Below are positions 1 through 64,000 of a stretch of DNA of 64,000 nucleotides, piece by piece. Below the pieces are notes generated by a model that did not search any database, was not told the DNA's origin, and saw only the letters and a list, made by a program, of their open reading frames with translations. The stretch's first letter is position 1. Every line of letters begins with the position of its first letter. The position numbers and the translations under genes were made by a program. The DNA is from Catajapyx aquilonaris (lineage: Eukaryota), in NCBI GenBank assembly GCA_000934665.2, contig KZ538054.1, positions 1 through 64,000 on the forward strand, given 5' to 3'.

Positions 1-96
1 TAAAGCTGATATCTTAAAACGGAATATGCCAAAAAAATCCAAAAAATATGGGCGAATTTATTATGTAGTTTCCAAAATGAAGGCTACTTCCCCATT
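1..96. mobile_element. Right end of MITE family 1 (other copies at 21206-22159 and 33389-34069), in a FOXRED1 intron
   Basis: 1-96 is nearly identical to ~33975-34069 and ends in the TIR AAGGCTACTTCCCCATT. Confidence 0.85.
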
Positions 97-190
97 CTCC
101 AATGCATGCCATGCAGGAAGCACAAAACATAATTTTTCTTAAATGAAATTCTCTGGCAGTACTTGAATACAAAATGCTTAAAATTCATGC

Positions 191-1653
191 CTGAAATAGG
201 TCCCAGATGGGTCAACGAAGAATGGGCAGTCCAAGCCCGGCCCATCCAAGCTCTCAAAGCAGTATATGGACCTCTTCCGAGGCTCTACAGGCAGAGGAGC
301 TGCCAGCATCCCAGGGCCTGTTCCTATCCTGGCCATTTGAGCAACCCTTCCTGAGTCAGCTCCAGCAGCAATCACCAAAATGGCAAACTTGATGGCGTGC
401 ATCTCTCCATCTGGAGTCTGGACTAAAAGCTTGTCCACACCTTCATACTGCCCCGGAGACACATTTTCAACAATTATGTCGTCAATTCGACGAAATTCAA
501 ATCCAACTGCCTCTGCTTGCAAGAATTCCACGCCCAAGTAGGTAGCCTTGTTCTTCAGAGCACACAGCAAGGACCATGGGTCAAACCTGAAAAAAATGGA
601 AATTAAAGGTTGTGAATCAGAATTTTTAGTTCACTTCCTGGAAAGGCATGGCAGGACCAGGTGAGAAATATTTTAGACAAATGGGATTCTGTATATTTAG
701 GCGTGAACATGCTGATGCCACAATAAGCTGCTACCCCTTTGTTGTCACCTCATGATTTACGACTTATGATTTATTTTGTACAAGTTTTTGTGACACTTAC
801 CAGCCTTCATTCTCAAGCCCATGGCAGGCCAGTTCAATACCTTCTGTGTTGATCCATGGGAAGCGGGACCTCAGCTGACTGGCAGACAGCAACTCTACTT
901 TGGCGCCCAATTTACTGGAAAAACAATGTATGCAATGCAATGACATTAATATGGTAGGGCCAATGTGAAAATTTAAAGCATCGACTCACACTTGTGTCTC
1001 ATAGGTCTCTTGCAAACTCTGGGCTCCCTGCTCAGAAGCAACAAACATGTAACCATGTGGATGGAATCTGACATCTGGGAGATCGAGTCCTTCAATTCCC
1101 AGATACCGAGGAAGATGTCTGAGGAACTCTGCACCAAACATGGACATCTGGATGTTCTCTTCCAGAGAAAATTGCTGCCTCAGTCCCCCTAATGACAGGG
1201 CTGTTGAACTTCTAGTGCACTGTCAAAATTAGAGAGAAATATGTAAAAAGTGACATATTACCATTTCTCAAGTCACACTGTCCTTCTGTGTAAAGCAAGC
1301 AAGCCGAAGTGTACCATAGGATCCCTCTCAACCACGCAAACACTGATGGCCTTCGGTGTCCTCTGCTGGAGCCAGTAGGCGATGCTGGACCCAACAATCC
1401 CTCCTCCGACAATGAGGATGTCGCAGTGGGTGGTGACGAAGGCCTGCTTTCCTCCCTTGTCCTTGCTGGAGCTAATCATGCTGGTCAGGTCATCCTTGAA
1501 GATGTCAACCGTCCTGCTGATTGGGTTCTTTGAGCCAGGCCCGCTTATGGTGGGCTCAGAGGGGCCACTGGACCCCATGCGCCTGATGAGGTGGACACCG
1601 CACAATCTGCCATACTGGCTCAGCCTCAGGCAGCAGGCCACACTCTTCAACAT
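191..1653 (-). CDS. FOXRED1: FAD-dependent oxidoreductase domain-containing protein 1 (complex I assembly factor), 5' part; gene continues past the left edge
   Basis: Exons 1653-1315, 1219-990, 914-801 and 586-~191 join in frame. Motifs: Rossmann [76 protein letters not shown]. The N-terminus looks like a mitochondrial presequence. Confidence 0.92.
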
Positions 1654-2338
1654 CACTGGGCCAGCAGTTCACACAGGTACAACCAAAGTGCGACCTGCCT
1701 GCAACCAACAGCTGACTGCCAGGCTGATTTGTGAGCTGGTCAGATTACTTCGTCTGAGGTCTTCTCATCCCAGCAAAGCAACACTCAGCAAATGTCCATT
1801 GAAACAAGGACCCATCAGCACCAAGGGGAAACGTGAGACTCTGCTGGGAATCCAACTATCCAACAGCAGAGCTGCTGATGATTGCAATATTACAGCCGAT
1901 ACTATCACTTCAGGGGACAAGAAATGAAAAACAAAAACCAGAATTTATGGGGAGGGCTTCCTTCACCTAATGCCACTTACCTATTTTCTCTCAGACTGTA
2001 CGCTTTATACACAAGATACTTCCATATTATAACAGTAAAGCTATGGCCACAAATAAAATGAAGATTCAAATTTCCTGCTTTCAAAACAAGTTTACTATTG
2101 CACAAATCCACACATTCACATAAACCAATATAATTTCCTCGGCAATAGTTGCAAAATTATCAAATCTGCCACACACAAAAAATCTGCACACAGCTCTTTA
2201 GAGCTGATCTGGGCACTCTGATTCCAGGTGATAGGCGGAACTTCTTTTCCACTCAAAAAATGTCACCCAGGCACTTTGCTTTCTTTGAAGAATATGTATA
2301 AATCACTGGGGGATCAAGTGCTTCAAGCAAGTCCATTG

Positions 2339-5213
2339 TTAGAGTATGATCTCGTTCTTGAAACTCTGGGTGAGTTCCTTGTGAGGCAAGACGATGGAGT
2401 TGAGCACTATCACCTCTGACGGAACTGTCACGCTGCCACCTGGAAGAGTTCAAAAATGTAACACCTCACTCTCCTCTGACAGTGACACAATTTATAAATG
2501 TTCATTGTCACCTAATTAGGCAGTACCTTATATTTCTAAGATAATTCACAGTAGTAATTTGTTTAATTGCTTCAACAAGGTTATGTGCTAACATAAAATA
2601 TAACAATCATTAAGTACATTAAATGTACTTAATGATTGTTATATTTTGTTATATTTTTATATTTTTTATTTATTGTTTATATTTTTATGTTTTGGGTTCA
2701 AGTGACATAAGTTTTGCACTCACCAAGTATGGTAATGGAAGGGTTAAGCCTTCCATCAGTGTTGAAAAGTGGCACATTTTCCATCTTGGCAAAGGGCTTG
2801 TTTGGATTGGGGTCACATGGAGTGCCCTCCACCCTTGCCCAACTTCCAACAGTACTCTGCCTACCCAATATGCTATGCAGGATCATGCTGTGCTGTCCAA
2901 CCTGACAATCTGCCAGGACTATTGACTCACGAATCCTCACACCAGCACCAACCAATGTGTCTGGACCAATGCTCACATTTGGACCAATCTGAGGAGGGGA
3001 AAAAAGCAAGAAAAAGAAATTATACGGTATCGAGCTAACTACAACCCTGTGTGCATAGTTGCACAGCACCTTACATAAGAAGTAGGATCAACTGTGGCAG
3101 ATGGGTGGATGAAGACATCCCCAACCACATGTGGTCCTGGCCAGTCTGAGTCTCCCCATGATCCTCGAGGTGTTGCAAGGCGCATGGGCCTCTTCTTCCT
3201 GTAGAGCTGCAAGTAGTGGCGGTTGGCATATATAGCAGATCCAGCTGTCTTCAACTGTGACCACCAGTTGGAACTTGGGAACACATAAGCTTTTCCTGTG
3301 CCTGCAAGTGGTACCAGGACTTCCCGCTCCAGCTGGATTGATTCCCGGGGACTCCCACTCTCGATCTCATCACTGCGAACAAGGGGTATTTCACAAATTA
3401 TTCAACTGTTTCCAAGCTTCAGGTACCTTAAAAATGAGCACAACTAGTCTCTGGCATCCCTCCCCTTTAACTCACTTGTAAAAACTTTCCTGCTTCTTGT
3501 TGAAGACCTGCGCCAAGTATTGGAATATGTCTAAAGAAAAGACATACACCCCACAGTTGATAAGGTTGGACACAAAGGTAGACGGCTTCTCCACATAATG
3601 CAGGACCTGGTGGGTGTCCTTCTGCTCCACAATACAACCATAATTCACTGACTGTCCTCTGGTAGCTTCAGTGGCCAAGATGGTCACCAAGGCTGGTTGC
3701 TGGCCGTGGGTATGCCCATGAGCCAAGTGAACCTCCAGCATCTCTGACAGGGGAAAATCCCCACAGACGTCCCCATTCAGGACGAAGAAGGCCTCTGGAT
3801 TTCCTGATCGTATCTGATCACGGAAGTGATAGATCCCACCAGCAGTGCCGAGAGGAGTATACTCTTGAAGGTACCTAATTTGAAGCCATTATATGTGCAG
3901 ATTTTACAATAAGCCACTTTTAACTTGCAAGCTAGTGGTCAGTGAATATGCTTCAGGGAGTAAGTCTTAAATATCACAACAATAAATATTTTTCAAATAA
4001 TCTTCCAGAGTTTACCTTAACAGTGCAGTAGTCAGACTGTCATGAAACTAGTTCAGCAGGGTGCAAGAGGTTAGTAACATAAATAGGATGCACACCTTAT
4101 GTTAAGCTTGTACTCTTGGGTCATCTGGCACACAAAGTGGGACATCTCACTGGCAAGAAAGTAGCCAACCAGAAGCACTTCCTTGAGCCCATGAACTTCA
4201 GCACAGGCTTCAATAAGGTGCTGAATAGAAGGCAAGCCAGCAATGGGGAAAAGAGGCTTTGGAGTGTCCAAAGACAGGGGACGAAAGCGAGTCCCTGAAA
4301 CCAATCAATCAATCAAGGGTGAGTTAGTTTTCATTATCTTTCTTTTTAGGTCATCATCATTATCACAGTATGTCCCTTAAGAAAAAGAAAAAAAAACCTA
4401 GGATGCCAGCAAATAATGAGAAAAGAGCTTGTCATTTCACATGACCAATATATAAATTCATTTTGTTAATATTATACAGGGTGACTCTCAAGTCTGGGCA
4501 CATAGGTAATTGGATTGTATTGTTGGTTGCAGTTAGTAGCCAGTTGTGTCAACTGGCAGGTTGTTGATAGTCAGTGAAGGTTGAGTTGGCACAGTTGACA
4601 CTCGGAGATGGCACAACTGGCAACCCTGGAACCCTGGAACTGTGACGTGCCTGAAAGTTACAGAAACCGTGACGTGGGTTCTTTTAGGACCCCATCCATA
4701 TTTTAATTTTCATTAATTTTTATATAATACTTTTCAATGTATTGACTATATGCGATCATTCTTTGATCAATGCCTAAAATGATCGCTAATTCAAAATAAA
4801 CATGCACTGCCTGTTATAATTATACTTTTAAAAAATGGCAAAAGTTCATTGTTATTATCATTTTAATGCCTTAGGGGTCCTAAAAGACCCCACGTCACTG
4901 TTCCAGGGTTAAGTGCATTTACATGTGAGTGATTTGTTTGCGTGATGTCATCGCCAAGCAATATATGAATCCAATTGTTATTGGATTCATCGTGCTATCA
5001 CATCGCTCACCTGTAAACGCACCTTTAGAGTCACCCTGTATGACAGAACTGATAAAAACTTATTCATCTTTTAAACACGCTTGTTTCTTTGCTCCCATAT
5101 CCTTGGCCATATCTGCAAAACCTGACCATGCCACATGGTCTCGTACTTCAAGGTATGTGGATGTGGTCATTACCCTTCTGTGGTCCTCCAACGAGGATGA
5201 CTGCCTTGAGCAT
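2339..5213 (-). CDS. GMPPA: Mannose-1-phosphate guanylyltransferase alpha (regulatory subunit)
   Basis: Six GT-AG exons: 5213-5174, 4294-4096, 3874-3476, 3372-3075, 2988-2724, 2439-2339. Motifs: [70 protein letters not shown], a left-handed beta-helix region, and the C-terminus [19 protein letters not shown]. Confidence 0.95.
4631..4908. mobile_element. piggyBac-like MITE in GMPPA intron 1
   Basis: Inverted termini CCCTGGAAC.GTGACGTG...TCTTTTAGGACCCC. The right end is ...CCAGGG followed by TTAA; the left end is rearranged. Confidence 0.55.
4911..5026. mobile_element. Short MITE related to the one at 35541-35717 (PIF/Harbinger-like)
   Basis: Inverted termini GTGCATTTACATGTGAGTGAT / ATCGCTCACCTGTAAACGCAC. 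Confidence 0.45.
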
Positions 5214-7053
5214 GGCTGCACCTCTGCCACAAGCGCTGCCTGACCAAGGTGCCGCGCCGCGCCGGTCCGTCTAATGCAGGTGGACTTGCACTCCTGCGGA
5301 TCTATCAGGAGACGATCTATCAGGCCTCTAGGACAGACTGGTGATTGCCACGCGATGGATTAAACCCCCACGTCACAGGGACAGGGACGGAGCCGGCCTA
5401 TGGAAGGAGAGGAGGGAGGAAAGGTCGACGTGACGAGCAAGTCAACGAGATGTCAACAATTGGGCGCCATCTTTGACTCAAAGACACATCTGCTGCCACC
5501 TGTCTGAAGGTGAAGGAACCGACGACAATGTGGGCGGCGGATTCGAAGGATGGATCAATACCAGCAGGTAAGAGTGTGTGGGAGACGTCCTCCCGGGTCC
5601 AGACCTGGAGGAGCACACCCACATGATACTATTTATACACCTCAGGCTGTGGGGAGATTGACTGATCTGCACACTGTTGGATGTCACTGCTTGCAAAGGG
5701 GGGTGGAAGAAATTGTGCAGTAGTACAACAAATATATTTATTAACGGACGGGAGCAACAATCACCATGATGGTTGCGATACATGTACAAAAGCTTAATAA
5801 ATTAAGGGTTACATAAATTAAGGTTTCGCAAAAATTAATTGCTCTGCACGGCTGTAAACTCTTATTAACTGAGGTAAATTGGTCTAGTTTACACGTAATG
5901 TCTAGTACTCTAGTTATTCTAAATTAATCTTTGTGGTCACTGCCAGTAAAGAATCTCGGGTACAAAATATACCAAGCTAGACCCCCTGGTACAAGTTTGA
6001 AAATAAAAGGCACCCAGCAAGGTTTGGCACACATTTAACGTAAATGTAGTCTAGTATCCTATAAACACTTCATAAATATTCATAAAATTACTTTGGTTGG
6101 CTTGAAGCTGACACGGGTTCACTTAGACTAACAAAATTTCCAATGACATTCCAACAAGTTCATTGATTTCTAACCCTGACATAAAATAATTCAGAACATA
6201 TATCTTTAGAATTACATATAAGTTCATGACTTCTGGGATCAAAGAAATGGTTAGTTTGTACCTTGGGGCAGTGCACACTTCATATGTGAATATAAATATT
6301 TATCCCAATAATGAGCAACTGAATGAATATACTAACGGAACAAGACTCCTTTAAGAATCTCTTTCATTCAGGTGATTCACATGCCCAAAAGTTTTGTGAT
6401 CAGATCACATTCAATATGTTTTTCAGCATGACTTGAATGAACCAGGGTGATATTACTATGCCCTTACTACACATGTATACAAATTTTCAGAGTCCAGTAT
6501 GGCTGGCAAAGTTCATGTGCTGTGCTGCTTTACATCCCCTAGACTTGGACAGGTGGCATTAGCAAAAATTAATAAGAGAAAGAAATCTCGTCAATCATCC
6601 TTTACTTGACATCTTTATACTATTGCCCTTATCGCTCAGAAGTGAGGTGACTTATTAGCATTCATTTATGTCTGTCTTCTCCCCACCCAATCGACCACTC
6701 TGCCTCACAGCCTAGCTTCAAGATATGTTACTTACAGCAGGAATTTCTAAAATCGAAAATATCGGCAAAGGTTTTAAAATCACTATACAAATCTCTGACA
6801 CGCTTCAGTCAAAGCAAATATTTGACTGGTGTCAAGGAAAATAGAATATCAGTCATGAATCTTTTGAGTTTGAGACTATTCGTAGTACTTCACGCACATT
6901 CCAAATGGACTCCAGATGTTAACCTAGCGTAACTACAAACAGAAATTGCCAGAAACTGTAAACCGACAAATGCACACATGCATAACCAATTGAAAACATG
7001 TAAGACAACATAAGCAGCCTGTCTGTGGAAGCTTGCTCCCTATAAGGATCATC

Positions 7054-7807
7054 TTACCACAATCCAACCTCAACGACCATTGCATCCAAAACCATCCGGC
7101 ATTTGTCATTCAGGTATGGCTGCAATTCCCACATGGAAATGTAAAGTGATATCTGATCCTCATCTTTGCTGTGTGCTATCTTGGTCATGACATGCGTCTT
7201 GACTCTCAGCTCCTTTGAGAAACCCTCTCCTAATGTGTCAACACAAAGGATTATGTTGTCCATGGTCCAGGAGAGAGTTGTGATCAGATCTTTGGATCCT
7301 TGACTGTGGTGCATATCATGTAGTTGGAGCAGATGCTGCAGACGAGACGTAAAATTCTGGAACTTTTCTTCGATCAGTGTCAGCCCTTGCACCATCTCCG
7401 TCAGGTTGTCGCAACTTTCCTGCAGCTGTGGCGAGAATACATCGGTATTGTCATTGTGGTTGGCAGCACACTGCCGCAGCAGGTCCACCTTGCGAACGGC
7501 CAGGCGCTTCACAATAGGATTGCCAGCAGCAATGGTCTCATCCCACAGCTGGACGCAACCAGTGAATCCGATGGTGACCTCCTGCAATTTACGCTGGATG
7601 GTTCCTACCGGAGCATTGACTCTTGGCAAATGGGGGAATACAGACTGTGGAGACAGCAGTGGAGACCGGCTCGTCTTTGGTGTCTCTGCTTTCTGGCTGA
7701 AGCTTGCCTCGGAGCCACCGTGTTCAGAGCTGAAACACAACACATAAGCTCATGTAACCTGGTGGCCTCTATGGAACACCCCATGTCCTCTCCAGTCCTT
7801 ACCTCAT
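7054..7807 (-). CDS. CINP: Cyclin-dependent kinase 2-interacting protein
   Basis: Main exon 7729-7054 has the CINP-like C-terminus KELRVKTHVMTKIAHSKDEDQISLYISMWELQPYL. The start is probably a 5-nt coding segment GCC ATG AG|gtaagg (7807-7803) followed by a 73-nt phase-2 intron. Confidence 0.82.
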
Positions 7808-7809
7808 GG

Positions 7810-8530
7810 CTGGTGCAGGCTGTGCAGGGTCAGATTACCGAAGCAGGGCAGATTGCACCACGGGTCCCCAACGTGCAGTTCTTCTTCCCCTGTCGGTCCG
7901 GCCTGGATCACTGGACTGGAGCAGGCAGGGGTGGAAGGAAGGTCAAAGAGTGCAACAGATCAATATGAAGAAGAGATGCGTGGGTGACGCTCAGCAGCGC
8001 CATCTTGTAAACACGATACCATCGGCCAGAGATGAGGAAGAGAAGTCGTTTCAGTGCGTGCTCGACCATAAATTTTGGGACAATTTTGGCGACAAATACG
8101 AGGGATGAGACAGTCCGTGCCGCCTCCTGAGACTTCAAATATTTGACCGGACGAAGAAGCCTTCAGAGTCGGAGGATTTCCAGCCGGCCGCATGAGAGGA
8201 CAATGACGTCACGCGCCAGAGCAAGAGAGGCACCAATCCTCTTCCTTCCTTCACTTCATCTCTTGTCTTGTTTGTTTGTTTGTTTCCACAGCAGCTATCA
8301 ATCAGCCTCAAAGTGTATTTGCGACAAGTGGTGAGGAAATGGGCGTGATCTCATTCCGACGGGAGGCCCCACACTATCAATAGGGGTGAACGATAAGGGG
8401 ACAAACAGCAGAAAACGACCGAAATAGACAATTTTGCATATCAGGGAGTGGCCAGTCTCAACACTTGGCTAGTATTGTCGGCGTACCTACTGAAGCACCT
8501 GCTGGCTCCTGCTGTTCCCTCGTCAAAGGA
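7810..8530. promoter_or_regulatory. Putative bidirectional promoter region between CINP and GFOD
   Basis: Head-to-head genes ~720 bp apart. The region is CpG-richer than its flanks and has a perfect CRE palindrome TGACGTCA at 8204-8211. Confidence 0.5.
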
Positions 8531-8531
8531 G

Positions 8532-9900
8532 ATGCCAACTTCTGGTGGCAGCAGCGGTGGCAACAGCAACCCTTCTCCAGGCAGTGGCACCATGGCTCCA
8601 GTTGTCCTCCCTGGAATTGGCATATTTGGAACTGGAAGCGTTGTACACATGCTTGTGCCCTTCCTTAGGACTAAGGGATTCAAGGTGTGTTGACATGTGA
8701 ACGCTGAGCAAGTGTAGAATTATCATCACTTTCTTGCACAAGTGCAAAATGTGCCAATCACAATGAGCCAGACTTGTAATAATATTTGATGAATTCCAAC
8801 AGGTGGAAGCCATATGGGGACGCACCGTACAATCAGCGGAGGCCACTGCCAAGGAGTTGGGCATCCCCTTCTGGACGTCGCAAGTAGATGATGTTCTTCT
8901 CCGCAAAGATGTGGGCCTCATATTTGTTGCCTGTGCCCCACATCTCCATGCACAGATTGCAGTGAAGGCATTGGGTATAGGAAAGCATGTTGTGTGTGAC
9001 CAACCTGCAGGACTTTCACAGGCAGAGTCTTTGAAGATGGTTCATGCTGCCCAGTATTATCCGTCACTGATAGGTATCTTGGGACATGGTCTTCGTTTCT
9101 TACCTGCATTTGGAGCTATGCGACGTGCCATACAGGATGGATATGTGGGTCAAGTCACACTTTGTGATGTTCGTGTTCAAACTGGCATTGAAGATGGACA
9201 CCAGTCAGATGGGTATAGCTGGTATTGTGATGCACGCATGGGTGGTGGGGTACTGTCGTTGCTCGGAAGTCACCTTGTGGATGCTGTAACTTTCTTGACA
9301 TCACAACGTGCGACACGTGTGCATGGTGTTGTCCGCACACTTGCACAGTCCCCACCAAATGCAATTCGTCGAGTTACAAGCCCAGATTTCTGCACCTTCC
9401 AGATGGATATGGATGGAGGTGCACTTGTTACAGTGTCACTTTGTTCCCAATTACCAGGACTTTTCCTCCAAGAGGTGCTAGTGTGTGGAACAAAGGGCCA
9501 CCTTATTATTCGTGGCGGTGACTTACATGGGCGTCGTCAGGGAAGTCTCAAAGAAGAAGTGCTGTATTTGGATGTTGAGGATCTATGCCAGCCATCACTT
9601 TCAACGCAGCAACAATCAGGTCCCAGCCTTCCAAAGCCTTATTTGAAGGGATTACTGAAGCTGGTTGGTGCTTTGCGGGAATCCTTTGGAAACCATGGTG
9701 GCAGCTCTGGATGGCAGCTTGGTCCCCTGGGACTGCTTGCAGCGACCTTCGAGGATGGGCAGTATGTTCAAGCAGTGCTGGAGGCAGTCCTGAGGGCCAG
9801 CAGGCGGAGGGAATGGGAACAGGTGGTGCTTGTGTGCCGGGAGCCTGATCCTGATCCATTGCTTGCGGCTGCTGTGAGATGCAGTGCCATTTCGATGTGA
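8532..9900 (+). CDS. GFOD1: Glucose-fructose oxidoreductase domain-containing protein (GFOD1/GFOD2 family)
   Basis: Exon 1 8532 (or 8592)-8684 encodes LPGIGIFGTGSVVHMLVPFLRTKGFK. Exon 2 8803-9900 encodes VEAIWGRT..., IAVKALGIGKHVVC, GHGLRFLPAF, MGGGVL, AATFEDGQYVQAV. Confidence 0.9.
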
Positions 9901-12417
9901 AGTGGTACTTGCATGATGTGACATGAGCTGTCTTTTCCTCTTGAAATTATTTGATACAAGAACCACAGTAATGTAGTGAGTTACAGGTCAAGCTTAAGTT
10001 GTCAGGATTGCTTTTTCCAGTCTTCTCGAAGTGCTTCTGTTGCTACTGTTAACTATTAATGCATATCAAAAAGGGAAGTGAAATAGGGTGATTTTAGGGT
10101 GAAGCACTAATAAACCACTGAAAAGTAATGGCTCAAGGGCAGGAAAAAGGTAACCATACAAAGAGAGCCCTTCCAGAATAATTCTTTTCCTCTGGCTGCC
10201 ACAATTTTTAGTAGAAGTTGTAAATAATGAAGTGAGATGAAAGTGAAACTCAGTTTTGACATATGCAGTACTTACTGAACAAATCTAAGGAGGTGCAGTG
10301 GTCTAGTAGTCATGCCACTGGCCAGGAAGTGGGAAACCTGGGGTTTAAATATTGTCCCAAGCCCGTTTTCTTGGTTGGGCCTTTTTCTGTTTTTCATTCA
10401 ACATGTTGAGGCAACTCCCTTCTTAGCTCAGGGCCAAGAGAAAATGTCTGGGTTTGTTATTTTTAAACTCAAAACAGGATGTTCTCAAAATGCTGTCATT
10501 TTTATTCTTCAAGTGATGGTAGATGTCACTTGATATTTAGACTCACATACGATGTGCTAAGTTTTATCACCTCCAGGAAACATTTCGAGCTGGAGAAGAC
10601 CCAGAAAATTTGGTTATTCACGTCTGAAAACTTCGTTGACATCAAAAAATTGTGATGATCATAGGAGAAGAATTCTGGTGAGATATCCTTTGAGAATTGA
10701 AACTGCATAAAAAATTGTTCCATGTTAATTAATGAAAAAAATCTATATCGAATTATAGCAGTTTCTGAGATTACCAAATGTTACCTTCATTCTTCCATCA
10801 TGCAACTTTCTTGTCTTGGGGAAGCAACATTGTCAAATCTCAAGTCACTTTGATCTTCCATTAAATGCCATGTTTAAGAGATATACACTTTTGAATGATG
10901 CCTGGCTGAAATAATGAATTTGAAGTATATACTGTATTACTTAATAACTTTGGATGAATGATGTAAGAGGCAACTAAGATGTTGAAATTATATATTCTGA
11001 GCATGGAAGAGAACTCATAAGTCCAAAAAAAAAAAAAACAGTTTTGAGATCATCCAAAGCAAATATTTGACTTTGAATCTTTAGGACTAAATGGACTTCC
11101 CCAGGTGATACAGCATTAAAAAAAAAAAAACTGTTCAAATTTGACTTAGCTGAGTTCTGTTGTATGCCCATGACATGGTTGATTTCAGACATTTTTTGCC
11201 AAGTTCAAGTAAAATTGGTTCCCATAAAAAGATGTTGCTTTAAAGCAAGCATTGAGATGGCATTATCAGCTTTGCAACTAGTCAAAAGCATGTTCTTATA
11301 ATCCGAGAAGTAGATCTGATAGGAAAAGATGGGAGACAGCTCATGGCCGAACTAACAGGAATGGAGAACGTTATCAACTCACAGCACGCTGCATGCCATT
11401 GTTGTGTGTTTGTTTTTTTCTAACCCTGTATTGTTCTATCTAAATATGGATTTGGATGCACATGTATGGACCTGAAGGACAAAATAGTAGATAAATTATC
11501 CCATTTCAGGTGCATTATGCCATCAAGTGGTGGTGATATTGGCCCCAGTGACTTTGGAAGCAGATCCTCTGACAAGATTTTTCGTACCATTGGAAGTTAA
11601 TAAAAGTGGTCATGACCAAAGGTTAAAAACTTACGGAAATGTGGTTGTGACATGGTTGCAAGCTACTGTACATAAAGCAGTATGTTTTCATACATTTATT
11701 TGAGATTCTGCACAAACAGTAATATCAGTCTCCTTTTGAAGCTGCCTTCATTACAGTTTTCTGCAGTGACTTTTCTTTTGCATTCACATGGTTGCTAATC
11801 TCAACACTTTGTTTTATACATCCACCCCTGAGGCAGTTGCCTCATTTGCTTCTTGAAATTTAAAACCAATCTATTTTTGTACTTTTTCTGGAATGTAATT
11901 TATTTTACTGCTCCTGCTATCTTTTTTTTTTTTTTCAAATATTTGAGCAAGTGAGACCATTTTTCCACATAAATGCATACAGTTTGACACCATTGTTATG
12001 GTGACTTCAGTTACTATCCATTTGTGGTTGTACAGTTCCAGTTATGGCAAATAAAAAGTTTGCAACAATTTTTCTTTCTTTCATATACATCTGCCATGGA
12101 CAATTAACCTCATTCAGGCACAGGTAGCTCTGTATTTATGGCACTGTTTGACTCATAACTGTATGACAAGAACGTATAGTTTTAAATAATTTAAAACACA
12201 AAAATGCAACAGTTTTAAAATTACTAATTGAACACAATCATTGAAAACACATAAAACTACAAAAACTTCAAGAATAAAAGAAATAACATGCCTTGCTTGG
12301 CGCAGTAAAAAATACTGAAAGAACTGAATACTGTTGAGATACTATAGATCAACCTGCACTGCCAAGCAACCACAATGGGTTCAGCACACCAGACCTTTTT
12401 GGCAAATGTAAAATTTA

Positions 12418-15400
12418 TCACATGATTTCACAGTAGTTGCAGATTGAGGACTTCTTGTCTTCCTGAGGGTGAGAATACAACTTTGCGGCTGTTGCTCGTG
12501 TCATCTCTGAGTCTGATTCCGAAATGTTTCCAACCCTTGCGGCATTTTCCTCAACCCATTGGTTCCAAAAAGATTCCTTCCACTCCTGAACAAAAGCAGT
12601 AACAATTTCTGAAGCCTGCTGATCTTCATGAAGCAGCTTCTTCTTACGCAGGAAACGAGCTAAGTGCTGCTGGATTGACAACGGAACATCACTCCAGTCA
12701 TTACCCAGATCACACTGAATAGCCTCAGTTGCTTGGTTTCGATCCTCCTCAAAAGAAACATGAGACTCCTGAACTTTGTTCACAACCACTGCCTTCTGCT
12801 CATCACTTGGGTCAGATATGGGGGCCCACAACTCCAACTGCCCTTCATCCATGGCCTCCAGGCTGTTGACCCTCGACTCGGATATGGGGCCAAGTGTTAA
12901 GCCTAGTTGCCTTTCCTGTAATCAATGACAACAATGTTGACAATATTATTTTGAACTCTTTCACAATATCTCTTAATCTGTGGTTGTGCCATCAAAACTG
13001 CCCCAATCCACCCAAGGCCCCATGTGGGATGGTTCCACAATTGAAGAATGTCATGATCCCAGTTAAATATGTTTTGCAAAAGAGAAAAAAAATAGTAAAG
13101 ACTCAATACTCTGCATTCCCCCATGGACCCCACTATGCTGGGCTGGTCTGACAATAGAAGGAGTGCTTACGAAGTCAGAAACGACATATCTGAATGATAC
13201 TCGCACATTAGGTAAATTGAGAGCCCATAGTATAAACACTCACTTTGGAATTGAGCCAAAGGGTCAGGCAATCCTTTCCCTATCCTGACTTGAACATTCC
13301 AAATCCAGATCTTCAGTTGTTTTTTTATAACTTTAAAAAGGCTGCTAAGTGCTCATACTTTCACCCAAAATATATGAATGCTTGATTAACCCATATGAGA
13401 GTTTCATTCAAATCTTTCATTCTAACTTGGTAAGTACAGTACTAACAGGGGCTAGGGCATGGATCTGTGTGCCAACAATGCACATACTTATGTGACTTTT
13501 AATTCACATCATTGAAATGATTGCCATGTATAGAGCTGATGTAGGCATTGTGGCCACTCATCAGCATAGTGTTCTCGTCATTCTATAATAATTACACTTA
13601 CCAAATAGTGCTTCGATTCATCATCAGCCACATTGCCCTTAATCCAATGCATCATGTTTATTTCCGAGAGATCCAGAGAACCAAACCACACTTTGTCAAC
13701 AACGTCGCAAGCGAGCCTCACCGACACCTCCATATCTGTAAAGTAATCCGCAGTGAAATTACAGTACTTGAGGGCTTCAAAACATACTTACGTTCATGAG
13801 GTAAATGCCGAAGATCACAGTTTGCAAGACAGAAGCCATGCACAAAGAAGTGGTAACTTTTAAATGGAAGGCATCGGTTTTCGACCATGACCTTCCCAGA
13901 ATCTCTCTTGAATTTGATTACTGTTCCTGCTCTGATCACAGGCTCACATTGTTCAAAAGATGTGGGAAATGCTTCCTCTTTCTCTCTTAGTTGAAGGAAC
14001 CGATTCCGCTAGTTATGGAAAATAACAAAAGCAATGTAATTTTCTATGTTACAGAAGGTGGACATCATTGTTATCAGAAATTCCTAAGCAAAATAAAGAC
14101 GATATAATCCAGGGCCAACAGAATCGGGGTGGTTCCTCAACATGCAGGAACTGTTGAAATAATCCCACTAAAGGGATATTTTTGGAAACTGCCTGTTTTA
14201 CTAAAGCTTACATCCATGTATCAGTATAAGTATGACAGTCTCTCCCATATCAAATTGGTACGTCTGAGCCCACTACATTTGAGTTGGTTAGAAGAATCAA
14301 AAGTGTGCCTGTTCAACCTCTCGGTAACCTCATTCAGGGTGCAAACAGGACAGGTGGGCATTTGCCATATTTCTGCCAATTGGAGCTGTAAGGTTAATTA
14401 TGGTGCACATGTTACAGTACGAGATCTTGGGCATGATGCGCATGGACACAGCTCCACTTTCACTGGGCATAACGATCACAATTGTACAGAAGGCAACTGC
14501 ATCCCTCATCACTCCATAGACATGCAGTCATGTTAGGTGGAAGCTATCGCCTCCAAATGTCATTTGTTGATGACCATTTAACAACCCAAAAAAATATCAA
14601 GAAAATGTATGTCAGTAAGTGAAATACTTTACCAGAATTTCAATCTCATTCACTGGGACATCTTTTAATTCCCTCAAATAACGGTCAAAATTTGAACTAG
14701 TATTGGCAGTCCTCTCAATTCCAATCCTTAACGACGTGCATTTTTCATCTTTCACGTCCACCAGAACCTCCTGCCCTGAAATAGAGAGAAATTTTTTAAA
14801 AATGACAGGGTGATGATTTTAAAACCAAAATTGCAATCTGAATGCATGAAAAAAATTTCAGATAACAATTTGTAGCAAGTACCTCGAGACAAATACGGTA
14901 TGAGGTTGTGGATTCCTATCAGTGGAACACCAAAGAGGGAAACGTTATCTGTGGTAAAAATTACATTCCAGGAGTTGTTTTTCTCCATCACAACTCCGCC
15001 ATGCTGGTTGACAAAACCAATAACTCCACAAGCATTGTTCATGTCCTCACACTTGCCACTGCTTGTATACAATTTCCTCATAGCAAGCTCCTAAAAAATT
15101 AAGCAAATTACACACTGCACAGTAGAAATAAAGTCACTACAATCCAACCTGGTTATTAATCACTTCCTGAGGAATACCACGCTTGTAACAAAAGTTCTTC
15201 ATGTCTTCAATCGATGTCAAAGAGGTGACATTTTTGTAGGACCCAACCCAGACACTTTTAATCTCGCCGCATTCCGAAAAAACGTGAACTTTTTGCCCTA
15301 AAAGGAGTGACATTTTCTTTCACACAATTTCCTTCCTTTGATGTGATAACATACCAACATGCAAGAAGTAGCGCAGATCCTGCTGCTCAACAGGAACAGC

Positions 15401-16825
15401 AAAAAATATGACATTGGCAGGTTCAACTCGCATGTCAACCCTGTCAACTGTAATAATTGCAAATGTCGGTTGCACATCTCCAACAACTGCTACATTGTTG
15501 CCTTCAGGTGCTGTCCTCTCTGCTGTACCCTTGTTCGAGGGGAGTGTATTGGTCTCATGGTGAAGGACGCCAGTTCTTCTCTTCTGAAAACACAAATGAG
15601 AATTTGTATCAACATTCCACACACACGTTATACCCAGTTCTTATATACTAGTAGCAATGGACAGCTTATCAGTTTCAAGGATGAAGCAAGATCTGAAGTA
15701 CCCCTTTTGATAATATCTGCCAGTAGCTCAACCCATTGTCCTACTATCCTATTTACCAAATATTGACAACTGCCTTTCCAGTGCCCCTTGCAAATTCTGC
15801 CCTATTTTTAAAATGTTGCATCTGCATGTAGCAGTAAGGTTCAGTTTGTAAGTGGGTTTCCTAGAAACTCAATCTTAGGCTGGTCGCAAATGGGGGAATT
15901 CGGGAGTAACTTATTGCCCGCACATTCAGCGCATGGGCCAGGGATCACCGCCTGTCTGGAGACAGGTTTCTGGCATGGGAAAAATTTATTGCTTCCAAGT
16001 TGGCCCCCCTCCAAGTCGTCCCGTTTGCACCTGGCCTTACTGTTGTGTGTGATGAACTGTTCTACAATGGCAATATTATAATCCACTTTGGAAAAATTTC
16101 ATATTGCCCATATGAAGGTTAAATCAGACTTCTCAGTGGTGAGAATATAAGTGGAAAGATCTGGTCTATCTGGTTATATTCACGATGTGTCTGTACAATT
16201 GCACGAATCTCGACAAAGTCCACGACAAAATAAATTTGACACTGTCTTAATTCTGTTAATGGGTGCAAAAAACGTTGCGGTTGCAAATTTTATTGCCTTA
16301 AAAAAGGTTAATTTTGCAGATAAGCAGGCCAAAAAAGTGCCACTAAAAACTGCACCCAGAAGTCAGACTTCAAGTCTCACATGTCATCGCCCCATACAGA
16401 TGAACCTATAGCTACGTGACAGTCAACCACTGCATGACACCGCAGATCATTACCAGCTCAGCCTCTGTGTCTGGATCGATGTTATGCTTCCTGCAATAGT
16501 ATTCAACCCTTGCATAGAGGTCTGCAGGCTTCTTGATGGGCTTTCCCAAGTGGGCCTCCCAGCCCTGATAGTTGTTCCCAAACATCCACACAAACTGCCC
16601 TGCAACGGACAACAATAAGGGCCATGTGACTCTCTGCGGGGAAGCAAGGTGATGAGAGGCGACCAATATGTTACCCTTTGCGTAGACCTTCCTGAGGTCG
16701 ATCCCTCCTAGGCAGATGCCAAAGAGGAAGCCCTCCTCAGGGGCCAGGTTGCAGTACATCTCCTTGTCCCTCTGGTCCTGGACCACCAGCTCATTGCGGG
16801 ACACCCTGGCGATGATGGCCTTCAT
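12418..16825 (-). CDS. Uncharacterised repeat-module protein, array copy A (~624 aa; 4 modules; ends ICNYCEIM)
   Basis: Nine GT-AG exons give an open frame of 1875 nt: 16825-16675, 16599-16454, 15583-15355, 15297-15149, 15090-14883, 14775-14633, 14008-13792, 13735-13602, 12915-12418. Paralogous to copies B-G. Confidence 0.8.
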
Positions 16826-19087
16826 CTCGACTGCAGGTCAGTGATGCATGGACGCAAAAGGCCGGGTGTCTCCAGTGGACTGGTCACGGGGGTGCTGGCT
16901 GCGGCGACGGACGGGCCTACTGGTCAAGGGTGCACTGCAGTTGACGGGGCGCGATGCAGCAGCAGGAGGAGTAGGAGGTGGGGACGAGGAGGGACGTCCC
17001 ATGCATAATGAGAAGGCGGTCCAAGAGTGGGAAACTGGTCTTTCAGGGGGGCTTTGAATGGAGGTGAACTCTGGGGAGAGGGGGCAGTAGACTCGATACC
17101 ATCGGGGCGGGGGGTTGCTCGGGTTTTTTTTTTTTCTCCCCCTCCCTTGGTGTGACATGCGCTCAATGACGGCTCGTCTGCTACTGCTCATGCCGCATTT
17201 TTTTTTTACGGGATGAACCCCATACAATGGTTGGTCCAATACAAAGGAAAAATCGGGTTGTAGTTCGTTGGGGCGGTAAAACGGGCAAGTTTCGCCTATC
17301 CTAGAAGCTAGAACACGGTGCAAAATTTTCGAGCAGCACTTGCAGACCATTGGTCAAGTGCGCCAGTTTTGAATCACTGGTCCACTGTCAGCCTCCTCTA
17401 ACTGTAGGAACACAATTTCGGAGAACACCTTAGAAAGGCTACATAACTACATAAGGGAACAAAAACACCAAGATGGGCGAACCATATTTGAAGCAAGTAG
17501 GCTACACATGTTACATTGATGCCCAGTCATTGACATGATTTCCTGAAGAATGATGAAAATACAGCCTGTTCATACTGCCTACTGTGACGAGGGACTTACC
17601 AGCCTGCAGTATCTGGAGCTCTAATTATGATCAACGTTGTGGATGTCCCTCAAGCTGCTGATGGAACCATTTCCGAGCATGCAGTAGCCTACAGGTGCGC
17701 GCCTGAAAGAGGTTGGCGGACGTGTGACACTGGTTCATAATGCAAAGGATGCAGTATTAACTGCACCCTCTTTTTTTATTGCGGAGAATGCCACCAGATC
17801 TCAAGGACTCCTGATGATCTATAAAGCCATGGTAGCTCTAGGCACATGTCTATAATGCATGTTGTGAAGATTCTCCCTAAATAGGCTACTCTTATTATTT
17901 TGTTCCCACGGAAGTCTTCGATGACGATCTAAAGATTACGTATACATATCTGAATAATTAATTAGTTTTTCAGTCATGTTTCCAATATGTAGACTACTGC
18001 ATGTTTTTAAAAACCTTATCAGAAGGATTCAAAATGATGTGGTGATGTGAAATCGCCTCCAGCAACCCCCGAACATCCGAAAATAATAATAACATTTCTG
18101 AAACTTGAACTGAGCACCGAAGATTTGCAATGTTCGATGACAGAATTGTCAAGTTGAGTCAGTAATGACTTTTGTGGCACAACTTCTTCCTATAAAAAAT
18201 AATTTAGAAAAAATTCAGGAGTGCCTAGTTTCCTGTTTCCTGTTATGTGAAATGAAACCTGGTCATGAGGTCATCATGTACAGTAGGCCTATATTTTCAT
18301 CCACTGATGTTCATGTGGATGGAAGGGAGTGAATCATTGTGGCCCTGGGCAAGAACGGAGAATGGAAATTCCTGATAAGAAATTATCCCAGCCAGGGCAA
18401 CATTTGTGTGTAGCACTAGCAAGACAACAGGCAGATGAAAATGATACAGCATTGGAAACAGGATCATGTCCCAATTAGCATCAGTCTCGCAGTTTTATTC
18501 GTGTTTGAATGTAATTAATTATATTTTCTTTAAATAAGTCTTTTGTTAATAATTTGAGTACATATCAGGACTCTTGTATGACATGAAGCTGACACATTTA
18601 TTTAAATGCTAGCATTTGACTTAACATTGGAAATCATTCAAATTATTCCACTTCTGGTTTCAAAAATACAAGAATGATTTTAAAACTGCAAAGTAGGACA
18701 CATGATGGTAGGGGCATTTTAACTTATGAATTAAAATACAGGTACTAAATTTATAGATTTAATCATCATTGATGGGTTCTATGATACGTGCACATTACCA
18801 GTAGGCTACTGTAACTGAGACATAATGCATGTAAATCTATTACTACATCTTTCTTTGGGGCAGCATATCGCACTGTACCTTGACCAAATATTGACTCCCA
18901 TGGCAAACTCAGTTCTTGCATACCGGTATCAACAGGTGCTTCCATTGGTGATGTCACCTATTTAATGAGGTGTATGCAAACTGATTGTGGTCAGGATGAG
19001 GAAAACCTAAAACCATATGTTTCCACTCCTTTTCAGTGGGGGTCTCATTACATTTATTGAGGAAGCTCTGAATAATTACAGATGTAA

Positions 19088-19383
19088 CCGAAGCAGGTTG
19101 GCATAGTGGATAAGGCGTCCGACTGCTAATCGGGAGGTCCTGGGTTCGAATCCCTGTGACGGCAACTCTAACCGTGGTTTTATGTGGTTTCCCACGGTTT
19201 CTCCAGGAGAATTCTGGAGTTGTTTCCTAATAAACAGGCCACAGCCGCCCCCTTCCTTTCCTATCCTCTCCCAAAAAGCAGTAAGTAAAAATGCAAGCAA
19301 AGAGTTCCAGACAAAACAAAAATTCCCCCCTAAAGAGCCGCCGGCTGATAACGGGGTATGAATTATTATTATTAATTATTATT
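19088..19383 (+). mobile_element. tRNA-derived SINE (tRNA-Ser(GCT)-like head)
   Basis: A-box TGGCATAGTGG, B-box GGTTCGAATCC and an (ATT)n tail. The 13-bp TSD ATTACAGATGTAA is at 19075-19087 and 19384-19396. Confidence 0.85.
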
Positions 19384-19497
19384 ATTACAGATGTAAATCA
19401 GTCACACAGTACAAATGATAACACATAAACCTACATTGAGCATGAATGGAAGGGATGCTTAAAAACATTTTGATTCCCACTGACAATAAAAATTCCA

Positions 19498-22400
19498 TTA
19501 CAGTCTGCATCTCATTCTGATGCCTACTAAGAGTGCCACAGCAGCACACATTACCAAAAGTGACCTGAACGAGTAGATGCCAGGTGGAGATGATTTGGGG
19601 CTATTCCCAGAAGTGTGGTCAGGAGAAGAAAGGTGGTGGCAAATTGGCACACTGGTGGTTTGTGTACCAGAATCAGCACTGAGTGCTACACTTTCAAGCT
19701 CTTCATTTCTGCTCCTGAATTCATTGAATTCTCTGAACCTGTGAACAAATTCACGAGACATTTGATGTGCCTCACTTGGTTGTTGTACAATCTCCTTGTA
19801 CAACAAAAAGAGGGCCAGGTTATCACTCAAAGCTGCTGCCAATGTGTTAGGAGTTAGTAGAACTCCTGATGCCCCTTCATCCATATTGCACTGAATCGCT
19901 TGACTGTGTGTGGCTGGATATGCCACAGCAGCTGCTTCAGTATTCTTTTGGCTTCCAACTGCATAACTTGTTTCAGATGGCACAGAAGTCTTGATGAGAG
20001 CCACTGGCTCTTCATTTGTCAAGTCAGCCAAGGGTGACCATAACTCTAATGCTTCACCAGATATTTCCTCAGGGAAATTGCTCTCTGGCAAGATGACCTC
20101 TTGGGATTCACACCTGGCGTTGGTCACTGGTGGAGTAAGATTCCAGTGCTCGATCTGCAATATCAAATTGTGACACTACAGGCAAGAAACAATCGCATGG
20201 AAGTTAATGTGCAGACAAAGCAAAACAATGGGTATTGCTGGCAACATACTGTATGTCTTTTTGCCCAAGACTGTACATCCAGCAATTCTACTGCAGACAG
20301 ATAATACAAAAATGGGAAAGACTTTTCTTCTGGTATCAATTTTATAAAGCCAAGTGTACATGTTCAGCTGTGTTAATCCCAACACGTCAGCGGAGAAAAG
20401 GGCAGGTTAGTACCAATTTATGTGGTATTTAGAGTATGTGCCATCTGTGACAAGTCATGAAACTCACCAGAAATTCTCTCTTCCTTTTGTTCACATTCTT
20501 CTTGATCCATTGGTGAAGCTTCTCACTGGACTTCTCCACTGAGCCAACCCACACCTTTTGCACAACACCATTGATTGTATGCACATTCACATCAAACTCT
20601 GCAACATGCACAAGAAATATGTATTTTTCATTGCTTGCTGGACAATTTTTATTTTTTTATTTTTTTATTTAGTTTACCCCGTGATGACCCTTATGGGTGC
20701 TATAGGGGGGTGGCATACCACCATCAGTTTTCTGTATATATTTTCTGCTTCATTCACCGGTGCAAGGAAACAGGGACAATGGGAAAGGACAGGGATTTTT
20801 GGGGAGGGAACATTGGTGCAAGTGCAATGTCGGTAAAGGGGTCATGTGCTGTTCCCCAGGAGGTTAGGTTGCCAGACACCTCCTTGGTGCAGGTCAGAGA
20901 CCCTCCTGACGCAGGTGAAAGGAAAGTTCCCCAGGCGGGGATCGAACCTGGGGCCTTTCAATCAGCAAGCCGAGACGTTACCATCTCGGCCATCTACACC
21001 TCCCCACTTGCTGGACAATGAATAGAGCACCAAAAAAAAGTGTGACACTGAATACTAACCTTTTGGTTCAATCTCATGTATCATTTCAAGGGGGTTAAAA
21101 ATTCATAAAATGGACATTACAGTGAATGTTTGAAAAGTTCATATATCAATATTTTACATCATATGCCTATCCATTCCCTCTTGGCTTAACTCACGATGCA
21201 AAATCAATGGGGAACTAGCCTTGGTCTGGGATTTGGAAATTTTGTTCATAACTAGCTAGCCCATGCCTGTAAACATACATTCCACCACTCTGTTGCATCA
21301 AAGTGACATTACAGGATAAATTACGGCACATTTAAAAGTGCCTTCAAAATTGGCGGGAAAAACGCCGCTGCCAATCGAAAGGGTACACTGAAATGCCTGG
21401 TTGACTGCGAGATATGAGGAATTTGACTTTGAATTAACCGCGGACACGAAGGAAAGCATTCGCAAGGCGGCTGTAGGCCATCGAGGTGGAGAAAAGGGGC
21501 CTTCATGTGCCGAATTCAGGTGACAGATGATTCCTGCCAGTTGGCACCACTGCCAGCCCATCAGCTGATTAAGCGGGGTGAAGTAAAAACGCGCCCCGGC
21601 CGCTATCTTGCTCACGGAATGGGCCGGTTGCTAACAACAGCGAAGCATTTTACAACATTGACGGGGCGTGTTCTACTTGCCCAAACCCAGAATAATTCGC
21701 TCACCCTGATATTTCCCAGTTGAGAATATGGAAATGACGAAATATAATCTAATATCGCGCATTTTAAAACCTCTGTGACCTAGGTCATATGTGCGCTGGA
21801 GGAGGCATTTTTGTGCCATCGTGTGGGCAAGATGCCACTCTATACGTAGGCGACCTTCATGACACCCTATTTATGTGCAATTAATTTATATTTCGTCATT
21901 TCCATATTCTCAACTGGGAAATATCAGGGTGAGCGAAATATTCTGGGTTTGGGCAAGTATAACACCATTTTTGCGTTCATTTCACTTCGCGTGACGTCAA
22001 CATTTTCTAGGGAAACAGTGACGTCACCATTTCCCTACATAAAAACCCCAATTACTCCGGAACCGAAACTGATATCTTAAAACGGAATACGCCAAAAAAA
22101 TCCAAAAATTATGGGCGAATTTATTACATAGTTTCCAAAATGAAGGCTAGTTCCCCATTACTACCGTTGGAAACCTCAAGTCCCAAAAGCTCACAGCAAC
22201 TCTTACTTTTTTTTCCAAGCATGTCCAGGTCAAGGTCTCCCATATGATGTCCATATAATGTGAATTGTTCCTTCTTGAATTCTAAAATTGCTCTTCCATC
22301 ACACAAGATTTGTCCCTTATCTTTCTCCAGCATCAACATAGTAGCAATTTGTATTCCTTGACGGTTTGCCTTGTCTTGACCATTCTCGCTATTAAAATGA

Positions 22401-23455
22401 AAGTGCCTTTGTTCCTAAAATGAGATAAAATGGAACCTTATGGAATGAAAAGTGCATACACACACACAATTGTCATACCAAAAGAGTCACATCCTGTTTT
22501 GGTACATTTCTCTCTCTGCAATAGTTTTTCAGACATTCAAGAATTCCTTCAGCTTGCACTGTCCTCTCTGTTGATATCCAAACTGCAGTGCAGTAGTTGC
22601 TCGTTGAATCAACATACACCAACTGCCCTGTTTGTAACACCACAGTTATTCTGGTGTAAGACTGACTTCTGAGTACGCCAAGATTATTTTCATTGTAACC
22701 TACCAATATTTACGAAGAGTGATATGTCAGAAACACCCTTCAGAGGAACAGCAAACAACTTGACATTCTCGGGTAGAAAAGTCAAGTTATAACTTTTATC
22801 TAATGTTTCAACTGCACCACCTCTCTTGGTAATACTTTGTACAATACACTTTACATTCTTTAAATCGGGGATTCCTGCCATGTCTTTCAGCTTTTCGTAA
22901 TTTTTGATCATTCGCTTTTCCTGCAATACAATATAGTGTAACTTCTCACATTCAATAAGCCCTGCATAGCATCCCTTGACTTACAAAATGTGATATGAGC
23001 ATTTCATCCACGTTCCTTCCTTCACAGAATTGTCTCATGTCAGCTACAAGTTTCAGAGATGAGACTGTCCTCGCAGTATCCAACCATAGGGTTTTAACCT
23101 TTCCATTCTTTATGTTTGCATACACCTTCGATCCTGAAAATATATTGGTAGTAAATTATTACGAAATCTGCTGCGATTCATGTAGCTTACCTGGTTCCAA
23201 TATGAGAGTCGGGCTCCACCCCAGAACATGCTGGCCAAACATAAAGATGCGCTTTGCTGAAAATCCCAAGTTGACTCCAAAGATATTGACAATTCCCGAC
23301 TTTCCAGTGATGCTAACAATTTTTCCCAGAGCACCATTGCAAGTTAACTTCACTTGTGATCCACTGTCACTTTTTGGATAGGATTCACATGACTGGGCAT
23401 CCAAATGGGGAGCATCATCATCACTTTGCAGTGATTCTGTTGTTGCTCTAAGTGC
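19498..23455 (-). CDS. Array copy B (modules 2-4 plus terminal exon with C-terminal TM helix); lacks its own exons 1-2
   Basis: Exons 23455-23191, 23133-22985, 22920-22704, 22627-22479, 22414-22207, 20598-20468 and 20154-19498 are in frame and end SLLVMCAAVALLVGIRMRCRL*. Most similar to copy C. Confidence 0.75.
20647..21006 (-). mobile_element. tRNA-derived SINE
   Basis: Minus-strand head with TGGCCGAGATGG and GGTTCGATCCC boxes, and an A-rich tail. The 13-bp TSD CTTGCTGGACAAT is at 20634-20646 and 21007-21019. Confidence 0.8.
21206..22159. mobile_element. MITE family 1 copy carrying a nested MITE
   Basis: TIRs AATGGGGAACTAGCCTT / AAGGCTAGTTCCCCATT. Collinear with 33389-34069. Confidence 0.85.
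21676..21957. mobile_element. TA-target (Tc1/mariner-type) MITE nested in MITE family 1
   Basis: ~70-bp TIRs starting CTTGCCCAAACCCAGAAT, with a TA duplication. The empty site GTTCTATAACACC is visible in the 33.4 kb copy. Confidence 0.88.
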
Positions 23456-23810
23456 CTGTGAGATAAGTGTCATGGTCTGTAGGAAGTGCTGTGCAGATAT
23501 ATTAGGCATTTACACACATTCCATTACAAAGCATTCCTATGCCATGAAAGACAGGAAAAATATGCCAGTGTCTACATGATCTACACACAGGCCAAGGGGG
23601 CTGATGGCAGCCATCACTCCGGTATGCCCATATGCTATTTAATTATCCATGTGTACACAAATAAATTAATAAAATACAGCTGATTTTCCTCGGAGTCCAA
23701 TTTTCAGCGTGGTCTTTCTCCCCATGGTATTGCAATGCAGGACTCAAACTTGGTACAGTATTTCACACTAGGTCGTGAGTTGAAAAAATTAATAGATTAA
23801 TAGATTAATA

Positions 23811-24559
23811 CAGGGTGTTCCAGAGTTGACGACTCACTCTTTGAAACGCAATTACTTTCGAACGGAACAACATATTTATTTAAAGTACGTACCAAAACAT
23901 CAAGGGAGGGTGCGAAAATCTTTCACGTAGGTGGCAGTACTAAGAAATGCTCAGGTCTTGCAACAAAAATGCCAGAAGCAAGACTGTCGTTAGAGAAACG
24001 TGTCCAGTGTGTTCGACTGTATTCAGTGAAAAAAAATGTTACAGAAGTGTGCCGTCAAATGGCAATCCTTTTCGGTGGACTGGCTCCTACCCGAAAAACT
24101 GTTGTGAGGATAAACCAACGGTTCGATGAAACTGTAAGTGTCTTGGATCAAATGAAACCTGGCAAAGGGAGAACAGTTGTGAATGCAGATAACAAACAGC
24201 GCATCCGAGATGCACTGGAAAGTTCTCCAGCAAAAGCAAAATCGGTCCGACGCCTGTGGGGTTATCTGAAGGAAGAGGTTTACCACCATCGAATGGGCTC
24301 CCTGGAGCATCTGCGTGACTTAATCACACAGGCGTTCAACGCGATCCCTGTTGACTTCTGTCGGAAGGTGTGCGACAACGTCGCCTTGCGATTGCGGGCC
24401 TGCATCGACATGGAAGGGGGGGTGGTTGACCATACCATGGAGAACAGGTCTTAAGTTAGCATTTCCTTGATGTTTTGGTACGTATTTTAAATAAATATGT
24501 TATTCCGTTCGAAAGTAATTGCGTTTCAAAGAGTGAGTCGTCAACTCTGGAACACCCTG
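23811..24559 (+). mobile_element. Non-autonomous Tc1/mariner element with internally deleted transposase
   Basis: ~95-bp near-perfect TIRs starting CAGGGTGTTCCAGAGTTG, with TA TSD. ORF 23969-24454 joins the N-terminal HTH directly to the C-terminal LWGYLKEEVY...RLRACIDMEGG region; the catalytic core is absent. Confidence 0.9.
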
Positions 24560-24970
24560 TAGATCCCTTAATTTTTTCAACAAAATCAGAGAGAATTGGA
24601 CGCCAACTTCTTCCAAGTTAGGTTGGAGATGACTGTGTGGCATTAGTACACTATGAGTCATGAGGAAGGGAGAAGCAAAAATGTAGTGGGGATGTGACAG
24701 TGTTTTGGTGAACTAGTGTTCTCAGTTACTGTAAACATTTTCATGTTGGTGATGTCAGAAACTTGCTGATGAATAAGGACTGCCTAGCTGATTGCGCCCA
24801 AGAAAGTCTCTCTTTGAGTTATCACTGATATTATAATTTATTTTGATTGTCTCTTCCATCTGTGTCTCCTCAACAACAGATTCCTGTACTAGACCTACGT
24901 TGATAAATCTGTACCTTCTGATTAATTCATGATTTTCTGCAGCCACGTCACTGCTTAATATCAGTTAATA

Positions 24971-25540
24971 TGTACTGTATTACCTCTCATAAAGTGGCAT
25001 TCCAGTATAAACTGAGGTCGATCAGCATGCCAGTATAACCCAGGAGTGGTCGGCATGCCGCAATAACCAAGGTAGATTTCCGTAATTTTGATCCTTGCCA
25101 AATTTTTTTGAATGCTTCTGGTACCGTTCTAAAATAGTGTTATAATGAAAATGGGCCAGTGTACAGGCTGTAAGAATATCAAGTTCTGTTGCACAGTGCA
25201 TATAAAAAATGTAGTGTCTGACTAATCCTATCCTCAGCCTGCTTTGACAGGGGAACCCCCTGCTCCAACAAAGATTATTGTCAGACACTGCAATTGAAAA
25301 CAATATAAGGTACAGGTACCCTATTAGGAAAATGTGCCTTTTCGATAGCCTTTACATGAATTTCAATTTTCAGGCAAATGTCAAGTTTGGAAAGGATAAT
25401 GTAACTTATGTGAAAACCTTGCTTTATACTGGCATACCTCGCCCTATACCCGCATGCCGGTATAGCCACCAGATCGTGCATTTCTAAAAACTGGTTGACC
25501 TCGGCAACACCGGCATGCTGATGTGAGGTAATACAGTACA
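24971..25540. mobile_element. MITE (second copy at ~58670-59245, opposite orientation), inserted in the old terminal exon region of copy C
   Basis: Inverted termini TGTACTGTATTACCTC. The internal sequence matches 58670-59245. Confidence 0.75.
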
Positions 25541-25572
25541 ATATTACAAATTCACCAGGTATGGACATTATC

Positions 25573-28500
25573 TCACTCATCGCGATCTGACGGATTGTCC
25601 CACAATTTTTCAAAAAACCAACTTACGTCTGTTTCCTGATCTGTATATGTCAATTCCAATGCCTCTTCATCCATATTGCAGTGGGTCACTTGGCTTTGTG
25701 TGGCTAGCCCCGCCTCTGCCACAGAAGCTGCTTTGGTTTTTTCCTGTTGTCTATACAAATTGTTATCTTTGGTTGGTGTGGCAGGAGCTTTTATGAGCAC
25801 CACAGGCTTTTCATCTCTCAAATCCACTGTGGGTGCCCAAAACTCCAACTCTTCCTCAGGTAATTCCTCCTGGATGCTGCCGTCTGGTAAAACGCTTGTT
25901 TCAGATTCACACCTGGAGTTGATGGCCACTGACTGATGGAGGTTCCAGTGCTGAATCTGCAATGTTTCATGAAATTGCAATGGTTTATTGAATGAATGGA
26001 TTTAAATATCATTTGAGGTAATGACACAGTTTAAAAAGTCCGACAGAGGTAGAAGGCACAGGTTTGTCAACTTGAGAATACAGTGTGAAGAACCATATGT
26101 CTTGACGATTTGAAATGTGACAAAAGTGACTTATTCAACTCACCAGAATATCCCTATTCTTTTTCCTTATGTTGTGTTTGATCCAATTATGAAGATCTTC
26201 ACTTGACTTTTCCAAAGAACCAACCCAAACCCGTTTCAAAACCCCATCCATTGTTTGTATATTCACCTCGAATTCTGGAAAAATAAACAAGATGATAGTT
26301 ATGAAAGTCATTTGTGACATTGTCCAAACAGTTCCATACACAGCACACATGGTGTTTGCTCTGCCAAAGTCAGGGTTCAAAAATGTGCATAATGGTGTAT
26401 AGTTGCCGGATTAGTCACCCCGGATGCCAGGTTCGAATTACAACACTACAATTATGCGCTGAGGAACACTTACTTCTGCTGGAGAGAATGTCCATGTCAA
26501 GGTCACCCAGCTTGTATCCAAACAAAGATAACTGTTCCTTCTTGAAATGCAGAATTGCTCTTCCTTCACAAATGAGCTGTCCATGATCTTTTTCCAGTGA
26601 CAAGATGGTGCCAACTGTCTCATCTCCTTGGATCTTGTTATGACTAATCTTAATTTGGAGTTGCAAATGCCTTCTTTCCTACAGTAAAATACAATAATTT
26701 TTCCCTTTATATTACAATTGAAGATGCCACCAATTAACTCAGAAAGATAATTAACATACCAGAAGAACCAAGTCCTGTTCTGGTATGTTTCGTGCATTAC
26801 AATACATTCTGAGGCTTTCAAGAGCTCTTGGAGCAAGCACTGTCCTCTCTGTTGATACCCAAACCATGCTGCAGTAATTGCTTATTGAATCAATAAATAC
26901 TGCTTGTCCTGTTGCAAATACCATAATACTAATGTATAAAAACCACAGTTTGATGTAAAATGGATCACTGTCAAAAGTTGTGCAACTTCAAGCACGCTTA
27001 CCAGTTTTTATGAAGAGTGTTAAGTCATTCACCCCCCTCAAAGGTACAGCAAACAACCTGACGTTGTCGAGTGTGAAAGTCAAGGTCCTGCTTTTATCTG
27101 TCGTTTCCACAGTGCCACCTTGCTTATCGATGGCTTGGACAATGCAGCGTTCATTTGATAAGTCAACGTTATGTTGTATGCCATTCACCTCTTCATACCT
27201 TTTGATCATTCGCATTTCCTGAAAGATAGCATTTGTGCATCATTAACAAGGTAACAAAATGTACATGTCCGTGACGTGAAGGACGGAGAATGACTACTGC
27301 TTAATTAATTCCAAAAGCTAATGCCAATGTGTGCACTAATTAACATAATCTGTACAGAGTATTGGTGTAAAATAATTATACATTGTGTTGGTGCAGCTCT
27401 TCTGTTAACATGAAAATGATTTCTGCAAGTGTGGCTCAAGTAGCTTTAAAATGTCAGTGTTACTTTCTGGTACCCCCAGCATTTCAGGGTGGAGTTGGGC
27501 CCTTGCTCTATTGGGGAATTCAATTATTACTGTGCGATTGCTAGAGAGCTGTTTATCGCCTTGTATCAACACTTCAAAAAGTATTGTCTTGTCGCATCGA
27601 GCGGGTTACAGTCTGGCCAGGATAACCTTAACCTTGCTCGTAGCCGAGGTAAACGAGCAAGGTTAAGATTATCCTGGCCAGACTGTAACCCGCTCGACGC
27701 GATGGGACAATACTTTTTGAAGTGTTGATACCTTCCTCAAACTCACGTTGGTGCAGATACAGAATATGGGAACTGTGAACTTACTAAGTGTGAGATGATC
27801 TCATCGTCAATATCCCTTGCTTCGCAGAATCTCCTCATATCACTGACGAGGTGCAGCGAGGATACTGATCTGGCCGAACCCAACCACACAGTTTTAACAT
27901 GCCCATTTTCTACGTCTACAGACACACTGGAACCTGAAAAGTGTGAAATCAATGTGAAGTTCTCTACAACCAAACTGCGAATTTACCTGGATTCAAAAAG
28001 AGAGATGGGCTCCACCCGTAAACATGAAGGCCAAATATGAAGACACTTTTCCCTGGAAATTCAAGTTCGACCCCTTGGACACTGACAATTCCAGAATCTT
28101 TGGAGACACTGACTATTTTTCCAGATGCATTGACGTATGCAGCTGACATTGACTTCGATACATGACAATCAGAGGGCTGGGAATCCGAATGTAGGGCGTT
28201 ACTCTGTAGTGAGTTCGTGTTTGCACGAAGCTCCTGAAAATTGATAATTTAAATATTAGTGTTCAAAGTTTGAAATGAGTGCATGTCACCAGATTACTCC
28301 GGACAAATACAAGCAGAATTATAATTGAGTTATTTGGTTCTTGTATGTATTCAGAGTACAATGGATGTTTGGTTCATGGCAATGTGGTGTAATGAGCCTA
28401 TTAATAGCTTCAACTCACCAAGAACTTGACTATATCCGAGACTACATCTGATCCTCCGAGGCCAAGTTGTGTCACATATCCAGTCAGTTTTTTTCTCAGT

Positions 28501-28802
28501 TTACTACCATCTTTTTTGACTCCAACATGTGCCCCCCATTCTCGTTCTCCATTTTCCGGGATGATAACAAGCTGACCTGTTCATCATAACCTCCACTAAA
28601 TACACTGACTCGTCATCAAATTATCATCACTCTATAGGCTTATGTTAATCTCACCAATTTTGTAAAGTTTCGTCAGGTTCAGTCCTTTCAGAGAGAGGCC
28701 ATAGAGATAGCATTGCTCAGGTAAAAATGCAAAATATTGACCTCGTATGTTGTCCTTGGCAACTAGCTTGTCCAAATCAAGTTTCACAATGGTCGCTTGC
28801 AT
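25573..28802 (-). CDS. Array copy C (4 modules); terminal exon either truncated at stop 25573 or spliced at 25627 into copy B
   Basis: Exons 28802-28655, 28576-28419, 28233-27987, 27933-27785, 27218-27002, 26908-26760, 26678-26474, 26274-26144 and 25956-25627/25573 are all in frame. Confidence 0.78.
27564..27730. mobile_element. Hairpin MITE in a copy C intron
   Basis: Near-perfect ~78-bp arms TATCAACACTTCAAAAAGTATTGTC... around a short loop. Confidence 0.7.
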
Positions 28803-30009
28803 GATTACTAGGAATTTCCGAGAATTATCATATGGCAGGCACAGGCAGTGCACTCACTTCAGATGGCACTGCACTCTCTGTCATGCTGGGCCTACGAACG
28901 GTACCGTGACACCATTTGATCAGGCAGCTCTGCCAACAGCTCGGATTGAGACTGACCTTCTCCCAAGCCCCAACTGCACCCCGACCCCCAAGTCCACTCG
29001 AAGTTTTGCATGACAAAAAATTGCGTTGTCATCAGGGATTCGAGGGAATTCCCCATACACTCCCATAGGATATGCAAGGTGTTATCTGGCCGAAAGGACA
29101 TATTAAGTGCAGATGGAGATAAGGCCAACTAGGTCAGCCTCTTGGTCACTCATGGTCAGCCTATCAGATAATGAAGAAGTAACACGTTTACAGCATGGTG
29201 CCCAGCACAGTATATAGCCTACATTTCTGCCTGGTCTTGCTCTTGCTCAAGGTCGGATTGTTCCTTTGATGATGCATAACAGTAACAAAGCATGGGGGTG
29301 ATATGAACAATGTGCCTTACTTGTGCCCTTACTTGCTATGAATATGTGGCCACTCCTAGGTAGCCTAATGGTACAGTCTCAATCAAAAATATCTACAAGT
29401 GGACATCCACTTCACCTTCAAAAGCAGGCAGAGGTAGGGACTCCTGTCACAATTTTCTTGGGAGGGACTGCACATTTTCACGAATGCAATGGACCAATGT
29501 GATGCGAAAAAAAACGCCACACCAGTGTGTCATACTTCAACGTCTCAAAAGGTCTAATTCACTCAGAAAGTGAGTTAAGCAAATGCCAGGCTTAAAGTCA
29601 CTTTTTGGGGAAGACAACAAACCCAGATAATTATGAAGGACAATAAAATGCCCTCGTGAGGAGTGGGAGCATATCATTACTATGGATCCCTCTTTGGTCA
29701 ACTCAACTTGTAGTTTGTACCAATCTGGCAGGAAATAAATGGGCAGATCATTATCAAAATCAGGCTATCTGCTTCAGTATGAATCATTCAGAAAACTTGA
29801 ATTTCCGAATTAGTGAGTCATTTCACAGCCACGGTGACCTTGCCCAATGGTTGGTGGACAAATTGTGAAAATGTTCCATATATTGGAAATAGGAACTTAG
29901 CATTGAGTTGATGCCTGTTACCGATCACTTGAGATACCATGAGACAACTTGGTTTTTGATTATGACCTACTTAAAAATATACCTTCTCTAGCTGTGTAAC
30001 TAAATATTT

Positions 30010-30518
30010 GGGTCATTCAGATGAAAATGAGCCATGGTCATGTAGCAAATTTCCTGCACTGGGTTTTAAGCTCTATTTATGTCACTTTGTGGTACCCTCA
30101 TCAGACCCCTGGTATCACCGGTGATACCTCAGGTTTTCAATTTATTTCAATTTTCAGCCTTCATCCATTCTGCTTTTGTAGCAGCAATTTAGTCCTTATG
30201 TTCTCATTGGTTCTTTGTCATTATTTTTGTCAATATTTTAGAACTATAATTTCTTCTCATTTTTTATTGGCAAAATGTTCAGAAAATGCAACAGTGCATC
30301 ACTCACTTCTTCTCTGGGTCTGAGGAGGATACAGATGGCTTTAAAAAATCGTTTTGTCCNCCCCCCCCCCCCCCCGGCCTCCTCACTTGATTATTGGTCC
30401 ATCTCAATAATTATCTCACTAACGTAAGTGAAATCCTTCGTTTTATGTATAAGATGTCGTGAGAAACCCATCTGAAAATTTGCTGTATGAGCATGGCTCA
30501 TTTTCATCTGAATGACTC
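30010..30518. mobile_element. MITE
   Basis: ~27-bp inverted termini GGGTCATTCAGATGAAAATGAGCCATG / CATGGCTCATTTTCATCTGAATGACTC. Confidence 0.6.
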
Positions 30519-30643
30519 TTTTATATTTTTTTTTGGGTTGTTACCCTGCTTATCCAGGAACCCAAGCATTTTTTAAGGGGTTGATTTAATTTTTAGGTAA
30601 AGTTTGATAAGATATACTGCAATGTAAATTCAGCACAACACTA

Positions 30644-31043
30644 CAGCAGGGGTAAGCTAACTTATGCGTTTTGGGAGGTGGCTTGTATCCTTGGCAACCA
30701 AATAATTAACCCCGTCCCCTACTGGTCGACCAATCAGGATTCGATTTCAAAGGAGATGGGAATGGGATGTTCTAAAACCTCAAGAATGAGATGAGTTTGT
30801 TTACACTAACGCAATTGGTAACCCAGCAGGGGGGAAATATTTCCCCGCCAATCGTTCTAAATGCCATACAAAATGGGAATATACGTGTCCCCGGAAACAG
30901 GACTAGAGCCCTGAGCAAGGGGTATATGTAAATAAATAAATAAATAAATTCCATACAAAAAACTCAGCAGGGGGCGGGACTAATTATGGTTGCCAAGGAC
31001 ACAAGCCACCTCCCAAAACCCATAAGTTATCTTGTCCCTACTG
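30644..31043. mobile_element. TA-flanked MITE (Tc1/mariner-type)
   Basis: ~55-bp imperfect TIRs CAGCAGGGGTAAG...CCTTGGCAACCA, with TA on both sides. Confidence 0.7.
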
Positions 31044-31181
31044 TACACTTGTTCATGCCATTATGGGAGGATGGGGTAAAAAAAATTGATCGATGCAAAT
31101 TTGTGGCATCAATTGATTCCACTGAGATTCTGTGACAGTCCTGCCAGAAAAGTGCTCTGAGAAGCCTTGTTTTACTATTAT

Positions 31182-31779
31182 TAGAGTCCGGCTTTTTGGC
31201 ACGAAAAAACCCTGAAATAGGCAGTTAAATAGGCACGAGAAAACCTCAAATAGGCCCAAAAATGTTACTTTTGTGGGCGTATGTTACAGAAAATCAAAAG
31301 GACACAAATTTTATAGGCCTAAAGTATAAAATAATGTAAGGTCACAAATCAGTGCAAAAACCAAATAACCACCACAAACTGACATAAAATTTCAAAACTT
31401 GGGCAAAAGACAAAGTAACACTTGCAGTGTGTTACCAAATATTTTCTAGATTTTAATTTGAGAAACTTATTGCGTCTAAACGATCTTGGTCCTTTCAGGA
31501 GCACAAAAAATATTCTGCAAAAAAAAACGACCTGCCTCTGAAGGAATAGGTTCGAAATAGGCCAAAAAAGTCCCGAAATTGTTTCAAAAAGTTCAAAGAC
31601 TATCCCAAAAAATGCCAAATAGGCATGAATAGTGCCCAAAACCATGAAATAGGCCATTTTAAGCACTATTAAACCTACACTTTCCACATCCTGCACTTAT
31701 GAAATGGATAGATCTCTTCACAAAACCATCCCACCTGTAAATGAACTAAATAGGCATTTGTCTAAAAATCTGGACTTTA
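31182..31779. mobile_element. Degenerate MITE with internal AAATAGGC repeats
   Basis: Imperfect inverted termini TAGAGTCCGGCTTTTTGGCA / TGTCTAAAAATCTGGACTTTA, and a recurring AATAGGC motif. Confidence 0.45.
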
Positions 31780-33186
31780 GTTATTACATAATTTTGTTCG
31801 AAGACATATGGTAGAAAGCACAAAAACACTGGGTGTTTCAAAATTCGTATGACAAGCTTTTACATTGAATTCCAGGCCACCAGTGGATCAATTTACGCAG
31901 AGGTTGCAGAGTCATCTGGTTACCAAAACAATGGGCTATTTACAATGTAGTGCATCATATCCTGGAAGGTGTGCATCTAACCACATGCAGGATGCATCTG
32001 AAAAGTCCGACCGTGTCTCTATGTCTCAGCAAGGACACCAACTTTGGATCACTGATCCCACCTCTGACAGTGTGTCAATCTGCTGTGCTTGGCATTTGAC
32101 ATTTCATTCTGGCCCACATGCATGCAGCATTTAGCATACCAGTATTCCGTTCTGAGTGTTACCTGCTGAGTATAACACCATGCAACATTTTATTTGTGGG
32201 GAGATTGAGGATATGCATATTATAGCTTATGGTGTAATGGCAGGGAATGTTACCATGCAGTTTCATTTATGCTGCAAATCACATCATCTGCATAGTACCA
32301 GCCACTGGCAGAGAACGGATAGTTTTTGATGTGGCCCTGCTGATTGCAAACCTTCCAGGTATGCTGTATGACATTAGCAATAGCTATTACCTTGGTAATT
32401 AGGCTGTGCAGACCAAATGACACTTCTACAGGAAGTGATCCACTGGTTGCTCAGGAGTCCACCCTAGGACAAATTATGAAACACCTTGTAAAATGCAAAG
32501 AAGATAATTAACTGGACGAGCAGGGAAGATCTTACACGAAGCTGTTAAATTGTGCCAATTACTCTACTGAATGAAATAGAGCCATGAGTACTGAAAATTA
32601 CTAAAATGTAAAGGGGTCCACAGCAAAGGGTACAAAATAAATGCTCATTCTAGTCCAATATTCGAAAGTATTTGAGAGACATTGAAGGTAACATTCTTAA
32701 ATAGACAGGGCACACTAATGAGCTAGTCTCATGTAGAACTTGACAAGTAATTTTATTACTGTAGCCAAACATATTTCACATGTATAAAAAAATACACGAT
32801 AACTCTCTAACACATAATTTTTTTTAAATCACTGAACGGAATATTTTGTTTCAATGTTGTACAGTATGTGAAATGATGTTGAACACTGAACTATGAACCA
32901 GAGACAGGATGAAGATACTACTTAAGGTAATAAGGTATGCTTTCATAAAAATTACCATTAGGGAGTCAGTCACTTTGAATGGAAGGAAACTTAAAGTGAA
33001 AATACATAAGGGAGTTCTACTATGATTACAAAACAGTCCATTATAATTCACTCTCCCACAATTATACCACAATGACAAATAATATGTTTGTACACCTAAC
33101 ACTTGATCTAATAATAATTGAATTTTTCTACCCTACATAGTAAGCAATGTCATGCCATGAGGGGTAAAATAAAGATCTCGCTAACT

Positions 33187-34226
33187 CAGGGGTGGGCAAA
33201 TTAAGGCCCACAAAGACAATTTGTGCGGCCCGAGCAAAAATTTCAGTATTCCTGAAAATGTTGAGAAATTAAAATAGCAAAATTTTGTGCCTGTGCCTTT
33301 CTTTTTAATTCTTTTAATTCACAAAAATATCTTTTTAATTTATACAGGCCATTTTCATATATTTAGCTTATTTTATTGATTTTCAGATAATGGGGAAGTA
33401 GCCTTGGTCTGGGATTTGGGATTTTTGTTCATAACTAGCTAGCCCATGCCTGTAAACATACATTCCATCACTCTGTTGCATCAAAATGACATTACTGGAT
33501 AAATTAATGCACATTTAAAAGTGCCTTCAAAATTGGCGGGAAAAACGGGGCAGCCGGGTGGTGCCAATCGAAAGGGTACACTGAAATGCCTGGTTGACTG
33601 CGAGATATGAGAAATTTGACTTTGAATTAACTGCGGACACGACGGAAAGCATTCGCAAGGTGGCTGTAGGCCATCGAGGTGGAGAAGGGGGGGCCTTTAT
33701 GTGCCTAATTCGGGAGACAGATAATTCCTACCAGTTGGCACCACTGTCAGCCCAGAAGCGATTTGAGCGGCCAGGAATAAATACGCGCCCCGGCCGCTAT
33801 CTTGCTCACGGAATGGGACGGTTGCTAACAACAGCGAAGCATTTTACAACAATGACGGGGCGCGTTCTATAACACCATTTTTGCGTTCATTTCATTTCGC
33901 GTGACGTCAACATTTTCGAGGCAAACAGTGATGTCACCATTTGCCTCCGAAAAAACGCCAATATCTCCGGAACTGAAACTGATTTCTTAAAACGGAATAT
34001 GCCAAAAAAATCCAAAAAATATGGGCGAATTTATTATGTAGTTTCCAAAATGAAGGCTACTTCCCCATTAAATGATAATTTATGCAATTAGTGGAAGTTC
34101 ATTTAAAACGATGGATATATAATTGTAAACTTTTTAATAAGTTGAAATTTGTTTTGTTAGATGCAGCCCGTCAATTTTTTTAAAATCTCTATGCGGCCCA
34201 CGGAGAAAAAAGTTTGCCCACCCCTG
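33187..34226. mobile_element. hAT-type MITE containing a MITE family 1 insertion
   Basis: TIRs CAGGGGTGGGCAAA / TTTGCCCACCCCTG, subterminal GCGGCCC motifs, and an imperfect 8-bp TSD CGCTAACT / CTCTAACC. Confidence 0.8.
33389..34069. mobile_element. MITE family 1 (uninterrupted copy)
   Basis: TIRs AATGGGGAAGTAGCCTT / AAGGCTACTTCCCCATT. Homologous to 21206-22159 and 1-96. Confidence 0.85.
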
Positions 34227-35540
34227 CTCTAACCGGTAAGTGGCACAAAATGCAAAAAGTTCAACTTTGGATAATAGGCAAAGATAGTATAGTTCTTTTT
34301 TGCACATTGACAAAAGTAAATATAGAAGAACAAAGAAGTGGATAAAAGAACATAACCAGCAAAAGCTAAGTAGGAAAACATTCATGAAGTAATTCTTCGA
34401 TGCCATTGTTTCCCTCTCTGGTTTTAGTTAAGCAACACAGAAGTCAGAAAATGACTATAATCGCAATGAACCAAATGCAAAAAAATATTAGGAGAAAATG
34501 ACCACGGCATAGTAGATACTTGGAAGATCCTTGCCTTTGCCTTTGAAATGTAGAAAATCATTTCACTACTTTAATTGGCAAGGTGAATCAAGCTGCATTC
34601 ACTTTAAGTGAAGGGTATAATAATAATTAACTTGTAACAAGTAAAAGGTCGAGGAATCTTACATGTCTCATTGTTAAACACTGTTTATTTGAGACACAAC
34701 GAGCCATCTAGTGCTACAACATTATGACACAGTAAGTTACTGCCACTCAAGGCCAGAGAGTTATCTTTCTCTAGATCCTGCCAAATATACTGCAGAATAT
34801 GCCCATGAAAATGTGGTGCTTTGCCACATGTTGCATACAATGTTGGAGGTAATTTTTTCCCCATTTGGAAACACTAACATCAGGTAAATATCTTGCATGA
34901 TGACAATAGAAACATCATGCAGAGAATCTGTAAAATTATGACTGAATTACAAATTGACATATCTTTGGACATAATTCAAGTGCACGCAACATTTACTGTA
35001 ATACTGCACTGTAGTACCATATGAAAGGATATATCTGGAGTCTCTCCATCAGCTAAAATCAGAAATATCCACAGGATGAGGCACTCATCCATGATAATAT
35101 CATATAGACCTCTTCAATAAGAAGGACAGTGTTACTTATAGTTTTCTATGACAAAATCAATAACTTGTGTGAGTCCACTCCTAGTTCCACATGGACGCTC
35201 CAGTTACCAGAGGTAGCAGCATGAAATACCCTTTGATGGTGAATGTTATTCAAGTGATGCATTCAAAAATTGACATCATTGCTTAAGGCTTGCACTACAT
35301 CCTAATATACTGTCATTTGTAGTCTATCATTCTTTTTGTGCTCTGACTGAGAGCCATAGTCAGACTCCTATGGTGACAGGTAAGTCAAGTGGCATCAGGT
35401 ACCTTGTAGTGGGGATTATTGTAAATGGTAATATGGTAAATGGTAAATGATAATAAAATGGACCAATACATTCCATTGATCAGGATTATCACAAACCTAG
35501 TAACATAAGACCACCTAGATTCTAGAAACAAAAGATGATG

Positions 35541-35717
35541 AAGGCGCTTTTACATGTGAGCGATTTGATCGCGCGATAACAACAACGAGTAACCCGAGTA
35601 ACCAGTATTATTTTAGGCGAAAATCGATTGTTACTTTCACCTCAAACAATATTGGTTACGTCACTCGGCGATGACTTCGCTTCGCTTGTCAAATCGCTCA
35701 CATGTAAATGCCGCTTA
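35541..35717. mobile_element. Short MITE (PIF/Harbinger-like)
   Basis: Inverted termini TTTACATGTGAGCGATTTGA / TCAAATCGCTCACATGTAAA. Confidence 0.55.
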
Positions 35718-35795
35718 AAGTACTGTACCTTTAAAATTCTTTGTGATTTTTGTTAGTTGGTTAGCAACCAACTTGCATTTGTTGTGAAGGTACAA

Positions 35796-36263
35796 TAGGC
35801 GTATTCGGCAATTCAGGAATCTGACTTCCTGGGCTGTTTGGATGTTCGGCAAATCAGGTGCCACGCCCCCTGAAGTAAGTGCGCATGCGCCCTACCTGAC
35901 TTACCAAGCTCAGGAACTTACTTAGTGTACTCCTGACCTGACTTACTTGCTGAGAAACAATTAACAAACAAATTATTGTTATGGATGCAGCAGTGTTGCC
36001 AATGCAAAATGACCAAAAACCCCGCGAGGACCTGAAAATACCCGATTTTACCCGCATTTTCATTTTACCCGCGCCATTACCCGCAAGCGTCCGAAATACG
36101 GCACCGAAATACCCGAACATTGGCATATCACTGGGATGCAGCACAGATGGGTAGGGGGGTCTCTCAGTTCGGCCGTTCGGCAATAATCTTCTGAGGGGCA
36201 GGGCCAACAACTCAGATATCACGTGACGCATCTCAGAATAATCTGAATTGCCGAATGCGCCTA
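35796..36263. mobile_element. MITE
   Basis: Inverted termini TAGGCGTATTCGGCAATTCAG / CTGAATTGCCGAATGCGCCTA. Confidence 0.65.
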
Positions 36264-36445
36264 ATATATTATGCACAACCCTACTGCTATAGGGAAGCTT
36301 GGTGAAGTCAGATTAAGGGGGTCGAGCTTCCACTGTCACATGGTTTGTTCGGCAGCTCTTGTTCAAACTGAGAGAACGAATCAGGGTCACCTCATGCAAA
36401 ATACTTTTGGCCTAATATGCACTGTTAGTGTCAAAAAATGACGTA

Positions 36446-39319
36446 TCAGTGAGTGTGAGAAATGTACTTAACTCCAATTATGACCAAGGATGCCAGTACA
36501 ACTGAGAAAGAAACAACCTGAAAACATGAACCAGGCCAAGTCGATGTGACAGTTGTTGTTTTGCCAGTATGCTCAAACTTGTTTTGATTTTCTGGTACAG
36601 GACATGTCTGGGAGCTTGCATCATTCAAAACAGATGCAGGCTTTTCAGACATGCCCGCTTCTTCCTCCTGTTTGAAATTCTCTCTAACAAACTCTCCAAA
36701 ACTACACGCAAATGCATCTGACAATTTAGATGCCGCATCATATTCATTCACTAGCTTTTCCCTAACCAGAAAGTGAGTAAGATGGTCTTTTAGACTGCAT
36801 TCATAGTCATTGCCAGCGGTGTGAATTATCCCTGTCAAATCTTCTTTCACATCACACTGCGCCCCTTTTGCCCCATTATCTGGATGAGAGTTCCCACCCA
36901 CTGGTGAGCTTACCTCACTCTCCTCTTCACACATGCTTTCTTCACTCTGAGCAACAGGCGTCCCAACAAGACACACTGACTTCTCATCATTCAGTTTTGT
37001 TGAGGGAGCCCAAAATTTCACGGATTCCACTGAAATGTCACTTGAATCCATATTATCAAGCAAACTGCTCTCTGAAGATTCATACATGGTGTGAGCTGAA
37101 GTGCCTAAACTCCAGTGCTTTAACTGCAATGGATAGCAATCACATGTTATTATCACCACAATCATAATCTGTTGGATCAAGTCAGCTCAGGCTTACCAGA
37201 ATATCTTGTGCTCGTCGGGGCAATCTACTTTGGATCCATCTCTGCAAGCCTTCACGAGATTTCTCCAGAGAGCCAACCCACACCTTATCCAGAACACCTT
37301 TTTTCATCTCAACATTCACATTGAACTCTATATTGCAAATAAAATTATTGTAATTATTTTTTAGAAAACAGTTGTTTGAGTAATTTTTGAACTCACTTTT
37401 GTGGTTGACAAGATTCAGGTCGAGGAGACCCAAATTATATCCAAACAAAATGAACTGCCTTTTCTTAAAGTTGAATAATTTCCCTTCGTACATCAACTGG
37501 CCTTGATCTTTATGCAATGAGAGGATAGTAGCAGTTCCTTTGGAAGATGCTGCTGGTGTTGATACTTTGGAATCTTTTGTTTGACTTCGCTTTAATTGGT
37601 AGTATCTTGTCTCCTGTAACATGACTATGATAAATTCCAATTTATAAAAATAAAAATGCAAGCAAACATACCAATGCAGCTATCTCGTAGTCAGGAACAT
37701 TTCGTGCTCGACAGTATCTCATCATGTTTCCCAAAACCTCTCTTGTATGCACACTCCTTTCTGTAGCAATCCAAACTGTGGTGCATCTTCCACCCTTTAC
37801 ATCTACAAATGCACTTTGTCCTGAAAAGCATCCAGTTATTTGCATACATTTCAATACAGAAGTACTTTCCCTTAAAGTAAGTCTTACCTATTTCCAAAAA
37901 CATGGACAAATCACGAACACCACTCAGCGGAATAGCATGAACCCTCACATTGTCAGTTGTGAAAGACAAGCACACTTTCTGACTCACAACGACACCTCCT
38001 TTTTCATGGACACTTTGTATTTGGCAGCGCTCTTGCAATACTTCAACAGCTGTATTTCCATTCATCATGTTATACAGCCTAAACATTTCTGCTTCCTGCA
38101 AGCATTAGTCAGTTAAAAAATGAGAGAAATACTGAAACAATTGCAATACCTTACCAGTAATGAAATGAGATCATCATCAACACCTCTACATTCACAAAAC
38201 CTCCTCATGTCAGTCACAATATTCAAGGAAGTGACAGATCTGTTGGATCCCATCCATGCAGACTTAACCTTTCCATTTTTAGCATACACATAAAGATGAA
38301 GACCTACGACAAGATAATAATAAATTTCTGAAGCAGGCACTGTCATACTGCAATACATACCAGGTTCCAAAAACATTGTCAAATCGTAGTTCTGGAGTGG
38401 TACAGCAAACAAAAACACATGCTTGTCAGAAAACTGCAGGTCAACGTCATTAACATTCACAACTCCTGAATTATTTTGGACACTGACAACAGTCCCAACA
38501 GTATTGGAGCAGCTGAACTGGCAAGACGCACTCATTGGTGAGGAAGAAGTTGGTTGACAGGTTTCAGGAAGTGGTGCTTCAGTGAGCAACACATCTTCCT
38601 GAGAGGATATCACATCTGCCCTTCTTAGCTGAAATAATTGAGAATGAATTACCAGATATCCAGTATGACAGTTCAAAAATACGATATGGGAATTATGTAG
38701 ATAGTGGTCGGAGAGATATGTATGAGAGTGTAATTACCAGTTCCACCTCAACATGTGGTAAAATGTCATACTTCTTGCAGTATGCAGTTAGTTGCTTAGT
38801 CAGCACTATTCCAGTCTTTTGGGAACCGAAATAGGCTCCCCATTCTACTGAGCCAGGGCTGTTTGGGATTCTAACAATTTGACCTGTGGGAATACAAGTA
38901 GTAACAACTGGTCATGGCACAATAGCAATTCTCCAGCTTAAAAAATGAGTTTTTGTTATGGAGCACTTGAATAGGCATTACTATTTCTGTATGTTGTGAC
39001 AGGCTTATACCCTTTTCTTCAGAGTATACTTGTGCCATTTCCACTGCATTTCTGTCAGACATACGTCAAAAACCTGTTCATCATGAAACAGTTTGGCAGT
39101 ACAGAGTGTCTCCAACAACGGCAGGTTTCATTGCACCTTCATTATATGCTTACCAGTTCTGTAAACATCCTTGAGGCTCATCCTTTGCAGTGAGATTCCA
39201 AAAAGATAGGTGTTATCATTGGTGAAGTTCAAGGGCACAAGGCCACCATCCTGGTTGACATCCAGGCCCACCACCATGTGGCTATCCCCCAGGCTCTGGA
39301 TGGTTCCCTCGTCCATCAT
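36446..39319 (-). CDS. Array copy D (~703 aa; 4 modules; C-terminal TM helix)
   Basis: Exons 39319-39154, 38883-38738, 38628-38361, 38303-38155, 38095-37888, 37820-37672, 37613-37397, 37327-37197 and 37123-36446 give an open 2112 nt ending CFQVVSFSVVLASLVIIGVKYISHTH*. Confidence 0.82.
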
Positions 39320-40309
39320 TTTATTTCGCTGATGCTGCTGACCCTGTCACAGGCAGTACACCATGCGCAGTACTGTACCTACTCCAGGAGGAGAGGATGG
39401 TACCGGTAGGATGAGGTTCCAGCAGTACGTAAGTGGAAGCACTTACCAGCCAGCGACCTGCACGACCAGGAAGACGACAAAGCCGTTAGTTGGCGTCGGT
39501 GTTTCGTCGTCTTTCCTCACCCAGACTGCGCCATGGCGACAATGGAATCTGCGCGTACCGGTAGTTCCTGATTCGGTCGATACCATCCACCATCGCAGAA
39601 GAGCGGAGAATTTCGCATTCGAAAGGACGAGCGGACGACTTTTGACTGCGTAAAGCGACAAACGTACTATGGAAAGAGAATAATATATTTCATGCCATAT
39701 TATACCCAGCAATTGGCATGAAAGTGAAAAGCTAGGGGGAGCTGTCAAAGATGGCTAGTGTCAAGTGAAGCAATTCTTGCCATTTCATCATTCCTTTGAA
39801 CTGCAACCCTCGCTCTACCGTACCATACTAATGCCTTGTGGGGAAAGGCAATGACAGGTTAGATGTGTATGAATATAAACTCATGTTTGTTACAGTGGTC
39901 ATAAAGTGAGTGGGAAGGTCATATTTTCACACTATAGTTAAGTAATTTGCAGGAGCATATGTCTCAGGAATGAACATTAGCTGATGGGAGTGCATCATGG
40001 ATGAGGCTCTTCTTGGAAGTATGTCTAGTTTCCACTATATTTTTTCTCATGTAACAAAACTGTGGCAGGCCTATGCCGGTTGGCATAGCCACCAGATGTG
40101 GTGACTCACAATTTTCTGGTATGCCACTATTTGTGGGGTAATAATTATGGATTATTATTTTATTTATTTATTATGGTTACTGTCATTCCCACACATCTCT
40201 GTGTTCCTATTACATGCCATCGTGCCCTCTCTTTTTCATTGGTACTACTGGATTTTGTTGTTGTAACACATATTTTAATACATTTGAAGATACCGTACCT
40301 TTGAAGCAT

Positions 40310-40480
40310 GTGGGTGTGGCAAAGCCACAATAACGTTTGTTGGCCTGCGGCGCAACATGACGGACAGTAGATGTTGCGGATACAGAAACCCACAATAATC
40401 GCCCAGCTCCGCAAAAACTAAAAATATCATGCACAGTTGACGTACCGTGCCTGGCGGGGCCACAAGACGGACAGTACTGG
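40310..40480 (-). repeat. Fragment homologous to the 3' part of the SINE-like repeat at 48470-48890
   Basis: Shares GCGGAGCTGGGCGATTATTGTGGGTTT...CGTTATTGTGGCTTTGCCA and TGTGGCCCCGCCAGGCA with 48715-48890. Confidence 0.6.
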
Positions 40481-41819
40481 TGCGGTCACTCCAACGCCTC
40501 ACAGATAACACCAACACAATCAGAGTGGGGCATGCCTTGAGTAATTTAAAAAGCTTAGGATTCATGTTACGGCAACACTTGTTGGCGGGCAAGATAGAGG
40601 CCTCGAGCAGTGGCTCAGGAGATACGAACCTCCCTCCTTACTTCCAGGAAGGCTTGCCCAATTCCAGATAAGCACCGATGCAATGCCTCGGCCATGAATG
40701 CTCCTGAATCTTGAATTAAACTCCTACACTCTCGTTCTATATGTCCAACAAACCAAGAATAACCGTTTATTTACATCATTCAGCATCCCTCACAGCATGT
40801 TTCCACGGAGAATCACCTCACGCAACTATGGGAGTGAACAGTTTCAACAAAGGAACACTTGTTTACTTTCATTTTATTCATTGTTATTACTTGCAATTTC
40901 AAAATTCAATTACTCTTGAACCAAGCATTTCCGCACCCTAAGATTAGTGCCATTCGACTCAGATCATCGAGTAGATTCAGAAAATATACATAAACCTGCA
41001 TGATTTTTGCGGCGCTAAACTGCACCGAAGCCGTTAAAGGTACGCCATAAAAATGCCAAGAAAATTTCGACAGGCTGCCTGAGCAAACAAACCACAACTG
41101 CTATTCTTACATACAGCACATTTGAAACACCAGCTCGAACCCTGGGCCTGCCCCGAGGCCGTAGCTGGACTGTGCCACCGTGTCTAGGATAAAAATGGAA
41201 TAAGATACCAGGATAGCAAGATATGGAACTCTTTAAATTCTGAACAAAACATGATACGATCATTACCTGTAATTACACCAACAGTCTCGTATTAAACCAA
41301 GGCAACAGTGTGTAAAGTCGAAAATGGAAGAAAGTATATGCAACCAATGTGAGTACAAAGCACTGAACAGAGTACAGACACCACGTAGAAATGTAATAAC
41401 GCTGAGGAGCTGGAGTTGGCAGCATGAGGAGAGGGCGATGTGACCCCTCCGGCCTTGAGAGAAGGGAAGGACCGTTTCCCCGGCAACTTAACAGGAGTTG
41501 TTTATACCACAATGCGCATTATTAGAACAGGGAGCCAATGTCCCAAAGTCCTTTCCGCCTCCTGCAGCCAAGGATGACCTCGGAGGTCAATTCCAATGTG
41601 CTTAAAACCTTCCCAGTAAAAAACTACCCCTAATCATTCCCCTGGGGCATATGTCGAGGCCTCCTTATGGATTTTAAGAACAAACAATGGGATATACGTT
41701 GTGAAATATGTATTAGATATCTTAACATGTTTTAAAACAGAATTAAGGCATGATTGGTGCAGTCTCTTCTCCTGTACACAATTTACTCCACCTGTTTGTA
41801 GTTCACTTCCTTCGCTCCA

Positions 41820-44048
41820 TTAAATATCCATCTTAAAATTGCGAACAAAAATTTGCGACAGCTTGGATGCTGTAACATGGTCAGAAACAACATTTTCTTG
41901 GAACAAGAAGTCAGACAGTTGTTGTTGCAAAGATTTGTCAAAGGCTCTTTTCCGCAAGCAAAGCAAGTCATAGTTTTTCGAATCTATCGTTAAATTGCAT
42001 TGAATCTCTTTACTCTCTGTAACAAGGCCTGAATGGTCTGAAGTCTTTGGCATGTTGTTTGCTCCAGAAATTATTTTTGTACCCAGAGGGGTAGGAGAAT
42101 CAATGACTACTGTTGTCTTTTCTTCCTTCATGTCAACCAAGGGAGCCCAGAATTCCATAATTGCATCACTGACGTCAGTTTCACCAGCAGTGTGAGGCAC
42201 ATTCATTTCTGGTAGCCCGCAACTGGTATTAGGAGAAGGGGAAAGACCCCACTTATTCAGCTGTAAAGCAGAATAGGACAATCAATTAACAGACAATTAA
42301 TAAATGGCAGCATTAAGCACTATGTACGTCCTCGTGCCCAATATTTGTGTTTGGAGGAGAGTTAACCCTTTTAATCCATAGATATACACACTGCATATCT
42401 TATTTTATTTTTCAGCCCAAGAAAGTAGTGCAAGAATAAGCAAGGCCTGTACAGAACATTTTTCACTCCCTCCTTTGGCTCTGCAAATCCTTGCAATTCA
42501 ATTACCTATACTTGACATAATGGGTTGAAAAGTAAAATATTCAGCCTTACCAGAATACATCTGATCTCTCCTGGTATGTTACTTTGGAGCCACTTGTGCA
42601 ACCTATCAGGTGACTTGTTCCAACAGCCAATCCATACTTTCACTACATGACTGTTTATCAATTGTACATACGACATCAGCTTCTGAAAAAATAATCCAGT
42701 ATTACTGTATATTGAACAATTTCAAGACAAGGCTCAAGTATTCAGCAAGGCTTACTTGTTTTGAAATCACTGCAGCCATTGAGGGCTTTTACACCGCTTC
42801 TGCCCAATTTGTACCCAAAAAAGCGTAATTCTCTTGCACAAAATGTGTAAGTTACACCTTCACATATTAATTGCCCCATTTGCTTTCCCAAAGAGACTAG
42901 AGTTGCAGTTTTACTTTCTGTAGTGTTCTGTTTTTCAGATTGCCCTTGTTGATTCTTGCAGCGTTCCATATTTGTCAGCTCTGTAAATAGCTTTCTCTGA
43001 AAATGAAAATAAGAGTGCTGGCATCAGGATCATTACCGACTAATTAATGGTAATATGGATGTTTCAAATGACCCAGGGATTCTGTTGGACCCAAACAAAA
43101 GTAAACACGTGATGACAGGAGTACAGATTTGCTTTTTTGCAAGTAAAATGTTACAATCCCCATCAGTAGGACTCATGAGAGTATGGAATAGAAAGCAATA
43201 GAATCCCTCATCCAAATCAAGAGAGGCCAGACCATATGCAATCATTGAAAAGTGGGGCAGCCAAATAGGTGTTAAATACTGTTAAGAAATTTCCTTACCA
43301 AAGCATCAATTTCCTCCTCAGGTATGTTTCGTGCATGGCAGTACCTCATCACATTCTCAATGGTACCATTTGTTTGCACACTCCTTCTGATGAAAACCAA
43401 ATTGACATACATCAAATTGAATAATACGTTTACAAGGGAAGGTCACGGGGTGATAATGACGAATCTTGATGAAATTTAACATGCTAATACAGGACAATAT
43501 ATGATACCCAAAAATGAAATATTTCGTGCGGAGGCCCATATTTGCAAAAGTTATGACGTCTTAAAGTTCCAAAAATAATACATTTTCATTCATAATGGGA
43601 CTACATTAGCGACCACATATAATGACATTGAAGTGTGTAATCAGTTTCTACACTTTTTTCTCATAGGAAAAAAGTCCTACAGAATGGCTCTGTCCGTCCG
43701 TCCGTCTGTGGACAGATATCAAGGCCTAAACCGTAAGAGATACAAGCAGAGCCGTTAGGTAGGACTTTTTTCCGATGAGACAAAGTGTAGAAACTGATTA
43801 CACACTTCAATGTGGTCTTATATGTGGTCGCTAATGTAATCCCATTATGAACTCAATGAAAATGTGTTTTTATTTTTTTTAACTTTAAGACGTCATAACT
43901 TTTGCAAATATGGGCCTCCGCACGAAATACGTATTTCATTTTTGGGTATCATATATTGCCCTGTATTAGCATGTTAAATTTCATCAAGATCCATTGTCAT
44001 TATCACCCTGTGACCTTCCCTTGTTAGCATCCACCCAAGCAAACTGAC
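41820..44048 (-). pseudogene. Array copy E, pseudogenised
   Basis: Exon 6 (44048-43299) is split by a MITE and frameshifted. Exon 7 is 42996-42756. Exon 8 (42682-42551) is 132 nt versus 131 nt in B/C/D, a frameshift. The terminal exon 42260-41820 contains EFWAPL. No intact upstream exons were seen. Confidence 0.7.
43433..44023. mobile_element. Foldback MITE with TTA target duplication (PIF/Harbinger-type) inside copy E exon 6
   Basis: ~250-bp arms starting CAAGGGAAGGTCAC. TTA at 43430-43432 and 44024-44026. Confidence 0.8.
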
Positions 44049-44653
44049 CTAAAATTAATGTAATAAATATTAATTAACACATAAATTTCACTGTTCATAA
44101 GGAAATACTCATATTGAATTTTCATTTCATTTGTTACTTGTAACATTCTAAAACTTATTTTCCTGGTAACCACATTTATGGTAAGTACTGTACATTATAA
44201 AAATAAACATTCCAATAAACAGTGATTTTCTTCTTGCCCACCTAGTGAATGCTATGGAATGTCCATCTCTAGCAGAATGAATGTGATGTTTGTGAATTTA
44301 TTCCCACTAACCTTTCACTCCCTATATGCCTGCTTTTGCCCCTCTTAAATTTTGAAACAGCCTTGTGGCTCTTGTACCATATGCTTCAGTATTGAGCCGA
44401 GAGTCGCTCCAGAAAAGGAAAGGCGTAGGAGTCGCCGGGGAGGAGAGGGGGAACAGGACGCCAGGGAGCCGGTGGTGGGCACGGCCCCGAGGCAGAAAAA
44501 CCTTGGGGATTTTTGGCCCGGACCCCGGAGAGAGGGGAGGAAGAACGGAGGCCGACAGTGGCGCCCAAGTGGGGCCAAACCAAAGGGCCAAACCAATCCA
44601 GCAAGAAGAGGAGGAAGGAACGAGGAAGTGATGAAGTGGGTGGGTGGTGGAGG

Positions 44654-47201
44654 TACGGAAGCCCGGAAGGGTCACGTCGCACTCTTTAAACTTTGTGTCT
44701 CTCTCTAAACCTGCTCTAAACTTTGCGTGGCACTCTATTCTTCCGCCGCACTCTTTTTACTTCCGCCGCACTCTTTTCACTTCCGCTCAACTCTTTATAC
44801 TTCCGCTGCCCTCTTTCTTCTTCTACCGCACTCTATAAGGTGCAACCCGCTCACTCCCCGGCAATAGAGGGCGGGCCGGGCGGGCGTTCCCCCCTTTTCC
44901 CCCTTGTATTTCTTATGGAGTATGGTTATTGCAACATACTGAGCTTAATAACGCAGATAGAGTCATCGGGTTTGCGACAGAAATGACGTAAATGCACGTA
45001 TCTTGAGATCGGCCGATTCAAATTTGCAAATCTAATCATAAATCGCCTTTAAAATAGCGATGTAATGGTTAAAAAACGGGTATATTATGGAGCTCCATTG
45101 CTCCGTCCGAAGACGTGCTATCGACACCGGGATTTAAATCCCGGTGTCGATAGCACGTCTTCGGACGGATTTTCAGATTTTTCTCCTAGACTAAATTTAG
45201 TCTAGGAGAAAAATCTGAAAATCTGATGGTTAGAAGCAAAATTGGAAACAAGTTGCTAACAAGCCTTTTTAGACTAATTCGACCATGCTGATTTCGAAAA
45301 TTGCTGTTAGCACTCTGAATTTTGGGTCCTTGTGCCCCAAATACAAGATGGCGTCCGAGATTACGCCGTTTCCCAAAATTACACCGTTTTGGCGTGTTTT
45401 ACCCTAAATATCGCATGTGAGATATGGTTTTAGGGGTTCCCTGGGTCGCTAAGGTCATATGACGTCACTGAAAGTAGAAAATCTGAAGTGGCGGGAAGTT
45501 TTATGGGATTTGAAAGGTTTTGCTTGTAACACACACACAAGGCTGTCACAGAATACGTTGTCACTAGCAACATTTCATTTTATTATGACAAATGTATAGT
45601 CAAAGGATTGTAACCATCAGACAAGTCCAGTACTTATACTTGCACGGCAAGCATTGCGTACCTATGCATCTTTTCTACCCATGTACATGCACACAGGGTG
45701 CGGAAACTTAGCGTGCCTTGGCCTTATTCGCTTTGGGGGAATAGTAGAGGAGTTCTTAATCTAGGCGATCGTTTTAAGTGTAGGCAGCTCTTGGTGTAGG
45801 TAACGGGGATCTCTGTAGACTAGTTAGCGAGATAAATAAACAGTGCGTTATATGAAAATATATGTTTCGGAGACAGCCTACGGCAGGGGTATTCTACTAG
45901 TTTATGACAATGTCCAGTATTTACCTTTCCTGGATGGGTCATTGAAGGTCTGGACCCCTCCCCCCGGGTAAAGATATGGATTTTATATGGTACAACAGGG
46001 TTCGTTTTTTGAAATTAGAAACATGTGCAGCAATGGTAGAAGGGCTTATTAAGACATTTTCGCCCTTATGAAGTCCTGTACAGGCGCGTAGGCAGAATTT
46101 TTTCGGAGGGGCGCCCATTTCATAACCGCAAGGGGAACAAGCCGTACATTTTTTGTCAGGATTCAAGGTCACACGAGCTTAGGTGAATGTGGGAGATTTG
46201 AAGCAATTTTTCAAAAAAAAATCATGAATTGGTAATTTCTAATGTTTCAAACTTTGGCCCGCAGTAGGCCACACACTGATCCTACTCAGGACCCCAGAAA
46301 CCCTAAGCCCCAAAGCAAACACTCACAGTTCGGGCAACTCCTTTCTTTTATTCCTCCACGAGCTCAGCAAATACACGTCCGTCCCCTTGGTCTCTTCTTG
46401 GCTCTCTCCCTCTTTCCCTTGCCTCCCGCTAGGCGGCTCCCCACACGGCCACCAACTGCCACTTTCCAGGGGAGCCAACCTAGGGGAGGCGCGGGCCATA
46501 CAAACACGACCCCACATGCCACAAAACTGTCCTGTATATCGTCGCGGTCCGGACAAAATTGCGTCAGTTGAATAGCCCTGGCCTGCGGCACATACATCAC
46601 CTTTAAAGGCCATTTCACAAAAAAAATGTCGCGCGGCAAACGGCGCGACTTGCGGCAAATTTTATTGTTGCCAACAATTGGCAACAATAAATATAAATAA
46701 AAATTTGCCGCAAGTCGCGCCGTTTGCCGCGCGACATTTTTTTTGTGAAATGGCCTTTAGTCATTGACTGATATACCTATAAAATGGGATCGTAAATTTA
46801 AATTAAATTGCCGGCCGATCTCAAGATACGTGCATTTACGTCATTTCTGTCGCAAACCCGATGACTCTATCTGCGTTATTAAGCTCAGTATGTTGCAATA
46901 ACCATACTCCATAAGAAATACAAGGGGGAAAAGGGGGAAACGCCCGCCCGGCCCGCCCTCTATTGCCGGGGAGTGAGCGGGTTGCACCTTATAGAGTGCG
47001 GTGGAAGAAGAAAGAGGGCAGCGGAAGTATAAAGAGTTGAGCGGAAGTGAAAAGAGTTGAGCGGAAGTGAAAAGAGTTGAGCGGAAGTGAAAAGAGTGCG
47101 GCGGAAGAATAGAGTGCCACGCAAAGTTTAGAGAGAGACACAAAGAAGAAAGAGAGACACAAAGTTTAAAGAGTGCGACGTGACCCTTCCGGGCTTCCGT
47201 A
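44654..47201. repeat. Foldback region: ~360-390-bp inverted arms with a 20-bp minisatellite and internal perfect palindromes
   Basis: Arms at 44654-45015 and 46812-47201, with tandem GCGGAAGTGAAAAGAGTTGA units. Palindromes at 45102-45169, 45168-45223 and 46604-46759. Confidence 0.8.
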
Positions 47202-47689
47202 TGGAGGCCGTGAGGAAAGATCAAGGAAAGATGGCGGCGGCCATGCTGAGGGGCCCAGGAGTCCTAGCGGTTCACGATATATTTGCAAAGAAAACTGCAT
47301 TTTATGATAGAAGCAAGCCGCTTGGCACAGCGATACTTTAGAGTTTAGACCATTTAAAAAATATTTGCCCGTAGCACGGTAGCAGTCACATTTACATCCC
47401 TTAGGGGGGGCAGGGGGGCCATTTAAAAAATTAAATATCAGCCGATTTTTTAAATTTAGGTGTCCATTTCATATGTCTTGACGTCCCAAAGATTATTCCC
47501 GAAGCACACGAAATTTCGTCTCAGAGGGGGCGGGGGCAGGGGGAGCCGGTTTCCAAAAAAGGGGGGCCATTTTTAAAAACAACAACAACAACAACAAGTA
47601 AACATCAGCCGATCTTTAAAATTTACGTGTCAATTTCATATGTCTTGACGTCCCAAAGATGATTGCGGGGGCCTTTCCGAGTGTCCCAG

Positions 47690-47894
47690 TCACGTGGTTG
47701 ATTCCGCTTCTTCTTCGTAACGATGATAACAAAGGAGAACTGTTTACGTATCTATAGCTCAAATTTTACTGTCAGAGCAACTCCAGGATCTTCAGTTTGT
47801 GACCAATGTTGGTCCGGAGGTCGTGGCAACTGGCTGTGTGGGTACCGCACTCTCTGGCGTTAATCTGGAGGGCCTTGAAGAGGCCGATGGACGC

Positions 47895-47967
<73 letters not shown>

Positions 47968-48460
47968 CACTCTTCGGATTTGGTGTCCATGGGGGCTCAA
48001 AGAGTCGTCATCAGATCCAGCGATACTGATGTACTAATTCTCGCAGTATCCTTCTTCCCGGAACTACGCCACAACGCGCCTGAAAGAGCTTTGGGTACTC
48101 TTCGGGACAGGGAAACATCGGAGATACATCTCAGTTCACCCTCTTGGTTCACCAGATTGCTGAAGCCCTCGGTGACAGAAAGCTGCGGCGGTGCTTCGAT
48201 TTTTCCATGCTGTCACAGGATGTGATACAGTATCCTTTTTTGCTACGCGGGGGAAACGTACAGCCTTCTCCTCTTGGACATCTGAGGAGGAAACTATATG
48301 GCGTTCTATGACTTCAGTCATCCTTTTGATGGTCCCCTTCGCAATGATCAGCTGAATGTTGTGGAAAAGTTCATTGTCAAGATGTATGGCGTAAAGGATC
48401 CGGACGTTACTGCTTGACCGTCAACAGCCGCGCCCGAAAACTTCTCTTTGCCACTTTGAA
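47690..48460 (+). mobile_element. Decayed XPG/FEN1-like (PIN) nuclease coding remnant, as carried by Academ-type DNA transposons
   Basis: Across frameshifts it reads NDDNKGELF, EEADGRL..FH, SSDTDVLILAV, LWVLFGTGKHRRYI, FFHAVTGCDTVSFFATRGK, VEKFIVKMYG. It is interrupted by (TA)n and ends at a SINE. Confidence 0.65.
47898..47965. repeat. (TA)n microsatellite
   Basis: Direct dinucleotide run. Confidence 0.95.
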
Positions 48461-48469
48461 GAGTTTGAA

Positions 48470-48890
48470 CCTCCCGGTGGCGGAGTGGTTAGCGCCGCAG
48501 CCTTCCACCTCTAAGGTCCCGAGTTCGATCCCCGGCTCGGACAGAGTATGCTTATGTCGATAGAGTTTCGATGCGTGTTCGCGTGGGTTCTCCCGTTTCC
48601 TCCCACAATCAAAATCCATCACAGCGCAGGCAATGATTAAAGTCGGTCAATTAAAAGATGATCCCCTAAGAAGCCCAAGGAGGCTTTATCACGGGGTATC
48701 CATTATCTCCACTGTCATCTGTTGTGGCCCCGCCAGGCAGGGTTCGTCGCCTTGCAGGATATTTTTAGGTAATGCGGAGCGGGAGCGGAGCTGGGCGATT
48801 ATTGTGGGTTTCGTATCCGCAACATTATTTACAGTATGTATACCTCTTGTGGCGCCGGAGGCCAACGAACGTTATTGTGGCTTTGCCAAC
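48470..48890 (+). mobile_element. tRNA-derived SINE-like repeat
   Basis: A-box TGGCGGAGTGG and B-box AGTTCGATCCC. The 3' part is repeated at 40310-40480; the 3' boundary is approximate. Confidence 0.65.
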
Positions 48891-50140
48891 ATCGGAACCC
48901 CTGGTGATCCCACCTCTGATATCTTGTTTGCTTGCTCCGGGAGGTTCATGCGACGCCGCCGAATAAGTCGCAAGGGTTTACTCTGAGCTATATCCGCTGA
49001 AAATGATAATAAGGTGCTAGATCCGGATCCAAGATGGCGGCATAGTTACAAAGTGGGGCTGCAAGCAGCAGCTTATATGACAGCTTTCTGAATATTCTTA
49101 GGCGCAGATGGAATCAATTGGCAGACCTGTATTGACGGGAAAGGAAATAGGTGGCGGTTAGGACTTTCGGCGGTAAAGGAAATTGGCGGTAAGGCAGGCG
49201 ACCTCAGCCACTCCATAGAAGTAAAGCCGTCGGTCCCGTGTGCTTGCGACATTGCGCGAGTGCATGTTAATGATCCCCAGAGTGGCAAAATTTCCAGGAG
49301 GAGGACCACCTCCTGGCGACGGTGTTGAGCCTATAGCGGCAGAAATAGGCCGACGTTAAGCCCCCGCTAAAGTAACTCCTTCCCCCGGCCTGATTAATTA
49401 GTGCCTTGACGAAAAGGTGGCGCAGCACTCACCAAGGGCCCTTGGTGAGTGCTCTGCCACCTGTTGGTCACGGCACGAATTCATCAGGCCGCCAAGGGAG
49501 TGCTGCCACCTTTTTGGTCACGGCACTACTTCTTCAGGCCGCCACATCCGGAGCGTTCCGGATACGAAAAAATAATGCTATTATTATAGGGGGATATCGG
49601 ATATGTGTCATGTGACTCATTTGCACTATTGTCATAGCTAACGCCATGTTCATTAGTACTCCATGTGGCAATAATAAACTTCTTTCTGTGAGTTGATACA
49701 ATGTTAAACATAATACGATAAATGGTTTATGTCTGATATCTTAAGAACGGTGGGTGATAGAGGCAAATGGTTTGCATATTTTGAATCAGCATGTTTCAAA
49801 TTGTCTTAGAACGCTTGTTGGTTACCAGGATTTCCGCCGAAATGTGTTTTTTTGTTTTTTTTTGTTTATCAGTGGAATGGAGTCAGGTCTACAGAAGAGA
49901 CATGGTGGCACATACTGTGCAACTTGGGCAATAGTAGAAACCATGTAAAATATGTAAATCATATGGTTATTCATCTTCCATATATGACACACAACATTTC
50001 TCATAGAAACAGTGAACAGTAATCATTGAAATCAGACCTTGATACATGGTTTAGAAATAAGCTACATGCTACATGAGTATAATTATAGGCAGTGTTTTTT
50101 TTCGGTTGTCATGTTTTAGATGGCAGTAGTGCTGGACGTT

Positions 50141-51897
50141 TCACCATGGTGACCCTAACGGAGGTGCTTCTGGGCAGCTGGGAGCCTCAGGAAAAATCTC
50201 CATGCATATGTTCATGACATCGTGAACTAATCTGTCAGCAAATTTATGGACAGTGCGATCCAGGCTTGACTTACTCTTCATGCAATCGAACCCACCAAAT
50301 TCACATATCCGGTAGTGGTGCAATATGGCAGTGGTTTGATGCACATTTAATTTCTGTTTCCCTGTGAGGATAAAGAAATATTCAGAGCAGGATGAATGAC
50401 ATAGTATACCTATCTATAAGTACGGTATTGCATTAATAAATTGCATTAAAATGATATGAGGGAGGTCATGAGAGAATGTTTCAAAAAAATCAAGCTTGTC
50501 ACAAACGCCACTTGCTTTGTCAAACACTTAGGACGTGAATATTACCTTTAACAAAGTCCCATATGCTGTGACTTCCAGCCTCTATTACTAGATCGGGTCG
50601 CACGATGTACTTGCTCCGAATTCCAAACATATGCAGAGACTTTACCCGCTGAGTCTTGAATAGTGTGAGTAAATAAGGGGTAGCCGTTACATGCTTGTCT
50701 TGGAAGAATCCAATAGCTCTTGTGTCATTCGGCCAGTACAAATAGAAGAAGGTGTTTCGGAAGATGAACGCCCCATGCAGATGAGGAGCCTTATCCAAGT
50801 CCTTCATCATGGAGTAGTAGTTATCGTGCCGACGAGGAACTATAAACTCATCCAAGTCCACCACAACAGTGTAGGTGAAACGGTGCCTGGTCCGGAAGAT
50901 GCAGTCATTCAAGGCAGCAAAAATTCCTTCTGTTCGGATTTCTTTTTGAGAACGAACTGGAAGAGCCCAAGGAAGGACAGTCAACATGTTTGATTTTTGG
51001 TAGTGCTGCAGTACCCTGAAACGACCAACGCCAAACAGTTACTTGCTCCAGATCTAATAACATTACTAGCTTGTAAAACAATTATAATTTGAAAACTTGT
51101 AATAAATATATTTATATGACCCGTGCAAGAAATGAATGATGCGAACCTTTCGACGTGGGGCCCAATGGTGTGGTTGTAGAACAGGAAGTGCTGAACTCCC
51201 ATGATCTTGTAGAACTCTACGAACTCGACCAGCCAGACTGCTCTGTTGTAAGCATTGTGAAGAGGCTTGACGCATAGGGCGAACTCTCCCTGATGCCCGT
51301 CCTGGTGCGAATACTGCACTGCCACTGATTCCGGGGTTTTGGCAGAAAAAGAAAAGAACCGCCCATCCTTATACTTTGATTTTGCCATCAGACCCGCACG
51401 CAGTGGCCTGAAGGACTGTGTCATCGGGCAGTCAAATCGATAGGCTGCGTAAGGCATCCCCCAGTGCTCTCTAAATGCTCTCACCGTGGGAGAAATTGTC
51501 ATCACCTATAGGTCAAAGTGCTACTATCAGCAGGCCCTAAACAGTCAATTCAGCTTGCAAAATGAATAGTGACCAGAACTTACCAGGGATCTGTTTTGCA
51601 CAATGCATTGCACCTTCTGCTGGATAGCGTTTCCAAACGGTGCCACCCCAATTATCCTGACCATGGGATTGTCCTTCTGTTCTTCGTCATAATAAGCCGA
51701 GAAGAAAAACACTTTGCCTGCTGATGTAGTGATTTCTCTCCAAGTGTCAACGGACCTCAGGTTCTTGACGGTGTATTTCCATTTCCCCAGGGAGCCGAGT
51801 AATACCCCTGAGGCTGATTTCAACTCACCTTTCTGGTGCACCTTTAAATGGTTTCCAACGATGAGTTTCCATTATTATTATTATTATTATTATTATT

Positions 51898-51985
<88 letters not shown>

Positions 51986-52278
51986 CTATCATCATTTCCT
52001 GATCTGGTATATATACATACCTTATAAAAAATCAACATGCCGCCACGATTATTTTGAAGAATGATAGAAAATGAGAGTGAATATTTTGAAGTAAAATATG
52101 ATGTAAAATGTCGTAATTATTTGAAGAATTAAAACTTATTATTACGGACCTGCGGCTGAATTTTAAAATAATATTATAGGCGGCTTACCCTGGACAGGTA
52201 ACTGAGAGAGATAAGTGGACCAAGTACATATGCGATCACTGTCAGTGTGCGAGGAACATGTCGGGGTTCGAAAAACAT
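50141..52278 (-). CDS. Glycosyltransferase family 92 (DUF23; galt-1-like) protein, ~465 aa
   Basis: Exons 52278-52189 (signal anchor), 51841-51584, 51505-51147, 51015-50546 and 50361-50141 are in frame. Motifs: FFFSAYYD, LCVKPLH, WLVEFVEFYKIMGVQHFLFYNH, AALNDCIFR, VVDLDEFIVP (DxD), RSKYIVRP, HHYR. Confidence 0.88.
51871..51995. repeat. Compound (ATT)n(CAT)n microsatellite in GT92 intron 1
   Basis: Direct trinucleotide runs. Confidence 0.95.
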
Positions 52279-53728
52279 GAATGGGTGATATCCACACAGG
52301 CTTCTACAGTAGCCTATATATCAAACCTGAAACGGGAAGTAAGCGTACAGGCCTACTCTTTATATTATACACCATAAAGGCATCATATTGAAGCATTCAC
52401 TGACATGACACATAAGTCATCTCGTCCTACAGGTGTGTTAACATAATACTTGGTATTTAATACAATAATACACCACAAACTAATGGTACGTGATGCTCGT
52501 CAACTCACAAGTCAGTGTCGATATTATAGACTGCTAATAGGTGTATACTTCAACTTTGGAATGACATCATACACACTCGATTTCCCCAATTAGAGGAGTT
52601 TCCTGTATGTCGCCAACTCCAACTCACAATCCTGCCCGCAGTTTCCAAAACTTGGCGCATAATATACTCTGGAGCCTTTTTTTGGCGGGGAAATGTCCGT
52701 TAATGATACCATCTTACGCAAAATCTTAAAGACGATTTCTCCGGGTGTCTACACCGTACCTCTAGGCACCGTACCTTTGCTCCTCTGCTGCAGAGGAATC
52801 GAAACTGTTCTAATCTGTGGTTCTAATTCTCAGACTCACCGACAACAACACTGCTGATGGTTGTCATGACAACTCAGGAGGACGGAAATTGCAGGGTGCA
52901 TGCACTTACTGCACGGTACGCACAATAAGTTATGCAGCATATTCTTGGAGCGACAATATACAACAAGGCTTTGACAGGCGTGTGATCCTTGGTGTGATCA
53001 ATGTGCAACATTACTGTAATAAGGAATTACCGGGTAATCATGCTTGGATTTTTGTCATTTGATGGACGAGTTTTTTCTGTGCAGTCCTTCCTCAACTTTG
53101 CCATCCTAAGTGGTAGGGTCCTAGAGGAGAATTGGAACATGGGTCAAATCGAGGTCCAACATTACATTTTACTTGGGCTCTGGCAATCTTTGTACTTGCT
53201 CTCGTGATTGCTCTTCTTGCGAACAAAAAACAATGCAGTACACTATTATGCAGGTTTTTAAAACAAGTGTTTATTGGAAATATTCAATTAACTTTAACAC
53301 TGAAGAATGATTACGATTAGATAAGACTGGTGAATCAAAGTCGAAGTACAAACTTTAACCCAATATTTAAGACACTTTCATGCGAGATGAATGGAGTAAG
53401 AGCCAGCAAGAGTTATTTTTTCACCGAGAAAAATGACAATAATTCTTTCCTGAAATCATCAAACTTCGTGTTTTCTCCAGTTTTCTGCCGAAATAGATCC
53501 TGCCATAGGCTATACAGTACATATAGTCACTGCATGCTAAAATAACTTATTGCTAATGAAATGCAAGTTATAATATTAAGTTTTGATTTATGATAACGTT
53601 CGATCCGTATACTCTATATCACCATAACTGAAAACAATATTATGAAGTTTAAGCAAATAATAAAAATACTGGTTAAATGAGCAAAGTTGACTTCGGGTCA
53701 TATTTCGTGAATTAAATTCTGTTCAGCT

Positions 53729-56700
53729 TCAGTCTCCCAAGTAAAATTCCATGGTCATTATTCGCCCCGTAGACACAGTTTGACACCCGACATCCAGGGA
53801 ATCAGCGCTTCGAATGACACGATATGCGTAGACGCCACTTCCAGCAACAGTCGACATGTCCTGTGAGATTATTGCACTGTCCAACTCTGAAGGAACAGTC
53901 GTGTCCTCCGTTTCCGATTCAATTTGCCCGTTTGCACATCTCATTTCAGCACCCTCCATGTCGTCCAAATTGTGCAAGACCTGATGCGCAGTTTGCTGTG
54001 CAGTTACCTCCACAGTCTGCCGAAGAATGTTAATTTCTCGATCAATGTCGGATTCTGCTGGAGAGATGTGTTTGTAAGCACTGGATACGCCACTCTGACT
54101 CTCTGACACATCAGGACTACTGGCTGAATCGTGGTTTGATTCGTTGGTATCTCTCATTCTGCTAGTAATTTCCCATTTGCTGAAGGCTCCATTAACAAAT
54201 TCTCGAGAAAAGTTAGTTGCTAGATCTTCACCGTGCTGACATTCCCAGAATGCAACCAGTCCATGTTGAATCAAGAAATTAGCTAACTGTTCCTGGATAT
54301 GAATCTGCATATCTGCCCATTCTCCCGATAAAGTCTGTTCTGAAGCAGCCACGACGGGGTTTCCTGGTGGTGATGTGTGTGTTTCAACATGTGGTTGATT
54401 GCATACCGGTGACTTTTCTACCACTGTCACCACTGAGGAGTCGTCCAATGGTGTCCAATCATCCGAAATGTCTGCGATGTCATCTTTCCCTGGAGCTGAC
54501 GTGTAAGATGATCGCTTCTTTATCTCAACAGAGTGAGAAATATTACTTTCATCCTGAGAAACAATAACAAGATCGAGCGTCAATAACAACCGAGAGCATC
54601 AATATCGATGCTACACTGCATAATTATGTCAATTTTTACTTTAAAATACTTACCCCTTCCTGTTTGTTGATCTTCGTAAAATCTTCATCCAATAAAGTAT
54701 TATTACCGGTAACTTCTGAATTTTTATTGATATTTCGGGTGTCAGATACACACTGGACTGTTACGTGAGTCTCACTCACTTGTAAATCAGGTGTAGTTGT
54801 GTGGAGATTACCCAGATCGTGATGATGTTTTATCTGCGGGTAACAACCATATTTTAGAATATAGCATATACGTATACAAAAGCAGCAGGACGATTTCGTG
54901 CCAGAATGAAATGGCATACCGTACATGAGATGTTAAATCTTCTATGCAGGTGTTAAGTTTTGCAGAATCTTCATTCGAAGGTGAATTTTCTTCAGGGGTT
55001 TCAGAGAGACTCTTAGTGTCAGATGGGTCGTGGACAATCGTTGCATTCTCATTTACTTGTATAGGAGACTTTGATGGAATGAGATTGCACAGGAGATTGC
55101 GACTCCGGACCGTGAGCTTTAAAGAATTTTTAAAAGTAATGTGCATTAAATGAAAGTACAACATTTGATGATAACATGAATAGGCTGCATGGTATAAATG
55201 CCAGACACCTACCCATTCTTTGTTGATCATAGGAGCTTCGTCTCTCGCTTCGTCTAGTGATACAATTTTCCCGTCTTCTGAGGTCTCAGGAAAACATGTG
55301 GCGTTATCAGACACAGTATGGACAGCCTCTGCACCCTCCTTACTTTCCTTAGCAGCTGTAGATATGTGGAGATGGTACATGTCCTGATGACGTTTCATCT
55401 AAAGAAACAAAACATTACAATGTTTATTTTAATATAATGAAAATCAATCATTACAAGCAAGGTATACCAGAATGTCAATGTCATTCCTGGGTACGTTTCT
55501 TTTCCAGCAATATCGCTTCAGCTCTTCTGCTTTGTTTTTATTTTCCACGTTCCTCTCACTGCCTATCCATATTCTTTTGGGTTGGCCTTCCCCGACATCC
55601 ACGTACACGCTCTGGCCTGCAAAATTTAAAATATTTAAGCGTTTTATTGCTCTGAGAACCAAAACGCAAGGGTAATTTTGAGAAAAACAATAAGAACTAT
55701 CCCGCTGCTGAACCTTATGGATGTAGGCACGTGAGAATGCTTGTAAGTACCTGTATCACAATAAAAGGCAAACTCAGTTAACAATTATAATTTTTGTGTG
55801 AAAATGTACCTTCTCTTAAAATTTTGGTGAGGCATGTAATTCCCTGAAGTGGTACTGCAAATGCATACACATCAGCAGTCCTGAAGGTAATGGACCAGGT
55901 GTTGTGATGATCTTTTACGACTCCTCCACACTGATTGACCATTGTTATTTTTCCTAGTTGATTTTGAATATCCAGGACCCCCTTTTGGCCAGTTTTCTTT
56001 AGAAGCATTTCCTCCATTACGATTTCCTGCAGGTTCATATTCAGAATTCTTATTTTGTACTGCAACACACTTTACTGGGTACAAACTTTTTTTTTTAAAT
56101 ACATGAGGGCAAGCTGTTAATAAGCGTTAACAAGATAAGAGTGACACAATGAAAGCTGTCTATAGAGGAATAGCTGCATTCCGCAATATTTTCAATCTTG
56201 AAAAGTTTCCATGACATGATGTATACGAGGGCGGTACCAAAATGATTTACAATTTGTTTTTTTGCCATAGACACAACACCCATGCAGGTGGAAAACCACA
56301 CCTTTCCAGGATATTTTTAAAAGTTACTTCGAGACAAGCTTTGAGAATACATACCAGAGAATCAATCAATGAGCCTTCCATCCCCATACCATCTGCTTTT
56401 CGTTTTACCATCATTATATCCTGCTTAGATGAGATCAGAGACCTTTTAGAACCCACCCACATTTGCTTAACCATACCATCTTGGACACACATGTATACTG
56501 TCTGGCCTGAAATAGAGAGCAGGTAATATAGTATGTATATAGACATATAACGTGACATTTTTCTCTTCACTGTACCTAATGTACTGTACAGAGTGGCTCA
56601 TGAGTCGTCAAAAAAGTTGATCTCTTGCCTCTTTCGCTAATAAAATAATGCAGATTATTGGTTAAGCCTTAAGGTATCTTATGAACCATCCTGGACAGTT

Positions 56701-59449
56701 CTGGAGGCTCATGTAAAAACCATGTATCTCTGATTTGGCCATTTTGAGATATTGCACCTCAAAGTTCGTGATCTGCCATTAGTTCTTGCATAAATCATAC
56801 TTGAAAAACTTGAATAACTTTGCAGGAAAACAAGTTAGAGAGACGTGGTTTGTACCACAGTGGATAGAGCTTGAAAAGACCCGTCCAATTGTGGCCTACA
56901 AGTAAAAACCCAGTATCTTGAGTTACATGGTTTTTACATGAGGCTCCAGAGTTACACTTCTGCTAATTTTATACGTAGTAGTTGCAGCATGCAGCTTTTA
57001 CTGGAACCATCTTACACTTACCAATTCTGAGGACTTCTGATAATGATGAAGCAAGAAACTGCAGTTTTATACCAAAAATTAGGAGGTTATCCTGTGTAAA
57101 GGGAAGGCTTTTATCATGTTGTTTGACAACGACAATTCCGGATGTATCATTGATGGTCTTAATTATTCCGTCTTGACCATCGCCGTCAATAGAAAGTTGA
57201 TGGGAAGGTGTTTTTACACTGGGAATTGAAAAATTCGCTTCATGGGACGCCATTCCAATCTGAGGGAAAATTAAGTAAAGAATAACTGCATGAATTACAT
57301 TGAAACACTCCCTTGCCACATTATGTAAATTTAGAAAATATGTTGCCAAAATAATTTCGCATTAAAAATACGTAATAAGCAAGGCCCACCTTTACGATAT
57401 ATTCATATGTAAAATTAATGGAACACATAGCAACATTATTTTTTGTCTTTTGACTAGTGCACCTCCTTACCTGAATGTGGTCCACTCCGGACAACTTTAT
57501 TTATTTGTTGTTGTTTTTTATTTACCCCTACCGACCCGATTCAATAACTAAAGGAGATAAAGGGGATCGCAAAGACGCGTATGGTATTGTGCAGCGCAGG
57601 ATAATTTCCAAAATACCTTGTGCCTGCTTGTGCCACTATGCATCACGTGACAAATTCTACGAGTCTTCCCGAGCTCTTTTCGCCTTCAATTGCGTCGGTG
57701 TGTTGTCCGGCGTGGGTCCGCTTTCAGATATGAGGTGGGTGTGATATGTCATATGCCGAGAAATGAAGAATAATCTACCTACCATAAGTCTTTTGGTTTC
57801 ATTTGTCATATCATATCTCTCCTGGCAATATATTTCTATATTTCTCTTTAGATGGTTAGGATTTCTTTTGATGGATCCAAAATGAGCTTCATATTCATCA
57901 CCGTGCAGTATGATTTTCATGTATTGACCTGTTAGAAGTAACACTTATTAGTTGTAGCGAAGCAGAGCAAGACATTAGACATTATAGACATTAGTATACC
58001 GTATACAGATAAATTGATGTGACATTGCATAAAATGAAAGTCTGTAGCTGTTAATTATTCAGGGTTACTGAATACGACTGTATGATACAATGCACTGTGG
58101 AAAATGTATGTATCAAAATTTATATGCAAAAAGGTCGCTTGGGTCGAAATAATATAGGATGTTCCATTATTATCAGCCTTGAGATTAGTTTCCATGCTGT
58201 TTAAAATCCTCTTCGCATCCAAACATATTTACACGCACACGTACACTTACTCACACGCTGTGAAGTATTTACTACATAACTCTCAATCTCTCATAATAGG
58301 CTACATCAAACCTTTATCAGTAACGTACGTATACATTGTCAGTAATTTACATTTGTAATAATTACCACGAATTGGCAAAAACACTTATTCACATCCAATC
58401 ACACAGCACACACGTGTCCACACGCTGTATTTACATAACTCGCACGAACAATTATTTACTCACTGCTCTCTTGTACAGTACTGTACTGTACCGAGCGCCG
58501 TGCCGTCTTCATGCCGTCAGATAAGAGCTACTGTATCAATTTTTCTATCCCCAAATAGGAGTGGAGAATTGCCACGAGCGGGGAATTACCATCAGGAGAA
58601 TGAATGCGTAGGAGTATTTAATATACGGTCACTCCATTGGGTCACTCTATACCCTCGCTTGGTAAAAGATGTACTGTAGTACATCTCATAAAGCGCATGC
58701 CGGTATAGGTGTAGTCGAGGTCTACCAGTTTTTAGAAATGCATGATCTGGTGGCTATACCGGGATACCTGTATAAGGCGAGGTTTTCACATAAGTTACAT
58801 TACCGTATCATTTCCGAACTTTACATTTGCCTAAGAATCGAAATTCACGTAAAAACTATCGAAAAGGCACATTTACCAAATAGGGTACCCTTACCATAAT
58901 TATATTGTTTTCAATTGGAGTGTCTGGAAATAATATCTATTTAATGTTTAAACAGTATGTTGGAGCAGGGGCCAGGGGGTTCCCCTGTCAAAGCAGTCTG
59001 ACGATGGGATTAGTGACACGCTCTAGCCTGCACTTTTTATATGCACTGTACCGGCAAAACAGAACTTGCATATTCTCACAGCCTGTTGTACTGTACACTC
59101 CTCGCCCATTTTCATTGTAACATTATTTTAGTAAGGTACCAGAAGCATTCCAAAAAAAAGGGGGGGGGGGGGCAAGGATCAAAATTACGGAAATCTACCT
59201 CGGTTACTGCGGCATGGTCTGGAATAACCTTGTTAATATCTGACTAAGTTGCATTTTACCTATGATCCAATAGATAAGATTATACATACCCACAAGAAAT
59301 ATCTTCATCAGATCAATGTTTTCCATTCGCATTCCATAGAGAAAAACCAGTCGTCTTGGAAAACGCCTTGTTACCTTGCTGCCCTGTGACCTTTCCTGTG
59401 ACCTCACTTCCAATCTATCACTAAATAAACCGACAATTTCACCTCTCAT
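53729..59449 (-). CDS. Array copy F (~814 aa; 3 modules plus acidic Ser/Thr-rich linker; ends VGCQTVSTGRIMTMEFYLGD)
   Basis: Exons 59449-59290, 57928-57783, 57259-57022, 56506-56355, 56026-55810, 55616-55468, 55398-55213, 55116-54925, 54833-54654 and 54553-53729 are in frame. The linker exons are less certain. Confidence 0.72.
56700..56950. repeat. Inverted-repeat element in a copy F intron
   Basis: TCTGGAGGCTCATGTAAAAACCATGTA / TACATGGTTTTTACATGAGGCTCCAGA. Confidence 0.5.
58670..59245. mobile_element. MITE homologous to 24971-25540, in copy F intron 1
   Basis: Extended similarity to the reverse complement of ~25030-25540. Confidence 0.7.
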
Positions 59450-60564
59450 GATTGCAGCCTATCTTGAGAGTGTGTGTCAAGAGCTTGGTCAAGAGCCATA
59501 TGACATCGCTCTACACTGTCTACAGGATAGAGAACAACACTGTGTGAGACTGCGAGCTAGACAAAAGCTTTCTGATTCTGAGCGATCTTGTTGGTCATGC
59601 AATATGAAGCCACACCTCCGATAAGAGATGTAGGCTATAATAGTATATCTGTTATCGCTCCGGTCGCAAAAATAACGGCTGGGATCTACAAGTGTCAAGG
59701 GCACCTTCAGTGACTCATGCAATTTACTGTACGAGGAAATCAGGACACTCTGAAAAGTTCGACTAAGAATTTTTTTGACCGGTGGATGTGGCGCGCCTTG
59801 TTTATCAAACGAATAATGCTGACCATATATTTATTTGGTGGACCCAAGTTGCAGAATTTTGCAATTCAGGGTCATCAATGAACTCCACCGCGATTTTATA
59901 TCTGATTGTGGTGGATTTATTCATACGATCTGGGGTTCTTTTCTACATCTAGCACCATCCATGGGACCATAAATGGGGCTCAAAATTGAATATAATCTTT
60001 CAGAGAGGGAGCATGTAATTTTGTTTTCGATTGGGGCGAAAAATTCCGACTTCGGAAAAGTAGGCCTAATACAGTCTAACAACTGATGTAGGTCTACGTA
60101 CTGGAGAGTATTACGACATATTGAAGGGGACTGACTACTGCTTTATTCAGTGACACGTAGTGTACATAATAGTCACTGTCTGAGAATTCGAGGGAAAAGG
60201 TAAGAATAAATTCTAGGGTATTGTATTCATCTTATAAGGCCGTTATTTTTATCCTGTTGATGTTCACAACATGTGTATAATATGAAGGGCGCAATCACTA
60301 AGGGAGAGTAGTTGTTCGTTGCAGGCATATTTTTCCGTATTTTTATTGATAGAACATCTGCTCACTGAGGTAGCTTTCTCAAGCTACATAATTATTTCTT
60401 GCATATTACCAGCGAAAAATTAGAATGCGACATAAAATTCCTCTAGTGAACTGCCTGGTAGTAATGACAATGAATAAAACAGTTTGCATGTCATAATTAT
60501 TGTGGAATTTTTTATTAGATCAATGGAATTTGCATTCGAATGTCAAATGTTATTCAGATAAAAT

Positions 60565-63500
60565 TTATTCGCCAATGTATAAGCTGAGGTGCATGATCTG
60601 CCCAGTTGAAATAGTTTGGCAGCCCACCTCCTTGGCAATTTGATGCGTGCGACTGATTTTGCACTCGTTGGAAGCATCACAGTACTCTGCAGAAGTGCTG
60701 GAGGTCAGACTAGAAAAAGAATCATCCCTATTGCAATCAACCTGTTGTTCTTCTGGAAGAAGTACATGATCCCCATCAGCCTGGCGGAGCGCAAGCTTCT
60801 CTGCATGACACGCAGTTCTTCCAAGGCTGTCCCGGTGATGTACTTCACTTTCAAGTACGCATGGAGATGCTACACAAAGACACCTAGAAAAATGAGTCCA
60901 TAACGCCACAAAAACATCAGGAGCATAGGATGAATAATAATAATGAATGTGGATTTCAGGACATACTCATATGATTCTTGATCTGCTTCCTCCTCCTCCT
61001 CCTCATTCTCGTCTTCTTCTTGTTCATACTCCTCCACCTCTGCTACCAGTGCCAACTCCGGCATCTCTTCTCTTCTGACCACATTCCACTTCTTACTTGC
61101 AAACCGAGCCCATTCCCTCACAAACTTATCTGCCATTTGGGCTGCCAACTCGCACTGACTGAAGTTCAGCAAACCTGAGGTGATCAGAGTGTCGGTCAGC
61201 TGCAGGTGCAAGTTGCTCTTGAGGTCAGTCCAAGCTGAAGAATATTTCTCTCCAGTGGTACGTGGTGAAACTAGAACTGTAGTTTCCACCTCAGAAACAA
61301 CAGATTCGGCATTTTCCTCTTCCTCAAGTTCATCAATTGGTGCCCAGTAATCCATGGCAGCCTCGGAGATCTCTTCTGGAGTCGAAGGTGGCACTGATGT
61401 CTTTTGCGATAAGCTTTGCTCATTGTCAAAGCTCCAGTGCCTCAACTGGAATTAAGTTAAATGTGGAATTCTGTAGTCTTAAAATGAAGAATAACCAAGT
61501 CAGGGCCCATTACAAAATACCAGAGAGTGTTTTGTGTCCAAGTCCTCCACATTTTCATTGATCCAGGACACCAGGTTGGGCCTTGACTTCTTAAGAGAGC
61601 CAACCCATACCTTGTTGACTTTTCCCGCATCTGTTAGGCTAAACATGACTGCCAGACCTGGTTACAAAATTCAAAGTAAATGAGCTGCGCCGGTGAAATT
61701 GAATTTATCAATTTACCAACAGTGATGAACCGACGAAGATCTAACGACGAAAGCTGGTAACCATATATGACCATCTGGCTGCTGGCAAACGTGAAATGCA
61801 ATGAATTGCAGGTAAATATCCCCTCATGCCTGTCCACTTTTGTGATAGTAGCCTCTGCCTTAGCCAGTGGCACAGAATCTAATATGGAATGATGATCAGT
61901 TCCCTTCAGTGTGACTGCCTGTGAATCATTCAGTAGAGTTTAAGTCGTCTCAAAAACGTATTATTTCACTGAATCAAGCTTACAAGCATGTGTAATATTC
62001 CTTGCGGAACTTTCCTCTCTTGGCAGTAGCTGGAAAGGGCCGAAAAGATATCTGCTTCATCAATGCTCCTCTGCTTTCCAATCCACACACACTCGCACAC
62101 TCCAGAGGACACTTTCACATGCGTGGCTTGCCCTGTAATCATTGCAAGGCTGTACAACTCATGTAGATTGAGTTAAAGTATTACACAGTATTATTAGTGG
62201 CATTTGTGTGTTTCCATGGATTCAGCCAACCGCGGATGAAAAATATTGGCAGAAAAGAAAACCTGGCCTTTTTGACTTGACATGCCCACATCTGCCTCCA
62301 ATAACCTCTCACCTTTGCGTAATAAAAGCCGGAGATCCTCGATGCCTTTCAGTGGAATGGCAAACAGTCGGACGGTTTCAGTACTAAAACTCAGGTTCCA
62401 AGAGTAGTTTTTTCCTTTGACATATCCTCCTCTCTTCCCAACACAGAGGATGGTTGCTTCTTCATTGCTCAGATTCAAGGAAGTGTCCGGACCACGGAGG
62501 AAGTAGTATAACTTCCACATTTGTACTTCCTATATGAATGCAGCAGAATATTATTTTATCTGTACTACTATCACTACTACATATCACGTTGATTTGGTCT
62601 AATTACGCTGATATTATTGTCGAGTGTCATATCTTTGTACATTTCCAATAAAATAATAAAAATTTCTCATATTATAATCTTCACTTCTTAATAAATTATT
62701 GAAATCAGATCCTCACCAGGTAGTTCAAGGCATCTTCAGGCACTGATTGGTAGGTGGATCTCATTTCTTCAATAATCTTTCGAGAGACCACTGACCGATA
62801 GCTTCCAACCCAAACTCCAGTCAACTTTTTCTTTTCTATGCCGGCATACACCTTCAATCCTATGCAGAAAATTTCAAATTAATTGCCCTTTATTATCGAG
62901 AGATTGGTATATATACGTAATAAAAGTAGCTCCTGCCGGTACATGTATGGAGTATATTAATCATATTAATTCACAAAAACATGTCTTATATTTTATCACG
63001 TACCGCATTTAAGGAAGAGTCGCATATCAAGTGGTCCAAGTGGAATGGAGTAGATGTAGACCTGCTTGGAGGAAAAGGTCAGGGCAGATCCTCCAATGAT
63101 CTGGACAGTGCCAGTCTTCTTGCTGACAGAGGTCAGCTTACCCGTTTCTCTGCCACATTCAGCGCCATCCTTGGAGTTACCAGAAATCATTGCTGCTTTC
63201 TTTTCCAACAACAAAGACACTGCGGCTGTAATACAGTTTGGGCTCGAGTTTTCTATACGTTCAGGCACACTGAAGAGGCTGGAACGTTCTTTCTGGAGAA
63301 ATAAAGTCAAGTGTAGGCGTGAATAAGTGATCTTTATATTAGCTGGTCATTGAGGCATTTACTCATGCTAATATTGTATGCAGCGAATATGAAATACTGC
63401 AAGTTGTCTATGTGCATAGGAGAAAAGTGTGATTATATTATACGCCTTTATCCAGTAGTAACTTACCAGAGCGTCCATGACGTGGTCCTTCGCATCATAT

Positions 63501-63936
63501 TTTTCAGCATATGCGCTGAGCCTCTTTTCAACCTTGCTTCCTCTACAATTTCCTAGATGAATTTCAATGGACCCACCCTTCATCTCTTTCACCTTTACCT
63601 GCTGACCTGGACGAAAACAGCTATTTCCATGATCCATTTTTATATTGCCAATTGGTGCATTATTCATGTTGTCATACCTATTCTGAACACCTCCTCCAGC
63701 ATTAATCCTACCAAAGGGATTCCAAAAAGGAAGGCCATGAAGCAGTCATTGGATGTTAAATCCTTGATACTCTGATTCGGGTACTCCAAAGTGATGCCGC
63801 CATCTCTCATATCCTTTATAACCACCCCGATCTCAGAGCTCCTGATGGCCAACTGACTTACGGAGGTAGTGGGTGTGGAAGTGCACTTGTGGCACTGATC
63901 TTCTGTGGTTTTAACTCTCTTTGCAGCTTTTGTCAT
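60565..63936 (-). CDS. Array copy G (4 visible modules; ends KEVGCQTISTGQIMHLSLYIGE); 5' end may lie beyond the window
   Basis: Exons 63936-63678, 63606-63467, 63292-63004, 62859-62717, 62529-62313, 62132-61984, 61918-61717, 61657-61521, 61445-60967 and 60883-60565 are all in frame. Confidence 0.78.
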
Positions 63937-64000
63937 CTGGGAAAAAGAAAACGGTTGCATTTGATTATACTTGTATTCCTCTGAATGTAATATTCATTGC

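Follow-up and report, generated by a model that had tools for sequence, protein, structure and literature searches.

The minus strand of the Catajapyx aquilonaris window (the whole 64,000-nucleotide stretch of contig KZ538054.1 analysed here) carries seven paralogous units, A-G, with a common body of repeats and differing C-terminal ends. This array of clustered paralogs is real. We propose, with a probability of roughly 0.4, that its products are multi-OB scaffolds, likely RNA-binding, and that the last exon would be an exchangeable address module directing them to several compartments.

The units share one plan: a repeat made of a predicted OB-type barrel and two helices, then a helical hairpin, then a variable tail. 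Intron phases are identical across the paralogs and each quoted tail closes the final exon of a multi-exon model with an open frame (the A, B, D, F and G ends are all read on the minus strand), which bears out the claim of the first-pass annotation that a common body carries different C-terminal tails. The units are:

12418..16825, minus strand: gene A, nine exons, 624 aa; four OB-plus-helix repeats, linker, hairpin (12556-12678), CaaX end
19498..23455, minus strand: unit B, seven exons; repeats 2-4, hairpin (19711-19833) and tail; repeat 1 absent
25573..28802, minus strand: unit C, nine exons, four repeats; the last exon stops short of the hairpin
36446..39319, minus strand: gene D, nine exons, 703 aa; four repeats, hairpin (36671-36796), DASSQT motif (36605-36622), putative tail anchor; model from sequence
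41820..43386, minus strand: unit E, a 3' fragment with a frameshift in the repeat-4 exon, a stop at the hairpin end and a foldback element upstream
53729..59449, minus strand: gene F, about 750 aa; three clear repeats, low-complexity exons, hairpin (54173-54301), terminal LC8-type motif (53732-53794); model from sequence
60565..63936, minus strand: the part of gene G inside the window; hairpin (61086-61214), terminal LC8-type motif (60568-60630); model from sequence

The whole of G starts at G000:C134:65640 and encodes 1137 aa, with five repeats and an N-terminal region. An eighth unit, H, lies 23 kb outside the window and ends directly behind its hairpin, with no tail. Genome searches, with queries of limited sensitivity, placed family members only on contig C134, except for one copy of F's end. 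The paralogs are 22-38% identical (34% for B and D), and B and C reach 51%. Repeats cluster by position rather than by gene of origin in a tree that leaves out row G0, and the gene tree is weakly supported apart from B+C. The array appears to consist of duplicated genes that would have arisen by whole-gene duplications of a four-repeat ancestor.

Run X1, whose kind is not on record, provides spliced contigs that cover A, B and C among the units; we take it as RNA because its contigs skip introns. All eight predicted introns of A are seen in these contigs, one of which (11945-12914) extends from exon 7 across the stop behind CEIM and into the 3' UTR with 0 differences. Another (19343-20135) covers the hydrophobic tail and stop of B, unspliced and with 0 differences; its join to the upstream B exons was not seen. 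These contigs show that the ends of A and B are transcribed. Among the matches listed, at least 2 of 6 B introns and at least 2 of 8 C introns are represented.

The first-pass annotation treated B as a paralog in its own right, and here it probably erred. Unit B lacks repeat 1, while C lacks the hairpin and has a phase-0 donor after 25627, where a spliced contig of run X1 ends at 25626. Probably the two belong to one fused C-B gene with B as its 3' half, in which a splice from 25627 to 23455 would give a single protein of 1170 aa. The putative C-B intron holds one further feature:

24971..25545, no strand assigned: short repeated element, bearing terminal inverted repeats and lying between C and B

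This element has 510 candidate copies, and all of the 40 that were scored matched. Truncation of C's last exon by a transposon was considered and set aside, because the element begins at 25545, past both the stop and the donor. Evidence that C is followed by the remnant of a decayed tail is borderline (z 3.7, a value reached by one shuffle). Unit E is a pseudogene (or an assembly error).

The repeat model (pLDDT 78, pTM 0.55) predicts a five-strand barrel followed by two helices. Its best structural match is EF-P (Z 6.5, rmsd 2.5, 58 aligned), Unr cold-shock domains follow at Z 5.0-6.0, and the top structural rows are mainly OB-type. The repeats are therefore predicted to belong to the OB fold structural class, at Z-scores of 5-6.5 that are middling and in a fold whose sharing proves no function. 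The hairpin returned generic two-helix matches only (Z<=5.8). Foldseek gave no match to the PDB and viral libraries at E<=0.001, a PDB sequence search with the repeat gave just two weak, unrelated rows, and the ESM Atlas gave no usable match for the repeat and S1-like leads only, all below 0.9, for the N-terminal exon of G. There was no Pfam family match, and no S1 or CSD match in the 29 window ORFs or the 10 upstream ORFs; S1 appeared at E 0.0024, below the cut-off, in one of 29 relatives scanned.

Aromatic RNP1 and RNP2 motifs are the hallmark of cold-shock domains. In our alignment the aromatic RNP1-type strand and the RNP motifs are absent from the repeats, which, with no Pfam match above cut-off, do not appear to be members of the cold-shock or S1 sequence families. 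The array resembles Unr/CSDE1 in its chained five-strand barrels, but differs from it and from S1 proteins in that there is no sequence match and each barrel is trailed by two helices. To our knowledge, Unr carries no membrane tail. In the reading we favour, the repeats would most likely bind single-stranded nucleic acid (RNA).

The alternative that survives best, which we consider unlikely, also takes the tails as functional addresses but makes the barrels protein-binding modules and the paralogs compartment-specific adaptors for protein partners. The missing RNP-type aromatic strand fits this, as do the near-neutral rather than basic charge of most repeats, the lack of Pfam S1/CSD matches in window exons, and the EF-P and phage baseplate OB barrels that score on par with cold-shock domains. 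Against it, Unr, Lin28, CRHSP-24 and S1 domains make up much of the structural list, the relatives P0028 and P0012 have weak S1 and OB nucleic-acid-binding matches (below cut-off), and arrays of up to 15 barrels would recall polymer-binding proteins.

Those relatives are true homologs, uncharacterised multi-repeat proteins of Pancrustacea such as XP_067006050, XP_067005291 and KAG8235051. The repeat matches their last unit at E 9e-12 to 8e-4; mostly they have one close copy of the unit, placed last behind as many as 15 more distant ones, whereas C. aquilonaris has the unit four to five times per gene. None of the 38 relatives, a count that includes the doubtful match P0033, ends in a TM stretch (KD>=1.9) or in Cxxx, and none matched the hairpin profile. 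The libraries searched held no close relative or ortholog at E<=1e-30. Word-indexed protein searches with the D repeat and the N-terminal exon of G found no match, and the C-terminal half of P0028 found itself only. A literature search found no published description of the repeat family, which is undescribed.

Four relatives on one katydid record, with neighbouring accessions, suggest a second family expansion in that katydid. This expansion, the low identity of the paralogs and a birth-and-death array with a pseudogene would suit a fast-evolving defence family, in which the products are RNA sensors spread across virus-replication membranes. In the extracts available for the prenylated OAS1 p46 and ZAP-L, a C-terminal CaaX shifts an RNA-binding body to membranes, which supplies a precedent; in both cases, however, the forms arise by splicing of one gene and have known enzyme or effector domains. 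The array has no effector or enzyme domain, and its divergence may just reflect age. We regard a defence role as distinctly improbable.

The first-pass annotation described the ends of F and G as a shared soluble motif; the shared end is there, and its identity can be refined. F and G terminate in QT-x-STG-x-I-x4-[VFL]-Y, which by its letters is a putative Egalitarian-type dynein-light-chain (LC8) site. The true Egalitarian of this genome lies on another contig (G000:C1684) and reads QTLSTGDIV..VYF, where F reads QTVSTGRIM..FYL and G reads QTISTGQIM..LYI. F and G have Cys instead of Thr/Ser before the Gln (a CQT core) within Egl-like flanks; TQT is present in just 49 of 91 known LC8 sites. In the portions of the Egl work available, the Dlc motif is at the C-terminus and drives dimerisation, and the Egl_2pt mutant has S965 and S969 changed. 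By our own mapping, this spacing agrees with positions -1 and +3 relative to the Gln, and the +3 Ser is present in F, G and B. The array lacks the WH_Egal and 3'-5' exonuclease domains of Egalitarian (Pfam), and the likeness is one of a shared linear motif, not homology. LC8 should therefore dimerise F and G, and may link them to dynein-based transport. The motif is probably ancestral in the family because it also ends 5 of 38 relatives (four of the five from one species; P0036 was dropped because QTxSTG is internal there). Convergence is possible, since the same motif sits on the unrelated Egalitarian.

B and D combine LC8-like sites with hydrophobic ends:

19654..19674, minus strand: B LC8-type motif DSGTQTT, directly behind the hairpin
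19501..19575, minus strand: B putative tail anchor, 19-residue TM (19519-19575, KD 1.95) plus RMRCRL, six residues, charge +3
36449..36526, minus strand: D putative tail anchor, 19-residue TM (36470-36526, KD/GRAVY 2.39) plus KYISHTH, seven residues, charge +1

The site of B is a canonical TQT, in the same letters that open the terminal motif of relative P0009; that of D is SQT, followed by CP, in a low-pLDDT stretch. The hydrophobic stretches and their short polar or basic ends are as first annotated. Outside them, KD19 peaks at 1.34 in B and 0.87 in D, and the structure model of D has a terminal helix (pLDDT about 55-65). By hydropathy, B and D conform to the sequence definition of tail-anchored proteins. 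Their tails align with each other better than all but 4 of 2000 shuffles (25 of 2000 for the segment before the TM); as this holds at 34% protein identity, the hydrophobic end appears to have been kept through long divergence. The two anchors thus look like one homologous, derived tail class that arose once and sits behind an LC8-like site kept from earlier.

Mean tail charges of mammalian tail anchors are +1.1 for mitochondria, +0.2 for ER, +6 for peroxisome and +2.5 for shared anchors, and in mammalian cells high TM hydrophobicity with low tail charge favours the ER. By this mammalian heuristic, the anchor of B (1.95, +3) looks mitochondrial/peroxisomal, in line with the initial call for both proteins, and that of D (2.39, +1) leans towards the ER, against it. 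D also has a strong internal donor at 36914 (score 8.5; true donors have a median of 9.3) that could skip the tail.

Gene A ends differently:

12421..12441, minus strand: A tail, with CaaX box CEIM (12421-12432) and stop at 12418

A has a Cys fourth from its true C-terminus, an aliphatic a2 and an X within M/S/Q/A/C, and a second Cys three residues upstream is a possible palmitoylation site, so that the CaaX-like box and second Cys first noted are both present at a transcribed end. The final 20 residues have net charge -1 and no polybasic stretch. In a published yeast Ydj1 screen, CEIM has an enrichment of 1.80 (CASQ 1.61, CVIM 1.05), on low counts of 29 and 45 reads in a screen that most CXXX sequences pass; its score in a Ras heat map is 16.2 (CASQ 4.9, CVIM 19.4), although a Glu at a1 counts among the handful of patterns that are negative in the Ras data. 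Three of four prediction methods call it prenylated; its FlexPepBind score is 0. The CaaX reading is strengthened by these yeast reporters, where the tetrapeptide, on another protein, behaves as a farnesyltransferase substrate, and by analogy A may be prenylated. That the CaaX is a truncated TM tail is unsupported because the A tail does not align with those of B or D (878 and 1514 of 2000 shuffles, respectively, do at least as well).

We gauged chance from the contig's 1481 stop-terminated frames that span at least 45 residues, a set that includes the family ends. A KD>=1.9 stretch ends 29 of them (about 2% TM-like), C-x-[IVL]-[MSQAC] ends 6 (about 0.4% CaaX-like), and QTxSTGx[IV] occurs in two, which are F and G. 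On these counts, both the motif shared by F and G and the paired anchor of B and D are more than chance would give. The lone CaaX of A, seen once in the family, is less secure, at about 0.1-0.4% per end and 1-3% over eight ends.

These frequencies feed a further account, just as improbable as a defence role, that the ends are mostly neutral by-products of last-exon decay, with the CaaX of A accidental and the anchors functionally idle. The last exon is labile, because C, E and H end abruptly, and the tails of A, B and D occur in no relative. The B/D tail has nonetheless stayed aligned and open, the box of A combines the most favourable a2 and X residues with a second Cys, and A is intact and fully spliced. 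Weakest of all, and very unlikely, is that B and D are mitochondrial piRNA-biogenesis scaffolds: B's C-terminal TM with its basic end recalls Gasz and Daedalus, scaffolds with a C-terminal TM, and LC8 dimerises the piRNA factor Panoramix as well, but Gasz and Daedalus, as far as the available excerpts describe them, have SAM (plus ankyrin in Gasz) and coiled-coil bodies with no domain in common with the array, Pfam finds neither SAM nor ankyrin nor any other piRNA-factor domain in the 29 window and 10 upstream ORFs, and D leans towards the ER. Of the first-pass hint at RNA localisation or piRNA factors, the localisation adaptor gains from the Egalitarian-type motif of F and G, and the piRNA likeness falls away.

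Returning to address-bearing multi-OB scaffolds, we envisage that the array products bind single-stranded nucleic acid (RNA) and that the last exon is swappable. The older form, kept in F, G and the katydid relatives, would be soluble with an Egalitarian-type site at its end. After whole-gene duplication of the four-repeat ancestor, the B/D lineage would have retained the LC8-like site while its frame extended into a tail anchor, which then drifted to differing predicted membranes (mitochondria/peroxisome for B, ER for D). A would have lost the LC8 site and acquired a farnesylation box together with a possibly palmitoylated Cys, and H would be left untagged at its hairpin. A single scaffold type would thus come to occupy several compartments.

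A bolder version, to which we give little credence, is a plug-in address exon that makes F/G cytosolic and LC8/dynein-linked, C-B mitochondrial/peroxisomal, D ER-bound, A farnesylated and H untagged, with the versions mixing via hairpin and LC8 sites so that membrane paralogs could capture RNA cargo of soluble ones. If true, this version would amount to an RNA delivery or surveillance network that spans organelles and is encoded by one gene family.

Retargeting of clustered paralogs or isoforms through their tails is already known from GIMAP and from OAS1/ZAP, and the surprise is limited because the principle is known. The partial GIMAP accounts describe clustered paralogs, some with C-terminal TMs on different organelles, some soluble, plus a pseudogene; the body there is a GTPase of vertebrate immune cells and those accounts show no CaaX/LC8 class, which makes the parallel an analogy only. 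The array defines a repeat family beyond Pfam coverage, with its first functional handles in a predicted OB-type fold and a putative LC8 site of Egalitarian type. It is also a compact natural experiment, since within 50 kb a common body carries putative C-terminal signals of three unrelated kinds.

The window (G000:C134:1-64000) lies in a 285.6 Mb eukaryotic assembly, and its self-comparison revealed seven related units (A-G) on the minus strand. Every repeat spans two exons, of which one closes in phase 1 and the other in phase 0; the frames are open, and after four repeats comes a single last exon (two in G). The models encode proteins of 624 (A), 595 (C), 703 (D), 750 (F) and 1137 (G) amino acids, and 591 amino acids for B, which lacks the first repeat; E carries an early stop and a frameshift. 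Paralog pairs share 22-38% identity, and B-C 51%. The upstream part of G includes a GC-AG intron at G000:C134:64470, with which the G model is open. A 57-base D intron (38304-38360) is stop-free and in frame and would add 19 residues within repeat 2 if retained. A divergent eighth member, H (~600 AA, C134:87.6-91.4 kb), lies beyond a splicing helicase and terminates directly behind the helical hairpin, with no tail. The intron that splits every A-G repeat is missing from two of its three repeats. The array is accompanied by the following features:

Left of array: ORFs with FAD-oxidoreductase, nucleotidyl-transferase and GFO/IDH/MocA domains
21206-22160 with 33389-34070: foldback/repeated element
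23804-24561, between C and B: element that has terminal inverted repeats, carries a helix-turn-helix ORF (DUF4817, below cut-off) and by eye resembles Tc1/mariner
43432-44024: foldback/repeated element
44654-45015 with 46812-47201: foldback/repeated element
50520-51871, minus strand, between E and F: glycosyltransferase family 92 gene
58659-59216: foldback/repeated element
Right of array: DEAH splicing helicase (DHX38/PRP16 by eye)

Of the foldback/repeated elements, one lies directly upstream of the E fragment and another within the first intron of F.

Neither the window nor the upstream ORFs gave a relevant Pfam family match. A repeat model built from 38 exon pieces aligned onto a naturally intronless H repeat is predicted to form five main strands and two helices (pLDDT 78). 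OB-type barrels ranked best in a search of 48,161 chains, led by EF-P (Z 6.5, rmsd 2.5, 58 aligned) and including Unr cold-shock domains (Z 5.0-6.0) and ligase, S1 and Lin28 domains, all with middling Z values; Foldseek returned no significant match to the repeat model. Judged from this modeled fold, RNA binding by the repeats is plausible, but RNP-type aromatics, as generally defined, are absent from the repeats, and charge is near neutral in most of them.

Searching 1.84 billion representatives with the repeat profile retrieved 38 proteins, the best at E 9e-12 and none < 1e-30. The 13 named relatives among 20 looked up are all Pancrustacea (Anabrus, Ladona, several decapods and Lepeophtheirus, thus insects or crustaceans) and are annotated as uncharacterized or hypothetical, except for a single cluster member that was automatically labeled "myb-like". 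Their taxonomy makes a pancrustacean host probable. None of 29 relatives scanned has a Pfam domain above cut-off. An iterated local profile found 1 to 15 repeats per relative, and the unit multiplied in the array corresponds to their last repeat. Four Anabrus relatives (P0001, P0004, P0012, P0028) share one 353 Mb record, three with neighboring accessions, and may represent an independent tandem expansion. A tree of 39 repeats clusters those of the array by position (repeat 1 of A, C and D; repeat 2 of A-D; repeat 4 of A-D and G, all starred). This grouping indicates, from the repeat sequences, that whole-gene duplications of a four-repeat ancestor gave rise to the array genes.

In the model of the last exon of D, a disordered linker leads into a hairpin of two helices (residues 107-155, pLDDT about 70-94), followed by further disorder and a terminal helix. 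The hairpin is found in all array members except C; its fold search gave no specific match, and its profile matched none of the relatives. In most members it is preceded by an xQC[DN] stretch that presumably resembles non-canonical sites for the dynein light chain LC8.

The C-terminal ends quoted in the first-pass annotation are in frame at the positions given there. The sole public run covering the array stretch (X1, kind unrecorded, a single study) was compared over 11400-31300, with D, F and G outside. Its contigs skip 8/8 predicted introns in A, 2/6 in B and 2/8 in C among the joints listed, with two further joints not listed. One contig, with zero differences, extends from A exon 7 to 11945 and includes both CEIM and the stop. 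Another, unspliced (19343-20135), spans the B anchor and stop, with no join to upstream B exons seen. Splicing out before the ends thus does not hold for A, and largely not for B, since contigs cross both stops. The D end is provisional because the X1 comparison ends short of it and an internal donor-like site is strong (score 8.5; the 49 modeled donors have a median of 9.3).

C and B may not be separate genes. The last exon of C terminates before the hairpin and contains a phase-0 donor after 25627 (score 5.2, inside the true-donor range); B begins with a phase-0 acceptor. The spliced C contig stops at 25626, one base beyond the donor; this base, a G, also opens the B exon; the nearby repeated element begins 80 bases further on. 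Joining the two gives an open frame of 1170 AA with seven repeats, the hairpin and the anchor. We consider one spliced gene probable, and only probable, because the joint is absent among the listed X1 joints and in-frame ATGs lie directly upstream of the B acceptor.

A ends in the CaaX box CEIM. In the PMC10320760 supplement, the Ydj1 enrichment of CEIM (29 and 45 counts) is 1.80, versus 1.61 for CASQ and 1.05 for CVIM, and its Ras heat-map score is 16.2, versus 19.4 for CVIM and 4.9 for CASQ. That study describes a tolerant a1 position, with Glu present in one negative pattern, and a Ydj1 screen passed by most CXXX sequences. The PMC9231725 supplement predicts prenylation of CEIM by three of four methods, and cleavage as well. 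RNA-binding OAS1 and ZAP, as described in PMC8357416 and PMC8568172, are known cases of retargeting via CaaX. Farnesylation of A is likely, provided that its C-terminal end is exposed. Stable membrane binding of a farnesylated protein requires a second signal, either a palmitoylated Cys or a basic run. A would need palmitoylation of its upstream Cys because its tail has no basic run. One CaaX among eight ends has a chance background of 1-3%, and none of the 38 relatives has a Cxxx end.

B and D end in their most hydrophobic 19-mers (1.95 and 2.39), with nothing similar elsewhere in either protein. Their last 62 residues align better than 1996/2000 shuffles, and the portion before the TM better than 1975/2000. 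Because the alignments outdo shuffles, we regard these as one tail of single origin, retained during divergence to 34%. This tail opens with an LC8-like site (DSGTQTTS in B, DASSQT in D), whose letters in B are those opening the terminal motif of the relative P0009; the site suggests that the anchor may have arisen by extending the old end rather than replacing it. The first-pass annotation noted that a moderately hydrophobic TM with a basic flank is typical of mitochondrial/peroxisomal tail-anchored proteins. By the mammalian charge and hydrophobicity trends reported in PMC5450235, B (+3, moderately hydrophobic) fits that type, whereas D (+1, strongly hydrophobic) fits the ER type. Clustered GIMAP paralogs likewise include members with and without C-terminal anchors (as described in PMC8201404). 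Gasz and Daedalus, as presented in 10.1101/608018, share only the terminal TM.

F and G share the terminal motif Q-T-x-S-T-G-x-I-M-x3-[FL]-Y, which occurs in 2/1481 frame ends on the contig, those of F and G, with Cys before the Gln. Egalitarian (Egl) of the same genome, located via its winged-helix domains, carries QTLSTGDIVITRVYF in its last-exon frame. Egl is described as having one Dlc-binding motif, at the protein's C-terminal end, with a dimerizing role (10.1101/2025.08.03.668247; 10.1101/2021.05.12.443861; 10.1101/550277). LC8 sites are reported to center on a TQT anchor, yet 42/91 verified sites differ (PMC7919418; 10.1101/2023.09.15.557927). The F/G pattern is also terminal in 5/38 relatives, four of them Anabrus. 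Since Egl shares the motif and these relatives end likewise, we read the F/G end as a predicted LC8 site and the older state. Caveats to this reading are that convergence is a possible source of the likeness, that Cys precedes the Gln in F and G, and that the hairpin profile had no match among the relatives. G000:C13079:1-1620 is a 96% identical copy of the F 3' end (window 53556-55138) with an open frame and an identical terminal motif, either a haplotig or a recent duplicate. A frame at G000:C1570:93034-93123 contains a motif similar to the F/G end (47% across 30 residues, E 0.055), and the surrounding ~21 kb holds no array-family repeats.

Full-text literature, largely excluding subscription journals, yielded no paper on this repeat family. 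The observation of a shared body with different tails is confirmed, with transcript contigs across the A and B ends, and its interpretation as targeting is borne out in part. The "shared soluble motif" of F and G is indeed shared, and is now read more specifically as an Egl-type predicted LC8 site. We conclude that the array is a genuine instance, verified in part by transcripts, of C-terminal addresses (as predicted) diversifying in an undescribed multi-OB family.
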